DNA from: a virus
Virus record (IMG/VR): IMGVR_UViG_3300023174_000003
Location: 15,792 to 79,791 of that record
Strand: one strand, 5' to 3'
Length of the DNA stretch: 64,000 bases
The notes under the pieces are model-generated. The model saw only the letters and a list, made by a program, of their open reading frames with translations, did not search any database and had not been told where the DNA came from. Each line of letters opens with the position of its first letter. The first letter of the stretch is position 1. This document shows, piece after piece, positions 1 to 64,000 of this stretch. Position numbers and translations under genes: made by a program.

Positions 1-61
1 GGATGGGGGGCGCTAAAATAGATCGAAGACAAGCGCCGACCATGGACCCCGGCACCCTCGC

Positions 62-217
62 TTTACAGGAACTACGGCAACCTTCCTAAATATCACTGGC
101 AGTACCCTAGCTCTTACCGCAGGATCAGGTTCTACACCAGCCCTTGTTTGTTCTGGTGTGGTATCAGGTAATGCCGGTGGTTTTATAATCCAAGGTCCAT
201 TGATTATCCTTCCTTAA
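62..217 (+). CDS. 3' end of a Thr/Gly-rich tail-fibre-like protein (partial)
   Basis: Frame 2 reads FTGTTATFLNITGSTLALTAGSGSTPALVCSGVVSGNAGGFIIQGPLIILP*, similar in composition to the next gene; the first ~60 nt do not fit this frame (stop at 14-16). Confidence 0.5.
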   Translation, partial: FTGTTATFLNITGSTLALTAGSGSTPALVCSGVVSGNAGGFIIQGPLIILP

Positions 218-255
218 TTTATACGGTAGAATTAAAGAAATAAGATTTCAAAAAC

Positions 256-1575
256 ATGGCTTACGGTACCATCAAAGTTGATAACATAATTTTTACTAAC
301 GGTGGTTCTGACCAGACCGTTACCGTATCAGGCATTGTTGCTTCTACTTCAGGTAATCTAACGGTTACAGGAACTATTTCTGGCGGTACTGTCAAAGGTA
401 CATACGGCTCTTTTACAAGTCTGACGGGTGTTACAACTTCTGGTACCACAGCTAATTTTACTAACGTAAACGCTCAAAATATTGGTGTAACAACTTCATT
501 AAGCGGGCTTGCTATTACAGGGGGTACAGCAGGTTTTACTACTGTTACTGGTACAACTGTCACAGGAACCACTGCTAATTTTGTTACAGTATCAGGCACA
601 ACTATAACCGGTAATACAGGCAGCTTTCAAACAATCACGGGTAATACTGCAGGCTTTACCACTATTACAGGTACTACCATAACGGGCACAACGGCTAATT
701 TTGTCACGTTATCTGGTACTGCCGATGCAACAATTTACAACGTACGTATTGGACGCGGTGCAGGTGCGCAGAACAGTAACACGGTAGTAGGTAATCTTGC
801 GCTAAATGTCAACACCACTGGCTTTCAAAATACAGCAGTTGGCGCTAATGTACTGCGCGTTAACAATGATGGTAATTACAATACTGGGGTTGGGTTGGAC
901 GCGCTTTACAGCAACACCAACGGTAGCGCAAACGTTGCCATGGGATTAAATGCTCTTCGCGCTAACACTACCGGCGAGGGCAATACTGCTATTGGGGTAA
1001 ATACTTTACTTGTCAATGTAGGCGGCAATTACAATACTGCCATTGGACAAAACGCTCTTACTGCTAATACTGCTGGCATCAATAATACTGCCATTGGAAT
1101 TAATGCTCTTGCCTCTAATGTTAGCGGCAGTTATAACGTTGGAATTGGCCCTGGCGTATCGTCGAGTAGCAGCACAGTCAGCAATGAAGTAAACATTTAC
1201 AATGGTAGTATTACTGCGCGGTTCCAAGGCGCAGCATCCGCATGGAATTTTGTGTCAGATGCGCGAGATAAAACAGACATTCTAGACTTAACGTTAGGGC
1301 TAGAGTTTATATCGGCATTGAAACCTCGTAGGTTCAAATGGAATCTACGTCATACTGAGATTGACAAAGGTAAGCCTGCTGCTGGTTTTATTGCACAAGA
1401 ATTGTTAGAAACAATTGAAGACTTTGATGCCTCTTATGTTAATCTTGTACATACTGACGACCCTGAACAATTTACTTTTGCCCAAGCTAACATGGTTCCT
1501 GTTTTAGTTAATGCTATACAAGAACTTAGTGCTATGGTAAAAGAGTTGCAATTAACAGTTTTAAAAAACACTTGA
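256..1575 (+). CDS. tail fibre protein with C-terminal intramolecular chaperone (peptidase S74-like)
   Basis: TxTGTT repeats, NTAxG..AL..NT beta-helix repeats, SDARDKTDI autocleavage motif, GFIAQE motif and terminal coiled coil. Confidence 0.85.
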   Translation: MAYGTIKVDNIIFTNGGSDQTVTVSGIVASTSGNLTVTGTISGGTVKGTYGSFTSLTGVTTSGTTANFTNVNAQNIGVTTSLSGLAITGGTAGFTTVTGTTVTGTTANFVTVSGTTITGNTGSFQTITGNTAGFTTITGTTITGTTANFVTLSGTADATIYNVRIGRGAGAQNSNTVVGNLALNVNTTGFQNTAVGANVLRVNNDGNYNTGVGLDALYSNTNGSANVAMGLNALRANTTGEGNTAIGVNTLLVNVGGNYNTAIGQNALTANTAGINNTAIGINALASNVSGSYNVGIGPGVSSSSSTVSNEVNIYNGSITARFQGAASAWNFVSDARDKTDILDLTLGLEFISALKPRRFKWNLRHTEIDKGKPAAGFIAQELLETIEDFDASYVNLVHTDDPEQFTFAQANMVPVLVNAIQELSAMVKELQLTVLKNT

Positions 1576-1590
1576 TTAATTTTTAAAATT

Positions 1591-2682
1591 ATGACAGGCA
1601 AACTTACGGATGCAGCAAAGTTTTACAAAGGACTTAAACAACAAGATGAAGCATTTAACTACCTCGAATCTATTACACCTACAGATAAATTAGAAGAATT
1701 TTTTATTAAATATCGTAGTGATGCACCAGTAGACACTACCTACATTAATAACTGGGAGGGTGTTGTAACAGCAGCCAAGGTCTCTGGTGCTAAATATCCA
1801 GAGTTAGTTGCAGCGCAATGGGCATTGGAATCAAACTGGGGAAAAGATGTCTCGGGTAAAAACAACTATTTTGGACTTAAAGGAACAGGCTCTGATCGAT
1901 CTACACAAGAATTTGTTAACGGTAGTTGGATCACAATTGTTGATGGGTTTATTGATTTTCCTGACCTACGGACTTGTGTTGCCTACCTTGTTGATAGATG
2001 GTACAGAGACTACAAGACCTACAAAGGTGTTAACAACGCACCAAATCGCAACGCAGCAGCAAATCAACTCAAAGAACAAGGCTATGCCACGGACCCTAAT
2101 TACCCCACAAAGCTCATCCAAATAATGGACAATAAACTTGGTACGCCAGGCGGTAACGTTTCCAAATTAAATCCGTTGCCCGTACTTTACATGAGTCAAC
2201 GGGATAATTATCGTGACGCAAGTAGAACATGTTTTAGTTCCAGTTGTGCAATGATGTTGAAATACCTCAAACCAAAAGCTATTGCTGGTGATAACGACTA
2301 CGTAAAAGTAGTCTTTAGCTATGGTGATAGCACTGATAGCACTGCTCAGTTAAAAACTTTATTTCACTTTGGTGTAGAAGCAAGGTTTAATACCAAGGCA
2401 ACACCTGAATTAATTAAAAAACAAATTGATAACAACAAACCTGTACCCGTAGGTTTCTTGCATCACGGCCCTGTTAATGCACCAAGTGGTAGTGGGCACT
2501 GGCTTTGTATCACCGGATATGATTCCACTGGTTGGTGGGTGAATGATCCATGGGGTGAATGTAATTTAATCTCTGGTACTTACATAAATGAAAATGGTTC
2601 TAAATTGCATTACAGTTATAAAAACTTTAACCCCCGTTGGTTGGTAGATGGACCAGCCTCAGGTTGGTGCATTATTGCTTGA
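1591..2682 (+). CDS. endolysin: glucosaminidase (GH73/FlgJ-like) fused to a C39-like cysteine peptidase
   Basis: AAQWALESNWG, NNYFGLKG and GYATDPNY motifs; C-terminal SQRDN..CFSSSCAM..GHW..VNDPWG. Confidence 0.85.
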   Translation: MTGKLTDAAKFYKGLKQQDEAFNYLESITPTDKLEEFFIKYRSDAPVDTTYINNWEGVVTAAKVSGAKYPELVAAQWALESNWGKDVSGKNNYFGLKGTGSDRSTQEFVNGSWITIVDGFIDFPDLRTCVAYLVDRWYRDYKTYKGVNNAPNRNAAANQLKEQGYATDPNYPTKLIQIMDNKLGTPGGNVSKLNPLPVLYMSQRDNYRDASRTCFSSSCAMMLKYLKPKAIAGDNDYVKVVFSYGDSTDSTAQLKTLFHFGVEARFNTKATPELIKKQIDNNKPVPVGFLHHGPVNAPSGSGHWLCITGYDSTGWWVNDPWGECNLISGTYINENGSKLHYSYKNFNPRWLVDGPASGWCIIA

Positions 2683-3076
2683 TGTAATGAAATAACAAAA
2701 GGTCGTAGTCAACATGCCAATTACTAGCTTCATGCCTGGTAAACCACTTGACATAACTATTAAACTGCTTAATCTTTTCTTTAGATTCACAAGCAAAGAA
2801 TATACTATCACCCAGTGGCAGCTCCTGGATCCATGCCCGTAATTGACGTATGGCAAATCCGTGGGGCAACAATCCGGAAGTACCAGATAGTTGACTTGAT
2901 AATTTCTTTGCCCTTTTATTAGGTCTTTTGTTTAACCAATCATTAAGTTGGCGTTTACTTTTACTGCACCCAAATGAAAATAACCAGATGTAATTTTGAT
3001 CTACTTTTGACCAGGGCACAAGACGTACTTTAAATATTCCCTTGTTTGTCTTACAGGTCTTAACCTTGTATCTCAT
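2672..3076 (-). CDS. hypothetical protein
   Basis: 134-aa ORF, ATGA-coupled to the upstream gene. Confidence 0.6.
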   Translation of the reverse strand: MRYKVKTCKTNKGIFKVRLVPWSKVDQNYIWLFSFGCSKSKRQLNDWLNKRPNKRAKKLSSQLSGTSGLLPHGFAIRQLRAWIQELPLGDSIFFACESKEKIKQFNSYVKWFTRHEASNWHVDYDLLLFHYIKQ

Positions 3077-3996
3077 GAATTTGTAATAAGTGAATCAAAT
3101 AATACAGGTAATGAATCTTCTGGGCTTCTTTCCCGCTTCCACGCAGCTAGCCAATCAGCACGTGAGTGTTCATGAACCGAGTTAAAATCATAAGAATCAG
3201 ATGGTTCAATAATAAAGAAATCACCGCCTGACAAGATGTTTACATCTCCAACAAGCCAGGTAGAGTTATCTGGTACTGTGACAGTAGCACCTGTTCCTAT
3301 TGTAGCAAGTAACAAAGTATAGGCATTAAAACCTGAAGGAATTGTATAATTTGTATTAAATACTGGGCCAATGGTGATTGTATTTGTTTCATCAAACGTA
3401 GTCTCTGTTGCCAAAAAACTATTATCTAAATCTTCTAACAAAAGCAACATTTCCTCGGAAGGAAATTCAACTACAACACCCAAGGTATAGTTAAGTAATT
3501 CATTACGTGTAGTTGATACACATATCAAATAACTTCCTCTTTCTAAGGTGAAGTAAAGATCGTCACCTCTATCTAAACTATTTGGATTAAATGTATTATA
3601 ACGATCAGAAGCCGCCCCCATTACGTGGTCATTGTAAGGGTGATGAGGAATTGAATAACCAAAAGAATCATCAACACTATCTTCTTGGAATATCATCCTC
3701 CCTTGTATGGGCCCTAAGTTCAGGTCATAAGCAGATATTTGAATGTAGTTAGGACGAGGTCCGCCCTTCTTTGTAATTAACCAACAAGGTGTCGTTACAT
3801 CAACCTGGAACCAATGATTGTATGTACCACCACCAATACCACCATTTGAATATTGATTTGTATCAGCACGTCCAACAACTTTAGTTAAAGGTCCAAGGGT
3901 ACCCGTCAGCTCCCGCAAAGAAGTTTGGCTAAACGTACCTAAAACTAAAGGGTTTTTCTGGGTACGTTGACGTTGGGACTGGGATACCCTACTCAT
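3073..3996 (-). CDS. hypothetical protein (beta-rich, possibly virion-associated)
   Basis: 307-aa ORF within a minus-strand operon. Confidence 0.65.
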   Translation of the reverse strand: MSRVSQSQRQRTQKNPLVLGTFSQTSLRELTGTLGPLTKVVGRADTNQYSNGGIGGGTYNHWFQVDVTTPCWLITKKGGPRPNYIQISAYDLNLGPIQGRMIFQEDSVDDSFGYSIPHHPYNDHVMGAASDRYNTFNPNSLDRGDDLYFTLERGSYLICVSTTRNELLNYTLGVVVEFPSEEMLLLLEDLDNSFLATETTFDETNTITIGPVFNTNYTIPSGFNAYTLLLATIGTGATVTVPDNSTWLVGDVNILSGGDFFIIEPSDSYDFNSVHEHSRADWLAAWKRERSPEDSLPVLFDSLITNS

Positions 3997-4010
3997 TTAT
4001 AATTGTTGTT

Positions 4011-4703
4011 TTATTCATTGTACTCTGAATTCTCAACCACATCCAGTGGATGAGCAATGGTTGACTTCATGTCTTTACGGATTAGTGTTTGAATATTATC
4101 TCTTAGTCTGGTCTGACCAAATAACATAAGTTGCGCTGCATCAAATTCTGTAATAAACGGAGTAATTGACGCAGGTGGTGTTTTACGGTTCCAGCTGGAT
4201 ACCAGATGTAAAGGATTGACACAATCTTTGGTGCCACACCAACGGGTGACAGTAAGATTACCTACGTCTCCCCAGGCGCAGTGGTAGATTGCTTTGTGGA
4301 ACGAAATGTTTTCAGATTTTTGATTGCTGTAAAAAGAACGGTAAGAAGGAAAGCAAACTCTCCCTAGATTTTTACTGTTGTAAGTCTCAGCTGTCCAACA
4401 GTCAGACCATCCTTCTGGCTCAACACGCTTCCAAAGTTGAAGAAATTTTACCTTATAGTCTTCATGTATGAAATTAATATTGAAACCACAATTGTTAGAA
4501 AGAATTTTTTCTACACAGTGGTAACACCAATGGTTCTCCATATCTCTAATGAAGTGATTGTGAGGACATTGGAACCCCTTGTAGTACCCTTGTTCTTCTA
4601 ATGCTTCAGTCTCAAGTGAGTCTATGTTTGATAGGTAGCGGAAATTGGTTTGAGTCACAACAGTCCTAAGGGTTTTTGTGGGACGTAGCCTAAGGTTTGC
4701 CAT
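4011..4703 (-). CDS. Zn-binding protein with degenerate HNH-like C-terminal motif
   Basis: CPHNH..CYHC; GWSDCW..FHKAIY..RWCGTKDCVNPLHL resembles the phage HNH H-x-C-x4-C-x-NPxHL motif. Confidence 0.6.
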   Translation of the reverse strand: MANLRLRPTKTLRTVVTQTNFRYLSNIDSLETEALEEQGYYKGFQCPHNHFIRDMENHWCYHCVEKILSNNCGFNINFIHEDYKVKFLQLWKRVEPEGWSDCWTAETYNSKNLGRVCFPSYRSFYSNQKSENISFHKAIYHCAWGDVGNLTVTRWCGTKDCVNPLHLVSSWNRKTPPASITPFITEFDAAQLMLFGQTRLRDNIQTLIRKDMKSTIAHPLDVVENSEYNE

Positions 4704-5056
4704 TAGACAGCTACTGCCTCTACCTGGCGTTTGCGTGACCGTTTTGATGGTGTACGTACGTGTAGGACTAGCTCCTTCCTGTTGTCTTTCTCCTTGTTGC
4801 TAGGCCCGTAAAGAACATCTGCGTTACCTGGATCGGTGCCAGTACGTAGGTAGTACACAAGACGGTGCGCGTGGAACTGCTCGCCATTCATACGTACCAG
4901 GTAGTAGTCCCCAGGGGTGGTCCATTTGCCCGCCATATCCCCAATCCTGTGGTAGTACGCATCTTCTAGCCATTCCAGACCACTGGGATAGGCCTCGGAA
5001 AGTTTAAGTTTTGTCTCTACGCACCACAGAGGAAGCATTGGTTTGTAAGTGCGCAC
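4703..5056 (-). CDS. HNH endonuclease-like protein, probably degenerate
   Basis: AG..YYLVRMNGEQFHAHRLVYYL..DNRKEL; the catalytic DH is not evident. Confidence 0.55.
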   Translation of the reverse strand: MRTYKPMLPLWCVETKLKLSEAYPSGLEWLEDAYYHRIGDMAGKWTTPGDYYLVRMNGEQFHAHRLVYYLRTGTDPGNADVLYGPSNKEKDNRKELVLHVRTPSKRSRKRQVEAVAV

Positions 5057-5105
5057 TAGAAAAAAGAATTCTTTTCAACTATAGGGCACAGGATAAGGAG
5101 GGTCA

Positions 5106-5303
5106 AGTGCAGACTATCCGACTATACCCCTTTACTCTTCTTTATAAGATGCAAATGACAAAATGACTGCAAACTGTCATTAAGTGTGACTGAACTATTA
5201 CTGGCTAGTCACATCCCAGTCACATTAGATGACACAATGCATTCATTCTGTCATTTGCGTCTTACTAAGTATAAAGCACCCCCAAAGTTGCATTCTCTGC
5301 ACT
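5106..5303. repeat. ~200-bp imperfect nested palindrome with TGAC/GTCA iterations; candidate replication origin
   Basis: Arms TAAGATGCAAATGACAAAATGA (5145-5166) / TCATTCTGTCATTTGCGTCTTA (5243-5264); inner TGTCAT..GTGTGACTG / CAGTCACAT..ATGACA; outer AGTGCAGA / TCTGCACT. Confidence 0.7.
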
Positions 5304-5373
5304 AGCACTTTAGTCTCACCATAAGACTTCTTGCTACCACTACTCTCTTTTGTTTTCTTTAATATTTCAACTC

Positions 5374-5404
5374 AAATAAAAAAGCCCCTGCCGAAGCAGA
5401 GGCC
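5374..5404 (-). terminator. intrinsic terminator
   Basis: Minus strand GGCCTCTGC-TTCG-GCAGGGGC-TTTTTTATTT, downstream of the glycosyltransferase. Confidence 0.85.
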
Positions 5405-5427
5405 AGTAACTTCCTCACACACCTACC

Positions 5428-6690
5428 TTACATAAAGCAGGCACCTGTGGGGCAGCTACCCACCTCTGGTTCATCTTCCATTACCTCGATGACGGGTGTC
5501 TCCACAGGCTTCAGCACCTCCTGGAACTCCTGGTGGAATTGCTCAGCAATGTTGTCCCAGTTGTACTGGTCGTCCGTAGCCCGCTCATAGCACTTATCAG
5601 CGACCTCCTTCAGCTTGTCCCGGTCGTAGTACAACTCATTCAGCAGGTCCGTCAGGTGGCTATCACTGGGGCAAGGCATCTCCCTTCCGTAGTTGGTATC
5701 CACATCTACGTGGTCACACCTAATCAGTGGGGCAGCACCCTCAAAAATTTCCTTACATGACGTGTGATTTGGCACGATCTGTGCTACGCGACAGGCGGCA
5801 TGCTCATGAGAAACAAGGCCATGGCCTTCTCCCTTACAAGTGTTGACACCTATATCGACCGCATTATAAATAGTATTCAAGAACTCAACTGCTACATTAG
5901 GTGGGTTAGGAGTATTACCCGTAAAAATAATTCGATTACTTGGGTCTATTCCACGCTTGCCCATCTCCCTGGCAAACAAAGGCAAAAGATCCCACCCCTG
6001 ATCTTTTAATCCCATGTGTAGATATAACCGTGCATCAGGTTTATCTATAGCAAAGTCTGCAAACGCAGAAATTGTAATGTCTTGCCGCTTGCGAAACTGA
6101 TTCCTGTTCCCATTAAACACAATAAAAATGTCGTCAGCTAACCCAAGTTTCTTACGACAAGCCGCCTTATCCTTGGGATAGAACTGAGCCTTATCAATCC
6201 CATGAGGAATAACAGAAATAGGCCGCTGGATCCCCCCTTGAATGGATTCGTTGGCACCAAATTCTGTATAACAGATGCATGCGTCCCAAGAGTTGGCTGT
6301 ATCCCCTAGGGCTCCCAGCCACCCATAAGAATCCATTGGGTAGTACCCTACAAATTTAAAGTTTTTTTGTTCATGCAAATCAGCAATACGTTTATACAGT
6401 TCGTTTATAATCCAAATATCATTCATTACAAATACAAGATCTGGCTTTTCTATCTCAACTGCTTCCTTAATACGGTCTACACCAAAAGGCTCAGGTTGAT
6501 GTCGATTGCTGGAAGGATAAATTTTGTATTTATCTTGCAAAACATTTGGATCCCCCCAAAAATTATTTCCTAGCACCACAATTTCATACTTATCTGCAAG
6601 CCGTTGCAACACATTTTCTGTCACACGGGCAAAACCCGTCATTGCAATAATATCCCCAGACCAAAGCAGCTTGGGCTTTTTGTCAGTCAT
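5428..6690 (-). CDS. GT-B (family 4-like) glycosyltransferase
   Basis: TGFARV, IPHGID, NRNQFRKRQD and YNAVDIGVNTCKGEGHGL (EGFGL-type) motifs. Confidence 0.85.
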   Translation of the reverse strand: MTDKKPKLLWSGDIIAMTGFARVTENVLQRLADKYEIVVLGNNFWGDPNVLQDKYKIYPSSNRHQPEPFGVDRIKEAVEIEKPDLVFVMNDIWIINELYKRIADLHEQKNFKFVGYYPMDSYGWLGALGDTANSWDACICYTEFGANESIQGGIQRPISVIPHGIDKAQFYPKDKAACRKKLGLADDIFIVFNGNRNQFRKRQDITISAFADFAIDKPDARLYLHMGLKDQGWDLLPLFAREMGKRGIDPSNRIIFTGNTPNPPNVAVEFLNTIYNAVDIGVNTCKGEGHGLVSHEHAACRVAQIVPNHTSCKEIFEGAAPLIRCDHVDVDTNYGREMPCPSDSHLTDLLNELYYDRDKLKEVADKCYERATDDQYNWDNIAEQFHQEFQEVLKPVETPVIEVMEDEPEVGSCPTGACFM

Positions 6691-6734
6691 TTAATTGATT
6701 AGTTAACACTCTTGAAATATAGCAGAAATAAAGA

Positions 6735-7109
6735 CTAGCTAAATACGCACACTTCTCTTTTTGCCGCAGAAGCTCGTGTTAATGCCTTTTTATCTACTTG
6801 AGTTGCACCTAGTTCTTCAATCAAAAAGTCAGCGGCCTTCTGGGTATTAGTTGAATCTACGTTGCAGGTATAAAGATCAATTGCTGCATACCCCAGCTCT
6901 GGCCACGTATGAATAGAGGAATGACTCTCAGACAACAATGCCAATATCGTCACCCCCTGGGGCAAAAACCGTTCACCAATAATACGGAGCACATTAGCCC
7001 CAGCTAGACACAAAGCTTTTTCTAGCAGCACACTCAACTGGTCATAATCATCCAAGATCTTTGGATCACAACCGTCCAGATCTAGGATTAAGTGCTGCCC
7101 TTGCTTCAT
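6735..7109 (-). CDS. speD: S-adenosylmethionine decarboxylase proenzyme (pyruvoyl-dependent)
   Basis: GQHLILDLDGC, PQGVT, LLSESHSSIHTWPE (ES autocleavage site), AAIDLYTC. Confidence 0.9.
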   Translation of the reverse strand: MKQGQHLILDLDGCDPKILDDYDQLSVLLEKALCLAGANVLRIIGERFLPQGVTILALLSESHSSIHTWPELGYAAIDLYTCNVDSTNTQKAADFLIEELGATQVDKKALTRASAAKREVCVFS

Positions 7110-9760
7110 TCGTCTGTTGTATTTTCATCTTCTATTTTATTATTACTCTCCTTAGAATCTAATATTTCTCCATAGAATTCCTTAAACTTTTCTTTGTCCG
7201 CCGATACCTCCACAATTGATGGATATTTCTCAAATCCTGGGCCACTATCCCTGAGTGCCACATTGAATACAATCAGACCCCTTGAAGTCCTCTTGTAGAA
7301 AATATTCATCTTCAATTGATGCTGGCAAATGTCCAAGAACAAGGGTTCAAACCTGTTCCTAGACATAATATTTACATTGGACAGCTTACAGAATTCACAA
7401 TAACTGGCATATAACCACTTATCCCAGAACACATAAGATCCACTACCACCAGGGGCCGCATGCTTAGCAAAGCCCACGGAACACTTCTCACCTGGTACAT
7501 AACACAACTTATGTTCCATCCAATCCAACATGGGGCTAGACCTTAGACTTTGCGTCTTTTCATACTCCTTAAAGTACTTAACCTTATCTCCTGTCCTCAT
7601 CAGGTATTCACGCATTTCTTCTGTTGTTAGGTCCAATAACCAGTTCACCAACCCAGGCAACAAAGCAGCAAATTCCCCTTGTGGTTCACCCTTGGAATCA
7701 AACTTGATCAACTCTCGTTGCTGCCCTGGGCCACCTTCAAAAGGTCTGTCAAATGGAATAGTAAGGCGACGACGGGCAAGACCTGAGGTGTAGTCCGTTG
7801 ATTGGATCGCCTCATTTGCCGTAATCATTACCAGACCATGGAATTGAAATGGCTCTGGATTCTCGCTTTGATACTTACGTTCAACCCGAATCCAGTCACC
7901 GCCAGTAATTGCCTTCAATTTGGAAACACTACCACCCCACCTATCCATATCTTGGAATAACAGTAGTTTCTTACTCATAAAAGCAATAGTCTCAAACCTA
8001 TTAGTCTCTAGATTATTAAAGTCAGTACTATAGGTATTCTGCTTACCAACCAAGGCCACAGCTAGGTTTGCGTAGGTACTCTTCCCACTCTTACCTGGTC
8101 CAATAATTTCAACAAATTTCTGCATGTCGTGGCATCCCAGAAGTACGGCCCGCAGCCAAGCCCTTAGTACCTGCACCCGCTCCCAGTCATTACGTTGTGT
8201 AAATTTTAACCATTTAATAATGCCATCACATGTAGCTGATGGGTCATAGGCATAAGGCATACGTTGTGTGAGATATAATTTTCTGTCAAAAGGTAACAAT
8301 TCTTTTGTTTCTATATTTAATACGCCATTTGCAAATAGCAAATAGTTAGTACCTTCGTACCACTTATTAAAACTCACAGCAGCTTGCAGCTGCATGAATA
8401 AGTCATTCATTAGGTTGGCACTAAACCCATTGGGTAAATTTAAATTTTCCAATCGATGTCTAATACCACCCATCATCTCCACCTTAGTCAACGGAGACCA
8501 AAGTCCTTTATGTTCTAGCTCGTAGAAATAAAATTGTCCGTGAGGTTGACTGTACCTTAAGTCCCCTTTGTATACCTGTAGTAATAAATCAGCAATTTCG
8601 TTTGCAGGTTGGTTGCGTTTACGTTGTTCTTTACCTTTACCTTCTACTGGTGCTTTCACTTGCTTAGCTTTAGCAGGTGGCAAGTTACCAGTCATAGCAA
8701 GGCTTTTGGATTGCATACTATGCTCATTAGGCATGGCATTGATACCTAGATCATTTTCTAAATCAGCTAGTAGTACTGCAACTGCATCAAGCGTTTGATC
8801 ATCTACGTTCATTGCTTTGTGTTCCTTGTGTTCTTGAGGAGGCTTCCAACCATGTTCCTGAGCAATATGAATAAGACTACCGACACCACGACCACCACTT
8901 TTACTAAAAGATTTCCACCTACGAAGACATTCACCTTCCTTATATTTGTCACTTTGTTTTGACCATTCATCCCATTCATCCAACAATGATTCGTCTAATG
9001 TGTGCAAACTCTGACCAATGGTTATCCAAATGTCATAGTCATCAGCAGCATCTGGGGGCAAAGCTTTCATTGCTTCTAGTGCTAGCTTCATATCCCTCTC
9101 AAGAGATATTTCAGTATTAATAGCAAATCCCTGGCCCACAAAACGACTATATTCTGTAGCCGGTTTGCCTTGCCTTACATTCTTATTAATAATGCTATGT
9201 ATTAACCATTTAGGTAACTCAGGTAATTTATTTGCCCACTCAAATCCTTCTCCTTTTGCCGTAAAATATCCCTCCGTCTCTGGATGTAAACCCATCAAAG
9301 CTCCTTGGTGTTTAGTCCAAAGAACTTCGAGTTGTTCACGGTTTGTTTCAGCATGCCAAACATATTTATTTCTTAAGAAATATTTCCAATTTTCTTTACG
9401 CACTTGATATAACTTACGTGATCTACCTTCTTTACCACTGCAAATTGTTAGTGTTTTAGGTAAAGCTTCTTCTAAAGGAACTCCTGCAATTTCAACAACA
9501 AGTTGATCAACACTTGCACCGTCAATGTCTACCCATACCAATCCATAAGGATTATTAAAAACAGGACCAGCCATTAAGCCAATAGCTTTACAGTTGTCTT
9601 CTACAAATTCTTTTTCAATTTCTGTGACGCCCAACGGTTTGTTTTGCCACGCCAAAAGATAAGGATCTTTTTTGGCGCCTAGCGGGGTAAGAGGCCAATC
9701 AAGTGGGATGTAACTTAACCGAATTTCACCCGGTTTTAATGCTTTGGATTCATCCGTCAT
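7106..9760 (-). CDS. primase-helicase: prim-pol + PriCT-2 + D5/SF3 helicase
   Basis: N-terminal WPLTPLGAKKDP..VWVDIDG; DYDIWITIGQSLH..WDEWSKQS..W; ANGVL; Walker A GPGKSGKST; LKAITGGD. Confidence 0.9.
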   Translation of the reverse strand: MTDESKALKPGEIRLSYIPLDWPLTPLGAKKDPYLLAWQNKPLGVTEIEKEFVEDNCKAIGLMAGPVFNNPYGLVWVDIDGASVDQLVVEIAGVPLEEALPKTLTICSGKEGRSRKLYQVRKENWKYFLRNKYVWHAETNREQLEVLWTKHQGALMGLHPETEGYFTAKGEGFEWANKLPELPKWLIHSIINKNVRQGKPATEYSRFVGQGFAINTEISLERDMKLALEAMKALPPDAADDYDIWITIGQSLHTLDESLLDEWDEWSKQSDKYKEGECLRRWKSFSKSGGRGVGSLIHIAQEHGWKPPQEHKEHKAMNVDDQTLDAVAVLLADLENDLGINAMPNEHSMQSKSLAMTGNLPPAKAKQVKAPVEGKGKEQRKRNQPANEIADLLLQVYKGDLRYSQPHGQFYFYELEHKGLWSPLTKVEMMGGIRHRLENLNLPNGFSANLMNDLFMQLQAAVSFNKWYEGTNYLLFANGVLNIETKELLPFDRKLYLTQRMPYAYDPSATCDGIIKWLKFTQRNDWERVQVLRAWLRAVLLGCHDMQKFVEIIGPGKSGKSTYANLAVALVGKQNTYSTDFNNLETNRFETIAFMSKKLLLFQDMDRWGGSVSKLKAITGGDWIRVERKYQSENPEPFQFHGLVMITANEAIQSTDYTSGLARRRLTIPFDRPFEGGPGQQRELIKFDSKGEPQGEFAALLPGLVNWLLDLTTEEMREYLMRTGDKVKYFKEYEKTQSLRSSPMLDWMEHKLCYVPGEKCSVGFAKHAAPGGSGSYVFWDKWLYASYCEFCKLSNVNIMSRNRFEPLFLDICQHQLKMNIFYKRTSRGLIVFNVALRDSGPGFEKYPSIVEVSADKEKFKEFYGEILDSKESNNKIEDENTTDE

Positions 9761-9948
9761 TTGATGGTAGCCCCTTCTGTCAGTCTAAATTCAAAAGGTT
9801 TTTCAGGGAACAGATCTTTTTTAACAATTAAGAAAGCATGAACATGAGCCGTGGAGGGAAGGTGGAAACATAATGGAATATCAGCATTCTCTGACATAGT
9901 CCTAGCAAGGTATTCGATCCAGTGCCCAGTACTCACATGAACATCCAT
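9757..9948 (-). CDS. hypothetical protein
   Basis: 63-aa ORF coupled to the primase start. Confidence 0.5.
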   Translation of the reverse strand: MDVHVSTGHWIEYLARTMSENADIPLCFHLPSTAHVHAFLIVKKDLFPEKPFEFRLTEGATIK

Positions 9949-10009
9949 TGGTCCAGAGCAGCGTCCTCCATTCTACCGCTGATCTCTCACCCTAAACGCT
10001 AAGAACAGT

Positions 10010-10852
10010 TTAAACCAAGTCCGGATCGTAGACCCCGCACCTTTCAATTTGTGAATAATATTCTGCCACCAGTGCATACCAGTCTTCCCTCAAGCTATCC
10101 AAAAACCTTCTAGATATCTTGAATACTTGTGTACGTACGGGTGTCGATACCAAAATTGCAGCCTGCTGGACCTTCATCCCAAGAGTCTGTTCAATGCCTA
10201 GGTCGTAAGCTGCGAGCTGCTTCAACGTTTTTTTAAATTTCATGTTGCCACCTAAGAGGTCTCGCCATTCTTGCGACCCTTTTTCCACATCCTTAGGCCA
10301 ATTCCGACTATAGGGTTTAACGCTGGTCTTTAGGTCAGCTAGCGTCAGTTTTCCGCCGACCACCCCAATTAGGTCAGGAGATCCAGCCCATGCCCGATCC
10401 TCGTGGTCCTTACCCCATACCCTGCCTACCCCATCTGCTGATAAAGCGAAATGATGTTTTTCTAACAGGGGAGTTTCCGCCCAGAGTATTTCGTCAAACT
10501 GATCCAAAATCTTGGGCATTCCCTCCCAATATTCCTTGTATTCCTCAGGTATCTCGACAGGTAATTTTTTGCAGTACGACTCCATCCCGGCGTGAATACA
10601 AGTGCCGCGTTCTGCAGCAGCCTCCTTCACCCCTGGATTATTCTTGGACCACATCTCCAATTTTTTCTTATTAGCTTCCGATGCAGTCTCAGAAAGTATT
10701 GTTGTTACCGAAGGCGCTGGTCCTGTATAGAACGGAGTGTTGTAATGGCGCTTGCCGTTGATTGTAACCCTGGAGGGCAGTTGATTTAACTGCGCGTAAT
10801 CCGCACTATAATCGGAATTAATCCGTTTTTCCCTGCTTGGTGAGACAGACAT
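10010..10852 (-). CDS. PD-(D/E)XK exonuclease
   Basis: PSVTTILS, AAERGTCIH, AGSPDLIG, ADLKTS, QLAAY. Confidence 0.85.
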   Translation of the reverse strand: MSVSPSREKRINSDYSADYAQLNQLPSRVTINGKRHYNTPFYTGPAPSVTTILSETASEANKKKLEMWSKNNPGVKEAAAERGTCIHAGMESYCKKLPVEIPEEYKEYWEGMPKILDQFDEILWAETPLLEKHHFALSADGVGRVWGKDHEDRAWAGSPDLIGVVGGKLTLADLKTSVKPYSRNWPKDVEKGSQEWRDLLGGNMKFKKTLKQLAAYDLGIEQTLGMKVQQAAILVSTPVRTQVFKISRRFLDSLREDWYALVAEYYSQIERCGVYDPDLV

Positions 10853-11023
10853 TACAGGGTTTAAACTTATATTAAATATAGTCTACACCTAGTGTTTCCA
10901 TGGATCTAATCAATATCTTAATAATGTTTTTATTATTGGACTTGGTTGTTATTACTGCCATTCTTGCTGTTCTTTATCCTGGTTGAAGTACAATCTACGT
11001 ATACCTACCGACCAAATTTTCTC

Positions 11024-11170
11024 ATGGGCTGCGGCATTTCTCGATTTTATATCTGTACTGATCGAGAGGAAAATGAAGGGTACGTAATTGATTTAGTCAC
11101 CGAGGATGCAGAAGAATATGAAGAAAAGCTTAAGGCAGAAGATGCTGACTACCTGCGTGTAGACCAATGA
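11024..11170 (+). CDS. small acidic hypothetical protein
   Basis: MGCGISRFY..., ATGA-coupled to the next gene. Confidence 0.45.
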   Translation: MGCGISRFYICTDREENEGYVIDLVTEDAEEYEEKLKAEDADYLRVDQ

Positions 11171-11901
11171 GCAAACTTCCTGTCATCGCAGTTCCCGTCA
11201 TGGTTGACGGTGAAAAACTCATCCGCCACTTCAAAACTGTTGACGTACCCCTACGTAGGTATTTCATCTTAGATAACTCCATGGGCAGAGACCCCTCCGT
11301 AGATGAGGCCATCAAAGAAATCCTGGACACAAAACCTGACCATATTGATGAGGTAGCAATCTGCTCGGTCTACCAAAACACTGGCTTCCCTGGGGCAGTC
11401 AACCTAACCATCCGTCAAAATACCGACTGTGATTACTGGGTCATCAGTGGATTTGACTGGTGGCCAGCCCCTGGTGAATGGCAAAAAATTCTTAATCACA
11501 TCGGTGGCCTACCCCATGGAGCAACCCTGGGACTAGGGAATGATGAGATGTGCGGCATGGTAATAACCCATGACCTCCTGCAGCGCGTAGGGTACTTTGA
11601 CGAGAACTTCTTTCCCGGATACTTTGAAGATAATGATTACCGTTATCGCCTAAAACTTACCAACACAAAGATTGGTTCTATACCTTTAGCCAGTGAACAT
11701 GCCACTAGTAGTACACTGAATAGTGCAGAATCATTCCAAAAAAAGAACTCTGTTTCATTCCAAGAGAATTACAACTATTATGTAAGGAAGTGGGGTGGAC
11801 CTCCTAGCCGAGAAACTTATGTTACGCCGTTTAACCAAAATGTTCCAGTCGATTACTGGAGATACAACCCAGCTCGGACCCAAGCCCTTCGTTGGGCCTG
11901 A
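11167..11901 (+). CDS. GT-A (family 2-like) glycosyltransferase
   Basis: ILDN, NTGFPGAVN, VGYFDENFFPGYFEDNDYRYR, YVRKWG. Confidence 0.8.
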   Translation: MSKLPVIAVPVMVDGEKLIRHFKTVDVPLRRYFILDNSMGRDPSVDEAIKEILDTKPDHIDEVAICSVYQNTGFPGAVNLTIRQNTDCDYWVISGFDWWPAPGEWQKILNHIGGLPHGATLGLGNDEMCGMVITHDLLQRVGYFDENFFPGYFEDNDYRYRLKLTNTKIGSIPLASEHATSSTLNSAESFQKKNSVSFQENYNYYVRKWGGPPSRETYVTPFNQNVPVDYWRYNPARTQALRWA

Positions 11902-13063
11902 GGAGGTCTTACTTGATCTGGGCTTACAGCCCCTAGTCAATAACCTCTGCACTACCAAAGATGAGTCGTTGTCTATTGAGAAGTACAAACTCAGAGCAAC
12001 TATTGATAAGGACCTAGTAATCAAACTGGATACTACAGTCCCATCAGATAAACTGTATAAGAATTACTTATATTACTCAGGGGTTAACAAGCCGTACATT
12101 AACCACTGCCGCCTTCTTTGGCACGAGCTTAAACACCTCAAGCATGACACCATTATTGACATTGGTGGTAACGATGGCACTCTCCTTAAAGTTTTCCAAG
12201 GACAAACTAATGACAAGCTACGTTTAATTAATGTAGATGCCAGTGAGTCTTTTAAAGAAGATAACTATCTTTCCAACATTGAATATGTCAATGCATATTT
12301 TAATAAAAATTTAGATCTGCCCAAGGCAGACATGATTATTTCTACTAATGTATTGCAGCATACGCCTGACGTACACAGGTTTGTAGAAGGTATTAAACAA
12401 CATCTGGACGGCGTCTGGATCCTGGAATTTCCATATACCCTAAATACAATTAAAACTTTGCAATTCGACCAGTTTTACCATGAGCATTACTACTACTGGC
12501 TAGTCACGCCCCTTGAAAAAATCTTTAAAGAGTATGGCCTTACCATTTTTCATGCCCAAGAAAAACCTATTCATGGCGGAACAATGCGCCTATGGATTAC
12601 CAATAAGACTACCTACGCTGGTACTAATGCCCATCTTAGGTACATAGAAAAAGAAAAGGAATTTGACTATAGCCAGTATTGCTCCAAGGTAAATGTCAAG
12701 ATCCTTAGAGACACAGTCTTCCTCAATAACCTGGAAGGCACCACTGCTTACTTTGGTGCAGCAGCAAAAGGTTGTGTGTACCTCAACGCTTTAGGCGTCA
12801 GTACTGCAACAGATTCCAATGCATATGTTGTTGATGATACCGAGGCTAAGCAAGGATTATATGTCCCTGGCACCGGGATGCAAATCTTAAATCGCAATTA
12901 TCTATACAAAAACAAACCTGATAATCTCATTATTCTTGCTCATAACTACAGAGATTATCTCATTCAGGACCTACGGTCCCACTATGAAGGTCGAATCATC
13001 ACAATGCTACCGTCCATTGAGATTGACATGTATGATGACAACAGGTCTTACTTTCAACAATGA
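11795..13063 (+). CDS. NDP-hexose C-methyltransferase-like SAM-dependent methyltransferase (start uncertain)
   Basis: LDLGLQPLVN, YLYYS, IDIGGNDGTLL, FDQFYHEHYYY, IHGGTMR, FGAAAKG, GLYVPGTG, ILAHNY. Confidence 0.85.
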   Translation: MDLLAEKLMLRRLTKMFQSITGDTTQLGPKPFVGPEEVLLDLGLQPLVNNLCTTKDESLSIEKYKLRATIDKDLVIKLDTTVPSDKLYKNYLYYSGVNKPYINHCRLLWHELKHLKHDTIIDIGGNDGTLLKVFQGQTNDKLRLINVDASESFKEDNYLSNIEYVNAYFNKNLDLPKADMIISTNVLQHTPDVHRFVEGIKQHLDGVWILEFPYTLNTIKTLQFDQFYHEHYYYWLVTPLEKIFKEYGLTIFHAQEKPIHGGTMRLWITNKTTYAGTNAHLRYIEKEKEFDYSQYCSKVNVKILRDTVFLNNLEGTTAYFGAAAKGCVYLNALGVSTATDSNAYVVDDTEAKQGLYVPGTGMQILNRNYLYKNKPDNLIILAHNYRDYLIQDLRSHYEGRIITMLPSIEIDMYDDNRSYFQQ

Positions 13064-13713
13064 ACCAACTCTGGCACATCCCCTCACAAGAGATTAATGC
13101 AATCCTTAATAAGCATGAGGTCAATGGGTTTGAAGCCGTTGGTGGCACCGATAAAAATACCATTCATAACTATACCGGAATCTATCAGCATGTCTTGCAA
13201 CCTTACCGCAAGCTCCCTGGTACCCTACTGGAGTTAGGTGTACAACACGGCGGATCTTCTTTGCTGTGGCATGACTATCTTCCCAACTTCCAACTACACC
13301 TGGTAGACATTACCAACATTGCTCCCAGTAAAATCTGGGATAGCATGAATGCAGATCGTTATACTTTCTACAATATTGATGGGTATACCGATACAACAGT
13401 ACAGAAGTTTAAAGAAGAAGTACCTGATGGGTTTGATGTCATTATTGATGATGGTCCCCATACCCTACAGAGTCAAATCTTTGCTGTTAACTCTTACTTC
13501 CCAATGCTCAAGCCTGGTGGCATCTTGATTATTGAAGACATACAAGACAGTAATCATCTGGACATTCTTACTGATTGCCTGGATGATCGATGCTTTGATG
13601 ATGTACGTACATTTGACGTACGTCGTACTAAGGGTCGATATGACGATTTAATCTGGACGGTTACCAAACCTGATACTGTCGGTTCTCCGATCCAAGGGTG
13701 TCTGCTCAACTGA
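13060..13713 (+). CDS. class I SAM-dependent methyltransferase
   Basis: TDKNTIHNY, LELGVQHGGS, FDVIIDDGPH, LKPGGILIIED. Confidence 0.85.
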   Translation: MNQLWHIPSQEINAILNKHEVNGFEAVGGTDKNTIHNYTGIYQHVLQPYRKLPGTLLELGVQHGGSSLLWHDYLPNFQLHLVDITNIAPSKIWDSMNADRYTFYNIDGYTDTTVQKFKEEVPDGFDVIIDDGPHTLQSQIFAVNSYFPMLKPGGILIIEDIQDSNHLDILTDCLDDRCFDDVRTFDVRRTKGRYDDLIWTVTKPDTVGSPIQGCLLN

Positions 13714-13794
13714 CATCCTTTGTGTCATACTATTGATACCAGCAATTGTTTCATGTACATCTACCCTATACTTAGAAAACCCAAGGCATCTGAA

Positions 13795-13995
13795 ATGGCA
13801 CTATCAAAACAAGTCAAAGATTCAGTACAAGAAGCAGGCGCCAGCTTGCGTAATGCACTAGCCTTTGCTGCCCGTGGGGAACACCCCATTATTATTCAGG
13901 GCTTGGCTGAGATTCTAATGAAGCTTGACGCCCTAGAAACCATTGATGAATTCATGGCTAAGATGGGTGACCACAAGATGTGCGGACCCTTTTGA
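13795..13995 (+). CDS. hypothetical protein
   Basis: MALSKQVKDSVQEAGASLRNALAFAAR..., helical. Confidence 0.55.
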   Translation: MALSKQVKDSVQEAGASLRNALAFAARGEHPIIIQGLAEILMKLDALETIDEFMAKMGDHKMCGPF

Positions 13996-14002
13996 TACCT
14001 AG

Positions 14003-14203
14003 TTATTTTTTCTTAGGTGTCCTTGCTTTCTTGCTAGCTTTTTTAGCTGCTTCTGTGTTGGGTACAAATTGCTTGTTTTGTTTGCTACCAGCTTTCTTCT
14101 TGGCATCTGTCTTGGCACGTTCCTCTTTTGAAAGAGAAGCCCACGCCTTCTCTGGTAGATAACGCTTAGTACCGTCTGGTGTAATTGCTTTATCAGCTGT
14201 CAT
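14003..14203 (-). CDS. basic protein resembling the C-terminal half of DUF5872-type proteins
   Basis: KRYLPEKAWASLS..TDAKK..KQFVPNT. Confidence 0.6.
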   Translation of the reverse strand: MTADKAITPDGTKRYLPEKAWASLSKEERAKTDAKKKAGSKQNKQFVPNTEAAKKASKKARTPKKK

Positions 14204-14204
14204 T

Positions 14205-14405
14205 TTAGTTTCTTGGGATAACACTAAGGATTGTTTGTTTGACTTCAGGAGAGTAATTGCTATTGGCTAAGTCTTCAACACGAAAAGGGTATTGATATGT
14301 TAAAAAAGCATCTCTTAATTCTGGGTTGCTTGTTTGGCTTGCTAGTTTATGCATTAAACTTTGACTTGGAAAAGCGTTAGGAATATACTTACCTGCTAAT
14401 TCCAT
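14205..14405 (-). CDS. hypothetical protein (MELAGKY paralogue)
   Basis: 66-aa ORF tightly packed in the operon. Confidence 0.55.
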   Translation of the reverse strand: MELAGKYIPNAFPSQSLMHKLASQTSNPELRDAFLTYQYPFRVEDLANSNYSPEVKQTILSVIPRN

Positions 14406-14408
14406 TAC

Positions 14409-14606
14409 TTACTTTCCTTGTTTAATGTATGCATCAACTACTGTAGCTGGATCAACATTTAAAGCCATAGCTGCCGGAATAATACGAGCTACCATTTCAC
14501 TTTCAATATCACCTCCTGCTAGCTGTCTTGAATCTTTCTGCATATAATTTTTTGCTAATGCAATGACATTATTAAAAGATGTTGCATATTTACCAGCTAA
14601 TTCCAT
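14409..14606 (-). CDS. hypothetical protein (MELAGKY paralogue)
   Basis: 65-aa ORF with the same N-terminal heptapeptide as its neighbour. Confidence 0.55.
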   Translation of the reverse strand: MELAGKYATSFNNVIALAKNYMQKDSRQLAGGDIESEMVARIIPAAMALNVDPATVVDAYIKQGK

Positions 14607-14890
14607 TACTTACTCTCCTTGTATTTTTTAGCCGCAGCTTTAGCTTTACCACGTTTTTCATATTCATCTTTTGTTTGCCACTTTTCCTTACCCCATTTCT
14701 CTAGTGATTTTTGCCTAGAGTCTTTACCGCCTTGGTACCCACCACCAGCCTTTTCATATTCTTGCACAAGAAGTTGAGACTTTCTAGCGCTCCATTGACC
14801 GGGCTTACCTCCCTTGTCACCAGCCATTATACGATCTTTAATACGTTCACGTAACTCAGGCTTAGTATATTTGTTAGTATCTTGTGACAT
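14606..14890 (-). CDS. DUF5872-like basic protein (N-terminal half)
   Basis: YTKPELRERIK..GGKPGQWSARKSQ..YEKAGGGY..SLEKW. Confidence 0.65.
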   Translation of the reverse strand: MSQDTNKYTKPELRERIKDRIMAGDKGGKPGQWSARKSQLLVQEYEKAGGGYQGGKDSRQKSLEKWGKEKWQTKDEYEKRGKAKAAAKKYKESK

Positions 14891-14899
14891 AATTATTTA

Positions 14900-16444
14900 T
14901 TAACGAAAAAATAAACCTTTGGCTTCTGATATGCCCAATTCAGGAATAGTCACTTGTCCAAAAGGTGTGGGAAATTTCCATTTACCACCACGTTGTCTAG
15001 CAGCTTCTGCTTGTTTAAATTTAGTTTTGCGTAATTGATTTTCATAGGCTTCTTGTCTTGGAGTTATTTTAGAAGATCCTCCAAGTTGAGAAACTACTGC
15101 AATAGGATTAGCCGTTCTTGCAATACCTAATCCACCAGTCACAATACGAGCAGCTTGTGGACTAACCTTGCTTAAGATACCTGCACCCACACCAATAATA
15201 GGAGCAGTAGCTGCACCTGTTACATAGTCTCTTGCTATCAGTTGTGCTGTTTTACCAAGATCACCTCGTTCAGTAGCACTTCTAAATTCTGGATCAAATA
15301 AAGGTATAGATCCTGCAATATTAGAAGCAGTATTAAAACCTGCGCCCAAAGGACCACGTTCTTGTAATATGTTTTTTCCAATTAAATAATTTCTAGTCCC
15401 AATTGTTTTTTGTAAAGTAGTAAAATCTGCAGCAGGTGTGGTATTTAAAGCACTTGGTTTAGATGCATCATACTTATTTAAAAATTCAGTATAAGGTTGA
15501 ATAGGAAGTAACCGTTCATTCCCTCTGGTAAACATTTGTACATTTCCTGTACTTGGCCCATAAGCACCCCTTACACTGACTTCTGTCATAGGCCCTGCCA
15601 AGCCTGTTTTTTCATATAAATTAGCTCGCCAATCAGAATCACCTCCAGGACGTACGTTTTCATAACTTTCTCTAACTGGAGTTAATTGTGACACAGAACC
15701 AAAAGGTTTTTCTGCTTGCATAATTTCAGATTTAAATCTTTCTAATGTTTCATTTTTTAAATTTGAAGGTATCTCAAAACCTTTTTCATTTTTCCAATCA
15801 CTTGGAGTTAACATTTTTCCACTCATTCGTGTGTATGGCACAGCTCTAGCGCGAATTCTTTCAATGTCTTCTTGAGTACTTTGACGAAGTGGTCCAGAAT
15901 TTGAAAGAGGTGTTCCTGCATCTTCAGCTAAAAATGCAGCCCTTGAATCAACATAACTTCTAGGTTCGTTAAGTAATGCTGTGATTTCTTTTGTATTTAA
16001 ATCAATAACATTTGGAGAAGTTTCAAAACCATAATCAACAGTATTTCCAGTAGGCACTCGAAAATCTTTTAGAAAACGTTGAGCAGCAACAGTTGGAGTT
16101 CCACTACCAGGGAAAGGAAGTGTTTCAAACTTCATTTGCCATGGGTTTTTAGTATTTGGATCAATAGATCCTTCAAGATTAATTAATTGTTCTTCTCCAC
16201 CACTTAATCCCATTAGGTCAGATTGTATAATTTCTCGTTTAATATGTGGTCTTTCTCCAGGTAATTTATGACTCTCAGCTACTTCACTTATAACAGCGCC
16301 TGGAGTATTTAATATTCCTTTGCGTCCAATAATATTTCCTTCTCCATAAAAATCAAGAATCTCTTGATCTGTAGTTGTATTACGAAGATAGTCTGTTAAA
16401 AACTCATCAGCTTTTTGTTGTAAATTTGTAAATGGATTTGACAT
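14900..16444 (-). CDS. hypothetical protein, possibly an internal virion protein
   Basis: 514-aa ORF with a Gly/Ala-rich C-terminus. Confidence 0.65.
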   Translation of the reverse strand: MSNPFTNLQQKADEFLTDYLRNTTTDQEILDFYGEGNIIGRKGILNTPGAVISEVAESHKLPGERPHIKREIIQSDLMGLSGGEEQLINLEGSIDPNTKNPWQMKFETLPFPGSGTPTVAAQRFLKDFRVPTGNTVDYGFETSPNVIDLNTKEITALLNEPRSYVDSRAAFLAEDAGTPLSNSGPLRQSTQEDIERIRARAVPYTRMSGKMLTPSDWKNEKGFEIPSNLKNETLERFKSEIMQAEKPFGSVSQLTPVRESYENVRPGGDSDWRANLYEKTGLAGPMTEVSVRGAYGPSTGNVQMFTRGNERLLPIQPYTEFLNKYDASKPSALNTTPAADFTTLQKTIGTRNYLIGKNILQERGPLGAGFNTASNIAGSIPLFDPEFRSATERGDLGKTAQLIARDYVTGAATAPIIGVGAGILSKVSPQAARIVTGGLGIARTANPIAVVSQLGGSSKITPRQEAYENQLRKTKFKQAEAARQRGGKWKFPTPFGQVTIPELGISEAKGLFFR

Positions 16445-16995
16445 TAGTTATGCCTTAATGTAGCTTTTAAAAACCAAGTGGCTTTAAAAGTTTCTCCTGC
16501 TAGTTCTGCTGCATAATTTTCAATATCAATAGCTTCAACTTCTCTGGCAACCATAGCAAGATCTTTGGATTTCATAGCAAAGTCTTCTAGGTTTTTAAGA
16601 TATGTCATCAGCATTGACCTGCCATCATAACTAGTGACATTGTCAAAGTCAGGATGTGCTTCCCTTAATCCACATGCACACATAGGCATGAGGTAGTCCA
16701 TGCTACGCGTGAACTCAGCTAGCTTATCAAACTGTTCAACATGTGCTTCGTATTGTTCTTTTAAAAACTCATGGATAGAAAAGAAGTTACTGGCTTCATA
16801 GTTAAGATGATTTAGATGAGCTTGGGTATAAAGTTGATTTGCGTAAGAAGCATGGCCAATCAACTGTTGAATAAAGGTAGGAATATCAGGCTTGGCTACT
16901 ACAGCTTTAGTCTTTTTAGTTTTAGGTTCTACAACCTTAGGTTCCACCTGGGGCGCAGGAACATATTGTACGGGGGGTTGACCAGAGGTATACAT
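16444..16995 (-). CDS. dps: Dps/ferritin-like protein
   Basis: LYTQAHLNHLNY..NFFSIHEFLKEQYE..DKLAEFTRSM; C-terminal KATWFLKA. Confidence 0.8.
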   Translation of the reverse strand: MYTSGQPPVQYVPAPQVEPKVVEPKTKKTKAVVAKPDIPTFIQQLIGHASYANQLYTQAHLNHLNYEASNFFSIHEFLKEQYEAHVEQFDKLAEFTRSMDYLMPMCACGLREAHPDFDNVTSYDGRSMLMTYLKNLEDFAMKSKDLAMVAREVEAIDIENYAAELAGETFKATWFLKATLRHN

Positions 16996-17072
16996 AAGTC
17001 TTTATCAATATGTATAGTCTATCAAACCTTATTTTAAAAATCTTAAATTAGAATAATAAAAAAGAGTTTGTT

Positions 17073-17408
17073 ATGGCTAACACAGAAAGTTTCTTTGTTA
17101 CATACGATACATTAACAGCACCTGGATCTGGAGTTGCAACACCTGTTCAACTAGGTAGTTCTATTAGTACAAGGAATTATGTTTTGTTTGTTACTGTTGC
17201 AGCTGTTAACACTAACGTCATTGTTGCGTTAGAAGGTTCTATTGATGGTACAAATTATTCAAAAATAATTGCTAACAATACTATTACTGCTAATGGTACA
17301 ACTCATTACAATATTGCCAACCACCCAGTTAAATTTGTACAGCCTGTCTTTGTATCTGAATCAGGTGGTACAGCAGCTACTGTATTGTTTAGTGTAGGGG
17401 CAAATTAA
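17073..17408 (+). CDS. beta-rich hypothetical (probable virion) protein
   Basis: 111 aa with LEGSIDGTNY motif; own TAGAAT at 17049. Confidence 0.6.
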   Translation: MANTESFFVTYDTLTAPGSGVATPVQLGSSISTRNYVLFVTVAAVNTNVIVALEGSIDGTNYSKIIANNTITANGTTHYNIANHPVKFVQPVFVSESGGTAATVLFSVGAN

Positions 17409-18057
17409 TTTCTTGTTCTTTTATTGTATTCCAAAAGTAATCAGTCTCATCACCTAAAGCAAGACGATCATATGTGTTTTCTACTTGGTAATACTGAGTA
17501 GATACTTTAAAGTCAGGTGTTTTTGGTTCTGCTGGTGTCAAACTATTATCATAGATTCTTATTCTGTTATTAGGGTAAAGAGCATATTGACCATTCTCTA
17601 ACTCAATTAAATTAAAAGATTTATGCTCAGCAGGGCTTTCACTGGTAGCATAATCAATTACATCAGGATCTTGATGATAATTATCTATAGTACAAAGATA
17701 AATTCCTTTTTGGTTTCCATGATCACGAGTATGAATCTCATAATCCATTGAACCAATAAATTGTTTCTGTACAACAGTTATTCCATAGTCCATACAATTC
17801 CAAAACTGTAAGTTTGGAAGACTCATATCAGGAGAAGGCGTAGCAGGTAATGAAGTGAATGCACTGATAGGCAACTTATCATACATAGCTGCATACTCAG
17901 GTAGATAAGTTTCAAAATAAAAGGTGCGTCCAGGCATTGACTTAACAGATACCCACACACCTTTAACAAATTCACCCCATCCACCTTGGTGATCCATCAA
18001 ATATTCTTTACGTACCCATACTTCTTGTGATGGAAGATTAGCAATCAAACAAGCCAT
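17389..18057 (-). CDS. conserved phage hypothetical protein
   Basis: MACLIANLP..VWVRKEYL..YDKLPISAF..LQFWNC..EHKSFN..YPNNR; recalled from cyanophages. Confidence 0.75.
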   Translation of the reverse strand: MACLIANLPSQEVWVRKEYLMDHQGGWGEFVKGVWVSVKSMPGRTFYFETYLPEYAAMYDKLPISAFTSLPATPSPDMSLPNLQFWNCMDYGITVVQKQFIGSMDYEIHTRDHGNQKGIYLCTIDNYHQDPDVIDYATSESPAEHKSFNLIELENGQYALYPNNRIRIYDNSLTPAEPKTPDFKVSTQYYQVENTYDRLALGDETDYFWNTIKEQEINLPLH

Positions 18058-18170
18058 CTGTATCTTTTAGCTATATCTTATTAGTCTATAAGATCATTTG
18101 TAAAAACATCAAGGTCTTTACCCTGGATACCAGCGCAGGCTTTCTGATAAAAGTAACAGTCAGTTTTACC

Positions 18171-18200
18171 AGCCGCCTCCAAGGCGGCTTTAACTTTTTT
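18171..18200 (+). terminator. terminator-like hairpin
   Basis: AGCCGCC-TCCAA-GGCGGCT-TTAACTTTTTT. Confidence 0.55.
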
Positions 18201-18226
18201 CCATTTAATAATTTGTTCTTCTTCCA

Positions 18227-18562
18227 TCAGAATACAAAAGGTTGGGGAAGGGTTTCTTTAAAAAACACTGAATGTATTTCTTCAGCAATTCTTTGTTCTT
18301 TATTGGTGCGCTTGAGTTCATCTTCTATTACCCGTTTGAATTCCTCATAGTATTCTTCTGGGGTCAATTGATTTTCACTTACAAATTCAATATAGATGTC
18401 ATACAAACATTCATATAAACGTTTCTTATATGTTTCTTTATTAGTCTTTAAATACGTGCTTGTTTCCCTTGCATCTTTAGCCCCTAAAGAACCCCAAGCT
18501 TGGTTGCGTTCCTTCTCTGCCTTTGCCAGCAATTCAGAAAAAGACATAATAATACTTGTCAT
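18227..18562 (-). CDS. hypothetical protein
   Basis: 111-aa charged helical ORF. Confidence 0.55.
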   Translation of the reverse strand: MTSIIMSFSELLAKAEKERNQAWGSLGAKDARETSTYLKTNKETYKKRLYECLYDIYIEFVSENQLTPEEYYEEFKRVIEDELKRTNKEQRIAEEIHSVFFKETLPQPFVF

Positions 18563-18634
18563 AGCAATACTTTTTCAGGATAATGCAAATTTGACATTTT
18601 ATGAAAATTCAATAACAAAGAAATTCTATAGCTT

Positions 18635-18889
18635 TTAAATAATTGTTTTAGTAGTATCCGCTACTTCTTTTTTACCTGGCCGTTCATACCCATACTGGAC
18701 CAACCAATCCCTAAATGCCTCACCCGTAGGTGTTTTTACTGGCCATGCCACCCATTTAACCAATGCTTTTACATCAATAAACAACCCTGTGACATGGGGT
18801 TTCCATGCAATGAATACCAAAGGGGGACCTTCTCTGGATACCTCAACTTTTACTGATAGTCCCCCAGCTTTAAACTCATCTTCTTTCAT
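18635..18889 (-). CDS. hypothetical protein
   Basis: Coupled minus-strand ORF. Confidence 0.6.
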   Translation of the reverse strand: MKEDEFKAGGLSVKVEVSREGPPLVFIAWKPHVTGLFIDVKALVKWVAWPVKTPTGEAFRDWLVQYGYERPGKKEVADTTKTII

Positions 18890-19158
18890 CGATCAAATTC
18901 AGGTTCTTGTACCTGAGCAGCTTCTTCTTCTGCTAAAGCCTGGGCCGCAGCTTGCCGTAGTGCCACATCCAAATTAAAATCTTCAATAAATTTTAACCTT
19001 TGAAAGTATTCATCTCTGCAATGGACAGCTGCTTCATCTTTAAATTTCTCCCATAAACCTGTGTACAATCCATTACCAGGCTGGTACACATCATAGATGT
19101 GGTCCATGAAGTCAGCCTTCTGTTGTTCTTTTATAGAATCAATAAACATTGCTTTCAT
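18886..19158 (-). CDS. hypothetical protein
   Basis: Coupled minus-strand ORF. Confidence 0.6.
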   Translation of the reverse strand: MKAMFIDSIKEQQKADFMDHIYDVYQPGNGLYTGLWEKFKDEAAVHCRDEYFQRLKFIEDFNLDVALRQAAAQALAEEEAAQVQEPEFDR

Positions 19159-19342
19159 CTACATTGGTAATATTTGTGAACACACCTTGGACATCAGGTG
19201 TCAACTCAAAGAGCAGGTCAGCAATCTTATCCTGAAGCAGCTCACCTACTTCTGTTGTAGTACGCCCATTGAATGGGTCATAGATTATTTCAAGGTCAAC
19301 AGCAAATGAAATTGTAATGATGGGCTTGGGATCGGTTTTCAT
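19139..19342 (-). CDS. hypothetical protein
   Basis: Minus-strand ORF in the operon. Confidence 0.55.
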   Translation of the reverse strand: MKTDPKPIITISFAVDLEIIYDPFNGRTTTEVGELLQDKIADLLFELTPDVQGVFTNITNVDESNVY

Positions 19343-19368
19343 CTCTTAAATGAGAGTACTCAGAAAGT

Positions 19369-19596
19369 CTAGCTTCCTTTTGGAGGATTGGAACCAATAC
19401 CAATCAGTGTTGCTAATAGTGCTGACAAGGTTCCTGCTGCTCGTTCCCCTGGTGCTTTACAGACTGACAAGGATTGATCAGCTGCATTACCGCGTGGTAT
19501 TAGATAGAACATACATGCTGCCCAGTCAGCAACCGATAAACTTGCACTGGTAACCACCACTGCCAGAATACAAGTAGACAACCATTTAGCCATCAC
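19369..19596 (-). CDS. small membrane protein
   Basis: Two hydrophobic segments. Confidence 0.5.
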   Translation of the reverse strand: MMAKWLSTCILAVVVTSASLSVADWAACMFYLIPRGNAADQSLSVCKAPGERAAGTLSALLATLIGIGSNPPKGS

Positions 19597-19853
19597 CCCT
19601 CCAGCAAACGTTCTAAGGTATTAACCTGTTGCTGCTGGTACACACCCAACCGTTCTTCAATTAGATTGTTATAAGCAATGGCAGCATCAACTAACTCAGC
19701 TGGTTCAGACTGAGAACATACTGAGTCATTAGCAAGAAGTGCAGCAACCAAAATGGTTACCCGCATCTCTTGCTTAGTACCAATCAATGCTGGCAACGGG
19801 GTGCCACCATTGGTAAATGCTTCTAACAGATTGTACAAATGTTGAATGTCCAC
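19593..19853 (-). CDS. hypothetical protein
   Basis: 86-aa ORF preceded by a hairpin at 19876-19918. Confidence 0.6.
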   Translation of the reverse strand: MDIQHLYNLLEAFTNGGTPLPALIGTKQEMRVTILVAALLANDSVCSQSEPAELVDAAIAYNNLIEERLGVYQQQQVNTLERLLEG

Positions 19854-19943
19854 AGTAAGTAAGCAGAAGAAGATGGCCTGAACGTAATATAACTCAAGGT
19901 TATAACAGGGGTTCAGGCTCTATCTCTTCTACTTTAACACCTA

Positions 19944-20306
19944 CTACTTCTCTGCTTTTACCATGTGATACCAATAAGCCCTTGCTGCTGTTAGGTGAAA
20001 ACGTTTGCCACCTAATAACTTATACTTTTTATTTTCTGTTTCCTCTAGCTCATCTTCTTGGTACGGTAGGACTTCATCTTCAGCTAGACGTGAACGATTG
20101 ATCTCATTCATTTCTATCTGTAAACCAAAGTCTTCTGCCGCATGGTAATGACACGACATCTTAATATGTGCATCATCAACACTAGTAGGAGGTTCAATCT
20201 TGTAATAAAAGTTCTCCGTTACATTCGGATGCTTCCACTTCCAGCCGTTTAGATGTGAGTAGTCTTTTTGGTCGGACTGAGTATTCTTGGACAATTTTGA
20301 TTCCAT
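19944..20306 (-). CDS. hypothetical protein
   Basis: Likely start MESKLSK; overlaps the 3' end of the upstream gene. Confidence 0.55.
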   Translation of the reverse strand: MESKLSKNTQSDQKDYSHLNGWKWKHPNVTENFYYKIEPPTSVDDAHIKMSCHYHAAEDFGLQIEMNEINRSRLAEDEVLPYQEDELEETENKKYKLLGGKRFHLTAARAYWYHMVKAEK

Positions 20307-20904
20307 AGGGAATTGCTTGGCCTGCTTGGTAAGAGTTTCGGAGTGCATCAAGGTTAGGTAGTATTTCAGATTTAGTTTTAGGCTCAGTTTTCTCTTCGAG
20401 AACTGATCCATCCATGGATCGTACCACGGTTTGTTTTGTTGTTGTGACCTCTTGAATCAAACAGAATTTTTGCTGTTCCTCTGGGGTCCAATCATCTACG
20501 TTACTATTGATGGTAACTGTGAGAGCTGGTTTTCGTACAAGAACAAACTCATAGTTGCGACCTGTAATTCTGTTTTCTTTAATGACGCCTGATCGACGTA
20601 TCCAATTAAGTAGTCCTTTGAGTCCAGTGAGCTGGGTCTCGTGATGTTTCTTTGCTGTTGACAGCAGCTCTTGTTCTTTTTTGACACGCTCTAAAGCATC
20701 CTCATGGGCAGACATTGCATAATAGATGCGATCAATCTTATCTGATCGCAGGTTAGCAGTTTGTTCTAGCTCTGCTTTACATAAGACTTGTGACTCTGGT
20801 GTAAGCAAAGGTAGGCTACGCTCTAGAACTTGATAGTGTTCATATAGCTTTAGTACATTGAGTTGATCAAGTTTAGTTGCTGTAACTTGAGTTGAGTTAG
20901 TCAT
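20194..20904 (-). CDS. siphovirus Gp157-like coiled-coil protein
   Basis: DKIDRIYY..coiled coil..ITGRNYEFVL..PNLDALR..GQAIPYGIKI pattern. Confidence 0.55.
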   Translation of the reverse strand: MTNSTQVTATKLDQLNVLKLYEHYQVLERSLPLLTPESQVLCKAELEQTANLRSDKIDRIYYAMSAHEDALERVKKEQELLSTAKKHHETQLTGLKGLLNWIRRSGVIKENRITGRNYEFVLVRKPALTVTINSNVDDWTPEEQQKFCLIQEVTTTKQTVVRSMDGSVLEEKTEPKTKSEILPNLDALRNSYQAGQAIPYGIKIVQEYSVRPKRLLTSKRLEVEASECNGELLLQD

Positions 20905-20910
20905 TGTTGT

Positions 20911-21024
20911 TTAAGCAAACTGTGATTTGATTTTGTTTAAAGCCCAAGTAATAGCAATAGCACTTACCATAAGTAATAGGTCTTTGCAAACAGAACAAAC
21001 AATAGGAAACAAGAAGTCAAACAT
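20911..21024 (-). CDS. 37-aa hydrophobic peptide
   Basis: MFDFLFPIVCSVCKDLLLMVSAIAITWALNKIKSQFA*, directly downstream of a pseudoknot leader. Confidence 0.55.
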   Translation of the reverse strand: MFDFLFPIVCSVCKDLLLMVSAIAITWALNKIKSQFA

Positions 21025-21045
21025 TGGAGTAAGTAATGAGTGGAT

Positions 21046-21071
21046 AACAGTTTAACGTCTTGTTTAGGACG
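21046..21071 (-). ncRNA. leader pseudoknot family A, copy 1
   Basis: CGTC-CTAAACAA-GACG-TTAAAC-TGTT. Confidence 0.65.
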
Positions 21072-21081
21072 ATAAATACTT

Positions 21082-22017
21082 TTAAGTTGTTTTGTAAGAA
21101 AGTTGAGGAAGACTGGTGCCAGGGAATGGAACAAACCCTGCATTTAGCATAGCGTCAAACAGATCCCATGCATCATCTGCAGTGTAGTGTTCCTGTGGTT
21201 TGTACGTACGCCAGTGCGACATAGGTGCCATAGATCCCGACTTGGTATACAAGACAAGGAACCGACCCTTTGACTTATGGTCTTCTGGTGGAGCATACCA
21301 CCAAGCTGCAGCGTTATCAGGAGCAGACCCTCTGTACTGATCACGTACCTCAGAGCGTTTAACCAATAGCTCACGATACTTCTTGAACCAAGTTAAATGA
21401 ATGCACCACGGCTTATAGTCTTGGATCTCTTGCTGGAACTCAGACAGGTCTGTTAGCTGCCGCTGGAATGAACCACAAGAACAATAAGGTTCTTTGACTT
21501 TTTGTTGTGCAGTAACTTCTTCTAGATCAGAGTCCATATCTACTTCCTCATCAGGATCATAGAATCCTTCTGGTGCAATCAAGTGGCCAAGATCTGTATG
21601 CTCACTTTGCAACATAGCCTTAAGCTTGTCTTTACTCTTAAGGTAAATGAACTTATCAATCCATTCTCTTTGGAGTAACGCTTGACCAGTCTTGTGACTT
21701 AGCTGGTGTTGATAATGCCAACCTTTTAGCATTACGTAAGAGTTGTTATGCCAGATACCAGGACCTCTATAGTTAGGACCAAGGTATGCAAAGAAGTTTT
21801 TAAGACGACCAGTAAATTGTTGGTGTGCATTAATTACACTTTGCTTAGGCACTAATAGCTCAGTGCCATCTTGATGTACTACAACAATATTGTTATCACG
21901 TAGATAGATCCCACTTACAGTGGTCTCATCAAACTCTGGTAGTGCACGTCTAATATTGCTAATAGAATAGATTTGTTTTTGTGCAGAATTGAATTGGTCT
22001 TGAATTAGATTGTTCAT
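21082..22017 (-). CDS. SWIM-type Zn-finger protein
   Basis: YCSCGSF...PWCIH (CxC..CxH). Confidence 0.65.
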   Translation of the reverse strand: MNNLIQDQFNSAQKQIYSISNIRRALPEFDETTVSGIYLRDNNIVVVHQDGTELLVPKQSVINAHQQFTGRLKNFFAYLGPNYRGPGIWHNNSYVMLKGWHYQHQLSHKTGQALLQREWIDKFIYLKSKDKLKAMLQSEHTDLGHLIAPEGFYDPDEEVDMDSDLEEVTAQQKVKEPYCSCGSFQRQLTDLSEFQQEIQDYKPWCIHLTWFKKYRELLVKRSEVRDQYRGSAPDNAAAWWYAPPEDHKSKGRFLVLYTKSGSMAPMSHWRTYKPQEHYTADDAWDLFDAMLNAGFVPFPGTSLPQLSYKTT

Positions 22018-22038
22018 TGGTTAAAATTGAGTTGATGA

Positions 22039-22236
22039 TTAGATGAACAGGTCGTCCTGCTCTGCCGGAATCTTAGCAGAGCTAGGGGCAGAGTCGTAGG
22101 CCCTCTTACCAATTCTTAATAAACCATAGGCAAGCATCCCCCACGTAACAGGGTTAGCAAGTGATGCTGCAAGGAGTGTTCCCCCTACGGCATAGGGTGC
22201 CGTGTGTTTGATAGCAGCTTTTAGTTTTGTGTTCAT
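22039..22236 (-). CDS. small membrane-associated hypothetical protein
   Basis: Hydrophobic core. Confidence 0.5.
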   Translation of the reverse strand: MNTKLKAAIKHTAPYAVGGTLLAASLANPVTWGMLAYGLLRIGKRAYDSAPSSAKIPAEQDDLFI

Positions 22237-22268
22237 GGTGGTAGCATTGAGCAAAGTTGTTCAGGCTT

Positions 22269-22529
22269 ATGGAAATCAAAGTCATGCCCTTAAGTAAATT
22301 AGAACTTGACCCAGGGTTAGGTGATTTGTTCTGGAAAGAAAAAGTACAACGAGAGATTAACGAGAATACCTCAGTCAATGAACTAAGACAGTACGCATCT
22401 CTGTTGTTGTCTCTTGCAGTACAACGTCAAGGAATAATAAAAGGACTTGCAAAAGAATTGCTCACTATCAAACATCTATTGATAGATGATAGTGAGCTTG
22501 CCAATCCTGAGATTACACCAGAGGGTTAG
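22269..22529 (+). CDS. NblA-like (phycobilisome degradation) protein, tentative
   Basis: Two-helix pattern LGDLFWKEKVQREI..SVNELRQYASLLLSLAVQRQGIIKGL; lone plus-strand gene in the minus arm. Confidence 0.4.
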   Translation: MEIKVMPLSKLELDPGLGDLFWKEKVQREINENTSVNELRQYASLLLSLAVQRQGIIKGLAKELLTIKHLLIDDSELANPEITPEG

Positions 22530-23020
22530 ATGAGTGAATCATCTATTTTTAAATACTTATTACGATATAAAGAATTATGTATTTTTAAATATTTAGTTAC
22601 GGTATAAGTACAACAACCCATTTCAGCTGCAACATTAACACGAGATAAACCTTGAGATTTAAGTCTTAAAATTTTTTCTTGTTGTTCATTGGTTAATTTC
22701 CAAGGATGTTGACCAAGTTTTGCACGATTGCGGTCATGCATATCTTTAATATTATCTGTTTGAGTTCCAGGCAATAAATGCAATGGGTTGCAACAAGATC
22801 TATTATCACAAGTATGCCGAATAATAATCTTTGGAGTTAATGCAATATTATAATGATGCTCATAACTCCAGCGATGTGCAAGCATTGCTTTTTGGTTGCG
22901 TTTTGGATAACCATACCCATCTTTATGCCAGCGTTTACCTATGTACGGCCAACAAGAATTAAGACCCCCGAAGGGGTCAATCATTGCTAGCAAACTAATA
23001 GAGTTGTTTGCTATTGTCAT
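22526..23020 (-). CDS. free-standing HNH homing endonuclease with C-terminal HTH
   Basis: CWPY..GYG..AHRWSY..RHTCDNRSCCNPLHL..GTQTDNIKDM. Confidence 0.9.
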   Translation of the reverse strand: MTIANNSISLLAMIDPFGGLNSCWPYIGKRWHKDGYGYPKRNQKAMLAHRWSYEHHYNIALTPKIIIRHTCDNRSCCNPLHLLPGTQTDNIKDMHDRNRAKLGQHPWKLTNEQQEKILRLKSQGLSRVNVAAEMGCCTYTVTKYLKIHNSLYRNKYLKIDDSLI

Positions 23021-24090
23021 TAGATTAATCCATCATCCTCTCCAGTAACGGGATCCCTGGCACTAGGCAAAGCAGTTACATCAACTTCTTTGGTGTTACG
23101 TAGTTCAGGTAGTATCTCTACTCCCTCTCGTATTCCATAGGCACCACCAAGCTTTGCAGCATCCTGCTTAGCATGTTGATTGATATAGTCCTGGAACATT
23201 ACCTGGTACTTCCAAGTTGATTCCCGATCTTCATCAGGAATACTCATTGCATTTAATGATTCAACGGCGGCTTCTTGTGTGCTGTAATCAGGGATATCAA
23301 ACCCTTCAATAGCACATATCTCAACGTTATTAGCGCCGCGCATGTCATTAACAAGCTGAGGTGCAAATACTGTTGTTGCATAAAACTTCTCGTTAAACAT
23401 CAGTGGAATCTCAGAGTCAAGTGCCTTGCTCAAACACTTAGACATCTCCTTCTCATACAACTTAATCTTCTCGGCTGCATCAGTACCATTAAGTCCTTTT
23501 AAGGTAAGGACCATAGGTAGCTTATGTGCCCGTTGATTTTCTGTAGTAAGGATAAAGATTAAGTATTTGGTACGTACACTGTACTTACGTTTGTACATCT
23601 CGCCTTTACTGTTAGCAAGATCAGCAGCAACCTTGTCATTATCCCAGAGGGATTTGACTTGATCGTTGTCAAACGTACCAATTGTTTGCCTCATCCCTGT
23701 GGTTTCCTCAACCATGAGGGGAGAACGTAGAAGGACTTGAACTCTAGGCTGAGTGAAATTGAGTCCTTCTTCAATTGAAGTATTGGGAGCCATACCGAAA
23801 GTCTGCTTGTAGTTCCAGATAACAGAACCCTTAGCAAATTGATCTTCAGTTGCGCTCCATCCGCAAGTATCCAGGTCTGATATCCGCACGAACCAACCTC
23901 TTGTCTTAGATTTGTTGAGGGGTTGGATTGTGACGAAGTTCTGGTATCCTGAAACAAATTCTTTAGATTGAAATAACGCAAAAGATTCCAAGCCACGTGT
24001 TGCAATAGCAGAAGTTTTTTTCATAGCCATGGTCGAGGTTAGTTTCGTAGTAGGTGAGTTGGTCGTGGTGTCAAACAAAGTGCTAGTCAT
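23020..24090 (-). CDS. conserved cyanobacterial/phage protein (DUF5895-like), possibly ssDNA annealing
   Basis: Located next to SSB; PRVQVL.RSPL, YLIFIL..AHKLPMVLTLKG, FAPQL; start inferred from leader spacing. Confidence 0.55.
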   Translation of the reverse strand: MTSTLFDTTTNSPTTKLTSTMAMKKTSAIATRGLESFALFQSKEFVSGYQNFVTIQPLNKSKTRGWFVRISDLDTCGWSATEDQFAKGSVIWNYKQTFGMAPNTSIEEGLNFTQPRVQVLLRSPLMVEETTGMRQTIGTFDNDQVKSLWDNDKVAADLANSKGEMYKRKYSVRTKYLIFILTTENQRAHKLPMVLTLKGLNGTDAAEKIKLYEKEMSKCLSKALDSEIPLMFNEKFYATTVFAPQLVNDMRGANNVEICAIEGFDIPDYSTQEAAVESLNAMSIPDEDRESTWKYQVMFQDYINQHAKQDAAKLGGAYGIREGVEILPELRNTKEVDVTALPSARDPVTGEDDGLI

Positions 24091-24110
24091 TTGAGTAGCG
24101 AGGTTGGACA

Positions 24111-24139
24111 CAGGCAGTTTAGCGTCATGCCTGAGGACG
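24111..24139 (-). ncRNA. leader pseudoknot family A, copy 2
   Basis: CGTC-CTCAGGCAT-GACG-CTAAAC-TGCCTG. Confidence 0.65.
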
Positions 24140-24158
24140 GGCCAGCTATCTTAACAAT

Positions 24159-24959
24159 TCAGAAAGGTGCGTTGGCATCGTTGGAGTCAAAGCGCCCAGG
24201 TAGATCAGGCAAGTTGTTACCTACGTTCTGTCCCCAGGGCTCAGCAATTTCATCAGCAGTCTTACCACCCCATAGGCTTTGAGGTGCATCAGATGAGGTT
24301 GTGGTCTGTGCTTTGATACCACCAGAAGACTCTTGGACCTTGGGTGCTAGTGTCATTGATACCAACTGGATCTTGGTATTAGATTTACGTTCTTTAGTTT
24401 CTTTATCTAACCAAGAATCAGTAATCAATCTTCCCTGGATCGTAAGCCCAGTTCCTTTCCTTGTCATGTTTGCTAGTAGTTCAGCTTGATTAAATCTGTC
24501 AGTAGCTGAGTTAATAGCATAGAAGTTAAACAGGTCAGCTTGACCTTTACCAGTGCTAACAGATAGTGATTGATTAACAATCATTAAACCTTCTGCAGTT
24601 GTTCTGAATGAACGTTCATCTTCTTGGTTAATATCTTTTACACAGCGACCACTAAGGATAACTGTATTTAAGATAGGGAATGATTCATTAACAATAGCTA
24701 TTACGCCACCATGTAATGAGAATGTGCGTGACTCTAAATCATGACGTAGCTTTGCACCATGGATATAGATGTGTGATCCCTTAGGAGTCTTTAGAAAACG
24801 CTCTGAACTTTTACCGTAGACATTTAGTTCAATAGCCGTTGCCGACTTATTGCCTACTGGAGGTAGTAGTACAGGACAACGTACGGCTGTATTAGTAGCC
24901 GATATGTAAACCTCAGTTGGTTCTTGAGTTGTTTGTGCGCAAAGACTTGCAAAGTTCAT
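24159..24959 (-). CDS. ssb: single-stranded DNA-binding protein with tandem OB folds
   Basis: LNTVILSGR, RKGTGLTIQGRL.TDSWLDKET.ERKS; acidic tail ending NAPF; N-terminal half repeats the OB pattern. Confidence 0.8.
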   Translation of the reverse strand: MNFASLCAQTTQEPTEVYISATNTAVRCPVLLPPVGNKSATAIELNVYGKSSERFLKTPKGSHIYIHGAKLRHDLESRTFSLHGGVIAIVNESFPILNTVILSGRCVKDINQEDERSFRTTAEGLMIVNQSLSVSTGKGQADLFNFYAINSATDRFNQAELLANMTRKGTGLTIQGRLITDSWLDKETKERKSNTKIQLVSMTLAPKVQESSGGIKAQTTTSSDAPQSLWGGKTADEIAEPWGQNVGNNLPDLPGRFDSNDANAPF

Positions 24960-24980
24960 GGAATTAAAAAGAAAAGTGGA

Positions 24981-25007
24981 AGACAGTTTAACGTCATGCC
25001 TAGGACG
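24981..25007 (-). ncRNA. leader pseudoknot family A, copy 3
   Basis: CGTC-CTAGGCAT-GACG-TTAAAC-TGTCT. Confidence 0.65.
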
Positions 25008-25012
25008 GATCC

Positions 25013-26875
25013 TTAGTGGCAATCCAGCCAAGTATAACCTACCTTTGCATCCCCTTCTATAAGGCAACGAAAGTTAAAGGTTTGCTGCGCCTGGGGGAAA
25101 GCAGCCAGTGCTTGCTCCTTAACTTTTTCTACATGTTCAGGTAGACAAGCAAGCTGGACCTCGTCATGAACCATGGCAAGCTGCATCCAATCCTTGTCAT
25201 AGAACAAGTCAATGTTATTTAAATTGTTATGGATATTGACAACAACTTGTTTCATAAGTATTGCGCCAGCTGATTGCAATAGTACATTCAATCCTTTAAA
25301 TGCAGAACGACAATAGAGTTGCCGACGATCAAGGCCAATAAGATATCCCCTGGTATCAATGTTATCTTGTATCTGTTGTTTAAGTAACTTAAGTGCAGGC
25401 ACACCATTCATGAATGAATTTATTGCAGTACTTCCTATGTCCTTAAGAACTGTTGCATCTTTTTCATTCGGATCAATAATGGTACCAGCCTTGACACCAC
25501 CACATCCATACAACAATCCATAGAGTAAACGCTTAGATATATCCCTGGTACTTACACCAAATTGTTCTTGGTTATAAGTATGGATATCAACGTCTGGGTT
25601 AATGACCATATTACCGTACTCACCATTATCCCAACAAGCCAAGTAACCAGCAAGACATCTAAGCTCCAATGCTTTTGCATCAACACCAATAAGTACATAA
25701 CCTTTTGGTGCATGGAATAAGTCACGGCATTCTTTACCGTAAGGACTATATGCCCCTGGCACCTGAGCCATGTTAGGTTCTTTATGACTACATCTTCCAG
25801 TGACACATCCATTTGTATTCATGCTGCCATGCATCTTGTTATCTTCTTTGCTTACAAGTTTTAACCAAGCATTTTGACCATCAGCTATTTGCCCTAGCCT
25901 TTTCTTAATCAACTGGTACTCAGCTAATAGCTTAGCTTCTGGAAATGGTAAGGCTTCTAGTACATCATCATCAAGTGATGCATTGCCTTTGTCTGTTGTT
26001 TTATCAGGCTGCCAACCATACTTAGTATGTAACCGTTCGACTACCTGCTTGCGTGAACCAGGATTAAATTTGTTTTCTATTTGTTTAGTAAATGGTACAC
26101 CTGCAACATACCCACGGCCTTTATTGTTTACTTTCGGAATGAATACAGACTCTTCCGTAATAGGCGGAAAAGCTTTTTGTAATGCCTCCTCAAGTTCTTC
26201 TTGTCTTTGCCTAAGCGTATCCACCAGATCAAGAGCTTTGTCCACATCAAATGGAAAGCCAGTAATAATCTGGTCGTTAATTGCTTCAGCAAATTCATGT
26301 TCAAGTTTAAGAGACGACTCAGGGTAGTTCTTAGATTGAATGAAGTTAAACAACTTGTAAGTAACACTTACATCTTGTCTACAGTATTCTGCCATCTCCT
26401 CTGAGTATGCAGAGAAATCTTTGAATTCAATCTTGTTATCAGATAGTCTATAACCCCAAGCTTTAAGTGATGCAGATCCTCTAAGCTTTATTGGTACCTC
26501 AGGATACACACTAAGATCAAGATCATACAAGACTTCGCGTGGCCAGATAAGCCTGGTGCATACCAAGGTATCAATAAGTCGAGCCGCTCTAAAGGTATAG
26601 AATGGATAAAGTTTTCTTATGACTGGGATGTCATAGAAGATTAAGTTATGTCCAATTAAAACATTAGCCTTAGCCATGTGCTGCAGGCCGTCAGCAATAG
26701 CATCAGGCCCGTAAGTAAAAGTTTGTTTTCTCTGGACATCATATATAACAATGCAGAAGATTTCCTCTACTTTATCATAGAGCCCATTGGTTTCAATATC
26801 TATGACATAAATCTTTTCATTTGCGGTAAAGTTGTTCATCTTGAATTGATAGGCCATGCTTTGACAATTGTTCAT
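25013..26875 (-). CDS. polA: family A DNA polymerase (T7/cyanopodovirus-like) with 3'-5' exonuclease; start possibly 26839
   Basis: DIETNG, GHNLIFYD, YCRQDV, TGRCSH..PNMAQVP, DAKALELR (motif A), RDISKRLLYGLLYG (motif B), VHDE (motif C). Confidence 0.95.
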   Translation of the reverse strand: MNNCQSMAYQFKMNNFTANEKIYVIDIETNGLYDKVEEIFCIVIYDVQRKQTFTYGPDAIADGLQHMAKANVLIGHNLIFYDIPVIRKLYPFYTFRAARLIDTLVCTRLIWPREVLYDLDLSVYPEVPIKLRGSASLKAWGYRLSDNKIEFKDFSAYSEEMAEYCRQDVSVTYKLFNFIQSKNYPESSLKLEHEFAEAINDQIITGFPFDVDKALDLVDTLRQRQEELEEALQKAFPPITEESVFIPKVNNKGRGYVAGVPFTKQIENKFNPGSRKQVVERLHTKYGWQPDKTTDKGNASLDDDVLEALPFPEAKLLAEYQLIKKRLGQIADGQNAWLKLVSKEDNKMHGSMNTNGCVTGRCSHKEPNMAQVPGAYSPYGKECRDLFHAPKGYVLIGVDAKALELRCLAGYLACWDNGEYGNMVINPDVDIHTYNQEQFGVSTRDISKRLLYGLLYGCGGVKAGTIIDPNEKDATVLKDIGSTAINSFMNGVPALKLLKQQIQDNIDTRGYLIGLDRRQLYCRSAFKGLNVLLQSAGAILMKQVVVNIHNNLNNIDLFYDKDWMQLAMVHDEVQLACLPEHVEKVKEQALAAFPQAQQTFNFRCLIEGDAKVGYTWLDCH

Positions 26876-27050
26876 CGTTTTCTTGAATCCATTTAAGTAT
26901 ACTGATGATCCCTGTTTTTTGAGGATGAGATAACACCTTACTTAAATCTGTTTCACTTAGTACAGGAATCAGATGGAACTTGTTGTTCTCTTGGTCTGCT
27001 TGGATGGCATGGGGTGTACCATTCAAGATGCAGCTAATGACATAAGCCAT
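26817..27050 (-). CDS. hypothetical protein
   Basis: 77-aa ORF preceded by a long GC hairpin near 27086-27113. Confidence 0.55.
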   Translation of the reverse strand: MAYVISCILNGTPHAIQADQENNKFHLIPVLSETDLSKVLSHPQKTGIISILKWIQENDEQLSKHGLSIQDEQLYRK

Positions 27051-27143
27051 GGAGGTTAAGACTAATAATCAAGGTGTTTTCCTGGTACTCCCCCAGGGGT
27101 CTGGGGGAAGCACAAGAACATCTAAATGATAACCAGTTTTATT

Positions 27144-27926
27144 TTATTTGCAACCAACTAGTTCCTTTACCTTCTTAACGGTATTATAACCAACAAACTT
27201 ACCTTGCTTCTTGCGTAGCTGTATCGCTTTGCTTGCATTAGAGCCAGCCCTCTGGGACCCATGGACCAATAGTGCAAAGGGCTTAGTGCCAAGGCAATGG
27301 CTATCATCATGGTCTATCTCTAGGCCTTGGGCCGCTGCCTCTTCCTCTGTGTACACAACGTATGCCCTACGGGTAAAGATATGTTCACGCCCTGGAATCA
27401 AGCTGTCAAGTTGACCGCCTATTGATGCAGTCAAGAAGAAGTTACTTGGTATGTTCTCAGCTTGGTTCAACCACATGTTAAGTGATTTAGTAAATGCATA
27501 GAAGGTTTTATTAAGACGTTGCCTTGCTACCTCCATCCATGCCATAAGATATTGCTCTGTCCAGAAGTCACCTGACTCATGGACTCTTACAAGATCCTCA
27601 TCATATGGATCAATAGAAGCCAAGATAAGTGCAGCCATATTATCTACGGCATGCTTTGAATCAGTATAGGCTGCATCACGTAATAGATCCCAGTTATACC
27701 AACGGGCATCACGTACGTTAGGCCTAGTCTCTGCCATAGCAGCAAAGCATCTGTACTCTGCAACGTCTTCAATTAGTGCAGCAAGACTATCATTGATCTT
27801 ACCTGTGTGCCGGTCAGCAAATGTTCTGCATACACCAGCGCCAGGACATGCATAGCCAGCAGGTAAACTAAAGATTAGTCTTTTGCTGAGCTTAGCATTA
27901 CCACGGGAAAACTTGAGAAGGTTCAT
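27144..27926 (-). CDS. phage Gp88-like protein
   Basis: GNAKL..FSLPAGYACPG..C..CFAA..RVHESGDF..FYAFTK. Confidence 0.75.
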   Translation of the reverse strand: MNLLKFSRGNAKLSKRLIFSLPAGYACPGAGVCRTFADRHTGKINDSLAALIEDVAEYRCFAAMAETRPNVRDARWYNWDLLRDAAYTDSKHAVDNMAALILASIDPYDEDLVRVHESGDFWTEQYLMAWMEVARQRLNKTFYAFTKSLNMWLNQAENIPSNFFLTASIGGQLDSLIPGREHIFTRRAYVVYTEEEAAAQGLEIDHDDSHCLGTKPFALLVHGSQRAGSNASKAIQLRKKQGKFVGYNTVKKVKELVGCK

Positions 27927-27950
27927 TGTTCAGTTGAATGTGAGTTGGAT

Positions 27951-27976
27951 AGCAGTTTAACGTCATGCTTAGGACG
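27951..27976 (-). ncRNA. leader pseudoknot family A, copy 4
   Basis: CGTC-CTAAGCAT-GACG-TTAAAC-TGCT. Confidence 0.65.
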
Positions 27977-27995
27977 CGGTAAAACCTACATTGGC

Positions 27996-28190
27996 CTATG
28001 CTAAGAGTTCCATTAGGAATAACAGACGTTTGTTGCAGGCTTCTGATAGCTTGATCTGTTCCTCGGTCATAGGAGTCTGTTGATTGTACAGTGATTCACC
28101 TATGTCACCCATAAGCTTTACATTAGTTAACTTCTTGCGCAGCCTTGCTTTTTCGGCTTGGCTTAGTCGCTGGTACAGAGGCAGCATCAT
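27996..28190 (-). CDS. hypothetical protein
   Basis: 64-aa ORF. Confidence 0.5.
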   Translation of the reverse strand: MMLPLYQRLSQAEKARLRKKLTNVKLMGDIGESLYNQQTPMTEEQIKLSEACNKRLLFLMELLA

Positions 28191-28410
28191 GTGAGTTCAG
28201 TTGATTGGTGAGTTGTTTAATACCAGTTACAAAATAAGCATAGTCCCTAGTTTCTGTAATGATTGTAAGTTTGTCACATACATTACATATACCAGTCCAG
28301 CATGATGAACATCCTACAGAATACACACCATACTTATCGCCACAATCACTGCATGTTACATAGGCATCTTTTAGTTTTTTAATGAGTTGTTTGATTTGTT
28401 TCTTGGTCAT
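28123..28410 (-). CDS. Zn-finger hypothetical protein
   Basis: CSDCG..CNVC..TETRDY. Confidence 0.6.
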   Translation of the reverse strand: MTKKQIKQLIKKLKDAYVTCSDCGDKYGVYSVGCSSCWTGICNVCDKLTIITETRDYAYFVTGIKQLTNQLNSHDAASVPATKPSRKSKAAQEVN

Positions 28411-28757
28411 GTCACATGCCTCCATGCTTTACGTAGAATGATTCGGTTAATAGTAGCAGAAGATAACCCATATTTTTCTGCAATTGTTTTTTGCATTATT
28501 CCTGTACGTGCCAAGGTACGGATGTCACGTACGTTATTCTCAGTAAGAATTGCATTTTGATTTGCAGATCCTACATTCTTTATGGCACCCTTGGACCCAA
28601 GCTTAGGACCAGGCTTGTTGATTGCATAGGTACAAATGGTTTTAAACCTGGTACCACAATCCAAACATCTACGATACTGCCACATCTGATCAATGTGATC
28701 TTGATGTTGAGTGCAGGTAACCCTTGTGTTTTTGCTACGGCAGTTACGACACTTCAC
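28407..28757 (-). CDS. NrdR-like Zn ribbon + HTH DNA-binding protein
   Basis: MKCRNC..TRV..RRCLDCGTRFKT; LTENNVRDIR..IAEKYGLS..W. Confidence 0.65.
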   Translation of the reverse strand: MKCRNCRSKNTRVTCTQHQDHIDQMWQYRRCLDCGTRFKTICTYAINKPGPKLGSKGAIKNVGSANQNAILTENNVRDIRTLARTGIMQKTIAEKYGLSSATINRIILRKAWRHVT

Positions 28758-29241
28758 TGTACTCTCCTACTTTTGCATAACATGCACAATCTTTTCCATC
28801 AAGCTCAGTGAATCCCATGGTGCACTTACGTTCCCAGTGAACACAGCCTGCTGAATAACAACGTGATACTTTATATATTTTTGTTCCATCTTTCTTTTTC
28901 ATTTTATCTTTTGTCCATAAAACATTACGGACTATCTTACCTACAGTAGAACGATGGATGCCTAGCTCAACAGCTAGTGCCTTTTGATTCTCACCATTAC
29001 TTACGCGTTCTCTAATTTGTGTAGCTAACTCAAATGTAAGTGGTGAATATTGTCTAGGCATTTTATATTCTTCTGGCAAATAACCAATAGTCTGATGTGT
29101 TTCCCCTGGTAATTGATAAGTAGAAAAACGTTGTTGACAGTAAGCACATAGTCGTGATCTCATAATGACACCACTAGAATGATGGTTGGCACGTAGTGTT
29201 GTGCAGTGATCGTGATCACAGCAAGGACATTTAATAGTCAT
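28744..29241 (-). CDS. NrdR-like Zn ribbon + HTH protein
   Basis: CPCC..RSRLCAYCQQRFSTY; QKALAVELGIHRSTV. Confidence 0.6.
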   Translation of the reverse strand: MTIKCPCCDHDHCTTLRANHHSSGVIMRSRLCAYCQQRFSTYQLPGETHQTIGYLPEEYKMPRQYSPLTFELATQIRERVSNGENQKALAVELGIHRSTVGKIVRNVLWTKDKMKKKDGTKIYKVSRCYSAGCVHWERKCTMGFTELDGKDCACYAKVGEYSEVS

Positions 29242-29425
29242 TGTTTTCAGTAGCAGAAAGAACTTGTTTGGCAAGCGGAATGTTTAATGCTATGCGTAGT
29301 GTGTCATTTTCAAATGCCAACATGCGCACCATGTCTACTGTGGTAATTTCACAAGTAGGAAATCGACTATACATTATTCCCGCAATTTCAAAATATGCGG
29401 TGCGGTAATCCATTTCTTCAGTCAT
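29231..29425 (-). CDS. hypothetical protein
   Basis: 64-aa ORF. Confidence 0.5.
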   Translation of the reverse strand: MTEEMDYRTAYFEIAGIMYSRFPTCEITTVDMVRMLAFENDTLRIALNIPLAKQVLSATENNDY

Positions 29426-29430
29426 AGTAC

Positions 29431-29682
29431 CTACAGCTCCTCAGAGTATTCAGTAAAAAATTCAAAAGCAATAGATTGTTTGTTGTTATTAAGTTCTATG
29501 GAAAAAAAAGAACAGGCAAGAAAAGAAAGTAACACATGAATTCCACCAGAAGCAAAGAATTGATATGTAGGATTTTGATACTTTACCCAGAGCAATGAGG
29601 TATTCTTGGCAATACCAAACTGCCAAAGGCGATCTACATTGCCATCATCCCAAACTTTTTTATCGTATTGAAAAAGTTTCAT
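29431..29682 (-). CDS. hypothetical protein
   Basis: Likely start MKLFQY. Confidence 0.5.
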   Translation of the reverse strand: MKLFQYDKKVWDDGNVDRLWQFGIAKNTSLLWVKYQNPTYQFFASGGIHVLLSFLACSFFSIELNNNKQSIAFEFFTEYSEEL

Positions 29683-29683
29683 T

Positions 29684-29917
29684 TCAGTTGGTACCCTCCA
29701 GTTCGTCGGCGATGTCGAGCAGGCCAGTGCGTACACATTCCTCAGCTTCCCACACTCCTCTTTCGTAATCATTTAGATAAGAACGAAGCGTCTTTGGCGG
29801 CACTATTTGATCAGCAGCAGCACGTAGGGCGGTTGCCAGTGCAGGACCAGCTAGGTCATTGTTGGTGCTGTAGTATGCTTTACGCACCGCTTGCGCTGCG
29901 GGGGAAAGTTCAGTCAT
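29684..29917 (-). CDS. hypothetical protein (GC-rich module)
   Basis: MTELSPAAQAV..ALRAAADQ..IADELEG. Confidence 0.6.
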   Translation of the reverse strand: MTELSPAAQAVRKAYYSTNNDLAGPALATALRAAADQIVPPKTLRSYLNDYERGVWEAEECVRTGLLDIADELEGTN

Positions 29918-30095
29918 GGACGGTGGCCTCATATCCTTCAGCCATTAGCGATGCTGACAATGCCATTGCTAATTGCTTGGTGTACCGCTTTGTGCCGCCA
30001 GCGACCATATCGGTCACGGTCCAGCGTGTGTGGTTTGTCCAGACGACAATGCGCTCATTGCCTTTCTGAAAGAAGACTGATCGGGGCTTACTCAT
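29910..30095 (-). CDS. hypothetical protein (GC-rich module)
   Basis: MSKPRSVFF, start/stop overlapped with neighbours. Confidence 0.55.
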   Translation of the reverse strand: MSKPRSVFFQKGNERIVVWTNHTRWTVTDMVAGGTKRYTKQLAMALSASLMAEGYEATVHD

Positions 30096-30423
30096 TGGTG
30101 GTCTCGGGAATGGGTTGGTACTGTGGCAGCCATTGGCCGTGCTTGTCGGTAAAGCCAGCCTCATACAGGAACTGTTTAGCGGCGATGGCGTCACCGGCCA
30201 TAGCACGTTCCATCAGGGTTGGAGCGGTAATGGCGTCTGCCATGTCTTCAAGGGTGCTGGCTGGAACGGCATAGAACGATTCCATGTCGTCGTATTGGGC
30301 CTCGGTATCGGCTAGGTGGCGCAGAACAGCGGCAATGCCGTGATGAATGCTGTATCCCTCGTAAGAGCTGGCAGCTTGCTCAAACTCGTCAACTAGGCGT
30401 TGGGCGCGAGAGTCGCTAGTCAC
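30088..30423 (-). CDS. hypothetical protein (GC-rich module)
   Basis: 111 aa, coupled. Confidence 0.6.
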   Translation of the reverse strand: MTSDSRAQRLVDEFEQAASSYEGYSIHHGIAAVLRHLADTEAQYDDMESFYAVPASTLEDMADAITAPTLMERAMAGDAIAAKQFLYEAGFTDKHGQWLPQYQPIPETTNE

Positions 30424-30887
30424 GGGGCCTCGGGGATGTATAGGGCGTTGGCTGGTAGCCAGTGGGTGTAGTCATACATCTCAGCTCTTGTTCTAGTTCG
30501 GATGTAGATCCAACGCCACATCTGTCCATCGTTATCCCATAACCAACAGTAACCATCTTTGTTAACATCTTTTGGACCGGGCAATCTGCTGTCAAATGGA
30601 ATAGGAAAAAACTCATCCGTGGGCTCCACCGGATCCTCAGTCATGGCTGCTCCCCAGCGGAGATGATTGGTGATCTTGTTGCGACGTTTCTGCGTCTGCC
30701 AGACGAGCGTGAGGTAAGCGTTTATGACAGAAGCGGCAAGTAGGCGATCTTTCATGTCAAAGCAAGCATCTTTTGATGCGTACCTGAGAGCGTGCTCCAA
30801 GTCAATAAGTCTGTCTCCAGGGATGGGCCACGCTGTTCCGTCAAAGTGAACGAACGGGCTACCATCGGGAATGGTGATGTCAGTCAT
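30420..30887 (-). CDS. hypothetical protein; apparent fusion of two modules
   Basis: Internal MTEDPVEPTDE; C-terminal RLPGP.D..G.CW..THWLPANAL. Confidence 0.6.
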   Translation of the reverse strand: MTDITIPDGSPFVHFDGTAWPIPGDRLIDLEHALRYASKDACFDMKDRLLAASVINAYLTLVWQTQKRRNKITNHLRWGAAMTEDPVEPTDEFFPIPFDSRLPGPKDVNKDGYCWLWDNDGQMWRWIYIRTRTRAEMYDYTHWLPANALYIPEAP

Positions 30888-31411
30888 TAGATCTCCTCTC
30901 CAGTGTTGTTGGCAAGTGAACTATCTGGTTTGACCGGATAGTTGCCCCAGCGGGCAAGTACAGCGCGGGCGTAGTCGAGGGCGCCTGTGTTCAAGCTGAC
31001 ACGGAATATGCCAGGCTTGACTTGGCCGCCAGTTGCATCACTGCAGACTTTGGCTGCGTAGCTGAACTCATCCAGCATTGTTTCGGGCATTAGTTTTAGC
31101 AGCTCTTCATCAGTCGGCACCACCGGCTCGGGCAACTTGTAAGGCAAACTTACAGGTCGCTTGGCCAAGTTGTAACAACGGCGGCCAAAATCCACAAGAT
31201 CGCTGTCAAATGTGGGACCGTGGATTGACCAAGCCAATCGCAACAGCTCTTCATCAGTCGGCACCACCGGCTCGGGTTGGGCTAGGACAGCGCGGGCATC
31301 CTCGACGGACTGAAACAGCGCCTGTTCATGGTGGTCGGGCCACTTCCCGCCATGTTCTTCATACGCCTCCACCAGTCGCTGTAGTTCGGAGCGGTAGTCG
31401 GGGTTAGTCAT
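30887..31411 (-). CDS. hypothetical protein with duplicated PEPVVPTDEELL
   Basis: Exact 33-bp repeat at 31100-31132 and 31244-31276. Confidence 0.65.
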   Translation of the reverse strand: MTNPDYRSELQRLVEAYEEHGGKWPDHHEQALFQSVEDARAVLAQPEPVVPTDEELLRLAWSIHGPTFDSDLVDFGRRCYNLAKRPVSLPYKLPEPVVPTDEELLKLMPETMLDEFSYAAKVCSDATGGQVKPGIFRVSLNTGALDYARAVLARWGNYPVKPDSSLANNTGEEI

Positions 31412-31646
31412 TGAGGGCCTCCAGTGCGCGGCGGATGGTGTCCATTGCAGTGTCGTCCAAGTAAGGCTTGTTGCTGTTGACCAATGCCAGCGCCTGCTCC
31501 TTCAAACTCGGCGGCTCAGCCAGGGCGGCGCGGGCGCGGCACAAAAGAGGACCGCACTCTTGATAAGTCAGGGGTAGTGATTTAACTACTACTTTTGCCT
31601 CTAGCGTTGCGCAAAGCTCAGCGCACAGGGCGCGGAAGTCAGTCAT
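31404..31646 (-). CDS. hypothetical protein (GC-rich module)
   Basis: MTDFRALCAEL..SLKEQAL..DTIRRALEALND. Confidence 0.65.
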   Translation of the reverse strand: MTDFRALCAELCATLEAKVVVKSLPLTYQECGPLLCRARAALAEPPSLKEQALALVNSNKPYLDDTAMDTIRRALEALND

Positions 31647-31677
31647 TGAGGGCCTCCAGTGCGCGGCGGATGGTGTC
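31406..31677. repeat. 37-bp exact direct repeat (31406-31442 and 31641-31677)
   Basis: AGTCATTGAGGGCCTCCAGTGCGCGGCGGATGGTGTC, spanning gene junctions. Confidence 0.9.
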
Positions 31678-31995
31678 GTAGGTGGTGTCGTCAATCTTGT
31701 CTCTGTCGTAAGCATCAGCAAGCTCGTGAAGCGCCTGCTCCTTCAAGTTTGGCGGCTTGGGGCGGCGGGCGGCGCGGAGCCTGTCGGACGCCGGCTCATA
31801 ACCTGGGTGGTAGATGTGCTTGTCAATCCACTCACAACACGCCTCCAGCTCCTGGTCGGCACCCCATTGGGAAGCTTTAGTAATAGCTTCTCTAAATGTT
31901 TTTGAATTTAGGAGGTTGTGAGTAGGATCAGTCTTAAACTGATTCCAGATTGAATCCACCAGCTCAGGCGGTGGGGTGATTGGGTCGTTAGTCAT
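31639..31995 (-). CDS. hypothetical protein (GC-rich module)
   Basis: PITPPPELV..WGADQELEACCEW..LRAARRPKPP.LKEQAL..DTIRRALEALND. Confidence 0.65.
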   Translation of the reverse strand: MTNDPITPPPELVDSIWNQFKTDPTHNLLNSKTFREAITKASQWGADQELEACCEWIDKHIYHPGYEPASDRLRAARRPKPPNLKEQALHELADAYDRDKIDDTTYDTIRRALEALND

Positions 31996-32026
31996 TAGAT
32001 TTATTTGATTTGAGTAAGGTGGATAA

Positions 32027-32060
32027 GCTGGACTTACATAAGTAAATACTTAATGCCAGC
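32027..32060 (-). ncRNA. leader hairpin family C, copy 1
   Basis: GCTGG-CA-TTAAGT/ACTTAT-GTAAGT-CCAGC. Confidence 0.5.
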
Positions 32061-32081
32061 ACAATATAACGTTAGTATTAT

Positions 32082-32417
32082 CTAACACCCATAGTAGTCA
32101 AGTATTAGCTCAGCCAACTTAATGGCTAATACTTTAGATGGGATAGTAAGTATTGAGCTTAATCCCCATTTACTGGTAGCTTCTTTTACTTTTTCTTGGT
32201 AGTTCAAGTCAATACCACTATCATCAAAATTAATTATTAACTTAGCAATGTATGATGTTGTTGTTTCATCATCTTCAGGAAGTTCAATGTCATGGGTCAC
32301 AGTAACTGAACTTGCAATTACCTTAGGTTCTGGTTGTGATAGTTCTTCTGCCCATGATGTAAATGGTTTGCCGTTCAAGAAAACTTTATTAGCTGGTTGT
32401 TGGAGTGCCATGATCAA
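32082..32417 (-). CDS. hypothetical protein
   Basis: 111-aa ORF. Confidence 0.55.
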   Translation of the reverse strand: MIMALQQPANKVFLNGKPFTSWAEELSQPEPKVIASSVTVTHDIELPEDDETTTSYIAKLIINFDDSGIDLNYQEKVKEATSKWGLSSILTIPSKVLAIKLAELILDYYGC

Positions 32418-32716
32418 TAGATGTCGTTAGTGGGAGTAAGTTCTAGATCTGAGGACAGAAGCATAATGCCTGCCTCAGCAATAAGCTTGCGAGTTGCATC
32501 TTGTCCAAAAAATTTAAGTAGATCTTGCAACATACTTTTTTTATCATCTGTGTATCCAGTTTCAAATATCAATGCACAAAGGGTAAGCAATTTAGCAACA
32601 GGTAGTTGTCCTATTATTTCATCAGCAGCCAATGGAATTAGATCATCCCATTTGTCCTCAGGTATTGCAGCATACAATGCATCAACTTGTTCTTGATAGT
32701 CAGCAGAAATTTCCAT
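32414..32716 (-). CDS. hypothetical protein
   Basis: 100-aa acidic ORF. Confidence 0.55.
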   Translation of the reverse strand: MEISADYQEQVDALYAAIPEDKWDDLIPLAADEIIGQLPVAKLLTLCALIFETGYTDDKKSMLQDLLKFFGQDATRKLIAEAGIMLLSSDLELTPTNDIY

Positions 32717-32791
32717 GGTGTTGAATGAATGGACAAGGATAGTGTAGTGGAACTAAGGCCAGTGGTTAGCTGACCTTAGCTTTATTTAATG

Positions 32792-33157
32792 TTATGTTAC
32801 AGGCGTAGCTTGAGTCTCATGAGTCTCACCCATCATGCCATTCTCCTTGAGGCGATCAAGCATTTGACACATGATCGTTGCATGCTCATGGGTTTTATCC
32901 ATAAATGCCTGAGCACGGGCAGCTGATATAGTATGGACTGTACCGTTGGCTTCTACATAAGCCCAACTTCCGTCAGGCTGTGGCTGCCCCTGGAGCGCAA
33001 GCCGTTCTGAGTTACGTACATAACGTAGCTCTAGATTGTGACGGTCAGTTAATCCTTCGTTATCAATCCAGGTTGCACCTAGGTTATAACGTTTGTCATC
33101 ATCCATGTAGGCATGGACTTGTGGAATGAGGCCAGTAAAGCAAGATAAAATTGACAT
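32792..33157 (-). CDS. hypothetical protein
   Basis: 121 aa, downstream of a family C leader. Confidence 0.65.
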   Translation of the reverse strand: MSILSCFTGLIPQVHAYMDDDKRYNLGATWIDNEGLTDRHNLELRYVRNSERLALQGQPQPDGSWAYVEANGTVHTISAARAQAFMDKTHEHATIMCQMLDRLKENGMMGETHETQATPVT

Positions 33158-33179
33158 GAGTTAAGTGCAGTGGAATGTC

Positions 33180-33212
33180 TGGGGCTTACGTCAGGTTGGC
33201 GCTGACTGCCCA
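33180..33212 (-). ncRNA. leader hairpin family C, copy 2
   Basis: TGGG-CA-GTCAG/CTGAC-GTAAGC-CCCA. Confidence 0.5.
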
Positions 33213-33220
33213 ATGGTTGG

Positions 33221-34924
33221 TCAGTTAGATACTAGGTCCTTCTCACGGATCTGTAAAGCTTCTTGGAATATACCTTGATATTTCTCACGTTCTATAGATG
33301 TCAATGATCTGTTACTTGGTCCTGCAATCTGTTCTACATGCATGGTGCCATTGGATACCTTGAGTTGTATTGTGAATACAGGCTTGTTGTCAACCATACA
33401 TAAGACAATGAATTGTTTCTTAGCTTTTATAAGATTGGCATATGTTGATGATGCACCTACACAATTACGTACTGCTTGCCCCCATTGTGCAAGCTGATGA
33501 GTATCTATGGGTTGAATGAATGTCCAGATCTCATCAGCAAGTTTTACTTTGACAGGAACAGGGAATAAATCCTGTGGTAGTTTTTGGTTTGGGTTACTTA
33601 TCTTCCAGGCTTCTGCTTGTACATGATCATGGAACTCAGTGTAACGCCAACGCCTAGGCGGAGTAAGTTCTTTACCTGCAGCTAATACATTATTAATCAT
33701 GTCCATTGTATCTCTAAATAAATAGAATGTAAGCATATAACAATTCAGTTGATTATCTTTATGCCTATTACTTGGCTTTTCATCTTCTATATATTTGTTT
33801 AGCATATTAAATAATGATGCCACTGGTAGGTTGGTTGCTAGCCATTTCTTTGCTAACGAATCAGTTTTATAATAAGCGATTGAATGGATACGGCCAATAG
33901 ATAAAAACATATTGGTTTGTATTCCAGTCTGTAAATAATCCATAGGGCAGTCAGGATATATATCAAGGATATCTAGAATCCAAGCCAAAGTATGTATAAG
34001 TTTTTTGTGTATAGAACTAATTTCTTTCTTGGACTTAGTGGCTGGATCATTGAACGTATTAATAATTAATTGACATTGCTCATTGATGTAACGTTTAAAC
34101 CATGGCTTACCAAGTTTCTCTTGCATAACAGTAAATGATCTATCTAAATTTTGGGTATACCGTAGCCTTAGTATTTCTATATACAATTCAAAGCTAGGCA
34201 CAATGTTTTGATTCTTTGGTATTGATGTATGATGTAATTCTAATAGTTCATGGTAATTATTTTTAGCCGTATCTATTCTGTCCCATACACCACCATCAGT
34301 ATAAGTAGGTATTGAATTTATAATGGCTTCTCTGAATGGTTGTATTACACTTGGTCTTATCTCTTTACCTTTTGTATTGTATCCTTTGAAGTTACCATGT
34401 TCCCAATAGTGTGATTGACATCCATTAGATATATCTTCTGCTGTTACAAACTTTGTATAGACATTGAACTCTATGCGTCCATACTTTTTGATAGTAGTAT
34501 CTTTTCTATTTATGTCTCTAATGTATACCTGTTTGCATGTAGTTTCTGTATTCTTAAATGCATAAGTAAACCCATAGATATAATCTTCACCTGGGTTAGG
34601 TAACCATGCTGCAATCCACAAGGATTCGTAGTGGTACACAACAGCTTTAAGTTTTGTTGTGGCTACCATATCTTTATCATATGTAACACGACTAAAAGTA
34701 TGATAGCGATATGGAACTTCTTCTTGGTTAATAGCAATTATTGCTGCAAGTAAATTGCTAGGCATAACAATGTGTGCAGGGATAATATCATTAGGCAAGC
34801 CAAGATGAAAGCGTGGTTTCTTAGGCTTGCTTACAGGAGTAGTAGCAGCTTTAGCCAAAGCTTTTAACTTTGGATCATAAGCTAATAGTTCTGTGCGCAG
34901 GTTGGCGGGTAGTTGGAATTGCAT
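33221..34924 (-). CDS. PcfJ-like domain protein
   Basis: C-terminal EFHDHV..QPIDTHQLAQWGQAVRNCVG..Y..FTIQL..QIAGPSN. Confidence 0.75.
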   Translation of the reverse strand: MQFQLPANLRTELLAYDPKLKALAKAATTPVSKPKKPRFHLGLPNDIIPAHIVMPSNLLAAIIAINQEEVPYRYHTFSRVTYDKDMVATTKLKAVVYHYESLWIAAWLPNPGEDYIYGFTYAFKNTETTCKQVYIRDINRKDTTIKKYGRIEFNVYTKFVTAEDISNGCQSHYWEHGNFKGYNTKGKEIRPSVIQPFREAIINSIPTYTDGGVWDRIDTAKNNYHELLELHHTSIPKNQNIVPSFELYIEILRLRYTQNLDRSFTVMQEKLGKPWFKRYINEQCQLIINTFNDPATKSKKEISSIHKKLIHTLAWILDILDIYPDCPMDYLQTGIQTNMFLSIGRIHSIAYYKTDSLAKKWLATNLPVASLFNMLNKYIEDEKPSNRHKDNQLNCYMLTFYLFRDTMDMINNVLAAGKELTPPRRWRYTEFHDHVQAEAWKISNPNQKLPQDLFPVPVKVKLADEIWTFIQPIDTHQLAQWGQAVRNCVGASSTYANLIKAKKQFIVLCMVDNKPVFTIQLKVSNGTMHVEQIAGPSNRSLTSIEREKYQGIFQEALQIREKDLVSN

Positions 34925-34947
34925 GTGAGTGAATAATGAGTGGGATG

Positions 34948-34976
34948 CAGGCAGTTTAACGTCATGCCTGAGGACG
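34948..34976 (-). ncRNA. leader pseudoknot family A, copy 5
   Basis: CGTC-CTCAGGCAT-GACG-TTAAAC-TGCCTG. Confidence 0.65.
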
Positions 34977-34981
34977 TGGAC

Positions 34982-35194
34982 CTAGTCGTATTCGATACCG
35001 AATTGCACCCGTTCTTGGTACGTAGTATGGAACTTGGTTAGCTTAGGTAAGCGCTTAGCAAATCCAAAGGCTAGGTATATGCGTCCCCGTGGTCCACGGA
35101 AGACAAGATACCAAGGCCTGAACTCAATAATGAATCCAATCATTCCGTTAGATCTCCGATAGGTCGACATCGATCCAGTCAATGTCTTGTTCAC
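34982..35194 (-). CDS. hypothetical protein (start uncertain)
   Basis: Fills the gap before a leader element. Confidence 0.4.
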   Translation of the reverse strand: MNKTLTGSMSTYRRSNGMIGFIIEFRPWYLVFRGPRGRIYLAFGFAKRLPKLTKFHTTYQERVQFGIEYD

Positions 35195-35429
35195 GTACCC
35201 ATGCTACTAACTCACTGAACGCAACTTTGTTATCAGTGGTTTCAAGTTTGTCTGGGTCAGTGGGAGGTTGGACCTCTACAACAAAGTTAGCATGGCATAG
35301 GCCAGGCTTGAACTCTGCTGGTTCCTCCCACGTGGCAGGACTTACCTGGATCCTATCATCAATCCATGCTTCCACATAAACGAAGTACTCGCCATCTAAT
35401 GGAATGACATCAATGTTCTCAATGATCAT
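35148..35429 (-). CDS. acidic hypothetical protein
   Basis: PATWEEPAEFKPGLC. Confidence 0.6.
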   Translation of the reverse strand: MIIENIDVIPLDGEYFVYVEAWIDDRIQVSPATWEEPAEFKPGLCHANFVVEVQPPTDPDKLETTDNKVAFSELVAWVREQDIDWIDVDLSEI

Positions 35430-35431
35430 GA

Positions 35432-35644
35432 TCAGACCTCCTGTAGTTGTTGTGTAGCCACAGCCACTGGCTGCTGAAACGCAGAGCCAGGACCATAGCG
35501 TTGGACTAGATCTGGGAATGCACCTAGGATACGTTGACGGTTAGTGGGATCAGCATACCGTAGTGCGTTGGCCATAGTACTGACGAACTTGCCGCCGTAC
35601 TTGGTCATGGTCTCGGTCATGTGATAAATCTCAGTGCTGGTCAT
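35432..35644 (-). CDS. hypothetical protein
   Basis: MTSTEIY..YGGKFV..ADPTNRQRILGAFP; start follows the leader. Confidence 0.65.
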   Translation of the reverse strand: MTSTEIYHMTETMTKYGGKFVSTMANALRYADPTNRQRILGAFPDLVQRYGPGSAFQQPVAVATQQLQEV

Positions 35645-35694
35645 GAGTTGAGTTGCGGTGGGACACAGGCAGTTTAACGTCATGCCTGAGGACG
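35640..35694 (-). repeat. 55-bp exact repeat (leader pseudoknot A copy 6 + spacer + ATG)
   Basis: Identical to 37026-37080. Confidence 0.9.
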
Positions 35695-35705
35695 GGTCAG
35701 CTTAG

Positions 35706-35942
35706 TTACAGAATCTTTATGTTGCGTTTGCTTAGGCCAGTACCAGGCAATCCAATGGATGCATGGACGCCTGACTCACGAGCATTCAGTGTGAGTTGCA
35801 ATGGACCTAACTGGAATGATTTAGAGAATGACTTGATGCCATTCTCCGTAATGTTGATACCATTCCAAGTCTTGTCAAAGTTGAACAATGATTTCTTGTG
35901 AGCCATCTTAGATACCTTCAATGCATGGGTGGATGTTGTCAT
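35706..35942 (-). CDS. DUF4236-like small basic protein (likely start 35906)
   Basis: KSFQLGPLQLTLN..SGVHASIGLPGTGLS. Confidence 0.55.
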   Translation of the reverse strand: MTTSTHALKVSKMAHKKSLFNFDKTWNGINITENGIKSFSKSFQLGPLQLTLNARESGVHASIGLPGTGLSKRNIKIL

Positions 35943-36111
35943 CGTTCATATTTGTCATGGTAAATTTTTCACCAGTGACAGGATCAATGAAGCCTCCAAC
36001 GAATCCGATCCCATTACGGTCAGCGGATTCTTTCATTAGTGCCACAAACCTCATCGCTTCAAGACGACGTAAGCTTGTGGCATCAGGCACAGTCAGATCA
36101 GAGTTAGACAT
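35908..36111 (-). CDS. hypothetical protein
   Basis: 67-aa ORF. Confidence 0.55.
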   Translation of the reverse strand: MSNSDLTVPDATSLRRLEAMRFVALMKESADRNGIGFVGGFIDPVTGEKFTMTNMNDDNIHPCIEGI

Positions 36112-36143
36112 TGGATGGGGAAGTTAAGGTTTGATTAATGAAC

Positions 36144-36452
36144 TTAGGATTTTACTAGATTCTGTTTGACATCCATACTAAATATCATGTCAGCATCAGT
36201 GGGATCTTCATATCCTGTAACATCGATAGGATCAATGTCAGGAAAGCAGACCGGCTGGTCGAATTCAACATTGACTAGTACCGTCAGATGTTCCTTGGAC
36301 AGGCTTACCCAATCTTCAGTCAACCAATTGATGGCATGTTGCTTGTTCACCAGATATACGGTGCGATCATGCCATACGTCATCGTTCTTGATCTTGTAAT
36401 CAATGATGGCACCGAAGTGTGTACCACCGATAGGCAGTGGGGCATTAGTCAT
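36144..36452 (-). CDS. hypothetical protein
   Basis: 102-aa acidic ORF. Confidence 0.55.
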   Translation of the reverse strand: MTNAPLPIGGTHFGAIIDYKIKNDDVWHDRTVYLVNKQHAINWLTEDWVSLSKEHLTVLVNVEFDQPVCFPDIDPIDVTGYEDPTDADMIFSMDVKQNLVKS

Positions 36453-36488
36453 TAGCTTTCGTGGTGATGGTGGACAGGGGTGAGGGGA

Positions 36489-36788
36489 CTATGCGAATGG
36501 CGTAAAGCCTGGTGCATCTATCAACTCTTGTAGTGTGCATACAGCATCTGCTGCTAGCTCACTGAACACAACCTTGTTATCAGTGACATATTCATTTGAC
36601 TGATCCTCTACTACTTCACATCCGCTATCTTCTAGCTCATCGCAGAACTCATCCCATGTCATGTGCTTGCCATAGACATGAGCGTATCTGCCCGTGGCAT
36701 CTGCCACTAATGCAACATAGTGATTCATTGTACTCATTTCAGGGGTGGTTGTACTCATTACTTGTGTAGCTCCTGGTGTTGTTGCCAA
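36489..36788 (-). CDS. acidic hypothetical protein
   Basis: ORF in the early arm; start uncertain. Confidence 0.55.
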   Translation of the reverse strand: MATTPGATQVMSTTTPEMSTMNHYVALVADATGRYAHVYGKHMTWDEFCDELEDSGCEVVEDQSNEYVTDNKVVFSELAADAVCTLQELIDAPGFTPFA

Positions 36789-37030
36789 TGGGCAGCATGA
36801 ATCTCTGCTGCTGTAACAGCGGACTCACCTCCGGTGTTGTCATAGAGATACTCAGGTGTTGGGTCATAGCCCGTCACCTCTTCTAATGCATCGATGCAGT
36901 CTGAGATAGTATCCAGCATCCACTGTGGTGCAGAATACATTTGGTCTTTGGCTTCCTCTTGTTTGAGGACAGCGTTCATCTTTTTGATCCAGCGTTCGCA
37001 TGCGCACTCTGGAGTCTTGTCTAAAGTCAT
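36758..37030 (-). CDS. hypothetical protein
   Basis: MTLDKTPEC..; start follows the leader. Confidence 0.6.
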   Translation of the reverse strand: MTLDKTPECACERWIKKMNAVLKQEEAKDQMYSAPQWMLDTISDCIDALEEVTGYDPTPEYLYDNTGGESAVTAAEIHAAHWQQHQELHK

Positions 37031-37080
37031 GAGTTGAGTTGCGGTGGGACACAGGCAGTTTAACGTCATGCCTGAGGACG
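37026..37080 (-). repeat. 55-bp exact repeat (leader pseudoknot A copy 7 + spacer + ATG)
   Basis: Identical to 35640-35694. Confidence 0.9.
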
Positions 37081-37153
37081 AGCTATTAGGTTTCAGTATT
37101 TTGTGGCATTTCAACATTTGTTGAAAGCCTATAGTAGTACTGATGTATTACCG

Positions 37154-37507
37154 TTAGATCATTCCTAAGAGTGACAGCCAGCTATCAGGGTGATCTGGTT
37201 CCACCTCATCGTAGGTAGGTGTCAGGCAAATGGAATCAAACGTCCATTCCTCTATGTCTTCCATTGTTGGCACCTCGTACCAACCAATGAGATCATCTTG
37301 TTCATCTTTGTAGTTACGTCCTTTGGGTATCCAATAGTACATGAGTACTCCCTTCTTATTCTTACGGACAGCACCGTTATACGGCAGCTGACCTTTCAGT
37401 GGATCCTGGAAGCAGCACTCGACAGGATATTGTTCCTGTCCATCTGCTTCTGTCAATGGCTCGTAGCCTAGTGCTGTGGCCATCTGTTGCTGTTCAGGTA
37501 ATAGCAT
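37154..37507 (-). CDS. hypothetical protein
   Basis: C-terminal EEWTFDSICLTP..VEPDHPDSWLSLLGMI. Confidence 0.65.
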   Translation of the reverse strand: MLLPEQQQMATALGYEPLTEADGQEQYPVECCFQDPLKGQLPYNGAVRKNKKGVLMYYWIPKGRNYKDEQDDLIGWYEVPTMEDIEEWTFDSICLTPTYDEVEPDHPDSWLSLLGMI

Positions 37508-37528
37508 GGTGTGAATGCGATTGGATGT

Positions 37529-37555
37529 CTGCGTTGTAAGGATGCGCAGCCCCCT
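37529..37555 (-). promoter_or_regulatory. leader element family D, copy 1
   Basis: AGGGGG-CTGCG-CATCCTTACAA-CGCAG. Confidence 0.6.
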
Positions 37556-37562
37556 GTTAATC

Positions 37563-37904
37563 TTATTTAAGTTGTTGTTTTCTGGTACGTGTACGTGGTA
37601 CCTTTGCTGGTGTAGCTACCGGCTCTGGTACATCTGCAACGTACTCTAGATTCCAGTTAGCAATAGTATCTATTGCATTAATAAACTTGCCACAATACTG
37701 TGTAAAGCTTATAACAAATTCTTCGCCGTGGTCAGCTTGCCACTGACGATAGGTCTTGATGCTCCACTGGACCACAGCAATGATTACTGCTGTGATAGTT
37801 ACCAGTGTCATAACAATGTTGTAGGCGACACGTCGCCAATTAACTTTCTGTATCTGTGTCAGTGCATCATCCACTGGTGGAAAGCTGTAGGTCATGTTAG
37901 TCAT
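37563..37904 (-). CDS. membrane-anchored hypothetical protein
   Basis: One transmembrane segment; likely start MTNMTYSF. Confidence 0.55.
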   Translation of the reverse strand: MTNMTYSFPPVDDALTQIQKVNWRRVAYNIVMTLVTITAVIIAVVQWSIKTYRQWQADHGEEFVISFTQYCGKFINAIDTIANWNLEYVADVPEPVATPAKVPRTRTRKQQLK

Positions 37905-38133
37905 GGTGAATCTCCTGTGGGTGTGATTGTAGTTGTGTGATGTCAATACCTGCGGCTGCCATTACGACAGTTGCAATAATAAATGTCATCAACACAAAGG
38001 TTGTGGCATCTAATACTTTGCCGAGCATTTTTGAGCTCAATACTTTTCTAAGCATTTTTAAGTGCATGATAGATTTGCGTTGGTACGAATCAAGTTCAAC
38101 GTAACGGCCTACAATTTTATGGTAGTTCTTCAT
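37897..38133 (-). CDS. hypothetical protein with C-terminal transmembrane segment
   Basis: Coupled ORF. Confidence 0.5.
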   Translation of the reverse strand: MKNYHKIVGRYVELDSYQRKSIMHLKMLRKVLSSKMLGKVLDATTFVLMTFIIATVVMAAAGIDITQLQSHPQEIHHD

Positions 38134-38327
38134 TACATTCCATATAGTATGTCACTGTCTTCGTCCTCGTTAATAAGCTCAAATTGAGACCACAAACGAT
38201 AAGTTTCTATAGTGTTTGCAATGCCGTGGGTGTGGCTTGCATATTTTCGTGCTTCATTTATATCGTTAAAACATGTATCAATGTTCTTGTCAACAGGGTG
38301 ATACACAATGTGAACGTAGTTAGCCAT
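38133..38327 (-). CDS. hypothetical protein
   Basis: Follows a family D leader. Confidence 0.55.
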   Translation of the reverse strand: MANYVHIVYHPVDKNIDTCFNDINEARKYASHTHGIANTIETYRLWSQFELINEDEDSDILYGM

Positions 38328-38354
38328 TAGATTCTCCGTTGTAGTTGTGAATGC

Positions 38355-38381
38355 CTGCGTTGTTAGGATGCGCAGCCCCCT
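38355..38381 (-). promoter_or_regulatory. leader element family D, copy 2
   Basis: AGGGGG-CTGCG-CATCCTAACAA-CGCAG. Confidence 0.6.
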
Positions 38382-38397
38382 CGTGTTAGATTAACTT

Positions 38398-38703
38398 GGG
38401 GTGAAGAAGAACCGTGTCAGCCCCTTCATACAAGGGAACCAGGATTTTTACGGTCTCTCCTGGTTGGTAACAGACGAGCTGTGCCACTGATCATGGGGCA
38501 GCTCCTCCCTTATCTTAATTCTTGCAGACATGTATAGGGTCAGGACGCAATAGTCCTTCAGCTCGTGCGGCGGGCGCCCTATGCCTGCTACAACTTTAGG
38601 TTCATCACGCCTAAAGAAGTTTGTTGGAACTCTTCTGAGTTCCTAGACGAGTCAACTCCTGGCCAGGAGGGTCAGCTGAACCCTCCAAAGCATAGCAGGT
38701 TTA
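38398..38703. ncRNA. candidate ~300-nt multi-domain structured RNA
   Basis: No ORF of 60 aa or more in the track; about nine stems, two multiloops and two possible loop-mediated pseudoknots. Confidence 0.6.
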
Positions 38704-38704
38704 A

Positions 38705-38959
38705 CTAATCTTCGATGCCATACTCCTGCTCATATTTAAGCAAGAGTGCGTTTCGGTCAACACACTTCTTGAGGAATTGTGCCAATGGATGCAAAGCATC
38801 CCACTCTAATGCACCGTCTTGCCACTGGAAGTACATCTCCAGTAGCTCGGTACGTTTCTGTTCAATAGACCAATCAACACAAGGGTGTTGAACAGTCGAG
38901 TCTCGCCTGGCAAGCAGACGTGCATCTTTTATGATGCGTTCAACCGTAGCACTGGTCAT
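38705..38959 (-). CDS. hypothetical protein
   Basis: MTSATVERIIKDARLLARRD; start follows a family B leader. Confidence 0.6.
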   Translation of the reverse strand: MTSATVERIIKDARLLARRDSTVQHPCVDWSIEQKRTELLEMYFQWQDGALEWDALHPLAQFLKKCVDRNALLLKYEQEYGIED

Positions 38960-38963
38960 GATT

Positions 38964-39040
38964 GTGAGTAAGCCACACTCAGTGTGTGGCAATAACTGGA
39001 CCAGGGTTTGCACCTGGTCACCCGCTTTAACGGATCAGCT
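38964..39040 (-). ncRNA. tRNA-like T-loop + pseudoknot element family B, copy 1
   Basis: AGCTG-ATCCGTTAAAGCGGGT-GACCAGG-TGCAAAC-CCTGGTC-CAGTT, then ATTGCCACACACTGAGTGTGGCTTACTCA. Confidence 0.6.
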
Positions 39041-39196
39041 TGCTTGACGCATCTCCACTAATAGCTCAACCAGTATCTGGTTGTAACTTTTACTAGATTC
39101 TTTGGAGTGATATTCTGCTATCACTTGTGCATCATCTAACTCTTTGTTGCTGAAGGTGCCCATAAACTTGAACAGTTGTTCGTAAGTAAGTGTCAT
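39035..39196 (-). CDS. 53-aa hypothetical protein
   Basis: MTLTYEQLFKFMGTFSNKELDDAQ..; bounded by family B elements. Confidence 0.55.
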   Translation of the reverse strand: MTLTYEQLFKFMGTFSNKELDDAQVIAEYHSKESSKSYNQILVELLVEMRQAS

Positions 39197-39205
39197 TAAA
39201 TTGAT

Positions 39206-39286
39206 GCTGTGCAGGTGCCCATCTCCTGCGGACTAGGCAATACTGAGTAGGGGATTCGATCCCCCGGCATCACGCCTGGTACTCAG
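39206..39286 (-). ncRNA. tRNA-like T-loop + pseudoknot element family B, copy 2
   Basis: CTGAGTA-CCA-GGCGTGATGCC-GGGGG-ATCGAAT-CCCC-TACTCAG, then TATTGCCTAGTCCGCAGGAGATGGGCACCTGC. Confidence 0.6.
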
Positions 39287-39453
39287 AACGGAATCTCATC
39301 AAACGACTCCACACATGAATCAGTAGCTGGATCATCAATGACCCAGCCTTCTTCCTCTGCTTCTGCTTCTAACACCCATTGAGGTGTGTTATTTGCTAAC
39401 CAGATATCATGAAGGAGTTGTTCTTGATGAATGTTGCTAGGTTGAATACGCAT
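39283..39453 (-). CDS. 56-aa acidic protein ending in SSB-tail-like FDEIPF
   Basis: MRIQPSNIHQEQLLHDIWLANNTPQWVLEAEAEEEGWVIDDPATDSCVESFDEIPF*. Confidence 0.6.
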   Translation of the reverse strand: MRIQPSNIHQEQLLHDIWLANNTPQWVLEAEAEEEGWVIDDPATDSCVESFDEIPF

Positions 39454-39463
39454 TTAACTGTGA

Positions 39464-39545
39464 GCTGTGCAGGTGCCCATCTCCTGCGGACTAGGCAATG
39501 ACTGTGGGAGGGTTTGCACCTCCCAACCCGCTTTAACGGATCAGC
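39464..39545 (-). ncRNA. tRNA-like T-loop + pseudoknot element family B, copy 3
   Basis: GCTG-ATCCGTTAAAGCGGGT-TGGGAGG-TGCAAAC-CCTCCCA-CAGT, then CATTGCCTAGTCCGCAGGAGATGGGCACCTGC. Confidence 0.6.
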
Positions 39546-39768
39546 AACCAAGCATCTCGTCCACGTAGGACTTGATGACTTGGAGTTGGTCTCGGTTAAG
39601 TGTCTGGCTACGGCCATACTCCAAAAGGTCAAGGACCTGGAGCATGACGCTTTCGCCAGCCTCTTCACGAGACGGTACGCCACACATGTCGAAGATCTCA
39701 TTACGAGACATCTCAGTGATGTCAACGCAATCGATCTTACGAACGGTGGCGATGGTGGTCTTAGTCAC
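39541..39768 (-). CDS. hypothetical protein
   Basis: 75 aa, GTG start, between family C and B elements. Confidence 0.6.
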   Translation of the reverse strand: MTKTTIATVRKIDCVDITEMSRNEIFDMCGVPSREEAGESVMLQVLDLLEYGRSQTLNRDQLQVIKSYVDEMLGC

Positions 39769-39788
39769 GGTGTTACTCCGTAGGTGAG

Positions 39789-39822
39789 CTTGGACTTACA
39801 CTGCTGAAGTGCAGCTGCCAAG
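39789..39822 (-). ncRNA. leader hairpin family C, copy 3
   Basis: CTTGG-CA-GCTGC/GCAGT-GTAAGT-CCAAG. Confidence 0.5.
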
Positions 39823-39847
39823 ATCGTGACTGACCACCGAGTTGTCT

Positions 39848-39872
39848 GCTGCGTTTAACGTCCAGCTCGACG
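39848..39872 (-). ncRNA. leader pseudoknot family A, divergent copy 8
   Basis: CGTC-GAGCTG-GACG-TTAAACG-CAGC. Confidence 0.5.
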
Positions 39873-40023
39873 CCTAATCTATTGGTGAATCTAGAACCTA
39901 ACTCTCGTACATGAACGAAAGCTACCGATTCTAGCACCACCTAACCTAGGATGATACGTATTCGTATTATAAATGTTACAATACGTGTTAATATCACCAC
40001 AGGTTAGTGGTGTGTGGCAACAG

Positions 40024-40293
40024 TCAGTTAACTTGCTTAGCACTGGCAATCGCTTTGCCATTCTTCACAAGTACTGATAACTTATACTCAGGCGAGCAGC
40101 TATCTTCTAGGCAATCACTTGGGTCGTAACACTCAACTGCAATTGCATTGTGGAGATCCACAAGCCATTGCTTAACGTTCGTATCAAACTGACCCAAGAC
40201 TTCAAGGTGAATGCTCACCTTCTTGCCTCTCATCAGATACTCTGCTGCCTGGTCGCAACGAGCAAAATACACTTCAGCTTGTGATAGTTGCAT
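40024..40293 (-). CDS. hypothetical protein, first gene of the early arm
   Basis: 89 aa, downstream of a family D leader. Confidence 0.6.
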   Translation of the reverse strand: MQLSQAEVYFARCDQAAEYLMRGKKVSIHLEVLGQFDTNVKQWLVDLHNAIAVECYDPSDCLEDSCSPEYKLSVLVKNGKAIASAKQVN

Positions 40294-40317
40294 GATTTGA
40301 ATGCGAGTGTGTACAAC

Positions 40318-40344
40318 CTGCGTTGCAAGGATGCGCAGCCCCCT
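40318..40344 (-). promoter_or_regulatory. leader element family D, copy 3
   Basis: AGGGGG-CTGCG-CATCCTTGCAA-CGCAG. Confidence 0.6.
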
Positions 40345-40352
40345 ATATATAC

Positions 40353-40377
40353 GAACTACCCCGTAGTTCTTTTTTTT
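40353..40377 (+). terminator. terminator-like hairpin
   Basis: GAACTAC-CCC-GTAGTTC-TTTTTTTT. Confidence 0.5.
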
Positions 40378-40496
40378 CTCCCCACATTCTGTTACTTGTG
40401 GGTGGTAGGAGAACAGTCAGAAAATTTGCACCCCAATTAAAGATTGTATAGGGTGTTTTTGTATGTAAAATCCCTACTTAGCCCAAAAATTTAGAC

Positions 40497-40526
40497 AAAA
40501 AAGCCGGGTTTAATCCCGGTGTTTTT
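40497..40526 (-). terminator. intrinsic terminator, possibly bidirectional
   Basis: CCGGG stem flanked by an A6 run and a T5 run, downstream of 40547-40759. Confidence 0.65.
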
Positions 40527-40546
40527 GTAAATTTTAAAAATATTTA

Positions 40547-40759
40547 TTATTGATTTTTACTTTGCTTATATTTTAGTGTTGCATTCATAGCTTTGTTGAA
40601 TGCCTCTTGATCTGGCAGCTCGTAAGCTAGGTGTTTCTTGGATTCTGTTACAAAATCACGTACCTCTAGAGAGTCATGACCTTTTTTAGCCATTTCTACA
40701 GCTTTATTTTTTATTGCCTCTAGTCCTTCTACTCTTTTTTGCCGTGTTCCAGCGTCCAT
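40547..40759 (-). CDS. hypothetical protein
   Basis: 70-aa helical ORF with its own terminator. Confidence 0.6.
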   Translation of the reverse strand: MDAGTRQKRVEGLEAIKNKAVEMAKKGHDSLEVRDFVTESKKHLAYELPDQEAFNKAMNATLKYKQSKNQ

Positions 40760-40850
40760 TTATAGGTAAAATTAGTTTCCTTCTTTTACTATAACCTAGA
40801 TTAATCAACATTAGAATATTTACAGAACAAAATTAAGACAATAAACTCTA

Positions 40851-43800
40851 ATGCCTCTTTCATCTACTGATTTTTACGCATATAGCCGTGCTACTGGGAC
40901 ACCTTACCCCGAAGATGCAGAAGAAAGAGCTGATTTAGCTCCTGAAGTTTACGAATATCGTCAAAATCAATTAAAAGGACAGGACGAAGGTTTTAATTTA
41001 ACAAATGCCCTGGGTGTTGGTGCAGCTTTGGCCGGTGTTGGCGCTGGTGGATATGCTTTATCTCGTGCTCTAGGACGCAAAGTACCTGCCACTGCAACAT
41101 CAACGTCTCGTGCAGCTAATGAAGGACTTGTTCGTACTAATCTTGACAGGGTTCGCACTGAACCTACTTTTAATCGGGTAGAAACAGAAGTTGTTAAACC
41201 CTCTAAAACAGTTGATACTACTCAAAATTTTACACCTAGGCAATATATTGAAAACCAAGGTGCTGTTGAACCAGATCCCTGGTACATAAAAACAAATAGA
41301 GTACGTTCTCCCAGAGCTCAAGTGGAGCGGCCCCAGGCGCAGCTCCTTCTTCCTGGGATGACAGAACTAGAAGAGTCTTTAGAAGGGTCTACGTATAGCA
41401 AGTACTTTACAAATAAACCTGCAGGATCAGTTGCTGCCATGGCAACACAATCAGCCAGGGAGCAAATAACAAAAGCAGAAGATCAATTAAATAGGACTAA
41501 CCCAGAATCAGAATCTTATATTTCAAGACTAAGGTCAATGCGAGAAACTAAATCAGAACAAGCTCAAGACCTAGCTAATAGTGTCCTCAGGGCTCTTCAA
41601 GCTGGAACAGAACAAGAACACTATGCTCTAGACACACGTCAAGAAGATGTTCTTGCTACACATTCACAAGAAGCCCTAGATAGAGCCAAACAAGGGATGC
41701 CTGCTCCTAAACCAGCAGCAATTTCAAAAGATTGGAGCAATAAGTTATTTAATCAAAATGGGATGCTTCGTGACGATGTCTTGTTAAATGTTATCGGTGA
41801 TGCCAACGTACTTCCTCTTGATATCTCAAAAGCATTATTAGAAAGCAGTTCTGTTAATCCCCGAGACAGCTTTAAAGGTAGACCCTACAAAAATATACAA
41901 CAAACCCAGGGAAGGTATGATCCTAAAGCAGTTTTTGCTGCTACAAAACATATTCGCGAAAATTTACTTACAGAAGATTATCAAGACACGATTAAAAACT
42001 ATTTGATTACTGGTAACATTCAACCATTGCAAAGTAGGGGTTTTGGTTATACCACTCAGAGTCCAACAAGAACTCAGTTATTGGTTATTTCTAAGGGAAA
42101 AGAAGGAGAACCTAAATTCCAAGCAAAAGTAGCTGCCCCAGCCCGTTATTCAAGAAGCGACCTGGAGCCATTGTTCCAAGATAAAACAACAGGAGAAATG
42201 GTTACAGCTCAGCAACTTGCTGCAAACGTAGCAAAATTTAATTCTGAAGCTGCGGAAGCAGGCACAGGTTATGGAGCTGAAATTGGACAAGCTGTTGCAT
42301 TTGTACCAAGGGAACCAATTGCCCCCTTTGGATCTCTGCCCGGAGTTTCAGCTAGTGGGCCAATAAAGAATAAAAATACTGGCGTAGATTATGCAATTGG
42401 AGGCATAAAAGAATACGGCTCTACACCTGGGGCAGAAGATTTTTCAGGTGCTAACCCGCTGCCAACGTATTCAACAACACAAGAATATTTAGATGCAGAG
42501 CACATAGGCGTAACTAAATATGGAAAATTATATGCCAAAGTTAAACCTGTTTCTTTAAGCACTAGCCCATATAGCAATAGGATGAATATGGATTATGGAA
42601 ATATTTTTCATAAAAATCCAATAAGCGGACAACCCTGGTCCAGTGAACAAGATGTTGCACAATTTGTGCATAACATGCATTCTAATTTTAATGCTAAAGT
42701 AGCCACTGCTTCTGAACGTCAATATGGCACAGATCTTTTTCATGAGCCCTTCTTGGTTACTTTACATGGCACAGACGAAAAAGGAAGAACGCGTCAAACT
42801 TTATTAGATCCTTATGAGCCAGTAGGATCTCAAGGAACACTAGCGTCTCAGATGCAAGACGCATTATTACAAAAAGGTATTATTCAAGAAGTACATACGG
42901 AAGAAGGTGCATCTTATCTCAGGCAAGCAAGATATGATGTTCCAATTCCAGAAGGGGAAAGAACGCCCGTTTTAGGTTTTGGCGACATTGGAAAACATCA
43001 ACAAACAATAGGAAAAGGAACAGCAAATCATTATGAATATCTGCAAAATGTGCAAGATTTATATGAAAGACAAACAGGTAATAAATTAGCAGACATTCAA
43101 GTTGCTCTTGACCTGGCCAAGACAAACGCAGGCCCTTACCTTGGTGGACCGTCTTCTAATCCATTCTTGAATCGGGCTCTTACCACTGCCAATACTCTTA
43201 CTCAGATATCTGAACCTACTCGTTTACGGATGCGTGAACCAGGCCAGGGAGAGTCTGCAGCAGAACGTTATGGTGTTGGCACAAGAGCAATGACTCCCCC
43301 ATCTGAAGCTGAAAGAGCAGCAACTGCAGCAAGAGAGTCTAGAACACTTTCTTTCCTGGAACAAAATCCCGAAATGATGGCTCGGCTGTATCCAGAAAAA
43401 ACAGCTGGTCTCGCGGCAAAACAACAACTTGCAAAACGACAAGGTCAAAAAGTTGCCCCCGCTAATGAATGGGCTGATACACGTAATGTTTCTGCATCAG
43501 AAGCCCAAGCTTTATATGAAGGATCAAAAGGCCTTTCAGAATATGAAGAATCACAAATCTATCCTGAAGCAACAGCACGTCCAGAGGAACCAGTTGAAAG
43601 GCGTCAACAAACATATACTCCTGCTTTTGAAGACATAGCTGTTCAGGGTCCAGGCCTTTCTTTGACACGAGCTGAAGCAAAAGCTGTACAACGCCCCGGT
43701 GGTGACTTGAGCCAACAGATTCAAGGACGCGCCCTGGAGCAAGCACGTGAACGTGGACGCATGGCAAGAGCAGCAGCCCTTTCTCCCGCTGGTACTGTTG

Positions 43801-44246
43801 AAAGAGGAGCATTAAGAGTTTCCCCTGGAACGTACTTAGAAACAGGATTAGGTGGATTAACTGAATCTGAAGTTATCAGTCGTTATGGACGCACCTCAAG
43901 TCAATTAGCACAAGAAGCAAATCGAGCAATGTATCAAGCTGCAAGACAGCAAGGATTACCGTCAATGCCTGCTAGTATAAGAACACAAGTTCCAAGACCA
44001 GGTATGAATAGTCCTACAGGTGGAGTAACTCAACCGTTTATTCCAGGTATTCTAGAAACAAGTCCCAAAATTACTCCTGGTTACGCTGATGAGCTTGCAT
44101 CATATATGGCAAAACGTGCTCCATCAAGAATGGAACAAAGCATTAGGCAAAATGTAGCTCAATCAAAACAAGCACGTCTTGCATCTGATTTCCCTAATGC
44201 ATTTAAAGCTGCAATACAAAAACAATTAAGATTACCAATCTTTTGA
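40851..44246 (+). CDS. large probable internal virion protein
   Basis: 1131 aa; first gene of the structural arm; N-terminal DFYAYSRATG and a GxxxG segment. Confidence 0.6.
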   Translation: MPLSSTDFYAYSRATGTPYPEDAEERADLAPEVYEYRQNQLKGQDEGFNLTNALGVGAALAGVGAGGYALSRALGRKVPATATSTSRAANEGLVRTNLDRVRTEPTFNRVETEVVKPSKTVDTTQNFTPRQYIENQGAVEPDPWYIKTNRVRSPRAQVERPQAQLLLPGMTELEESLEGSTYSKYFTNKPAGSVAAMATQSAREQITKAEDQLNRTNPESESYISRLRSMRETKSEQAQDLANSVLRALQAGTEQEHYALDTRQEDVLATHSQEALDRAKQGMPAPKPAAISKDWSNKLFNQNGMLRDDVLLNVIGDANVLPLDISKALLESSSVNPRDSFKGRPYKNIQQTQGRYDPKAVFAATKHIRENLLTEDYQDTIKNYLITGNIQPLQSRGFGYTTQSPTRTQLLVISKGKEGEPKFQAKVAAPARYSRSDLEPLFQDKTTGEMVTAQQLAANVAKFNSEAAEAGTGYGAEIGQAVAFVPREPIAPFGSLPGVSASGPIKNKNTGVDYAIGGIKEYGSTPGAEDFSGANPLPTYSTTQEYLDAEHIGVTKYGKLYAKVKPVSLSTSPYSNRMNMDYGNIFHKNPISGQPWSSEQDVAQFVHNMHSNFNAKVATASERQYGTDLFHEPFLVTLHGTDEKGRTRQTLLDPYEPVGSQGTLASQMQDALLQKGIIQEVHTEEGASYLRQARYDVPIPEGERTPVLGFGDIGKHQQTIGKGTANHYEYLQNVQDLYERQTGNKLADIQVALDLAKTNAGPYLGGPSSNPFLNRALTTANTLTQISEPTRLRMREPGQGESAAERYGVGTRAMTPPSEAERAATAARESRTLSFLEQNPEMMARLYPEKTAGLAAKQQLAKRQGQKVAPANEWADTRNVSASEAQALYEGSKGLSEYEESQIYPEATARPEEPVERRQQTYTPAFEDIAVQGPGLSLTRAEAKAVQRPGGDLSQQIQGRALEQARERGRMARAAALSPAGTVERGALRVSPGTYLETGLGGLTESEVISRYGRTSSQLAQEANRAMYQAARQQGLPSMPASIRTQVPRPGMNSPTGGVTQPFIPGILETSPKITPGYADELASYMAKRAPSRMEQSIRQNVAQSKQARLASDFPNAFKAAIQKQLRLPIF

Positions 44247-44268
44247 TTTATAATAAAAAATAAACGTT

Positions 44269-44487
44269 ATGGCCGAAAAAAAGAAAAAAGATAAAAAGTT
44301 TATCCAAAATATGGATATGAAAGAAGGTGCGTTTACGGCCAAGGCCAAGAAACGTGGCATTACAACTGCTCAACTCCAAGAGAATGTATTGTCTGAGCCT
44401 GATAAGTATGATGAAAAAACAGTGAAACAAGCTAATTTACGTAAAACCCTGGTAAGCTTACACAAAGATAAAAAGAGTAAAGGTTAA
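44269..44487 (+). CDS. small basic virion-region protein
   Basis: KFIQNMDMKEGAFTAKAKKRG..KQANLRKTL. Confidence 0.65.
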   Translation: MAEKKKKDKKFIQNMDMKEGAFTAKAKKRGITTAQLQENVLSEPDKYDEKTVKQANLRKTLVSLHKDKKSKG

Positions 44488-44490
44488 GCA

Positions 44491-45126
44491 ATGGCTAAAG
44501 ACGCACGGCTTGACCTTGGTCGTTACATTACAAACCCTTTTAATCGCAACGGGTTTTCTAATAAGAAATTATCTTTTGATGATTTATTTTCAAGCAAGCC
44601 AGAAAGTGGTAACCCACCGTGGGTGCCTTCACGATTTAACGAAAAAGATTTGTTAAATCGTGTAATGACAAAGAAACTTAATTTGAATCCTGATTTAAAT
44701 TTTGTTTCTAACTCACCGTTTTTTGATGATAATTCAAAAACAAACGAACATTACGATATGTTCGGTCTGGGTACTTTTAATCGTCCTGATGATTATGATT
44801 TCAATGAGGGACGCGCCCTTACAGCGCAACGCCCACAAGAGCAACCTGATTTTAATCCTAAATGGGTAGAAGCATATAAATTAAGTCCCACACTTAACCC
44901 ACAAAAAGCAGCTAAGAATCCAATGCCTCGGATGAGAAATCCAGATCCTCATGGATTCCTTATGGCAACTGCAGAGAACCAAGCTAAATCTGAAGTAGAA
45001 AATACACCAAGTGTTGCTGATCTATTAAAAAGAAAAGAAGAAGTTACAAAAGATCAAGAAGAAGCACAAGGCACTAAAATTCCAACAGAAGAACAAAAAC
45101 AACCAATAGCTCCTACCCAGGTTTAA
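44491..45126 (+). CDS. hypothetical protein
   Basis: 211-aa ORF in the operon. Confidence 0.65.
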   Translation: MAKDARLDLGRYITNPFNRNGFSNKKLSFDDLFSSKPESGNPPWVPSRFNEKDLLNRVMTKKLNLNPDLNFVSNSPFFDDNSKTNEHYDMFGLGTFNRPDDYDFNEGRALTAQRPQEQPDFNPKWVEAYKLSPTLNPQKAAKNPMPRMRNPDPHGFLMATAENQAKSEVENTPSVADLLKRKEEVTKDQEEAQGTKIPTEEQKQPIAPTQV

Positions 45127-45158
45127 GTCAAATATAATAAAGATAAAGTAATACTAAT

Positions 45159-45746
45159 ATGGCAATAGGAAACTTACTATCAAGACTTGGTCAGTTTTTT
45201 ACCGCCCACCCAGGTGCTGTAGACGTAGCTAAAACTGTGGCACCCGGCGCGGCTTTAAACGCAGTAATGGGTGGTGTTGTAGGTGGCTGGAAGGGTGCTG
45301 CAGGATATAGTGCTGGTGATTTTTTATTAAATTATCCACTTGTGGCACTAGCAAGAAAAATTGCCCCAGAAGTAGAAGAACAAGTAGTAATAAAAAATGC
45401 AAAAAACATAGATGAAATAATCACACGCAAAAGACCGTCCGGATTAGAAACTGCTGCTAATTTAGGTGGCTCAATGTTATCAGCTCCTTTAACTGACTTG
45501 GTTACTGGTGGAGCGCTCTTGCCACAAGAGCAAGTTGTTCCAACAAACGAATCGCAGCCGCAACAAATCTACCAACAGTTAACACAAAGAGACAAAGTAA
45601 ATAACCTACAACGTCAAGCCCTGTCTCCAAATACAATGTATCAAATGCAGGGCATTGAACACACTGCTCATATACCAGGGATTACTTTATTGCCGGAACA
45701 AGCTGCATTATTAGAACAACAATTACAAACATTGGGGATAGCCTAA
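45159..45746 (+). CDS. probable internal virion protein
   Basis: Gly/Ala-rich segments. Confidence 0.55.
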   Translation: MAIGNLLSRLGQFFTAHPGAVDVAKTVAPGAALNAVMGGVVGGWKGAAGYSAGDFLLNYPLVALARKIAPEVEEQVVIKNAKNIDEIITRKRPSGLETAANLGGSMLSAPLTDLVTGGALLPQEQVVPTNESQPQQIYQQLTQRDKVNNLQRQALSPNTMYQMQGIEHTAHIPGITLLPEQAALLEQQLQTLGIA

Positions 45747-46753
45747 TGGCAAAAACTCCATGGGCCTATGAACAATATATTCGTAAACCAGGAGAAGTTA
45801 CTGGGCTGAGACAAGGCGCGGCTATTGGTGCCCGCTTAAAAGAACAGATTGCCCAAGAAAAGGGTTATGGACAAGGTGTTAAAGATCCAGCATTTTACCA
45901 ACGACTGCGTACGGCTGGTGTTACGCCAAGACAAACACCTCTCGCCTTCCTTGGTGCCTATAGCGCAAATATCTTAGGTGATGTAGTCAACGATGAAACA
46001 AGACGTTTTTATTGGAAATACAACCACCCTGGTGCAATTGCTGATGAATTAGCGCAAAAGCTTGTTGACCCAGAGGACCGCCTAGGACCTTACGGAAGAG
46101 CTGCCGTAGGGTTTGTTGCTATACAACCAGCAGCAGCCCTTACAGGGGCATACGACCCCCTTAACATTGCACAATTAGGTCGGCCAGCGGGCTACAAACA
46201 AAATGAACCTAGTGAGGAAGATTACAGAGAAACATCTGATCCCGCAGCTGAGTTATTTGAGCGTTTCTTCCAGGGTCGCAGGGGACGTCCTTTGAAGTAC
46301 GAAGATGCCAAAAAAGAAATTCCTAGCCTTACTCATGAGAGATATGCTAATTATATGGGATTCTTATACAATGATCCCGGCATTCCTGGCACCATGGGTT
46401 CAGTTAAAGTAACAGGTGAAAATTTAGAAGGTAAGCCAGAGATCAGATTGATGGGTAATCCTATTAGCATTCCTTCTATTACAGCGTTAGCTGGTGGCTT
46501 AGCTGGAGCAAGATATGGTGTGACGCAGGTAGATAGAACCCGTGGCCCCATACAGCTTGATTTACTGGGTAAACCACAAGTACTTAAAGGAGAAGTACAA
46601 AGAGGAGGTAGAATAGGACGTGGTATTGCAGGGGCAGGTGTTGGTGCTTTAACTGGTGCTGCTATTGGCTTACTTGTCAATGAAGCAATTGCATCTGCAA
46701 ATAGACCACAACTTCCTCGTTTAGCTGAGTATCAACCGCAAGATAATATCTGA
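45746..46753 (+). CDS. probable internal virion protein
   Basis: Glycine-zipper C-terminus. Confidence 0.55.
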   Translation: MAKTPWAYEQYIRKPGEVTGLRQGAAIGARLKEQIAQEKGYGQGVKDPAFYQRLRTAGVTPRQTPLAFLGAYSANILGDVVNDETRRFYWKYNHPGAIADELAQKLVDPEDRLGPYGRAAVGFVAIQPAAALTGAYDPLNIAQLGRPAGYKQNEPSEEDYRETSDPAAELFERFFQGRRGRPLKYEDAKKEIPSLTHERYANYMGFLYNDPGIPGTMGSVKVTGENLEGKPEIRLMGNPISIPSITALAGGLAGARYGVTQVDRTRGPIQLDLLGKPQVLKGEVQRGGRIGRGIAGAGVGALTGAAIGLLVNEAIASANRPQLPRLAEYQPQDNI

Positions 46754-46794
46754 TAGAATTTTAAATATAGATAGACAAACAGCTAAAAATAAAA

Positions 46795-47832
46795 ATGGCC
46801 GATTACACAGAAGAACAACTTAAAAATCTTGCGCGTATTAGAGAGCTTAAAGCGACAAACGATCGAATGGCATCAGTGTTGCCTCCTATAACAGGGTCTA
46901 CTTCAACTCAAGCAACTGTACCAGGTACTAATCCAGGGGGTTTTGAAGGCTTTCTAAATATGCTTAGAGGCCAAGCTGGCAAAGCCTCTGAAGCTACAAC
47001 ACAAGCAGCACAACGAGCGGCACAAACTCCATTGGGACAAGCTGTTGCGCAAGGACCTGAAAGTGCTTTCCGGTTTGCTACTGAAGTCCCTGGTAGACCC
47101 GGCGTTGTCCGTGGTGCAGGACAAAGCCTTTTGGGCGGCGGCATTACAGGTGGAGCACTTTCTGGCCTAGATCCACTTCTTAAAGGCAACTTACCCGGCG
47201 CTGTAGTAGCCGCAGGAGCAGGTGCAGCCACTGGTGCAGTACTGAATCCAATTGCAAATGTTCTTACAGAGGGAATGATTAGAAACGGTCCCCTGCCAGT
47301 TAAAGCCTTAGGATATGCAGGTCGATTTTTAGCACCAGGTATTTTAGCCGCAGCAGCAGGCGGAGCAGCGCAAAGAGCTATTGCACCTAATGCAGGAGAA
47401 GAGTCCAGCTTCCCTGATCCCGCTGCTGCATCACTTCCATTGTCAGTAGCTGGTATACCATTAAATAAGGCGGCTGCAGAAGAAGCCAAGACACTGAGAG
47501 ATGCACGTCTTCAACAGCAGATTCGTAATGAATCAATGAGTGCAGAGATGGCCAACCTAAAAGATTTAATAAATTTTAACAATGTAGCTCAAGTGCAACA
47601 AGCAAAAGCTCTTGATCCCTTGGTGCAAGCATCACTAGACAAGTCTCTTGCTAGGCAGCAAGCTATGGTGAATCTGCAAACAAATAGTTATGCTCGCCTA
47701 GGTACTTTGTCAATGGCTGGTAATCTTGCGGAAGGGGCTCAAAGCGAAACAGGTGCATTAATGCGTACTATTGCAAGCACTAATCCTTATGCAGGATCCA
47801 CAATACAAGCTCCTGCCATTCGCTTTGGTTAA
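46795..47832 (+). CDS. probable internal virion/ejection protein
   Basis: Gly/Ala-rich region plus Gln-rich coiled coil. Confidence 0.55.
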   Translation: MADYTEEQLKNLARIRELKATNDRMASVLPPITGSTSTQATVPGTNPGGFEGFLNMLRGQAGKASEATTQAAQRAAQTPLGQAVAQGPESAFRFATEVPGRPGVVRGAGQSLLGGGITGGALSGLDPLLKGNLPGAVVAAGAGAATGAVLNPIANVLTEGMIRNGPLPVKALGYAGRFLAPGILAAAAGGAAQRAIAPNAGEESSFPDPAAASLPLSVAGIPLNKAAAEEAKTLRDARLQQQIRNESMSAEMANLKDLINFNNVAQVQQAKALDPLVQASLDKSLARQQAMVNLQTNSYARLGTLSMAGNLAEGAQSETGALMRTIASTNPYAGSTIQAPAIRFG

Positions 47833-47837
47833 TAATC

Positions 47838-48350
47838 ATGGGCACATCTTTTGGCACTTTTCCTAAACAGGTTCCTTCCTATGGGAATAAGCCTTTTTAT
47901 AATGTAAATTTTGAAGGGATACTCCCTGGTGCGCAACAACAGTCTTATTATGGAGCACCTGATAAAGGACAGTCTTTTCAAGATTTAATAAACTCTACTA
48001 AAGGTATGGATCCTAAAGATAGAGCTAGTATTATTTTTGCTCACACAATGAGCAAGCCTCAGTATTCACTAGCTGAGCTTGCTGATTTTAGAAAGAAAGA
48101 AGCAGCTGAAGCCCAGAGGTTAGGTAAAGAATCTGCTGCTGAAGCTTGGAAATATAATATGATAGGTAAAGGTGTAGATGCCCTAGCCTCAGGCATTAAG
48201 ACAGCAGTGGACCCCTTTGGTGGATACGGGCCAGCAATACTTGCAATAGAAAACTCTAAGTCAGATCTTTATAATTTAAATCCAAGGCAGCAAATAGTGA
48301 TGCCTAATATCACAGCTCCTATTACGGTCCCTAGTACCAGGTATATTTAA
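47838..48350 (+). CDS. hypothetical virion-region protein
   Basis: 170-aa ORF in the operon. Confidence 0.6.
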   Translation: MGTSFGTFPKQVPSYGNKPFYNVNFEGILPGAQQQSYYGAPDKGQSFQDLINSTKGMDPKDRASIIFAHTMSKPQYSLAELADFRKKEAAEAQRLGKESAAEAWKYNMIGKGVDALASGIKTAVDPFGGYGPAILAIENSKSDLYNLNPRQQIVMPNITAPITVPSTRYI

Positions 48351-48354
48351 AACA

Positions 48355-48951
48355 ATGTGGGATTCTTTTGGTACAGATAGTTCCATTTCTGGACCTAGTT
48401 CTTTCACTGGAAAGGAGATCCCTGGGTTTGGACTTGGTACAATAGGGGGACAGGGAGGAGGAGGTAGTATGATTCCATGGGGAGCTCTTGCTGGAGGTGC
48501 ATTTCAACTCGGTTCAGCTGTAATAGGAGCTAACGCAGCTACATATGGAGCCAATAAATTACGTCAAGGAGTAAAAGAAAAAAATGAACTAGCAGCAATT
48601 TTAAATGCAAATAATAATTTTAACCAAGCGCAGCAACAACTAGGGCAAAACTGGTTAGCTTCTGCTCAATTTTCTAGTCCAGTAGGTTTTACAACTGCTC
48701 CGCAAGCTGCATTTGACCTTGAAAAACGTGGGCGTTTATTCCAGGCGGACGTATTGAATCCAAAAGAAGATGTCAGGCAAAAAGAAATAGCCCGATTTAA
48801 TAGAGATTTTCAACTTGAACCAGAAACAAGGGCCTTGGCACGTTTACAGAATAAAGAAGAGTTAGATAATAAGCTACGTGAGTATCATGGTAAATTAGCT
48901 GGCATGTTTGGTTCAATTGCTCCAATTGATTCTCGTTCACTGGTGGTGTAA
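48355..48951 (+). CDS. probable ejection (pilot-like) protein
   Basis: Gly-rich hydrophobic N-terminus followed by a Q/N-rich helix. Confidence 0.55.
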   Translation: MWDSFGTDSSISGPSSFTGKEIPGFGLGTIGGQGGGGSMIPWGALAGGAFQLGSAVIGANAATYGANKLRQGVKEKNELAAILNANNNFNQAQQQLGQNWLASAQFSSPVGFTTAPQAAFDLEKRGRLFQADVLNPKEDVRQKEIARFNRDFQLEPETRALARLQNKEELDNKLREYHGKLAGMFGSIAPIDSRSLVV

Positions 48952-48953
48952 TC

Positions 48954-49871
48954 ATGGGAATGGATAGCGGCCTATTATTTTCAATGCTAATGCTTGGGCA
49001 GCAAAATGCTGGTCAAGCACAGCAAAATGCTATGTTTGAAAATATTACAAATAGAAATTACGCAGCTCAAGAAAAAGAACAAGTTCGTTTAGACAAAATA
49101 CGCGAAGAAGAGAAGGCAGCTGAAGCAGCAACTAAAGCGGCAGGAGAAGCAGGGTATAAGGGTCTACTTGGCAGCACTGAAACACAACTGCGTAAAGGGC
49201 TATTAAACTACACGGGCGCAGTAGATGCCGTACGGAGTTATAGAACCAAGTATGGCTTGACCCCATCGGAAGAAGATGTTACATATTTAACTAATCTTTA
49301 TACCAATGAGCTTCAACCACAACGCCAAAAAACAGGCATTCAATCAGCCTATCAAGAAACCCTGGGTCGAGACGTAAATGAGTCAGAGCTGCAAACGGCG
49401 CAAGATAGATTTAATCAAGGGTACTACACATCGGTTGATGATTTAAAATCTTCTTTGTATAAAGGTAAAGAGTACCAAGATAAATTCAATACCAGTTACC
49501 TGGATAATTATTACGACACAATGTTTGGCAAGCAAACAGTTGATGCAGAAGGCAAAAAAACGGGACAACGTACCTTTAAATTCAACAAATCTTTGTTGCC
49601 AAGCTACGACACAGCAGCCGCAAATAAAACAAAAATAAATATTCCTTCGTTTGATGACTCGACTTCAGGTACTCCACAAGAGCTGCAAGAGCAAATTCAA
49701 AATATTAGGGATACAAGACAGTATCTTTATAGTGCTGGATTGACAAATCTTCAAGGAGAAATTGACAAAGAAACCCAATCATTAAAAAATGAAGGAGCAA
49801 AAGATATTGCTAAGATTGAACAAGGTGGTGGTCTTTACAGACAACTGGTCGGAGCATTTAATTTTAGCTAG
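48954..49871 (+). CDS. hypothetical virion-region protein
   Basis: 305 aa; AYQETLGR motif. Confidence 0.6.
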   Translation: MGMDSGLLFSMLMLGQQNAGQAQQNAMFENITNRNYAAQEKEQVRLDKIREEEKAAEAATKAAGEAGYKGLLGSTETQLRKGLLNYTGAVDAVRSYRTKYGLTPSEEDVTYLTNLYTNELQPQRQKTGIQSAYQETLGRDVNESELQTAQDRFNQGYYTSVDDLKSSLYKGKEYQDKFNTSYLDNYYDTMFGKQTVDAEGKKTGQRTFKFNKSLLPSYDTAAANKTKINIPSFDDSTSGTPQELQEQIQNIRDTRQYLYSAGLTNLQGEIDKETQSLKNEGAKDIAKIEQGGGLYRQLVGAFNFS

Positions 49872-49935
49872 ACAGTATTTGCTAAAGATTAACTTGCTAT
49901 AATATTTAAGTACTTGACTAACATAGGCTTTTGCT

Positions 49936-50094
49936 ATGGAAGAAAACAACGACAATTATTTTAATATAGACAATTTTCAACAACTTTTGGATAGGCTTGA
50001 GTCTTCTAAAAAGCGTCAACAACGCCAAAAGTCTGTTGAATCACGTCGTGATATTTTTGCACAAGGCCTTGCTGGTATGATGGGTAACTTCTGA
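49936..50094 (+). CDS. 52-aa hypothetical protein
   Basis: MEENNDNYFNIDNFQQLLDRLESSKKRQQRQKS..GMMGNF*; extended -10 upstream. Confidence 0.6.
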   Translation: MEENNDNYFNIDNFQQLLDRLESSKKRQQRQKSVESRRDIFAQGLAGMMGNF

Positions 50095-50123
50095 TAAGCT
50101 ACTAGTTTTTTCTAGGTAATCAA

Positions 50124-50387
50124 ATGGCGGACACCACAACAACAGCAACGGATCCATTGGATTCAACTAATGTAGATGACTGGTTTGATATTGATAAATA
50201 TCGCCAAGCAGCTGGTGTTGCCTACGAGTTTTCCAAGAAAAAATTAGAAGATACCGGAAAAGAACAACGAGAAACCATTGGAAAACAAGCAACTGAAGAA
50301 CGTGCAGGAGCCCAGCAAAAGCAAGAGTTCGGTCAAAGCGACGAAGCCAGGGATTATTCCCAGGCCCGTGGAGCTTACAAATACTGA
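50124..50387 (+). CDS. hypothetical protein
   Basis: 87 aa. Confidence 0.6.
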   Translation: MADTTTTATDPLDSTNVDDWFDIDKYRQAAGVAYEFSKKKLEDTGKEQRETIGKQATEERAGAQQKQEFGQSDEARDYSQARGAYKY

Positions 50388-50874
50388 AGTCTTCGATGCA
50401 TGGGCTGAAGGATTAGATCCTGGTACGCACGAGTCCTTTTGTTCGTTTTGCTCAGAAAACTATTCAACTATTGAATGTTTTCTCTACGCTCGGTTTCTTG
50501 GTTATCTAGGCAGTATTACTGCGTGTGAGGAATGGGTAACTCTTAAGTACCCAAAGCCTGATCACAGGCGTATCCTGCTAGATGAAATTGAACACATGAA
50601 AGAAGATATACGTCTTCTTCGTGAGGATATTGAGAATTATGGCGTCAAGCGAGACAGTGGTGTAGCAAGAATCGCTGCTATGGAAAAAGAACTCCGTGGC
50701 ACCATAAATCAAGTAGAGCAGTTCACTGCTAATAAAGATAGGAAAGGCTTGTTGATGGCTGGTGCAGACCGCGCCATTCGTGAGTTAGCCTTTATATTTA
50801 AAGATGACCCAATCGAAGGTCCTCTTAAAGAAGCTGCAATGAGTGTGTGGGCAAGAATGCAATTAGAAGAATAA
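50278..50874 (+). CDS. hypothetical protein, candidate terminase small subunit (start may be GTG 50368)
   Basis: Helical/coiled-coil protein upstream of terL; assignment is positional only. Confidence 0.45.
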   Translation: MENKQLKNVQEPSKSKSSVKATKPGIIPRPVELTNTEVFDAWAEGLDPGTHESFCSFCSENYSTIECFLYARFLGYLGSITACEEWVTLKYPKPDHRRILLDEIEHMKEDIRLLREDIENYGVKRDSGVARIAAMEKELRGTINQVEQFTANKDRKGLLMAGADRAIRELAFIFKDDPIEGPLKEAAMSVWARMQLEE

Positions 50875-50908
50875 TGGTTTAAAATAGTTCTATCAATAAG
50901 GCAAACAC

Positions 50909-51076
50909 ATGGCCGGTAAAGTTCCCCCCAAGAAAGATGCCAAGGCTGGCAAGAAGCCTATGCCTGCTGACGCAAAAGCAGGTAAGAAAGCTGTACCTCC
51001 CAATCCTCCTACTAAAGGCGGTAAAGAAGATATGAAAGCTAAGATGGATCGTCTTCGTGCCATGAAAGGGAAATAG
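50909..51076 (+). CDS. 55-aa Lys/Pro-rich protein
   Basis: MAGKVPPKKDAKAGKKPMPADAKAGKK..MDRLRAMKGK*. Confidence 0.6.
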   Translation: MAGKVPPKKDAKAGKKPMPADAKAGKKAVPPNPPTKGGKEDMKAKMDRLRAMKGK

Positions 51077-51078
51077 TC

Positions 51079-51441
51079 ATGGGAGCAGGTAACACACGAA
51101 TGGCTGGCCAAGGTGGTGTACAAGCCGCTGGTGATAAAGCCATGCAAGAAGCTTTGATGCGGCAACGTGCACAACAAGGCATGGAAAATATGTCCCGTCA
51201 TCAGAACGAATCTCCTGTTGGTGGCATGGGTGCTCCAGGGGGTTATCGCCCAGGACTAGAGCCTGATTATCGGAACATGGCAGAAGATGCCCGTTTACGT
51301 GCAACTGCAAATAGTGGTGGCAATATTGGCAGTGGTCGTCCCCCACTACGTGGTGGCATGATAATGGCCCCTGGGCGAGCAGCTCGTCTTTCAGATGAGG
51401 ATGTGCAAGAACTAGAGCGTCGCGTATCAGGTGCCCGATAA
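51079..51441 (+). CDS. hypothetical protein
   Basis: 120-aa G/M/R-rich ORF. Confidence 0.55.
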   Translation: MGAGNTRMAGQGGVQAAGDKAMQEALMRQRAQQGMENMSRHQNESPVGGMGAPGGYRPGLEPDYRNMAEDARLRATANSGGNIGSGRPPLRGGMIMAPGRAARLSDEDVQELERRVSGAR

Positions 51442-51442
51442 A

Positions 51443-51592
51443 ATGTCTAAGAAGAAGATGCCTCCTGAAGTTCTTGAGGTCTTCAAGAAGAAAGAGGCAA
51501 AAAATGAAGATGGTTCAGATATGGATGATAAGACTAAACGTAAGGCTGCATTAGAAAAAGCACGTAGCTATAAACAACAAAAAGCTAAGTGA
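51443..51592 (+). CDS. 49-aa basic protein
   Basis: MSKKKMPPEVLEVFKKKE.. Confidence 0.55.
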   Translation: MSKKKMPPEVLEVFKKKEAKNEDGSDMDDKTKRKAALEKARSYKQQKAK

Positions 51593-51623
51593 TAGGCTAT
51601 ATTTAACTTAGTTGAATCTGGTT

Positions 51624-54161
51624 ATGCCCTCATATTTACATCTGGCGTATCGCCGTAATGCAAGGGCTGCTGCAAAGAATTACACAGTAAAACCAGCTGA
51701 TAACCTGGAGCTAGCAAAAAGAGCTAGAGAAGATTTTAGTTTCTTTTGTGAGTATGTAGCTAATAAGCCTCCGGCTGCCCACCACAAGGACTGGCACAGG
51801 CACTTTGTGACGGGTGAGGATAGTACATGCCTAAAAGGAATTGCAGGCCCCAACATAGACCTCCTGGGACCTCGCGGTTCAAGTAAGTCGACCACCCTGG
51901 GTTTGTTTACCGCATGGGCCATTGGTGTACATACAACTGCCAAGATGCCTCTGCAAATTCTGTACTTGTCATATACGGTTGAAATTGCGCGTCCTAAGTC
52001 TGCTGCCATTAAACGTATTATTGAAAGCCGTAAATATCAAGAAGTATTTCCTGCCGTAAGACTTCTTAAGAATGTAACAAGTAATGAGTACTGGTCAGTG
52101 GACCATAAATTTGCTGGCATTGAAAGCATCGGTGATGAAATGTTCACCTTATGTGCTGCAGGCTTAAAAGGTTCAGTGACATCCAAGCGATCACACCTTT
52201 GCTTAATAGGTGATACATTGGTATTGACAAATCATGGCAACGTTCCAATTGCCACTATTTATGCAAATCCTGCCGCCTACCAAATTGCTACCAGAAATCA
52301 CACCACAGATCAAGTTGAGTGGAGCAACGTGGCCGCAGTTACAAAACGTAATACCAAAGGAATTATTAGCATTGAAACAGAATGTAGAAATAAAATTCAA
52401 TGCACTCCCGAACACCCTTTCATTACGGCGGACGGAAGGCAAAAAAGGGCAGGAGATTTTAGTCCGGGGGAAACCATTGTCGGATTATCCGACTGGAGAC
52501 AAGTTGACACATTGCCTAAGTTGTCAGGGACCCAAGAAACAAACACAGAGAATTTGCACTACGTGTCACAAGGGAACAGGAGGGTTTGTGGTCCAACTCC
52601 AATGCCCAGTCTGTCAACAGCAATTTTCAATAGTTTCAAATCGTTTAACACAGCGTCTTTACAAAAAGCCTCAAACAATTTGCTGCAGCCATTCCTGCAG
52701 TGGACAAAAAAGAATAACACTAACAAAAAAACCTTGTCGGCATTGTGGCAAACTATTTCAACCTCAGAGTCACTTGTCACAGTGTTGTTCAAAAAAGTGC
52801 GCAGATTCTATGCATGCAAACAAAATGCAAGGAACTGGCAACGCAAATTACAAGCATGGTTGTCGGGCTGGCAAATGGAAAAAATTGCGCCTGTTAATTC
52901 TTGCAAGAGACTGTTCAATTTGTGTTGGTTGCAACACCTTGGAGCAAAAACAATTATTAAACGGCGGGCAACTGAGGACCAATCTTTGTGTTCACCACAT
53001 CGACCACAACCCCTTAAACAATATCCCGCAAAATTTAATCACGTTGTGCAGGCAGTGCCATGTAGCACACCATCAAATAACGGACAAAGCTGGGAGGCCG
53101 TCACCATTTCCAGAGTTGACTTCCTTAGCGAAAGAGAGGAGTTTGTCTATGACTTAGAAGTCAGTCATAGCAGTCATAATTTCATTGCAAATGGCTTAAA
53201 TGTCTTGAATTGTTTAATAGACGATTGTATCAAATCTGCGACAGATATAGCCAATCCTGATATACGTAAGTCTATGCAAGATAACTGGAATGCGGTTATC
53301 TCACCAACTATGTTTGAAGGTGGAAGAGCAATCTGTCTTGGCACCAGATTTAGACACGATGATATACACGCCACCACATTTAATGAGCAAAATAATTGGC
53401 AACAGATTGTATTGTCTGCAATTCAACAAGATCCCAAAACAGGTGATGAGCTTTCCTATTGGCCAGAGATGTGGTCATTGGAATACCTAAAGGAAAAGAA
53501 ACGGCAAGCACCAGTTGCTTTCTCTTTCCAGTACATGAATCAGATTGTCAGACAAGGTGAGTTGTCCCTGGCACCAGAGCTAATAGTTAAAGCAGAAATT
53601 GCAACTGAATTTGATACGCTTGGTATTGGTGTTGATCTATCTGCTGGCATCAAAGAAAAGAATGACTACACAGTAATGATTCTTGGTGGACGCATTGATG
53701 ACCGTATACACATCATTGATTATCGCCGGATGCGTGTCATGGGCAACCTAGAGAAATTAGATGCATTAAAAGAATTGCTTAATGATTGGTCAATTATTGG
53801 TAAAGATGATAACGGTAATTATTTTCCTACCTACGCAACTTGCGATATCTGGTCAGAAGCTGTCCAGTACCAGGCTTCACTCGAAGCTGATTTCAAGAGG
53901 ATTTGCCTTAATGACGAAGGTCTTCACAACCTCTTGTGGCATCCGGTCAAAGGATTCCGTGCAGATAAGCTGGCACGATTCAGAGGAATTATTGGCATGT
54001 TTGAAGAACGAAAAATTATCTTTAACCGTTTCAGGAACTTCACTAATCTCTTCGAGGAACTCACAAACTTCGGAGTAAGTGGCCATGATGACTGTGTCGA
54101 TGCGTTGGTTTGGTTGGTAAATGGACTTACCAAAAAAGGTAAGCTTCAGTTTGATTACTGA
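51624..54161 (+). CDS. terL: terminase large subunit, intein-containing
   Basis: Walker A GPRGSSKST; Walker B LCLIDD split by the intein; LGTRFRHDD; RNase H-like GVDLS..NDYT..HDDCVDAL. Confidence 0.92.
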   Translation: MPSYLHLAYRRNARAAAKNYTVKPADNLELAKRAREDFSFFCEYVANKPPAAHHKDWHRHFVTGEDSTCLKGIAGPNIDLLGPRGSSKSTTLGLFTAWAIGVHTTAKMPLQILYLSYTVEIARPKSAAIKRIIESRKYQEVFPAVRLLKNVTSNEYWSVDHKFAGIESIGDEMFTLCAAGLKGSVTSKRSHLCLIGDTLVLTNHGNVPIATIYANPAAYQIATRNHTTDQVEWSNVAAVTKRNTKGIISIETECRNKIQCTPEHPFITADGRQKRAGDFSPGETIVGLSDWRQVDTLPKLSGTQETNTENLHYVSQGNRRVCGPTPMPSLSTAIFNSFKSFNTASLQKASNNLLQPFLQWTKKNNTNKKTLSALWQTISTSESLVTVLFKKVRRFYACKQNARNWQRKLQAWLSGWQMEKIAPVNSCKRLFNLCWLQHLGAKTIIKRRATEDQSLCSPHRPQPLKQYPAKFNHVVQAVPCSTPSNNGQSWEAVTISRVDFLSEREEFVYDLEVSHSSHNFIANGLNVLNCLIDDCIKSATDIANPDIRKSMQDNWNAVISPTMFEGGRAICLGTRFRHDDIHATTFNEQNNWQQIVLSAIQQDPKTGDELSYWPEMWSLEYLKEKKRQAPVAFSFQYMNQIVRQGELSLAPELIVKAEIATEFDTLGIGVDLSAGIKEKNDYTVMILGGRIDDRIHIIDYRRMRVMGNLEKLDALKELLNDWSIIGKDDNGNYFPTYATCDIWSEAVQYQASLEADFKRICLNDEGLHNLLWHPVKGFRADKLARFRGIIGMFEERKIIFNRFRNFTNLFEELTNFGVSGHDDCVDALVWLVNGLTKKGKLQFDY
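52200..53210 (+). mobile_element. intein (337 aa) in the terL Walker B
   Basis: Block A CLIGDTLVLT, block B IQCTPEHPF, block F VYDLEV..HNFIANG, terminal VLN followed by Cys+1. Confidence 0.92.
52234..53157 (+). CDS. Zn-finger/HNH endonuclease in the +1 frame inside the intein (alternative start TTG 52477)
   Basis: CxxC..CCSxxC repeats; RDCSICVGC..LCVHHIDHNPLNNIPQNLITLCRQCHVAHH. Confidence 0.85.
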   Translation: MATFQLPLFMQILPPTKLLPEITPQIKLSGATWPQLQNVIPKELLALKQNVEIKFNALPNTLSLRRTEGKKGQEILVRGKPLSDYPTGDKLTHCLSCQGPKKQTQRICTTCHKGTGGFVVQLQCPVCQQQFSIVSNRLTQRLYKKPQTICCSHSCSGQKRITLTKKPCRHCGKLFQPQSHLSQCCSKKCADSMHANKMQGTGNANYKHGCRAGKWKKLRLLILARDCSICVGCNTLEQKQLLNGGQLRTNLCVHHIDHNPLNNIPQNLITLCRQCHVAHHQITDKAGRPSPFPELTSLAKERSLSMT

Positions 54162-54196
54162 CCTTAGAATAGTAACAGAAAGCATTCTATAACGCC

Positions 54197-54472
54197 GTGG
54201 GACCAGAGTACTTGCTGCTAATGATCAGCTTTGCTGTGCCCGCGCTTACTGGTGCTGGGTGGGCAACGAATAAATTGTTGAGTCGTTTTCATGAACGCAT
54301 CCTTCGTGTAGAAAAACGGATGGACAACACAGACGCCAGCATCAATTCCATGCACCATCGATTGCCCATCGAGTATGTTCTCAAGGTTGATTTCCTAAGA
54401 GAAATCCAACAAATGCAAGACAATTTTAAACAGATTAACAATAAGCTTGATAAGCTTATTGAAAAGCTGTAA
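54197..54472 (+). CDS. small membrane protein with coiled coil (holin/haemolysin-like)
   Basis: N-terminal transmembrane segment; YVLKVDF..INNKLDKL. Confidence 0.5.
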   Translation: MGPEYLLLMISFAVPALTGAGWATNKLLSRFHERILRVEKRMDNTDASINSMHHRLPIEYVLKVDFLREIQQMQDNFKQINNKLDKLIEKL

Positions 54473-54477
54473 ACAAA

Positions 54478-54660
54478 ATGGACTACACCCTAGAGATCCA
54501 AGAGGACGACAACGGTGATTTTTTTATCCAATTCCCAGATGACGTAATAGAAGAACTTGGCTGGGAAGAGGGAGATATCCTTGAGTGGAAACTTAAGGGC
54601 AATGGGGTTGTTTTATCAAAACTTAATGATTCAGATCGATATGAGGTAATAGAAGAGTAA
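54478..54660 (+). CDS. AbrB/MazE-like DNA-binding domain protein
   Basis: IQFPDDVIEELGWEEGDILEW..GVVLSK. Confidence 0.7.
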   Translation: MDYTLEIQEDDNGDFFIQFPDDVIEELGWEEGDILEWKLKGNGVVLSKLNDSDRYEVIEE

Positions 54661-54695
54661 GGGTTGATAGAATGAATAAACTAAGGAATAAATAA

Positions 54696-55013
54696 ATGTA
54701 TTTAAGCGGATACGAGAATGTCCCTGGCGCACCAGGTAATCTTCTTGCTGGTCTCAGTTTTGATATAAACAAAAGCCCAGGTGCTCTTGGCAACCGCGCA
54801 GGTGAGCAGTTACAACGTCTCTACAAAGGTGGGACACAACAAAATGAACAGTTGAATGAAGAGTTGAAAAAAAGAGGTCTTATGCCTGGTGCTGGGCCAC
54901 AGTTGCCCTTGGCTTCAGCAGGCGGAATGCCCCCAATGGGTAACGCAAGCTTCTTCTATGGTCCTCAATACGGACAAGAGCTACAAGGATATGGCGGCAA
55001 GTATGTCTCCTAG
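54696..55013 (+). CDS. hypothetical protein
   Basis: 105-aa Gly/Pro-rich ORF. Confidence 0.55.
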   Translation: MYLSGYENVPGAPGNLLAGLSFDINKSPGALGNRAGEQLQRLYKGGTQQNEQLNEELKKRGLMPGAGPQLPLASAGGMPPMGNASFFYGPQYGQELQGYGGKYVS

Positions 55014-55054
55014 TATCTGCTAGTATTTGTAAAAGAATATTTTAAAATAAAAAT

Positions 55055-57343
55055 ATGGACGCCAAAGCCCGACTTAAAGAAATTGTTGACTCCTACCTTG
55101 AAAAAGACGGTGGAGCAAATATTGATACGGGCATTGTTGCGTCCCACGTAGCACAGATGAAACTCTTTGGCATCCGCCAAGGGGTAGAATTTTTTCCTGC
55201 TCAAGATAATTTTGGCAATCAACGCAAAGACTTTATAGATCGAGTACTCAAATACAACAGAATGGATACACGCCTGGATTCAATCTGGGAGTATTTCCTT
55301 TGTGATGGTCAAGGTCTGTTTTATATCCGCCCAACTGAATCTAATTACAGGCTTTATTACTTTCGTGAACACGAATATCGCTCCTTCTATGGTGTTGACG
55401 GGGAGCTAGAAGAAGTTGTTATCATCTATAGCTACAAAGTAAGGCAGGGGACAGGCTTTAGTGATGGCATAAGTGTAACAAATATCACAGGATCTTCAAT
55501 TACTGGGCCTCAAGGAGCCAAGCGTTACATTCGTTTGTCAATTAAAGCTAACACAATTGAAGAAACTCACAGTGAAGGAGAGATGTCCTTTGAAATGCCC
55601 AACTATGCAGTACCTGGGCGCACTCAAAGTTTAAAAAATACACTAGGTTTTATACCTTGTGTTGAAATTTTTAACAATCCCAAGGGTTTCTCTAATGAAG
55701 GTGTTGGAGAATTTGATGCATTAGCCAACCATATTGTCACGCACGATGAAATGGTACGCACAATGCGTAAGAATGTGCAGTTTTTTGGTAATCCAACCCT
55801 ACTTTCCTCCAGGCCTAAGACAGATTTGATGGAATCAGGGTCTGACTCTGTGGTACAACGTCCATCTATTGCAGCAAACTCCGGTTTTACCGGGATGGGT
55901 GCGTTAAGCCAGTCAAGATTTAAGTCTGACCCCCTCTCCAGGGGTATGGATGGTCAAATTCGGGTACCAAGGGTGATTGCCAACCTGGAACCCAATGACC
56001 GAGTCGGTTATATTGTTCCAGATGCTATCACTGGTGACCAAAATAACTTTGCCCGCCAGTATCGAGAGGAAATACGTACTGCTCTTGGTGGTGTAGACGA
56101 ACTATCCATTTCTGCAGGCGTAACAGCTACTGAATACAAGTCATTGTTCGGTCGTGTGTCAGCAACATCTAAGAAAAAAGCAAATGCTATTTACACTTAT
56201 GGGATTTCTCGTTGTTTAGAAATTATTATTTACCAAGAAGAACGTTTGTTCCGTGAAACACTAGCCGCAGCTGCAGGAATTGAAAAACCAATAGAGCCTA
56301 CCGAAGAAACTCCTCCTGATGAACGTCGCCTTTATGATGCCGCAATGGAAGGTTTTGAGGAAAAAGTAAAGCAGTTCATGATGGCATGTCTTAAGACACA
56401 ACAAATTCCGCAAGGTGTTCTTGGCCTAGTACCAGATGGCGATATTACAATACAATGGCGTTGGTTAGGACCTGTTTATGAAGATTCAACACAAGATGTT
56501 TTAAACAATTCTATTGTGGTACGTAACCTCCAAGAGTTAGGTGTTGATAGTATTGAAGCACTGAAGTACCTCTTCCCGTCAAAAACGGATGAGGAGCGGG
56601 CCGCGATGTTATCGGGGTTCCCGTTCAGAATGGTGGGTGAATTGCAGAGTGCATACTCTCAATTTGCCAAGTTGGTGGGGGGCATGATGCAGACCCCTCA
56701 TCCACAATCACCAGATTTACCGATGGCCGCAGACCCTCGTCTCGACCTCACACCTTATCTGTATCGCACATTAGAAGCATTACAAAAGGAGATGAGTTAT
56801 GCAGGACGCTACCGTCCAATCGATCCCACAGATGAGCCCAGTACAGGCAGCAGTAGCTCCAAGCAGCTACGTGGCGGTACCGGCTCCTCAAGCTCCGGCA
56901 CCGGCTTACCAGGGACCGATCAATTACCAGGTGGGTACCAGCTACCCCCAAGCGGTTCCTCAGGTGACTACCAGTTACCAATCAAGCCCTACTCAGTACG
57001 CCCCCCAATCCCAACAAGTGGCTCCCCAGAGCAGCCCATGGGAATCGGCGTTCAACAAAGTAGTGGGACTGCTGAGCGCACCAGTCCAATCCCCGTTCCA
57101 GGGTCAACCCTCGGCTCCGACACAACAGTACGCCCCGGCCAATTATGGTCAGGTGCCCAGCGCCCAACCTACGCCCAACTGGGAGACGCAGACCTCGTAT
57201 CCCAACCAGGTATCCTCGCCCAATTATTCCCAAACTTCTTCGAGTCCCTCACTAGCAGAAGTAGCGGATTACCTCAACCTGAGCAACGAAAGCCGTCAGG
57301 TGATCGACGCGTTCGGGGTAGAGGCACCAGCCGTCCTAAATAA
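55055..57343 (+). CDS. portal protein with overlapping C-terminal extension
   Basis: Between terL and scaffold/capsid; NTLGFIPCVEIFN..EFDALANHI pattern typical of portals. Confidence 0.7.
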   Translation: MDAKARLKEIVDSYLEKDGGANIDTGIVASHVAQMKLFGIRQGVEFFPAQDNFGNQRKDFIDRVLKYNRMDTRLDSIWEYFLCDGQGLFYIRPTESNYRLYYFREHEYRSFYGVDGELEEVVIIYSYKVRQGTGFSDGISVTNITGSSITGPQGAKRYIRLSIKANTIEETHSEGEMSFEMPNYAVPGRTQSLKNTLGFIPCVEIFNNPKGFSNEGVGEFDALANHIVTHDEMVRTMRKNVQFFGNPTLLSSRPKTDLMESGSDSVVQRPSIAANSGFTGMGALSQSRFKSDPLSRGMDGQIRVPRVIANLEPNDRVGYIVPDAITGDQNNFARQYREEIRTALGGVDELSISAGVTATEYKSLFGRVSATSKKKANAIYTYGISRCLEIIIYQEERLFRETLAAAAGIEKPIEPTEETPPDERRLYDAAMEGFEEKVKQFMMACLKTQQIPQGVLGLVPDGDITIQWRWLGPVYEDSTQDVLNNSIVVRNLQELGVDSIEALKYLFPSKTDEERAAMLSGFPFRMVGELQSAYSQFAKLVGGMMQTPHPQSPDLPMAADPRLDLTPYLYRTLEALQKEMSYAGRYRPIDPTDEPSTGSSSSKQLRGGTGSSSSGTGLPGTDQLPGGYQLPPSGSSGDYQLPIKPYSVRPPIPTSGSPEQPMGIGVQQSSGTAERTSPIPVPGSTLGSDTTVRPGQLWSGAQRPTYAQLGDADLVSQPGILAQLFPNFFESLTSRSSGLPQPEQRKPSGDRRVRGRGTSRPK

Positions 57344-57767
57344 CTATGCTCTCCAGCTTGAAACAATGCTGGATAGTGCCGTTAACTGGGGCCAAAAAGC
57401 CCAGGATGTTATTACTGGCTATGCTCAATTCAGCGTGAACGAGCATCAAGAGAATCTCGCTTATAACGAAATCCTCACTAACCCTGATGTACTGAGTGAC
57501 TACACCCTGAAGTTCTTCGGTCCAGAAGGTCCTTATCCCGTATATGAAAGTGAGGCTCAATTGGAAACTCCTGGTTATCGCACTGAGCAAGTGAACCCCA
57601 GCTATGGGAACTTCCCTGCTCCCCCCGCTGCTTCTGCTCCTCAACAACCCCAAAACTTCTGGGGTGGTTTTAACGAAGCAATGGCACGTGATCCCCAAAA
57701 TGCTTGGCGCATTCTGAACCAAGCTCAGCCTGGCACTGTTGCAAACAAACTGTTTGTGATGGAGTAA
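56799..57767 (+). CDS. capsid scaffolding-like protein
   Basis: AAGGAG upstream of the ATG; P/Q/S-rich N-terminus plus helical core; upstream of the capsid gene. Confidence 0.65.
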   Translation: MQDATVQSIPQMSPVQAAVAPSSYVAVPAPQAPAPAYQGPINYQVGTSYPQAVPQVTTSYQSSPTQYAPQSQQVAPQSSPWESAFNKVVGLLSAPVQSPFQGQPSAPTQQYAPANYGQVPSAQPTPNWETQTSYPNQVSSPNYSQTSSSPSLAEVADYLNLSNESRQVIDAFGVEAPAVLNNYALQLETMLDSAVNWGQKAQDVITGYAQFSVNEHQENLAYNEILTNPDVLSDYTLKFFGPEGPYPVYESEAQLETPGYRTEQVNPSYGNFPAPPAASAPQQPQNFWGGFNEAMARDPQNAWRILNQAQPGTVANKLFVME

Positions 57768-57771
57768 GGCA

Positions 57772-58296
57772 ATGATGGGTCAAATGGGTAACAGAATAAG
57801 GCAAGCAGGTGAGGAACTGTCTGGGGCTCTTGCTGGTAAGTATGCTCCTCTAATTGGCGCCCTTGGTGGCGCCGCCATTGGTGCTGGTGGTTCTGTCCTT
57901 GGTAACGTAGTAAATGACCAGGTCGATAAAAAAGGTCCTGGTCGAATTGCGTTAGAAGCATTGGGTGCAGGTGGCTTAGCAGCTATCCCTGGCTTTGCTG
58001 GTGGAAGACTGGCTAAGCAACAACAAGTACTCAATAAAACAGGTGTAGCACTAGGCCCACTTGAGAAAGCTCTATATACAGCAGGGCAGGCTTCAGCTCC
58101 TTTGAGTAGTGTCGCTTATGGCGGCCTTGGTGGATTAGTTGGTGGCGGTGTTGCAAATGCCGCTGGCATGGTTGGTATTCCAGGCATGCAATCTAACTAT
58201 GTTGACCCTGAGGGTTATGGTTCAAGTAATTCTCAAATGGCGCGTCCTATGTACAAGCAGACTACGGCATCAGCACCCACAAGGTATTATAGCTAA
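57772..58296 (+). CDS. Gly/Ala-rich virion protein
   Basis: Glycine-zipper segments. Confidence 0.6.
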   Translation: MMGQMGNRIRQAGEELSGALAGKYAPLIGALGGAAIGAGGSVLGNVVNDQVDKKGPGRIALEALGAGGLAAIPGFAGGRLAKQQQVLNKTGVALGPLEKALYTAGQASAPLSSVAYGGLGGLVGGGVANAAGMVGIPGMQSNYVDPEGYGSSNSQMARPMYKQTTASAPTRYYS

Positions 58297-58395
58297 CAGC
58301 TAAATTAATACCTGCTAAACTTTATACAGATAAGACATCTACGTGTCTTTATCTTTCACCGTTAAATTTCTTACGACACCGGAGGATAAAACCAA

Positions 58396-60385
58396 GTGTT
58401 TATTGATAGCTAGTTCAGATCCTGGTAGGTGTGTCCTTTTAGGATTTGGTAAATAGCTACGTGATTACAGTTAAATTTTTTAGCAATCTTTCTATAAGAA
58501 AGGCCTGCTTCTTTAAGCGATTTAATTTGTACCACGTCTGCCGAAGAAAACTTTCTTAAAGATTTTTTCGGTTTCCCTTTACTGGCAAAACCGTTGTTCT
58601 TGTAGCAACCAGTCTCCCAAGCCCTAAGTAAGTTTTCTTGTTTAGTTACGACCTCAAGATTATCAACACAGTTATTACGCTTGTTGTTGTCCTTGTGATC
58701 GACCTGAAGTGAAAAATTATGAATGCCGTGAGACTCAAGGTTTAAATCAAGAAAAGCAACAGCCATTAAGACATGCAAATGAAAGCGTTTTCTTTTTCCA
58801 TTAACAAGAATTGAAACTCTGTCATATGCACTGGTTGAGCTGATTGGAAGAGGTATAAATTCTTCCTTATTGTTTGAGTCAAGTTTTTTCTCAAACGCCC
58901 TGCCCTCCCTGGTCAAGTAAAGGTTACCAAATCCTAATACAAGTTTGGGTTCCATGTTGTTGATAAACAATTTCCCAAACTATAACATACCTCAACTGAA
59001 CGCTCAGCGTTGTCACCTCACCGAGCAATCGATGAGTGAAAACCGGATGAATTCAGGGAAACCCTAACGTAAAGCCGAGGGCAATCCTGAGCCAAGCCAA
59101 TCAAGTTCGTGATTGGAAGGTGCAGAGACTACTGGGGGTAACACGCTCTTGTTACGTAATACCAGATTTAGCGTCCGGCATCCCACGTGGATGAAGAGAT
59201 AGTCCACCCCCTTAAGAGATTAAGGACCAGGAGAACGATTTTCCGAAGATTCTTGGTGCCGAACTGTATCGGCCCCACCCCGCATACATTTGCGAAATGG
59301 CTGTTGAGCCCGTGGTGGTCCATGACTTCACCCGCCAACCTGGCCAAACCGTTCAACTAGATCGCTATAAGTTCTGGGGTACTCCTGGTACTAAGGACAG
59401 CCGCGAACGGATTTCCGATCAAACCATCGGTACCGCCAATAGCCGTAACATCACCAAGGAAAAAGTCCTTGTGGTGCTTAAGGAATACACTGGTCCCGCT
59501 GACCCGTCTGATCCTACCCAACCTTCGACCTTTAAGATTGCACGGGAAACCCTGATTACCGCCCAACGTCTCCTTCTGGATACAGGTAATCTGAATATGT
59601 TCCACCAGTCCATTGGTTCACTGACCCTCTTGGACGACTACCGCCGGTGGCGCGACCGTGTGTTTATTGACGAACTTGCCAAGGCAGAAGCCAATGGTGA
59701 AGCTTCTACCACCCAAGGTGGTTACTACTTCCCTGCTGGTAAGACCAAGAACGCCTCTGGTCAAATTGCTTACACCACTGCTGAGTACGCAGCACAAGTT
59801 CAGCAATTCCACGTTTCAACTGACTTGTTGAACGTTGTTAAGGATCTACGCAAGCGTAACGTTCCTACCTTCTCTGATGGTCTGTATCGTTGCATTTGCG
59901 ATCCTACTTTCATGATGCACCTGCGTCGTGACGCTGACTTCCGTGAAATCGCCCGTTACTCTGGTAACCCTGGTCAAGGCATGTACATGGGTAACCCCAT
60001 GATGCCTAACAACGCTAGCTTCTATCAAGGTCCCCAAGCTGGTCAAGGTTACTTCCTTGCTGGCGAACCTGTGATGCCTACTGGCGTTCAGTTTGAAGGT
60101 GTGAAGTTCTACGAATCAACCAACTTCCCCACCAAGACCATTGCCGCTAGTTTCACTGATAGCCCCTCTTACACCAACCAAGAAGTTGCCCAAGGTTTCT
60201 TCTTTGGTCCCCAAGCAATTGGCGTTGGCGTTGGTGGTCCTAATGCTCAAGTTCTCATTAACAACAATGATGACTTTAGCCGCTTCATCATCTTGATCTG
60301 GCAACTGTATGCTGGTTTTGAAATCCTCAACAAGGACTTTGTTACCAACGGTTACAGTTTTGTCAGCGATGATGGCATTCTTTGA
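58396..60385 (+). CDS. major capsid protein, spliced: exon 1 58396-58407, exon 2 59234-60385 (387 aa)
   Basis: GGAGG RBS, then GTG TTT ATT GAT | AAC GAT TTT CCG gives MFIDNDFPKILGAELYRPHP; body has PGQTVQLDRY..LKEY..FEGVKFYEST..DDFSR, HK97/N4-gp56-like. Confidence 0.85.
58408..59233 (+). mobile_element. group I intron (trnL/IC3-like core) in the major capsid gene
   Basis: 5' exon ends in U and intron ends in G; IGS CGTTGTCA 59008-59015; P AATTCAGGGAAAC, Q AATCCTGAGC, R GTGCAGAGACT, S AAGAGATAGTCC; P3 CCGGATG/CGTCCGG. Confidence 0.92.
58410..58970 (-). CDS. intron-encoded HNH homing endonuclease (antisense) with C-terminal HTH
   Basis: HLHVLMAVAFL..VDHKDNNKRNNCVDNLEVVTKQEN; SYRKIAKKFNCN. Confidence 0.88.
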   Translation of the reverse strand: MFINNMEPKLVLGFGNLYLTREGRAFEKKLDSNNKEEFIPLPISSTSAYDRVSILVNGKRKRFHLHVLMAVAFLDLNLESHGIHNFSLQVDHKDNNKRNNCVDNLEVVTKQENLLRAWETGCYKNNGFASKGKPKKSLRKFSSADVVQIKSLKEAGLSYRKIAKKFNCNHVAIYQILKGHTYQDLN

Positions 60386-60416
60386 TATCAATAAGTAAAC
60401 CAACAAGGAGAGATAA

Positions 60417-61214
60417 ATGACCTACCTGTCTACTAAAAAGATCTACCCCGGTAACTGGGTAGAAGCCCTCAACGGCTGGTACAAAAACATTGATACCACC
60501 GGCGGCACCACCGTTAATGCTTCCAAGGATGGCCCCACATCCGTTCTTGCTATTCCCGGCTGGCGTTATTTTCAACAACGTGGCTATGTGCCCGTAACCT
60601 GGGCATCAGGTACCGCTACCACTTATGGTCAAACCATGAGTGTGATTATTCCTTCCCCTTACCGTCAAGATGACACTCGTCCTGACATCACTGGGATGGT
60701 GATCAGCGGTGACACTACGCAATCTGCCTACGTTTATCGTTCTGCAATCTCTATTGCCTCTGGCTGGGGTGATGGCCGCGTATCTTCTGGTGTTTATGCC
60801 ACCACTGGTACGGTGATTGCATTCGGTCGTGACAATGCTGGTAGCCCCGTAGCTGCTTCAGGTGAGCCTGCAGCTGCTGCTGTGCTTAGCTCTACTGTTT
60901 CAGGTGATGCCTCCACCAAAATCTTCTTCTCTGGAGGCACTCAAGCACTGAGTTCAACGCCATTGCTCATCACCTCTGGTACTCCAACCGTTACGGGAGC
61001 ATGTGTTGCACTGACCACTGGTACTACCTTTAAGGTATATGCCAAGGGTTCTGCTGCAGCTACTTCTGCCACTGGTGGTGTATACCTATCCGATGCTGAC
61101 GTTGCTGCTGGCCTCACTGGTTATATCTTGGTTGAAGCTTGCTTTATCGTTCCTGATAACGCCCCTCAGTACGATGACATTGAAGCTTATCTGCCTAACC
61201 GCACCGTAAGCTGA
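60417..61214 (+). CDS. structural protein (decoration or tail-tube-like)
   Basis: AGGAG RBS; T/G/S/A beta-rich; directly after the capsid gene. Confidence 0.65.
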   Translation: MTYLSTKKIYPGNWVEALNGWYKNIDTTGGTTVNASKDGPTSVLAIPGWRYFQQRGYVPVTWASGTATTYGQTMSVIIPSPYRQDDTRPDITGMVISGDTTQSAYVYRSAISIASGWGDGRVSSGVYATTGTVIAFGRDNAGSPVAASGEPAAAAVLSSTVSGDASTKIFFSGGTQALSSTPLLITSGTPTVTGACVALTTGTTFKVYAKGSAAATSATGGVYLSDADVAAGLTGYILVEACFIVPDNAPQYDDIEAYLPNRTVS

Positions 61215-61242
61215 TTAGGTTAAACTAATACCAGAACTTCTG

Positions 61243-61659
61243 GTGTCTATGCTTTACCAACACACAAAAACCGGTGCACGGGTCAAGGTTATTAGTGAAT
61301 GGGATAACGGCGATTGGTTCCTGGTCGAAGATCAAGACAGTCGCCTTTTTACCGTTTACAAAAGCGAGATCAAGCCCGATGAGTCTGCCACTAAAACGGT
61401 TAAGACTCTACAAGTAAAAGATAAAGCAGCAGCAGAAGAACCCCGTAGTTTCCCGCCCGAAACTCGCCTTAATATAAATTCAGCAACACCACAAATGATT
61501 GCTGATCATATTAAGGGAATTGGTCTCAAGACTGCACGGGAAATTAAGGATATACAGATGAGTCTTTCCGGTGAAAGATTTAGTAACTTAGAACAGTTAA
61601 AGCAAGTGCGTCGGGTTGATTGGGATTCTGTCTTTGCTGCTAATCTGGTACGTGTGTGA
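61243..61659 (+). CDS. helix-hairpin-helix (ComEA-like) domain protein
   Basis: LNINSATPQMIADHIKGIGLKTAREI..RFSNLEQLKQV. Confidence 0.75.
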   Translation: MSMLYQHTKTGARVKVISEWDNGDWFLVEDQDSRLFTVYKSEIKPDESATKTVKTLQVKDKAAAEEPRSFPPETRLNINSATPQMIADHIKGIGLKTAREIKDIQMSLSGERFSNLEQLKQVRRVDWDSVFAANLVRV

Positions 61660-61662
61660 TAT

Positions 61663-61691
61663 AAGCCCTGCTTCGGCAGGGTTTTTTATTT
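61663..61691 (+). terminator. intrinsic terminator
   Basis: GCCCTGC-TTCG-GCAGGGT-TTTTTATTT. Confidence 0.9.
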
Positions 61692-61714
61692 TAGAATAGT
61701 AATAAAATATTTAT

Positions 61715-62503
61715 ATGACTACCATTCGCTCAGGCTTTACTGGTCCCTCTAAAAAAATAGGCGGCTCTACTGATTATCATATTGATCTTAAACTTTTAAA
61801 TTCGTTACCCCTTGCAGAACGAGTAAAAGTTTTTGATACTCTTGCTGAACGATACGGGCAAAATAAAAGAAACATTGAATTTTCTAATCCCGGCGTTTCA
61901 GGTAATATTTATAATCCCAATGTACCTTTTTCAGAACGAGCAGCTCTGCTTCAAAGAGCAGCTGGAGCACATGCACCCTCGTCTGCATCTTTTAGTTCTT
62001 ATGATTTCTACGTTCCTTTTCAAGGTCAGTCTAGATTTAAAAAAGGAGCTGTAGAAGATGCTTCTATTTATATTCCTACGGTTGCAGGAGGAAGCGTAAA
62101 GCGTGGTTCTGGGGGAGGGTATGGATATTATTCAGAAGCACTAGATCCATCGGGAAAAGTTTTATACCGTGTAGGTCACGGTAATGTTGATCGTCCAGAA
62201 AAAGACGGGGGTTTACTTGTTCCAAAAGTTCCTGAATTACCTTCTTCCGAGTCTCAAATTGCGCTTGATCAGCGTGTACAAGGACAGAAAGAAGGCGCAA
62301 ATGCTGTGGCAGATTTAATGCAAAAACTTTTATATGGTGAACCAAAAGAAGAAACCGGTATGTTTGGTGAAAAATTAAACAGTATGATTGCAGGCAGAAT
62401 AAATAGCAATAGAGCTTTTGTTAATGAATTTTTGCAATACAATCCTTACATACAAGGAAAGCAACAGGCAACAACAGATTTTCTTTCTGGCATGCTTGGA
62501 TAG
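61715..62503 (+). CDS. hypothetical virion protein, possibly a degenerate/permuted M23-like fold
   Basis: GSTDYHIDLK; GGGYGYY..VGHG. Confidence 0.5.
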   Translation: MTTIRSGFTGPSKKIGGSTDYHIDLKLLNSLPLAERVKVFDTLAERYGQNKRNIEFSNPGVSGNIYNPNVPFSERAALLQRAAGAHAPSSASFSSYDFYVPFQGQSRFKKGAVEDASIYIPTVAGGSVKRGSGGGYGYYSEALDPSGKVLYRVGHGNVDRPEKDGGLLVPKVPELPSSESQIALDQRVQGQKEGANAVADLMQKLLYGEPKEETGMFGEKLNSMIAGRINSNRAFVNEFLQYNPYIQGKQQATTDFLSGMLG

Positions 62504-62541
62504 TTACTTGACTTATAATAAAAAAATGAGGATAACACAAA

Positions 62542-63003
62542 GTGCAATTATCTGATTTTGACAAAAGTAGAGTAAGGTATCATCTAGGGTATTTTACGGT
62601 TTCTGTTCCAGCGGGTGACTATGCCCGCCTGGAGGAGTCCCTTAATACTGTTCCTGATTCTTTCTTTTACGATAAGATCATTATTCAGATTGGTCGCTGT
62701 GATACAGCTGAGAAAAAAACTGAGGTAGCCTCATCGCCTTCTACTAGAATTGAAAGTATTCTTGGTGACGTTGATCGTACAATTCGATCAAGTAATGCCA
62801 AGGAAGCTCTCAAGGTATGGGACGAAGTATACTTATACGAAACCAATCGTTTGGCCATGATTCTTTATGTGCCAAACTATAAAGATCCCTTCCAAGCTCG
62901 TTATCGGTACGAGCGCTCAGGTGCTGAATTTATTCAAGCACTCCCTGGTCCCGCTGATACTGCTGTTGGTAGCCGTATTTGGTTACATCTAAATCATAGG
63001 TGA
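62542..63003 (+). CDS. head-tail adaptor-like protein
   Basis: LSDFDKSRVRYHLGY N-terminus; position after head genes. Confidence 0.5.
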   Translation: MQLSDFDKSRVRYHLGYFTVSVPAGDYARLEESLNTVPDSFFYDKIIIQIGRCDTAEKKTEVASSPSTRIESILGDVDRTIRSSNAKEALKVWDEVYLYETNRLAMILYVPNYKDPFQARYRYERSGAEFIQALPGPADTAVGSRIWLHLNHR

Positions 63004-63008
63004 AAACA

Positions 63009-64000
63009 ATGAACCCATTTCAACAACTATTACAACAAGCAGGAAAGTTAGGCATTGGCTTTAAAGCTCAACAATTTGCCAAACCTATTGCTGATGCAGT
63101 AACTAATCCAAATACATATCGACAACTAGCAAACGCAGCTGAACAAACTCTTGGTAAATCATTGCCAGCTGAGTTTCGTGGTATTAACTTTGGTAATATA
63201 CCAGCGCGAGCAACTGGCTATATAAACGATGTGGCTCAGATGGTGCCCGGTGCCGCAAGAGATATTAAATCAGGTGCCGTACAAGGAATGTTGGATTCCA
63301 TAGTAGGTCGTAGTCCTCGCCCAACAGGATTAATGCAAGGCAGAATGCCTGTTGCTAGGCCCCTTAATCCCCCCGCATTCTTTCAACAAATTGGTGCCCC
63401 TGATCCTTATGCACAAAACTATGAGCTTACCCGCCAACTTATAAAAAATACGGGTGGAAAAACATTAGCAGATGTAGCTGAAAGATTAGCTACTCCATCA
63501 CGAAACGTAGGAGATTTGTTTGAAGGTTTAGGCGGTCAAGCACAAAATTTACAACGTCAAGTACAATCTGGTCTTCAAACTAAAGTTGGACAAGTTGGTA
63601 GTATTTACAAAAATCTTCAGGGGCTTGGGCCAACCGCTCTTAATCCTTTAGAAACACGAACACCAACAACTTTACTTGGAAAAGTAGGTAAGACGTTTAA
63701 CCCGCTTAATCCAGCTAATATTGGTGGAATGGCAGCGGGTGGTTTAATATCTGGTTTATTTTCTGAAAATGACCCAAATAAAGGTAATGCAGAACTCTTT
63801 GCTGGAATGCCTGGTCTGCTTCCAAAAATTGCAGCAACAACAATATTGGGTGCTACTCCTGCTGGTGTTTCTAATGAACAAGAAGCAAATTTAATTCGTC
63901 AATCAAATGCACGAAGTCAATTTGGAAAAAATTATAAAGTAAACGGTATTGAATATGATGTAAAAACAGGACGTGCAATAAACCCACCTGCCAATGTATT
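63009..64000 (+). CDS. hypothetical virion protein, truncated by the window end
   Basis: MNPFQQLLQQAGKLG..; frame appears to stay open to the end of the window. Confidence 0.6.
   Translation, partial: MNPFQQLLQQAGKLGIGFKAQQFAKPIADAVTNPNTYRQLANAAEQTLGKSLPAEFRGINFGNIPARATGYINDVAQMVPGAARDIKSGAVQGMLDSIVGRSPRPTGLMQGRMPVARPLNPPAFFQQIGAPDPYAQNYELTRQLIKNTGGKTLADVAERLATPSRNVGDLFEGLGGQAQNLQRQVQSGLQTKVGQVGSIYKNLQGLGPTALNPLETRTPTTLLGKVGKTFNPLNPANIGGMAAGGLISGLFSENDPNKGNAELFAGMPGLLPKIAATTILGATPAGVSNEQEANLIRQSNARSQFGKNYKVNGIEYDVKTGRAINPPANV

Follow-up and report, generated by a model that had tools for sequence, protein, structure and literature searches.

Conserved RNA folds of five families, one of them coremin-like, at cistron boundaries in the early arm of an S-EIV1-like cyanophage

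Coremin (xrRNA-C) and its Watson-Crick variant (xrRNA-WCC) come from beny-, cucumo-, and other eukaryotic RNA viruses (PMC6546385, PMC10520033, PMC10321173). Both stall Xrn1 and ribosomes in experiments, and the Watson-Crick variant was obtained from a frameshift screen in E. coli colonies (PMC10520033, PMC10321173). The coremin spacer A16-A20 is essential (PMC6546385), and coremin-type Xrn1 resistance in vitro strictly requires a second hairpin right after this spacer (PMC6546385, PMC10321173). Coremin-type knots can also stimulate -1 frameshifting, and for their effects on ribosomes the Watson-Crick type manages without the second hairpin (PMC10321173). The structure of the coremin fold was still unsolved in the 2023 papers (PMC10520033, PMC10321173). 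Two other described systems are the t-elements of plant mitochondria, which provide a comparison for tRNA-like elements (PMC1920247), and the leader pseudoknot of T4 gene 32 (mentioned in PMC10690425).

In this work, we analyzed a window (i.e., the whole stretch of DNA considered here) of 64 kb from the complete 79.8-kb genome of an uncultured S-EIV1-like cyanophage, in which the minus-strand early/replication arm occupies 21.0-40.35 kb. We found 19 elements of five families (A, eight; B, three; C, three; D, two; and E, three) and four strong hairpins. All elements are on the minus strand, which is the sense strand, in gaps separating a stop codon from the next start. The sequence-only reading had proposed at least 17 elements of four families and single hairpins at about 19876, 27086, and 32752; these exist, but the count of elements and families has risen and a fourth hairpin at 22.07 kb is added. 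For family A, a covariance model (R1) run on the whole 64 kb recovered seven full copies (E 7e-11 to 9e-7), and all remaining matches had E>=1. Family E was located by descriptor scan. The features are as follows.

21045..21071, minus strand: A1, H-type pseudoknot, 20 nt ahead of a 37-codon ORF (ATG 21024); R1 43.8 bits, E 9e-10
24112..24139, minus strand: A2, pseudoknot before the DUF5895 gene (ATG 24090; gene assigned by Pfam); R1 32.7 bits
24981..25007, minus strand: A3, pseudoknot with one G-U pair in stem 2; DNA polymerase stop 5 nt before, SSB start (ATG 24959) 21 nt after; R1 47.7 bits
27950..27976, minus strand: A4, pseudoknot before the GP88-family gene (ATG 27926); R1 47.9 bits
34949..34976, minus strand: A5, pseudoknot; stop 5 nt before, PcfJ-like gene (ATG 34924) 24 nt after; R1 38.5 bits
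35667..35694, minus strand: A6, pseudoknot before a 70-aa ORF (ATG 35644); R1 38.9 bits
37053..37080, minus strand: A7, pseudoknot before a 90-aa ORF (ATG 37030); R1 38.4 bits
39848..39872, minus strand: A8, 6-nt-loop variant CGUC GAGCUG GACG UUAAAC GCAGC; partial R1 match
37529..37555, minus strand: B1, AGGG-GG-CUGCG-CA-UCCU-UACAA-CGCAG, 21 nt before ATG 37507; R2 56 bits
38355..38381, minus strand: B2, family B pseudoknot, 27 nt before ATG 38327
40318..40344, minus strand: B3, family B pseudoknot, 24 nt before ATG 40293; the first element of the arm
38992..39039, minus strand: C1, tRNA-elbow mimic composed of a closing stem (holding the UGA stop of ORF 39196-39035), a CCG-UUAAAG-CGG hairpin, and a 7-bp arm with a UGCAAAC loop; fold z-score -3.2, family covariation
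39243..39286, minus strand: C2, tRNA-like, with a 7-bp acceptor-like stem and a GGGGG-AUCGAAU-CCCCU arm, including the UGA stop of ORF 39453-39283; no ARAGORN tRNA
39500..39545, minus strand: C3, tRNA-elbow mimic with the arm fully exchanged relative to C1, including the UGA stop of ORF 39711-39541; fold, family covariation
39206..39241, minus strand: D1, UGCCUA...GCAGG-AGAUGGGCA-CCUGC, after C2
39464..39499, minus strand: D2, 36-nt unit after C3, 100% identical to D1
33179..33213, minus strand: E1, 21 nt before ATG 33157 (outer stem, CA, inner hairpin, GUAAGC, outer stem); orthologous copies in contigs L061 and L090
32027..32060, minus strand: E2, 31 nt before ATG 31995; orthologous copy in L090
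39789..39822, minus strand: E3, with a GGAG word and then a GUG start (about 39764) downstream; arrangement repeated in L443, L453, L469, L500, and L553
19876..19918, minus strand: strong intergenic hairpin without U-tract; -18.3 kcal/mol, z-score -4.2
22059..22082, minus strand: intergenic hairpin before the gene at ATG 22017; -16.2 kcal/mol, z-score -2.6
27080..27117, minus strand: G+C-rich hairpin between the GP88 and DNA polymerase genes, without U-tract; z-score -4.3, -31.8 kcal/mol over an 86-nt stretch
32751..32781, minus strand: 12-bp hairpin before ATG 32716; -16.3 kcal/mol, z-score -4.5
40503..40520: bidirectional intrinsic terminator, splitting the first small gene (40759-40547) from the arm beginning at B3

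For most elements in the window, the gap from the stop codon to the element is 5-21 nt. Between the structure's end and the start codon lie 20-24 nt in each of the seven full A copies and 21-31 nt in the B and E copies. Thus, the placement just past a stop and ahead of a start holds, as does the absence from the plus-strand late arm, where there are zero copies of A, B, C, D, and E; none was found in the other minus-strand block (3-17 kb) either. The further proposal that a G-poor leader without Shine-Dalgarno (SD) sequence is specific to this arm was wrong, as this trait is genome-wide: G is 15.8% in the arm and 16.6% in the late arm, and SD-like words occur upstream of 9/40 and 7/22 genes, respectively. 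Among these traits, C-richness (26.5% vs. 13.2%) is the sole contrast between the arms. What survives of the suggested expression grammar is a set of modular, sense-strand RNA structures at cistron boundaries. The order of modules in tandem differs among relatives (C+D, C+hairpin, C+A-variant, and B+D), and a 6-nt-loop variant similar to A8 lies downstream of a family C element in one further contig (L458). No case of orthologous genes preceded by different families was found.

Sigma-70-type promoter-like sites (-35/-10 with the right spacing) number 37 in the arm compared with 45.2 expected, and none is at an element. Terminator-like sites show no excess (21 vs. 15.8 expected) and none coincides with an element; with an intrinsic terminator taken as a G+C-rich hairpin and a U-tract after it, 40503-40520 is the lone convincing one of the arm. 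Across the window, ARAGORN detected zero tRNAs and Rfam 15 gave a single match at gathering score, a group I intron. Over 37.4-40.4 kb, Rfam matches were at chance level only, with no tRNA match at E up to 5. Rfam contains no match to A, B, C, or E.

Folding of single A, B, D, or E copies gave minimum free energies (MFE) no better than those of shuffles; the case for the folds rests on covariation. Families A, B, C, and E extend beyond this phage, occurring in many further viral contigs with compensatory base changes. Families A and B differ in sequence but are compact H-type pseudoknots with a common architecture, in which stem 1 (4 bp) is followed by a loop (2 nt), stem 2 (5 bp), a junction (1-2 nt), and an A-rich loop (5-6 nt). 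Among 142 family A copies, 97.9% of cells are paired, five of the nine pairs changed on both sides, and zero shuffles reached the observed score; stem 2 is 97.4% paired, with four of its five pairs covarying. In 140 distinct copies, GUC and GAC are invariant and the outer pair covaries (CG, UG, AU, GC, and UA). For family B (three copies in the window vs. zero expected by chance), 99.4% are paired and six pairs changed on both sides, and the pattern has a perfect 5-bp stem in 27/88 matches compared with about 0.65 expected. Family C shows compensatory changes in 10/15 pairs, and its consensus from 40 copies has a 4-bp closing stem and a 7-bp arm with a UGCAAAC loop after GG/CC. Family E has three copies in the window vs. 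0.03 expected in shuffles, and 59 matches across contigs vs. four in shuffled controls. We conclude that these are genuine folds, specific to one strand and conserved, and that they form five families of modules.

Among these families, A invites comparison with coremin. The phage motif GUCC...GACGUUAAACU matches coremin GUCCGAAGACGUUAAACUAC, and the hairpin-1 stem is likewise (C)GUC/GAC(G); a C-G pair closes the loop, which begins with a pyrimidine and ends with A-D. The spacer GUUAAACU contains the mutationally essential A16-U19, and A15-U19 is common to both. In 36 A copies found without the exact 15-mer, GUCC, GAC, and AAACU are constant and U13 and U14 vary, mirroring the mutational tolerance of coremin (PMC6546385); A15-U19 is constant in these copies, and position 20, which pairs with the loop, is G in 32 and A in four. 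Both are viral and lie in intergenic or untranslated locations. As in xrRNA-WCC, stem 2 is Watson-Crick and loop 1 pairs with the 3' part of the spacer, but the register is shifted by one, starting at U19 rather than C18. Unlike coremin, the family A loop has 8-9 nt (six in A8), CUNNNCAU, with no G at position 2, and reads C-U/C-NNN-C/U-A-U instead of following the coremin rule YGAD/YGNNAD; stem 2 has 5 bp from U19, extending past the spacer; and A20 is usually G. The second hairpin directly after the spacer, which characterizes coremin and xrRNA-WCC, is absent from family A, and the 30 nt after stem 2 are less structured than controls (mean MFE -2.6 vs. -3.5 kcal/mol). Furthermore, coremin occurs in eukaryotic RNA viruses, whereas family A is carried by dsDNA phages and bacteria, which have no Xrn1.

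It is quite possible, though a little short of probable, that the modules divide a long transcript into stable units, acting as cleavage signals and as roadblocks to decay or to ribosomes. Transcription of the arm probably yields one or a few long sense RNAs with small autonomous folds at cistron boundaries. RNase P and RNase Z, the tRNA-processing enzymes, may cut at the C elements, after which the A and B knots would lie near new 5' ends as one-way mechanical roadblocks, keeping 5'-to-3' decay (RNase J, or RNase E scanning from the 5' end) off the downstream cistron. Given their spacing (at least 5 nt from the preceding stop and 20-31 nt to the following start), the knots would never have to be unfolded by ribosomes. 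The outcome would be separately stabilized message units with unstructured, C/A-rich, SD-poor leaders. In favor of this reading are the covariation and the coremin likeness described above, the spacing of knots from stops and starts, the copies found just before tRNA genes, the lack of enrichment of promoter- or terminator-like sites in the arm, and the A copies of S-EIV1. RNase J is encoded by both cyanobacterial genomes examined (Richelia and Lyngbya) and exceeds the family cut-off in 17/26 A-carrying bacterial genomes, compared with 8/14 controls; it is missing in a complete Zixibacteria chromosome and a 1.57-Mb Omnitrophota contig, both A-carrying. A simple exonuclease-block model is weakened because the second hairpin required in coremin is absent, because 9/26 A-carrying bacterial genomes are without a clear RNase J, and because G-poor, SD-poor leaders occur in both arms. 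Also counting against the roadblock reading are the divergent loop, the usual G at position 20, the position of only 1/276 A copies before a tRNA, and the unexceptional folding energies of single A, B, D, and E copies.

Alternatively, the knots may act on ribosomes rather than nucleases, as entry-channel roadblocks at the stop or as platforms for SD-less initiation, which we consider rather unlikely. They could insulate cistrons by blocking sliding or re-initiation of terminated ribosomes, or serve as a docking/standby platform on the unstructured C/A-rich leader. Coremin-type knots do stall ribosomes, and the Watson-Crick type does so without the second hairpin, as in the phage motif (PMC10321173). 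The stop-to-knot gap of family A has a sharp lower bound with its mode at 5 nt (34/111), which is the spacer of frameshift/readthrough knots. The start-codon distance is constant in the window, knot-to-start gaps in general peak at 20-30 nt, and viral leaders past the A knot have 9.5% G and an SD-like word in 10/57. In bacterial chromosomes, the A knot extends over the stop codon of a conserved ORF of 18-25 aa, an arrangement expected of a leader-peptide device. However, tRNA genes follow 2-6 nt after one A copy and several E copies, and some copies lie before other non-coding structures, such that the element is not specific to translation; bacterial copies often have a normal SD (21/37); termination needs no ribosome entry into the knot, so a block there would have no obvious effect; and in the late arm of this phage, genes start with neither SD nor knot. 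A less probable explanation is that the modules are sites for phage or host RNA-binding proteins, either operators similar to those of T4 gp32/RegA or sites of a specific endoribonuclease. This would suit the strong conservation of loops (UUAAAC in A, CAUCCU..CAA in B, UUAAAG and UGCAAAC in C, and GUAAGY in E) next to stems that vary freely, and the A copy before the SSB gene here and in S-EIV1, which recalls the gene 32 leader. Yet family A occurs in phages and in bacteria of many phyla, which makes a phage-specific protein unlikely, its downstream genes are mutually unrelated, and its conserved nucleotides are those holding the coremin fold together without protein.

We find it very unlikely that these are DNA-level elements, i.e., promoters for a phage or modified host polymerase or recombination linkers, with the RNA folds incidental. 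The elements do precede genes and are all oriented one way, A6 and A7 have the knot and the entire leader in common, the D1/D2 identity is as after recent duplication or gene conversion, and an AT-rich TAnnnT-like word stands before every B copy of the window. Against this, the G-U/U-G pairs fit the sense strand only, being A-C mismatches on the opposite strand; compensatory changes keep pairing and not sequence; no RNA polymerase gene was found among the large ORFs; promoter-like sites are not enriched; and family A is also found inside bacterial operons, a differing context. Even harder to credit is that A, or A and B, sense a ligand in the manner of a riboswitch-like pseudoknot or cleave themselves as a small ribozyme. 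In size and fold, A and B resemble preQ1-I and SAM-II, which are small pseudoknot aptamers. Among genes downstream of bacterial A copies, one theme recurs (Rrf2 in 14/110, and also hemerythrin, FMN reductase, redoxin, and rubredoxin), and many bacterial copies are followed by an intrinsic terminator. Nevertheless, a phage genome has 7-9 copies, placed ahead of genes unrelated to one another, neither the start codon nor an SD is overlapped by an expression platform, and family A has no Rfam match even at E up to 10.

Returning to the modules as cleavage signals and roadblocks, a broader version, which we hold as tentative and doubtful, is that phages and some bacteria own a nuclease- and ribosome-resistant knot class built on the coremin fold, and that this class, together with tRNA-elbow mimics and at least three further families, forms a portable punctuation code cutting the early transcript into protected messages. 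If true, prokaryotes would gain their first class of exoribonuclease-resistant RNA, and viruses at large would share, or have reinvented, a single RNA fold. If the knots do obstruct decay enzymes or ribosomes, such RNA elements have no known precedent in bacteria and phages, and they would also explain how neighboring genes in long, terminator-free, SD-poor phage operons come to be expressed at different levels. The natural variation informs the coremin fold: copies number in the hundreds, stem 2 is clearly Watson-Crick, and another family has the same architecture. Modules this short (25-50 nt) and portable may be suited as insulators or stabilizers in synthetic operons. The question is directly testable in the cultured phage S-EIV1 (Synechococcus host), which has almost no DNA identity to the present phage and carries A copies before equivalent genes, i.e., in unannotated gaps before the SSB gene and before genes at the GP88, DUF5895, and PcfJ positions.

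Compared with other known systems, family A resembles the T4 gene 32 leader in that an H-type pseudoknot and then an unstructured leader precede a phage SSB gene, but here one knot type is found before at least seven unrelated genes per genome, with no sign of autoregulation. Similar to t-elements and to the tRNA punctuation of mitochondrial transcripts, family C places a tRNA-like fold between the protein genes of a polycistronic unit. Its acceptor-like closing stem stacks on a hairpin resembling a T-arm (11-13 bp in total), and its 7-nt loop is closed by G-C. Unlike t-elements, it has a T-arm of 7 bp, a conserved CCG-UUAAAG-CGG hairpin at the place of the D-arm, and the upstream stop codon inside the closing stem; it has neither an anticodon arm nor a CCA. 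RNase III processing hairpins separate genes of bacteriophage T7, and 5' stabilizers are known from the ompA leader and SP82. The modules described here are likewise conserved intergenic RNA structures, predicted to parse and stabilize long phage transcripts, but they are pseudoknots and tRNA mimics rather than long irregular RNase III hairpins, and they form several sequence-defined families common to very many unrelated phages.

By searching for repeats and sequence patterns and by applying two covariance models (R1 for family A and R2 for family B), we located 19 copies of RNA elements in five families between the genes of the minus-strand arm, together with four strong hairpins that each lack a U-tract. 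This confirms the sequence-only reading that families of RNA elements separate these genes. All elements fall within 21.0-40.35 kb and are oriented in sense with the minus-strand genes. Family A has eight copies; seven are full R1 matches (E 7e-11 to 9e-7), and the remaining hits across the 64 kb all have E >=1. Families B, C (tRNA-like), D (identical units), and E have three, three, two, and three copies, and only 0.03 copies of E were expected from shuffles. Most elements begin 5-21 nt past the previous stop codon, in line with the earlier description that most sit just after a stop. From the end of the structure to the start codon, there are 20-24 nt in each of the seven full A copies; for B and E, this distance is 21-31 nt. 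No copy of A to E was found in scans of the late plus-strand arm and the other minus-strand block of the window, in line with the claimed absence from the late arm. The copies with a variant loop or of family E are as follows:

39872-39848, minus strand: family A variant with a 6-nt loop
33179-33213, minus strand: family E copy
32027-32060, minus strand: family E copy
39789-39822, minus strand: family E copy

The earlier description of an ACTC-rich, G-poor leader without a Shine-Dalgarno sequence needs correction: G-poverty and scarce Shine-Dalgarno words are common to both arms, and only the C-richness is arm-specific. Rfam searches of the whole window (at the gathering threshold) and of two sub-regions (in E-value mode) gave no match to the elements, and ARAGORN detected no tRNA genes in the window. 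Thermodynamic folding of single A, B, D, and E elements was not significant, so stability alone does not support these families.

The viral record is complete (79,791 bp, with direct terminal repeats), the window being its bases 15792-79791. Among named phages, only Synechococcus phage S-EIV1 is near to it at the DNA level, with 79% identity across 0.9 kb. The minus-strand block from ~17.4 to 40.35 kb encodes a family A DNA polymerase, SSB, a GP88-family protein, DUF5895, a PcfJ-like protein, and numerous small ORFs, and the late genes occupy the plus strand from 40.85 kb onwards. Based on this gene content, with replication-type genes on one strand and late genes on the other, "early/middle arm" is a fair label. 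A G+C-rich island at 30000-32000 (55% vs. about 40%) carries Shine-Dalgarno-bearing starts and looks like a recently acquired gene pair that was duplicated internally. Separately, ~320 nt without an ORF lie between the second B copy and the gene ending at 38705 (38382-38705, minus strand). Other features of the window are as follows:

17389-18057, minus strand: auxiliary gene adjoining the arm, protein annotated as "ferredoxin" (PHROG 3704, E 1e-110)
16444-16995, minus strand: auxiliary gene adjoining the arm, ferritin-like protein
31403/31638, 31100/31244, 30952/31279, and 31489/31730: direct repeats inside the G+C-rich island
58983-59226, plus strand: Rfam group I intron (88.7 bits; gathering score 50)

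Family A reads (C/U)GUC-CU-NNNCA-U-GAC(G)-UUAAAC-UGNNN on the sense strand. One exact 15-mer taken from it matched >116 IMG/VR contigs, with GUCC upstream in 122 of 138 occurrences and complementary triplets flanking the core. The 142 copies gathered with R1 support both helices of an H-type pseudoknot: 97.9% of cells are paired, two-sided changes occur in five of the nine pairs, G-U and U-G pairs are compatible with the sense strand only, and none of the shuffles scored as high as the copies themselves. A promoter for a phage polymerase was rejected as an explanation, since the G-U pairs are strand-specific, the scanned ORFs include no RNA polymerase gene, and A also occurs in bacterial operons. 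No Rfam family matches A, and the motif may be included in a ~10,000-entry catalogue of unnamed viral RNA candidates. When a 41-nt element was searched against named phages with BLAST, which is insensitive for this purpose, believable intergenic hits were found only in S-EIV1, Nostoc phage NMeng1, and Moorella phage MTATph1.

Family B is located as A is, between stop and start. A free-stem pattern gave 88 IMG/VR occurrences. In 27 of them the 5-bp stem is perfect, where about 0.65 were expected, and five different stems are represented. In the variants found with R2, the 5' AGGG pairs with the loop UCCU, and replacements of A-U by C-G or G-C, and of G-C by A-U, keep the pairing. On this evidence, B forms an H-type pseudoknot with stem and loop lengths as in A and a different sequence; its stem 1 is supported by few variant sequences only.

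The pattern of family C, with 19 specified bases, matched >119 viral contigs. Its consensus from 40 copies consists of a 4-6 bp closing stem, a CCG-UUAAAG-CGG hairpin, and a 7-bp arm with a UGCAAAC loop closed by G-C, and 10 of the 15 pairs have compensatory changes. In the window, three successive small genes, of 56, 56, and 53 codons, have their terminal UGA inside the closing stem of a C element. AUUGCC comes after C and opens a D unit in some cases and a plain hairpin in others; other contigs have an A-like knot after C instead, or D after B. Thus, the modules combine in different orders. Both possible helices of D appear, by eye, to covary among copies beside C elements. A classical H-type pseudoknot was rejected for D, as the lack of a nucleotide between the 3' strands makes stacked helices sterically impossible, and the two helices may be alternative conformers. 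Family E has an outer stem CYNGG, CA, a variable hairpin, (U)GUAAGY, and CCNRG. With 59 distinct matches in 4.3 Mb of related loci vs. 4 in shuffles, E is a widespread, uncatalogued element. Several E copies lie 2-6 nt upstream of tRNA genes (loci with E: L520, L542, L026, L103, L036, and L050), and one A copy lies 2 nt upstream of a tRNA gene.

The order of families varies among related contigs. In S-EIV1 (KJ410740), the equivalent genes are preceded by family A, located in unannotated gaps upstream of the SSB gene and the genes at the GP88, DUF5895, and PcfJ positions; family B has one weak match at most. The six A copies of S-EIV1 are as follows:

11888-11926: family A
15138-15176: family A
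16482-16520: family A
19571-19609: family A
24778-24816: family A
28981-29019: family A

In bacteria, the family A motif was found in >119 genome contigs vs. about 9 estimated by chance, with carriers in Omnitrophota, Planctomycetes, Bacillota, Deltaproteobacteria, Cyanobacteria, Nitrospirae, and others. The bacterial knot lies after the stop of a very small conserved ORF of 18-25 aa, or overlaps that stop. The ORF ends in AHCKEGC (L124-L242, several phyla) and has the consensus M..(K/R)(Y/W/F)M(L/I)(R/P)x(V/I)AHC(K/S)EGC. Synonymous third-position changes show that this ORF is coding, and an NCBIfam scan of it gave no match. Downstream of the knot is an intrinsic terminator or a gene for Rrf2, hemerythrin, FMN-reductase, or redoxin, and the ORF and knot may form a leader-peptide plus roadblock device. 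Examples of the ORF and knot in bacterial contigs are as follows:

L149, 6852-6926: ORF and knot
L130, 6349-6420: ORF and knot
L162, 7503-7556: ORF and knot

Of 26 bacterial genomes with family A, only 17 had an RNase J above its family cut-off, so a strict dependence on this enzyme is not supported; both cyanobacterial genomes tested encode it.

Taken together, the five families are sense-strand RNA structures under selection at cistron boundaries. With the combination of elements in different orders, these findings partly support the earlier interpretation. As scans of the arm showed no enrichment of promoter-like or terminator-like sites, we infer long transcripts. We tentatively favor a processing-plus-roadblock model, in which the arm would be transcribed as long RNAs, C elements would be sites of cleavage, and A and B knots would provide protection or insulation.

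Among 222 copies of A, the gap from stop to knot has a sharp lower limit with a mode of 5 nt, and the gap from knot to next start peaks at 20-30 nt. From established ribosome geometry, the point 5 nt past a stop codon in the A site would be where mRNA enters the ribosome. At such spacing, neither terminating nor initiating ribosomes would have to unfold the knot. In viral contigs, the leader 3' of the knot is unstructured (9.5% G, 30% C). An action on ribosomes, for which the missing second hairpin and a spacing like that of frameshift elements speak, is a rather unlikely explanation. That the elements are protein operators is improbable, DNA-level roles are very improbable, and we give even less credence to ligand sensing or ribozymes. 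As a separate observation, leaders between the A knot and the PcfJ-like start contain a doubled word YNNGAACUYA (e.g., CUACGAACUCACUACGAACUUACC; L008, L013, L014, L039, L058, L066, and others).

Among known systems, family C is most closely paralleled by the t-element or tRNA punctuation found in mitochondrial transcripts, which is cleaved by RNase P and RNase Z (PMC1920247). Family A resembles coremin, in which Xrn1 stalling needs hairpin 1 (GUC/GAC), the loop (YGAD), the spacer A16-A20, and a second hairpin (PMC6546385); in the Watson-Crick variant, the loop pairs with the spacer, and this variant additionally causes ribosomes to stall and promotes frameshifting (PMC10321173). In 36 phage A copies without the exact search word, GUCC, GAC, and AAACU are invariant and U13 and U14 variable, and family A variation follows the tolerance pattern of the coremin mutational work. 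Unlike in coremin, the loop of family A is long (CUNNNCAU), stem 2 has 5 bp and begins at U19, position 20 is G rather than A, and a second hairpin was looked for 3' of the knot and is absent. In the literature searched, no paper connects coremin with phages. The elements relate to known kinds, namely, coremin-type knots and tRNA-like punctuation. New here are the joint element inventory of this genome, the architecture that B shares with A, E as a widespread family that also occurs ahead of tRNAs, the 5-nt lower bound of the stop-to-knot gap and the missing second hairpin, the RNase J test, the conserved small ORF in bacteria, and the cultured phage S-EIV1 as an experimental system for the knots.

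Follow-up and report, generated by a model that had tools for sequence, protein, structure and literature searches.

A small intercistronic pseudoknot repeated among the early genes of a cyanophage shares its core with coremin RNA

The window, a stretch of 64,000 nt (IMGVR_UViG_3300023174_000003:15792-79791), comes from an S-EIV1-like cyanophage. As shown in Table 1, eight copies of a pseudoknot of 25-29 bases lie between early genes of this phage, all on the minus strand. The pattern CGTC-N5-10-GACG-YTAAAC gave eight matches on the reverse strand of the 79,791-bp virus record and 0 on its forward strand, and the reversed control pattern gave 0 matches in the same record. The eight positions reported in the initial annotation were confirmed and correspond to the 3′ ends of stem 2.

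Table 1. Pseudoknot copies in the window and the genes that follow them (positions counted from the first letter of the window).
Feature	Position	Strand	Description
Copy 1	39848..39872	-	Found by pattern scan; 6-nt loop GAGCUG; stem 2 GCUG/CAGC begins one base later; in 5′ leader, 79 nt upstream of GTG 39768
Gene after copy 1	39541..39768	-	75 aa; GTG start, GGAG 9 nt upstream
Copy 2	37052..37080	-	32.5 bits; stem 1 37080-37077/37067-37064, L3 37063-37058, stem 2 3′ strand 37057-37052; 21-nt leader, ATG 37030
Gene after copy 2	36758..37030	-	90 aa, function unknown
Copy 3	35666..35694	-	33.5 bits; 21-nt leader, ATG 35644
Gene after copy 3	35432..35644	-	70 aa, function unknown
Copy 4	34948..34976	-	34.6 bits; 5 nt past upstream stop; 23-nt leader, ATG 34924
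Gene after copy 4	33221..34924	-	PcfJ-like protein, 567 aa (MQFQLP...)
Copy 5	27951..27976	-	44.8 bits; stem 2 AGCA/UGCU; 24-nt leader, ATG 27926
Gene after copy 5	27144..27926	-	GP88-family protein, 260 aa
Copy 6	24981..25007	-	45.9 bits; stem 2 AGGCA/UGUCU, one G-U; 5 nt past DNA polymerase stop; 21-nt leader, ATG 24959 (ssb)
Gene after copy 6	24159..24959	-	Single-strand DNA-binding protein (ssb)
Copy 7	24111..24139	-	28 bits; linker CUAAAC; 20-nt leader, ATG 24090
Gene after copy 7	23020..24090	-	DUF5895 protein, 356 aa
Copy 8	21046..21071	-	43.3 bits; stem 2 AACA/UGUU; 21-nt leader, ATG 21024
Gene after copy 8	20911..21024	-	Hydrophobic peptide, 37 aa

Every copy contains stem 1 CGUC/GACG, a loop of 6-9 nt (6, 8 or 9 nt), the linker YUAAAC (UUAAAC in seven copies, CUAAAC in one) and a stem 2 of 4-6 bp between loop and 3′ tail. 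The invariant stem, the linker and the loop-tail pairing of the initial annotation were found in all copies, and the covarying pairings that it listed were reproduced. Stem 2 is CAGGCA/UGCCUG in four copies and AGGCA/UGUCU, AGCA/UGCU, AACA/UGUU and GCUG/CAGC in one each; both stems pair in 8/8 copies, with five compensating stem-2 variants. Copies 2 (37080) and 3 (35694) are identical from knot through leader to ATG, so the number of independent stem-2 variants in the window is five rather than eight. U19 follows the linker in 7/8 copies. Nearest-neighbour energies of the proposed stems, taken separately, were small (+1.1 to -6.8 kcal/mol).

The covariance-model search suggested earlier was run with a model of 91 instances, of which the window contributed three. 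It found seven window copies at 28-46 bits (E ≤ 8.5e-5) and detected the eighth, the 6-nt-loop variant of copy 1, just partially; with filters off, no further matches beyond the eight copies were obtained in the 64 kb. The same variant occurs in five other contigs (L018, L045, L055, L078 and L097). The Rfam search that had also been proposed placed no characterised family on the knots. Across the whole window, a group I intron was the sole Rfam 15 family at gathering score, which preQ1, pistol and other small-pseudoknot families did not reach, and at E ≤ 10 six of the eight copies had no match. The initial annotation could not match the element to a known family. A match does exist, in the literature and not in Rfam, where canonical coremin has no family. 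Coremin, or xrRNA-C, is present in BNYVV RNA3/5, cucumoviruses and other RNA viruses (Dilweg, Gultyaev & Olsthoorn 2019, PMC6546385; Dilweg et al. 2023, PMC10520033). Its stem 1 (C1-G12 to C4-G9) and linker (U13-U19) in BNYVV are identical to those of the phage knot (PMC6546385).

The true start of ssb is the ATG at 24959, not a TTG further upstream. The isolate Synechococcus phage S-EIV1 carries seven knot copies at corresponding genes (ssb, GP88, PcfJ-like). At these three sites the knot is kept in S-EIV1 and in related contigs while stem 2 differs; PcfJ-like orthologues in 20 related contigs retain a knot, with different stem-2 sequences. Related phages encode MFE... peptides at the position of the 37-aa peptide after copy 8.

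The motif is widespread among unrelated phages, forming a large family whose members come from phage contigs, from prophages and from named phages, and no report of its occurrence in phages was found in the searchable literature. Its core was found in phages of cyanobacteria, Firmicutes, actinobacteria and alphaproteobacteria, and in an archaeal genome. With stem 2 in fixed register, 215 instances gave 1051 Watson-Crick, 140 G-U and 5 A-C cells. The large excess of G-U over A-C indicates that stem 2 forms in the sense-strand RNA. A stem 2 of at least 6 bp was present in 143 of 274 family instances, against 9 when the tail was taken from 40 nt downstream as a control. The alignment of 91 sequences contained 102 cells changed on both sides versus 32 in shuffles (0/500 shuffles reached 102), and slid stem-2 registers fell to 21-48% paired. 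Stem 1 covaries too among relatives, at pairs 1 and 3 (UGUC/GACA, AGUC/GACU, GGAC/GUCC and CGAC/GUCG). An A-U19 pair was found in 7/8 window copies and 215/215 selected family instances, and stem-2 pairs 2-4 had zero unpaired cells in the selected sets. Stem 1 and the linker were nearly invariant in the 91-sequence alignment whereas stem 2 varied freely; UUAAAC and U19 were invariant there, but these bases had been fixed by the search pattern itself.

In S. aureus phage records the homologous site carries the annotation of a promoter predicted by BPROM, and TAAACT resembles a -10 hexamer, as would be expected of a DNA element such as a promoter, operator or recombination site. However, in copy 1 the hexamer ends in G rather than T, and sigma-70-like matches fell on no knot copy and were not above chance in the region. 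The G-U to A-C ratio of 140:5 reveals strand-specific pairing, and a palindromic protein site could not consist of two covarying helices that interleave. We therefore give a DNA element next to no credence. The earlier preference for RNA structure over a DNA operator was borne out by the same ratio, by co-orientation with the genes and by the register relative to stop and start codons.

Knots in the window begin at least 5 nt past the upstream stop and, in seven copies including those before ssb and the gp88-like gene, are followed by a G-poor spacer of 20-24 nt and an ATG, as had been noted; the eighth lies before a GTG. Within the family, the stop-to-knot gap shows a sharp edge at 5 nt (40/148), with 6/148 below 4 nt, and in cyanophage-like contigs the distance from knot to ATG has its peak at 20-22 nt. 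Gaps of 5 nt and 20-22 nt are approximately the reach of a terminating and an initiating ribosome. The knot fills the ribosome-free gap between cistrons, a placement in keeping with a fold that persists.

The seven leaders contain 7 G in 151 nt (0-2 G each) and lack a Shine-Dalgarno sequence. The link to such starts implied in the initial annotation is weak: most genes of this phage have no Shine-Dalgarno sequence, and knot-less early genes show equally C/A-rich leaders without one. Its absence characterises the phage in general rather than the knot. An aid to initiation on such leaders, recruiting or positioning the 30S subunit or S1 or keeping the landing pad single-stranded, would suit their low G content and the constant spacing, both in 7/7 copies and at the cyanophage-like peak. 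The spacing can equally be explained, however, by a compact genome leaving just enough room for the knot to clear the initiation footprint, and the same leader type occurs without a knot. In other hosts the knot is followed by an ordinary Shine-Dalgarno site, at a distance that varies, or by a terminator, a ribozyme or nothing. This function is quite unlikely in our judgement.

The position relative to the stop codon could also reflect a roadblock to ribosomes, which would stop stop-codon readthrough or scanning by post-termination 70S ribosomes and uncouple the cistrons. From what is known of frameshift spacers, a knot 5 nt past the stop codon stands at the mRNA entrance of a ribosome whose A site holds that codon. 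No slippery sequence is conserved upstream, since positions -12 to -1 carry the stop-codon signal only, and adjacent genes show no consistent relation of reading frame. In vitro, coremin halts scanning ribosomes and promotes frameshifting (PMC10520033; PMC10321173), but the papers cited used no bacterial ribosomes. We regard a ribosome roadblock as very unlikely.

Outside cyanophage-like contexts the upstream stop is more tightly spaced to the knot than the next start: the 5-nt peak persists in all contexts while the distance to the start becomes broad. An upstream ORF with no nearby downstream ORF was found for 36/193 instances. In the Firmicutes contig L182, cleavage by a type III hammerhead falls a few bases beyond the 3′ end of the knot and leaves the knot on the upstream fragment, and in L079 and L139 an intrinsic terminator lies directly 3′ of it. 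These arrangements, and the presence of knots in hosts where RNase J was not found, would agree with a 3′-end cap or general insulator of the upstream cistron that sits as near to the stop codon as a terminating ribosome permits, blocks 3′-5′ exonucleases after downstream cleavage and could also keep upstream translation from disturbing a following fold (RBS, ribozyme, terminator or tRNA). Yet 45/193 instances have a downstream ORF only, copy 1 lies in a 5′ leader, and the characterised relatives block 5′-3′ movement. The gene order also favours protection of the downstream gene: the knot separates DNA polymerase from ssb in the window and minor-head from scaffold/capsid genes in S. aureus phages, and in both cases lies upstream of the product needed in larger amount. 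A 3′ cap is therefore unlikely.

The near-invariant stem 1 and linker next to a free stem 2 recall ligand-binding cores, and in architecture the knot is similar to preQ1-I riboswitches and to the operator of T4 gene 32. A translational operator or riboswitch is nevertheless highly improbable. No Rfam riboswitch matched, and no shared phage protein is apparent because the same core spans cyanobacteria, Firmicutes, actinobacteria, alphaproteobacteria and an archaeal genome. Coremin, moreover, works without protein or ligand (PMC6546385; PMC10321173). Among the three functions first suggested, the riboswitch is unlikely because eight copies precede unrelated genes in hosts ranging from cyanobacteria to Firmicutes and an archaeon, and the 5′-exonuclease block is best supported because the core equals that of the Xrn1-resistant coremin RNA.

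We thus favour, with about equal weight for and against, the reading of the knot as a permanently folded roadblock to 5′-3′ decay that would shield the downstream message. Each copy is an H-type pseudoknot of the sense-strand early mRNA and consists of a 4-bp stem 1, an L1 of 1-2 nt (C or CU), a 4-6-bp stem 2 joining the hairpin loop to the bases that follow the linker, one unpaired junction base and the A-rich linker UUAAAC, which must cross the minor groove of stem 1. It would be a phage variant of the coremin-type exoribonuclease-resistant RNA, self-folding and mechanically tough. Terminating and initiating ribosomes need not melt it because it sits exactly in the ribosome-free intercistronic gap. 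On the polycistronic early transcript it would stop 5′-3′ travellers, namely the exonuclease RNase J and possibly 5′-end-dependent RNase E, and a cistron lying downstream, such as ssb, GP88 or PcfJ-like, would outlive the upstream one. What the analysis shows is the fold, the family, the placement and the resemblance to coremin, whereas nuclease resistance and the direction of protection are inferred.

RNase J was detected above the curated cut-off in 28/36 knot-bearing genomes versus 3/10 chance-pattern genomes (Fisher p = 0.008), an association confounded by phylogeny and based on a small control of 10 genomes. Both cyanobacterial genomes among the knot carriers encode RNase J. It was not found in two Bacteroidota, a Calditrichia and a deltaproteobacterial MAG, and one Vibrio phage lineage that carry knots. 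These carriers count against the proposed roadblock, as do the missing second hairpin, the non-coremin loops, the small stem energies, the L182 hammerhead and the tighter tie to the upstream stop outside cyanophage-like contexts.

To our knowledge, exoribonuclease-resistant RNAs are known solely from eukaryotic RNA viruses. It is possible, though short of probable, that the knot is a natural exoribonuclease-resistant RNA of prokaryotic viruses, its protein-free core common with eukaryotic RNA viruses by descent or convergence. DNA phages that infect bacteria, and perhaps archaea, would then use it where cistrons meet to divide long messages into segments, each with its own lifetime. If so, a 27-nt version, many per DNA phage genome, would counter bacterial 5′-3′ decay in the same way and would account for differential expression within phage operons. 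Natural stem-2 variants, numbering in the hundreds, provide covariation evidence for the still unsolved coremin fold, and synthetic operons would gain a very small stabiliser or insulator part. Isolated systems are available: S-EIV1 on Synechococcus, and S. aureus phages 80, phiETA and phiNM4 together with RNase J mutants.

Coremin, which stalls Xrn1 in vitro one nucleotide ahead of its hairpin, is the nearest known system. Its 5′ hairpin, 3-4 bp of (C)GUC/GAC(G) in which pairing matters over sequence, is found as CGUC/GACG in 8/8 copies, and its linker UUAAAC followed by U19 is also present in phage knots. In both RNAs the stem is swappable if pairing is kept, the A-run of the linker is conserved, and the loop begins with a pyrimidine and has A as its last base but one. 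The coremin loop rule, YGAD (4 nt) or YGNNAD (6 nt), fails in the eight copies: phage loops agree at the first base (C) and the last but one (A), and their final base is U, A or C, never G. The linker end A20-C21, essential in BNYVV, is absent, and these positions belong to the variable 3′ strand of stem 2. The second hairpin (hp2), small and stable and placed immediately 3′ of the linker in coremin, is absent from the seven leaders, which are G-poor and unstructured and so cannot form one; copy 1 alone has a long imperfect hairpin 3′ of it. Coremin has no obvious Watson-Crick stem 2, an obligatory second hairpin and a location mostly in 3′ UTRs of eukaryotic RNA viruses, whereas the phage knot has a 6-9-nt loop, a 4-6-bp stem 2 and no second hairpin and is intercistronic in DNA phages. 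The tetraloop form of coremin was found in our scan almost exclusively in short RNA-virus-like contigs.

The xrRNA-WCC, a Watson-Crick form of coremin that stem 2 resembles, shares with the phage knot a canonical antiparallel pseudoknot between loop and post-linker bases, including A-U19. Its pairs A7-U19 and G6-C20 give Xrn1 resistance, as proven by compensatory mutants, and a single natural example, a picorna-like virus, is cited (PMC10321173). It differs in its 4-nt loop and in its 3-bp stem 2 that includes C18; in the phage knots C18 is unpaired and stem 2 starts at U19. Both xrRNA-WCC and coremin require hp2 for Xrn1 resistance (PMC10321173). Luteovirus-type -1 frameshift pseudoknots (BWYV, PLRV) are likewise small and H-type with a short stem 1 and an A-rich minor-groove loop, but lie within overlapping ORFs 5-8 nt past a slippery heptamer, whereas phage knots follow stop codons; they failed to resist Xrn1 (PMC10321173). 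Bacterial RNase J1 is halted in vitro by a flaviviral xrRNA that acts as a general mechanical obstacle (PMC5760640). Flavivirus and dianthovirus xrRNAs halt 5′-3′ exonucleases without protein, the job proposed for the phage knot, but have larger, unrelated ring-like folds with no sequence likeness to it. Bacterial and chloroplast 5′ stabilisers include 5′ stem-loops and ribosome-binding stabilisers in Bacillus and PPR-protein caps at chloroplast intercistronic ends. They resemble the knot in its proposed role, since they too form a barrier where a cistron begins, defining a processed mRNA and protecting it from RNase J; they are simple hairpins, bound ribosomes or proteins, whereas the phage element is a conserved pseudoknot.

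One design was common to the eight sites read on the minus strand: CGUC, a loop of 6-9 nt, GACG, a linker (UUAAAC, once CUAAAC) and a tail which at all eight reverse-complements the 3′ portion of the loop. We refer to this H-type pseudoknot as the knot. Across the 79,791-bp record the pattern was matched eight times on the reverse strand and not once on the forward strand or in a reversed control, in agreement with the eight copies of the initial annotation, whose coordinates mark where stem 2 ends on its 3′ side. The loop/tail pairing had been described as covarying, and five distinct stem-2 sequences, each compensated, were indeed present in the window. The copies starting at 37080 and 35694 have their entire cassette in common and are a duplication.

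Positions of the knots and of other features in the window and in other sequences bearing a knot or hairpin
Feature	Position	Strand	Remarks
Knot copy 1	39848-39872	-	variant, 6-nt loop
Knot copy 2	37052-37080	-	
Knot copy 3	35666-35694	-	
Knot copy 4	34948-34976	-	before PcfJ-like gene
Knot copy 5	27951-27976	-	before GP88
Knot copy 6	24981-25007	-	between DNA polymerase and ssb
Knot copy 7	24111-24139	-	
Knot copy 8	21046-21071	-	
Leader after copy 1	39769-39847	-	79 nt; long imperfect hairpin over GGAG before GTG 39768; includes GUAAGU; -22.3 kcal/mol, z-score only -1.3
Sites of ORF calls extended too far upstream	35683, 37117, 25067, 24111	-	
Likely true gene starts	35644, 37030, 24959, 24090	-	
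GC island	30000-32000		55% against ~40% elsewhere; within early arm
Terminator-like bidirectional hairpin	40503-40520		T runs on both strands; after ORF 40547-40759; in divergent region separating early and late arms
Large terminase subunit with intein	51612-54161	+	Intein_splicing and Terminase_6C
307-aa ORF	52234-53157		overlaps large terminase gene in other frame
186-aa ORF	58410-58970	-	opposite strand to group I intron, immediately upstream of it
Group I intron	58983-59226	+	Rfam, 88.7 bits; between ORFs 57772-58296 and 59297-60385
L079, three tandem knots	4619-4800	+	within 180 nt; two followed by terminator-like hairpin and U run
L182, knots with hammerhead	e.g. 3071-3158, 2089-2176	-	Rfam type III, above threshold at two of four knots
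L207 (S. aureus phage B166), knot	1503-1528		stem CGAC/GUCG
L139, coremin-like hairpin	4115		
L153 (Selenomonadaceae MAG), coremin-like hairpin	671		

Of the 91 instances used to build a covariance model, three came from the window. The model recovered seven copies at 28-46 bits, but the variant with the 6-nt loop only partly, and with filters off it gave no further match in the 64 kb beyond the knots. The linker measures 6 nt and L1 is either C or CU, stem 2 begins at the base directly after UUAAAC, and the single base between stem 2 and stem 1 is U, A or C, never G. The knot is a stereochemically ordinary H-type fold, with a 6-nt A-rich strand over the minor groove of a 4-bp stem. Taken separately, the stems are weak by nearest-neighbour energies; therefore any toughness must derive from stacking and tertiary contacts.

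In IMG/VR an 18-base pattern was present in at least 115 contigs, many among the matches listed carrying 2-7 copies each, and 82 stretches of species-representative genomes matched it too, most with the stem-2 complement. Under a looser expression, counting all instances, stem 2 reached at least 6 bp in 143 of 274, against 9 with a control tail 40 nt downstream; this unselected count is the fair test of stem 2. In the 91-row alignment, where the percentage paired is inflated because rows were chosen for a stem 2 of at least 5 bp, sliding the register lowered the paired fraction to 21-48%. Changes on both sides of a pair occupied 102 cells of that alignment against 32 in shuffles, and none of 500 shuffles scored as high. 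Fixed-register stem-2 cells were Watson-Crick in 1051 cases, G-U in 140 and A-C in 5. The excess of G-U over A-C indicates that the pairing is that of sense-strand RNA, not of duplex DNA or antisense RNA. Stem 1 covaries as well (GGAC/GUCC, AGAC/GUCU, and CGAC/GUCG in S. aureus phages). At orthologous junctions of related cyanophage contigs the knot is kept while stem 2 differs; 20 PcfJ-like sites held six distinct stem-2 helices.

The window belongs to a tailed phage, as judged by DNA polymerase A, primase-helicase, SSB, GP88, an intein-bearing terminase and a virion protein. When 5 kb was compared with named phages by megablast, nothing matched; kinship was recovered by protein search only, the nearest named relative being the arctic-lake Synechococcus phage S-EIV1 (65% polymerase identity). 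The leftward early/replication arm holds all eight knots. In S-EIV1 this arm carries seven, and ssb, GP88 and the PcfJ-like gene are among the genes preceded by one; the first pair of stem 1 covaries there (U-A, A-U, G-C) and the linker varies slightly. Two fish-gut metatranscriptome runs contained, as contigs only, a relative at 90-99%, one contig running across copy 8 and another across copy 6, each with both flanks. These contigs are uninformative on processing because 5′ ends and strand are absent and the library may hold DNA.

Family-wide, stem 1 seldom begins closer than 5 nt to the upstream stop codon, the distribution having a sharp edge there (exactly 5 in 40 of 148, below 4 in only six), and two window copies lie exactly 5 nt past a stop codon. 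Across the family, the spacing between stem 2 and the following ATG peaks at 20-22 nt. The fixed distance to the start proposed initially was borne out at seven window copies (21, 21, 23, 24, 21, 20 and 21 nt). The stop-knot and knot-ATG distances correspond roughly to the stretches occupied by terminating and initiating ribosomes, respectively. Given these footprints, the knot would fill the sole ribosome-free stretch and need never be melted. Coremin RNAs of plant viruses also stop scanning ribosomes (PMC10520033); for the knot, a block to ribosomes is a weaker explanation. At four genes the mechanically called ORFs begin too far upstream, in or before the knot, because of an AUG inside the loop (CAUGACG) and nearby in-frame GTG/TTG codons. 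No copy carried a sigma-70-like match, and such matches were not above chance, so a promoter was rejected. Readthrough fusion of adjacent genes was also rejected, since the frames fit at copy 4 and not at copy 6.

An aid to initiation might be read from the constant spacing and from the leaders after the knots, which are G-poor and have no Shine-Dalgarno sequence. The absence of Shine-Dalgarno noted at first holds for these leaders, but most other genes of this phage, knotless early genes included, likewise have G-poor leaders without it; the knot is therefore no Shine-Dalgarno substitute. This explanation too is weaker.

The best reading, to which we give about an even chance, is a permanently folded roadblock to 5′-3′ decay. 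In the knot's relatives the fold itself, without any protein, mechanically blocks 5′-3′ movement (PMC6546385, PMC10321173, PMC10520033), and bacterial RNase J1 is stopped by an unrelated xrRNA (PMC5760640). By analogy, the knot would halt 5′-3′ movement and protect a downstream message needed more abundantly. Its placement after the polymerase gene and before ssb in the window, and before scaffold/capsid genes in S. aureus phages, fits such protection. Knot-bearing cyanobacterial genomes encode RNase J; overall it is encoded in 28 of 36 knot genomes against 3 of 10 chance-match genomes, a tally no more than suggestive, since phylogeny confounds it. Restriction of the knot to RNase J hosts was rejected, as the association is enriched, not exclusive. 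Several findings speak against an exclusive RNase J role: some knot-bearing genomes yielded no RNase J, and a Vibrio phage also has the knot; in one contig a hammerhead ribozyme cuts immediately 3′ of it; elsewhere terminators come directly after it; and in contexts other than cyanophages its position is tied more closely to the preceding stop codon than to the following start. For these same reasons a 3′ cap or general insulator stays a serious rival to the roadblock.

On the Firmicutes bacterium CAG:95 contig (L182), a hammerhead-like core lies within a few bases after each of four knots, ribozyme stem III beginning where stem 2 ends. The homologous knot of phage B166 lies 8 nt past the minor-head stop codon and ~60 nt before the scaffold gene. 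The same site is found in phages 80, phiETA, phiNM4, 96, 29, 55 and 88, and several records label it a BPROM-predicted promoter. Isolated phages with the knot are suitable test systems.

The knot had not been matched to a known family, and Rfam supplied no match either: for the knot a gathering scan of the window returned no family, and around six of the eight copies none appeared at E<=10. The single weak match, U6atac, was put down to chance. The pistol ribozyme was considered for the common hairpin and UUAAA and rejected, as the knot has no P2/P3 and no Rfam match. Rfam has no model for coremin, the Xrn1-resistant RNA of plant viruses, which was reached by text search with a 10-base core. 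No report of the motif in phages or bacteria was found in the literature searched, no solved coremin structure was found, and the two Dilweg 2023 coremin papers (PMC10520033, PMC10321173) never mention phage or bacteria.

On viral contig L095 (minus strand), 8 nt past the knot, a hairpin with the 6-nt loop CGAAAU and linker UUAAACUAU has the coremin YGNNAD form. Sequences L139 and L153 share a hairpin GGUC-CGAA-GACC with linker UUAAACUGC, followed 14 nt downstream by a G+C-rich hairpin; here a bacterial assembly contains the coremin tetraloop form exactly.

The hairpin stem and the linker through U19 (coremin numbering) are letter-identical in coremin and the phage knot. In a Watson-Crick coremin variant, loop-tail pairs are proven at the same positions, and this variant resists Xrn1 and stimulates frameshifting (PMC10321173). 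In contrast to the phage knot, the coremin loop follows a fixed consensus and is 4 or 6 nt long, the linker end A20-C21 is fixed, and a second hairpin is required. The tetraloop form is almost confined to short RNA-virus-like contigs. With these three features missing and this distribution, we class the phage knot as a variant of the coremin kind and not as a member.

Follow-up and report, generated by a model that had tools for sequence, protein, structure and literature searches.

To our knowledge, only a small number of structured RNAs that are encoded by phages and have a tertiary fold are understood; the pRNA of phi29 is the classic example, and GOLLD and ROOL still have no known function. 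GOLLD and ROOL are approximately 600 to 800 nt long, and their assemblies use RNA–RNA contacts such as kissing loops. A cryo-EM report (PMC12286853) describes both RNAs as forming homo-oligomeric complexes. Mining of IMG/VR gave 8495 anonymous "DNAVirus_X" candidate structured RNA motifs of at most 151 nt (PMC10690425). Here we describe an RNA locus of a cyanophage that has likenesses to each of these systems. Similar to phi29 pRNA, it is phage-encoded, single-copy, within the same size range (approximately 115 to 175 nt for the two), and built round a three-way junction, and two of its loops carry complementary sequences (five pairs) that covary between phages. Unlike in pRNA, the 5' end lies in a separate hairpin (P1) and is not paired with the 3' end, and, instead of the protein-primed machinery, the phage has a polymerase of family A along with a primase-helicase and a classical large terminase, which includes an RNase H-like nuclease domain; the pRNA model (RF00044) was not among the matches to the window at E up to 10. 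The RNA is like GOLLD (RF01998) and ROOL (RF03087) in being a phage- or prophage-associated structured RNA of unknown function that matches no protein-coding need, but its two modules are only approximately 115 and 190 nt long, no tRNA adjoins it, its oligomerization is hypothetical, and neither model matched the window or its homologues. It shares with the DNAVirus_X motifs the data source and covariation evidence in phage intergenic regions, and may itself be among them; that catalogue, unlike the present work, contains no analysis of function or architecture (PMC10690425). The RNA belongs to no known RNA family or architecture, and no new mechanism is shown.

The window, that is, the whole 64,000-nt stretch of DNA analyzed, covers bases 15792 to 79791 of a viral record that is 79.8 kb long and has direct terminal repeats. 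The proteins encoded in it include a family A DNA polymerase, a primase-helicase, and an intein-containing large terminase; the polymerase is 65% identical to its counterpart in Synechococcus phage S-EIVl, the closest cultured relative, whose source was a high-arctic lake. In the terminase gene (849 aa, 51612–54161, plus strand), the intein splicing domain (PF14890) lies upstream of the nuclease domain. The RNA locus is located in an arm of small minus-strand early genes, approximately 2 kb from an AT-rich divergence point (~40400–40850), and has a GC content of approximately 52%, against 40% in its flanks (Table 1). The stretch 38398–38712 is probably a plus-strand non-coding RNA gene composed of two independently evolving folded modules, and we infer that it acts in trans as a folded particle.

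Table 1. Features of the RNA locus and its immediate neighbors, in window coordinates
Feature	Position	Strand	Evidence or remark
Flanking early gene, 64 aa	38133–38327	−	Outside RNA
Repeated 34-nt leader/promoter-like motif, one copy	38348–38381	−	Neighbor, outside RNA
Candidate promoter: TG (38384–38385) and −10-like hexamer TAGATT (38387–38392)	38384–38392	+	
Module 1, 115-nt core RNA motif (P1, P2, P3, P4, L1–L3 kissing helix)	38398–38512	+	Covariance model R2, 124.6 bits
P1 hairpin	38398–38404/38417–38424	+	A38419 bulged; 5 of 7 pairs changed on both sides
L1 kissing strand ACCGT	38411–38415	+	Partner 38450–38454; covariation
Three-way junction P2–P3–P4	38432–38511	+	Covariation
P2	38432–38436/38507–38511	+	97.6% paired, 3 compensatory pairs
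P3	38437–38444/38458–38465	+	95.6% paired, 3 compensatory pairs
L3 kissing strand ACGGT	38450–38454	+	Partner 38411–38415; covariation
Conserved junction strand, ~10 bases	38466–38475	+	Unpaired
P4	38476–38486/38494–38504	+	97.3% paired, 7 compensatory pairs
P4 loop with self-complementary hexamer TGATCA (38488–38493)	38487–38493	+	Alignment A8
T-rich linker between modules	38512–38523	+	Read from sequence
Module 2, second three-way junction and hairpins	38524–38712	+	Covariance model R3, 225.8 bits at 38513–38712
Junction E1–E3	38532–38584	+	Covariation; two hairpin loops conserved
E1	38532–38540/38576–38584	+	
E2	38542–38546/38553–38557	+	
E3	38561–38566/38570–38575	+	
Closing helix, possible, unresolved	38584–38590/38693–38699	+	Competes with 38524–38527/38585–38588
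E4 hairpin	38594–38600/38610–38616	+	Covariation
E5 hairpin	38626–38632/38637–38643	+	Conserved in close clade only
E6 hairpin, 5-bp stem, loop GGCC	38656–38669	+	100% paired, 4 of 5 pairs compensatory
E7 hairpin, loop with self-complementary hexamer CAGCTG	38670–38682	+	
Flanking early gene, 102 aa	38705–39013	−	Stop codon abuts RNA; outside RNA

The minus-strand early arm of this phage carries many repeated intergenic structures. The 34-nt motif, read on the minus strand, occurs at 37522–37555, 38348–38381, and 40311–40344; it has a 5-bp stem and a near-invariant loop, an AT-rich box precedes every copy, and early transcripts may have it as their 5' leader or promoter. Two relatives (L005 and L026) have no such motif between the RNA and the 64-aa gene. 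A repeat of approximately 55 nt precedes minus-strand genes at 34922–34976, 35640–35694, and 37026–37080, two of the copies being identical; it is also found just upstream of module 1 in the loci of group C (for example, L061:11051–11090), with its conserved core directly adjoining the RNA's promoter region. An element of approximately 52 nt occurs at 38988–39039 and 39494–39545 and, in S-EIVl, at L077:1055–1130 (minus strand). Its loop, GTTTGCA, is invariant and its stem covaries between both window copies and the S-EIVl copy, so that it looks like another conserved structured element, the strand of which is undetermined. An identical pair of 36-nt direct repeats, 258 nt apart, lies at 39206–39241 and 39464–39499.

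The earlier note had proposed from inspection a novel, highly structured non-coding RNA of approximately 300 nt, to be checked by folding controls, homologue collection, and comparison with Rfam. The 306-nt stretch 38398–38703 folded on the plus strand with an energy of −116.3 kcal/mol, compared with −96.0 ± 5.4 kcal/mol for 100 dinucleotide shuffles, none of which was as good (z −3.75), and the first of these checks was thus passed. The minus strand of the same stretch also gave a strong value (z −3.46); folding energy alone therefore cannot pick the strand. Protein-anchored searches of viral and metagenome contigs gave close homologues in two viral records and approximately ten lake-metagenome contigs, with 94 to 97% identity in the element and 85 to 88% in the flanks. 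The region is non-coding because 2-nt indels among the homologues exclude a reading frame. Its nucleotide diversity was 0.022, whereas the genes on either side had values of 0.169 and 0.182, or 0.09 when only second codon positions were counted, so that the element is approximately 8 times less variable, although this could partly reflect recent spread instead of constraint. The close homologues alone contained just two compensatory pairs. A long closing helix (38396–38418/38592–38614), obtained with RNAalifold from these near-identical sequences, was rejected: diverged homologues show P1 and E4 as local hairpins, and module 1 also exists without the partner strand.

No match to the region was found among GenBank phages by blastn and megablast, and scanning for exact patterns (a 25-mer, a hairpin loop, and the E7 hairpin) returned two close relatives, three chance matches inside coding sequence, and nothing else. 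Covariance model R1, built on 38396–38616, gave weak but significant matches elsewhere in related records, which were limited to the first 115 nt, and a degenerate pattern of the conserved loop and junction led to 18 viral contigs, all true homologues. Homologue sets gathered by pattern in this manner are biased samples. The resulting module 1 alignment (A8) contains 19 sequences, 17 of them distinct, in which pairing is found in 95.9% of cells and compensatory change in 21 of 36 pairs; when the partners were slid by 1 to 3 columns as a control, 37 to 50% of cells paired (maximum 49.5%). The loop of P1 holds a conserved purine run together with the 5' kissing strand. The kissing helix is paired in 100% of the 17 distinct sequences with compensatory change in three of its five pairs, and it occurs in three versions, ACCGU/ACGGU, GCAGC/GCUGC, and ACUGC/GCAGU. 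As judged from this covariation, the complementarity between the L1 and L3 loops is confirmed as a real tertiary contact, while pairing within or between molecules remains undetermined. The hexamer in the P4 loop is kept in groups A to C, and the group D loop contains GGCC instead. Every record with a match to module 1 contained exactly one copy. P1 to P4, the L1–L3 kissing helix, and the conserved junction strand together satisfy the definition of a family for module 1.

Searches of the window with Rfam 15 on both strands gave nothing at the gathering score and only chance-level matches at E up to 10, the best of these scoring 19.3 and 17.4 bits where the gathering scores are 60 and 65; the homologues of S-EIVl, group D, G003, and G005 gave nothing at E up to 1. 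The proposed novelty of the RNA was thus borne out with respect to Rfam. Its exclusion as a tRNA, tmRNA, or intron also held. ARAGORN found no tRNA or tmRNA gene in the whole window, and no tRNA was adjacent to the RNA in any of 35 loci scanned. In phages that lack the RNA, homologues of the 102-aa protein terminate at the equivalent residue, which rules out an intron, and the group I intron model RF00028 matches elsewhere, at 58983–59226 on the plus strand in the late arm (88.7 bits, E 2.5e-21). That intron is flanked by ORFs of 186 aa (minus strand) and 362 aa (plus strand).

A compact junction with a pseudoknot and approximately ten conserved unpaired bases could also be a plus-strand cis-acting sensor (riboswitch-like) or a self-cleaving ribozyme that controls downstream read-through. 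By the criterion for a riboswitch or 5' leader, P2 in group D is directly followed by TTTTT and then by genes on the same strand, and in the window a T-rich tract follows P2; this linker is possibly a leaky terminator tail, a function that is only inferred. The neighbors in the window and in groups B and C, however, are on the other strand, and downstream of the element in groups A to C there is no sense-strand feature, only the antisense of an early gene. No match to a riboswitch or ribozyme family was obtained even at E up to 10, and no alternative expression-platform fold was seen. We therefore regard a sensor or ribozyme as unlikely.

Module 2 is supported in an alignment fitted to model R3: pairing extends to 95.2% of cells, and compensatory changes occur in 20 of 35 pairs; the slid-partner control reached at most 55.3%. 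The E6 loop is identical in all five lineages read. The E7 loop differs between lineages: CAGCUG is shared by the window clade and L076, CUCGAG by L057 and S-EIVl, and UUGCAA is found in G003. All three hexamers are self-complementary, but E7 itself is supported, by comparison of these sequences, only as a short stem. One observation in E4 counts against the explanation that we favor: the pair 38598/38612 is A-T in the window and G-C in L076, whereas the other members of the window clade have A-C, so that most of the clade carries an internal mismatch on the plus strand. The definition of a family is met for module 2 by E1 to E3 with their conserved loops, the GGCC loop of E6, and the self-complementary loop of E7. 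Alignment and model searches thus show, for both modules, a conserved secondary structure and absence from Rfam.

All of the stems listed in the earlier note are present in the sequence at the positions given there, and most of them now have comparative support. P1 (GGGGTGA/TCAGCCCC), the loop complementarity ACCGT/ACGGT, P3 (AACCAGGA/TCCTGGTT), P4 (GAGCTG/CAGCTC, which is really 11 bp long), the three-way junction E1–E3 (ATAGGGT/GCCCTAT), and E4 (CTTTAGG/CCTAAAG) all covary in diverged homologues, and helix P2, which closes the first three-way junction, can be added to them, being absent from that list. Three further stems survive in part. The inner GGT/ACC of GGAGGGT/ACCCTCC, a stem that extends E7, is kept elsewhere, but its outer part competes with the covarying E6 (CTCCT-GGCC-AGGAG). 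GGAACTC/GAGTTCC (E5) forms a hairpin within the window's own clade, but L076 has a different, 9-bp hairpin in this position. The closing helix CCTGCTA/TAGCAGG is conserved in the clade and partly in L076, but it never covaries; both its halves are absent together from L057, S-EIVl, and G003, and it remains unresolved. The suggested long-range pairing of TTCAGCT (38557) with AGCTGAA (38674) is not supported, as the complementarity is missing in L057 and S-EIVl.

Module 2 was detected with model R3 behind module 1 in the window clade and likewise in G025, and alone in G003, G005, and S-EIVl. The S-EIVl copy, at KJ410740.1:40133–40335 (84.6 bits, E 4e-20), lies within an unannotated gap of 467 nt and shares its strand with the genes on either side. 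A pattern scan gave 13 more viral contigs with module 2, all confirmed, and the homologues of this module now comprise 20 other viral records and S-EIVl. The modules are fused in the window clade and G025, apart within one genome in G027 and G030, or alone, and L066 and L076 differ cleanly by the gain or loss of module 2 behind module 1. Because the modules are found apart in other phages, the locus is a composite of two modules and not an indivisible 300-nt unit; the proposal of a structured non-coding RNA stands in that it is non-coding and covaries, but it has to be divided.

Neither module is universal, which counts against the explanation that we favor. Module 1 was present in all four records of at least 88% completeness that were found via a neighboring protein (G000, G001, G006, and G011), in one of four near-complete records found via module 2, and in one more record that is 83% complete. 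The tally of seven of seven complete genomes with module 1 is biased, as most records were found through module 1 itself, and it is absent from the complete genomes G033, G037, and G038. In S-EIVl, no module 1 was detected in the 25.9-kb early/replication region (L077, filters off) or in the whole record; a marginal match of 10.8 bits was rejected as a member of a different repeat family. Searches of bacterial genomes gave only one phage contig binned into a MAG and one chance match in a glutamate-dehydrogenase-like coding sequence. The RNA occurs in a lineage of freshwater cyanobacterial viruses. More distant phages with the 102-aa gene have no long gap after it. In one relative (L034:290–690), an additional ORF of 64 aa and a shorter spacer rich in hairpins take the place of most of the RNA locus; the 47 nt shared with the window give the upstream gene its stop codon in a different frame (TAA, not TAG).

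This patchy distribution could also be that of a selfish or recently spread insertion cassette, the identity of which comes from recent transfer and which brings the phage little benefit. The element forms a sharp island of identity (94 to 97%, against approximately 87% in the flanks), its presence varies, as seen in the module 2 indel and in L034, which has lost most of the element and keeps only 38660–38706 behind a different gene, its position and orientation vary, and several metagenome contigs break inside it. Nevertheless, there was no sign of terminal repeats, target duplications, or a mobility gene next to it, and compensatory change over deep divergence implies selection on the fold. 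A mere cassette is thus improbable, although a cassette and a function can coexist.

The position of module 1 relative to genes differs between lineages. In groups B and C, the element adjoins the GP88–PolA–SSB gene cluster. In group C, a convergent minus-strand gene overlaps the 3' third of module 1, and its TGA stop codon falls inside the TGATCA of the P4 loop; the RNA and protein genes overlap tail to tail by approximately 35 nt (L058:1587–1592 and other group C loci). This overlap, and the fact that plus-strand read-through in the window is antisense to the 102-aa gene, would suit an antisense RNA that regulates, by base pairing, either the convergent early gene or the repeated leaders. 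We consider such a regulator quite improbable, because the overlap is absent from the window clade and group D, the conserved parts are structural and offer no free seed, and orientation is not conserved.

A −10-like hexamer of the form TAnnnT, with four or five of six matches to TATAAT, ends 5 to 7 nt before P1 in 18 of 18 homologues and is kept although the upstream sequences fall into approximately nine unrelated contexts; in the window, this box is TAGATT preceded by TG, in agreement with the upstream signal that had been noticed at 38384. Promoters with only a −10 element are the usual type in cyanobacteria. A start site near 38398–38400 is predicted, an inference made without transcript data. 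Module 2 loci have no consistent −10 box of their own. On the strand opposite P1, five group C loci (L061, L067, L072, L073, and L074) carry a near-consensus sigma-70-type promoter (TTGACG/TTGTCG, 18 nt, TATAAT/CATAAT) that overlaps P1; its −10 box overlaps that of the RNA and it points at the GP88–PolA–SSB genes. By inference, the promoters of the RNA and of the mRNA may compete in group C.

These overlapping boxes, the adjacency to the GP88–PolA–SSB cluster, and the perfect DNA palindromes formed by E6, the E7 core, and the P4 loop could alternatively mark a site that acts as DNA, either overlapping divergent promoters or operators or a replication origin, the repeats being protein-binding palindromes. 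This possibility is very hard to sustain, since it leaves the G-U-compatible substitutions, the covarying loop–loop helix, and the three-way junctions unexplained, and since the spacing between the minus-strand −35 and −10 boxes ranges from 17 to 23 nt between groups.

The paired cells of module 1, when read on the plus strand, include 49 G-U and only 7 A-C combinations, the latter mostly at helix ends. In P4, U38482–G38498 is a wobble pair in 17 of 17 sequences, and its neighbor 38483/38497 is G-U in 12 of the 17, the window's clade having a G-G mismatch there; one P3 pair alternates between C-G and U-G. Since these wobble pairs would be A-C mismatches inside helices on the minus strand, the RNA would be read from the plus strand, and the comparison shows that the wobble pattern fits this strand only, in agreement with the orientation first proposed. 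The neighboring genes in groups B and C lie on the other strand as in the window, whereas in group D, module 1 is on the same strand as the flanking genes; the strand of the RNA is thus constant while its orientation relative to the neighboring genes varies between lineages. The description of the RNA as antisense to its neighbors consequently holds for the window but is not a family trait, as module 2 in S-EIVl and G005 also runs in the same direction as the early genes between which it lies. The least tenable alternative is a cis-acting element of the minus-strand early mRNA (a processing site, stabilizer, terminator, or untranslated region), because, even though the RNA fills a gap between two minus-strand genes in an arm rich in repeated intergenic structures, the minus strand folds well too, and module 2 can be sense between genes, the P3 and P4 wobbles would become mismatches, the strand of the RNA does not change when gene orientation flips, and no T-run follows any minus-strand hairpin.

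Module 2 lies on the same strand as tRNA-Leu(UAA), approximately 3 to 6 kb away, in all six loci that hold this tRNA, which we count in support of the two-module, trans-acting RNA. The tRNA gene itself is found in the early arm of many relatives (L063:4799–4884, L074:4738–4813, L090, L093, L095, L096, L100, and L102). We infer that the host RNA polymerase would start at approximately 38398–38400 from the −10-only promoter and continue through module 1; part of transcription may stop at the T-rich linker, and the remainder would read on through module 2, which lacks a consistent promoter of its own. The RNA, the target of which is unknown, would then act in trans in early infection as a compact folded particle and not as part of an mRNA, and would bind protein and/or its own copies through the self-complementary hairpin loops and the L1 and L3 loops. 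In S-EIVl and G005, module 2 could simply be part of an mRNA because of its sense direction between early genes and the lack of a −10 box of its own. In the absence of transcript data, a discrete transcript, its ends, its abundance, and its expression are unproven.

Three of seven loops (E7, E6, and P4) are self-complementary, for which we roughly estimate a chance probability of 0.01. This number of loops suggests RNA–RNA association, as a hypothesis only; the self-complementary loops could also be a by-product of spacer-less inverted repeats. No clear signal of genome-wide avoidance of 4-base palindromes was found, and we draw nothing from it. The 7-nt loops of E7 and P4, each with a 6-nt self-complementary sequence, are similar to those of retroviral DIS-type dimerization hairpins (PMC7357161), and the change of the E7 loop between lineages without loss of self-complementarity recalls dimerization hairpins. 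The DIS type, however, is an element of viral RNA genomes, whereas the present hairpins are in a small RNA of a DNA phage, for which no dimer has been shown. It is possible, but doubtful on present evidence, that the RNA is a self-assembling particle in which P1, P2, and P3 stack into a rod, its L1 and L3 end loops pair between molecules, and the loops of P4, E6, and E7 add contacts, giving rings, filaments, or cages. If so, it would be a small cyanophage counterpart of the phi29 pRNA rings or of the ROOL and GOLLD assemblies, with a particle role in the phage life cycle, for example, in scaffolding, sequestration, or protection.

Comparative support is unusually clear for both modules, each a compact new RNA fold, and includes a kissing helix that covaries and loops that change yet remain self-complementary. 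The modules belong to a widespread, little-studied lineage of freshwater cyanophages related to S-EIV1. The presence of module 2 in cultured S-EIVl makes its expression, structure, partners, and necessity directly testable. If the RNA is only a stable by-product, it would still be a new family for RNA catalogues; if it self-assembles or disables a host factor, it would be a new kind of RNA tool in phage–host biology.
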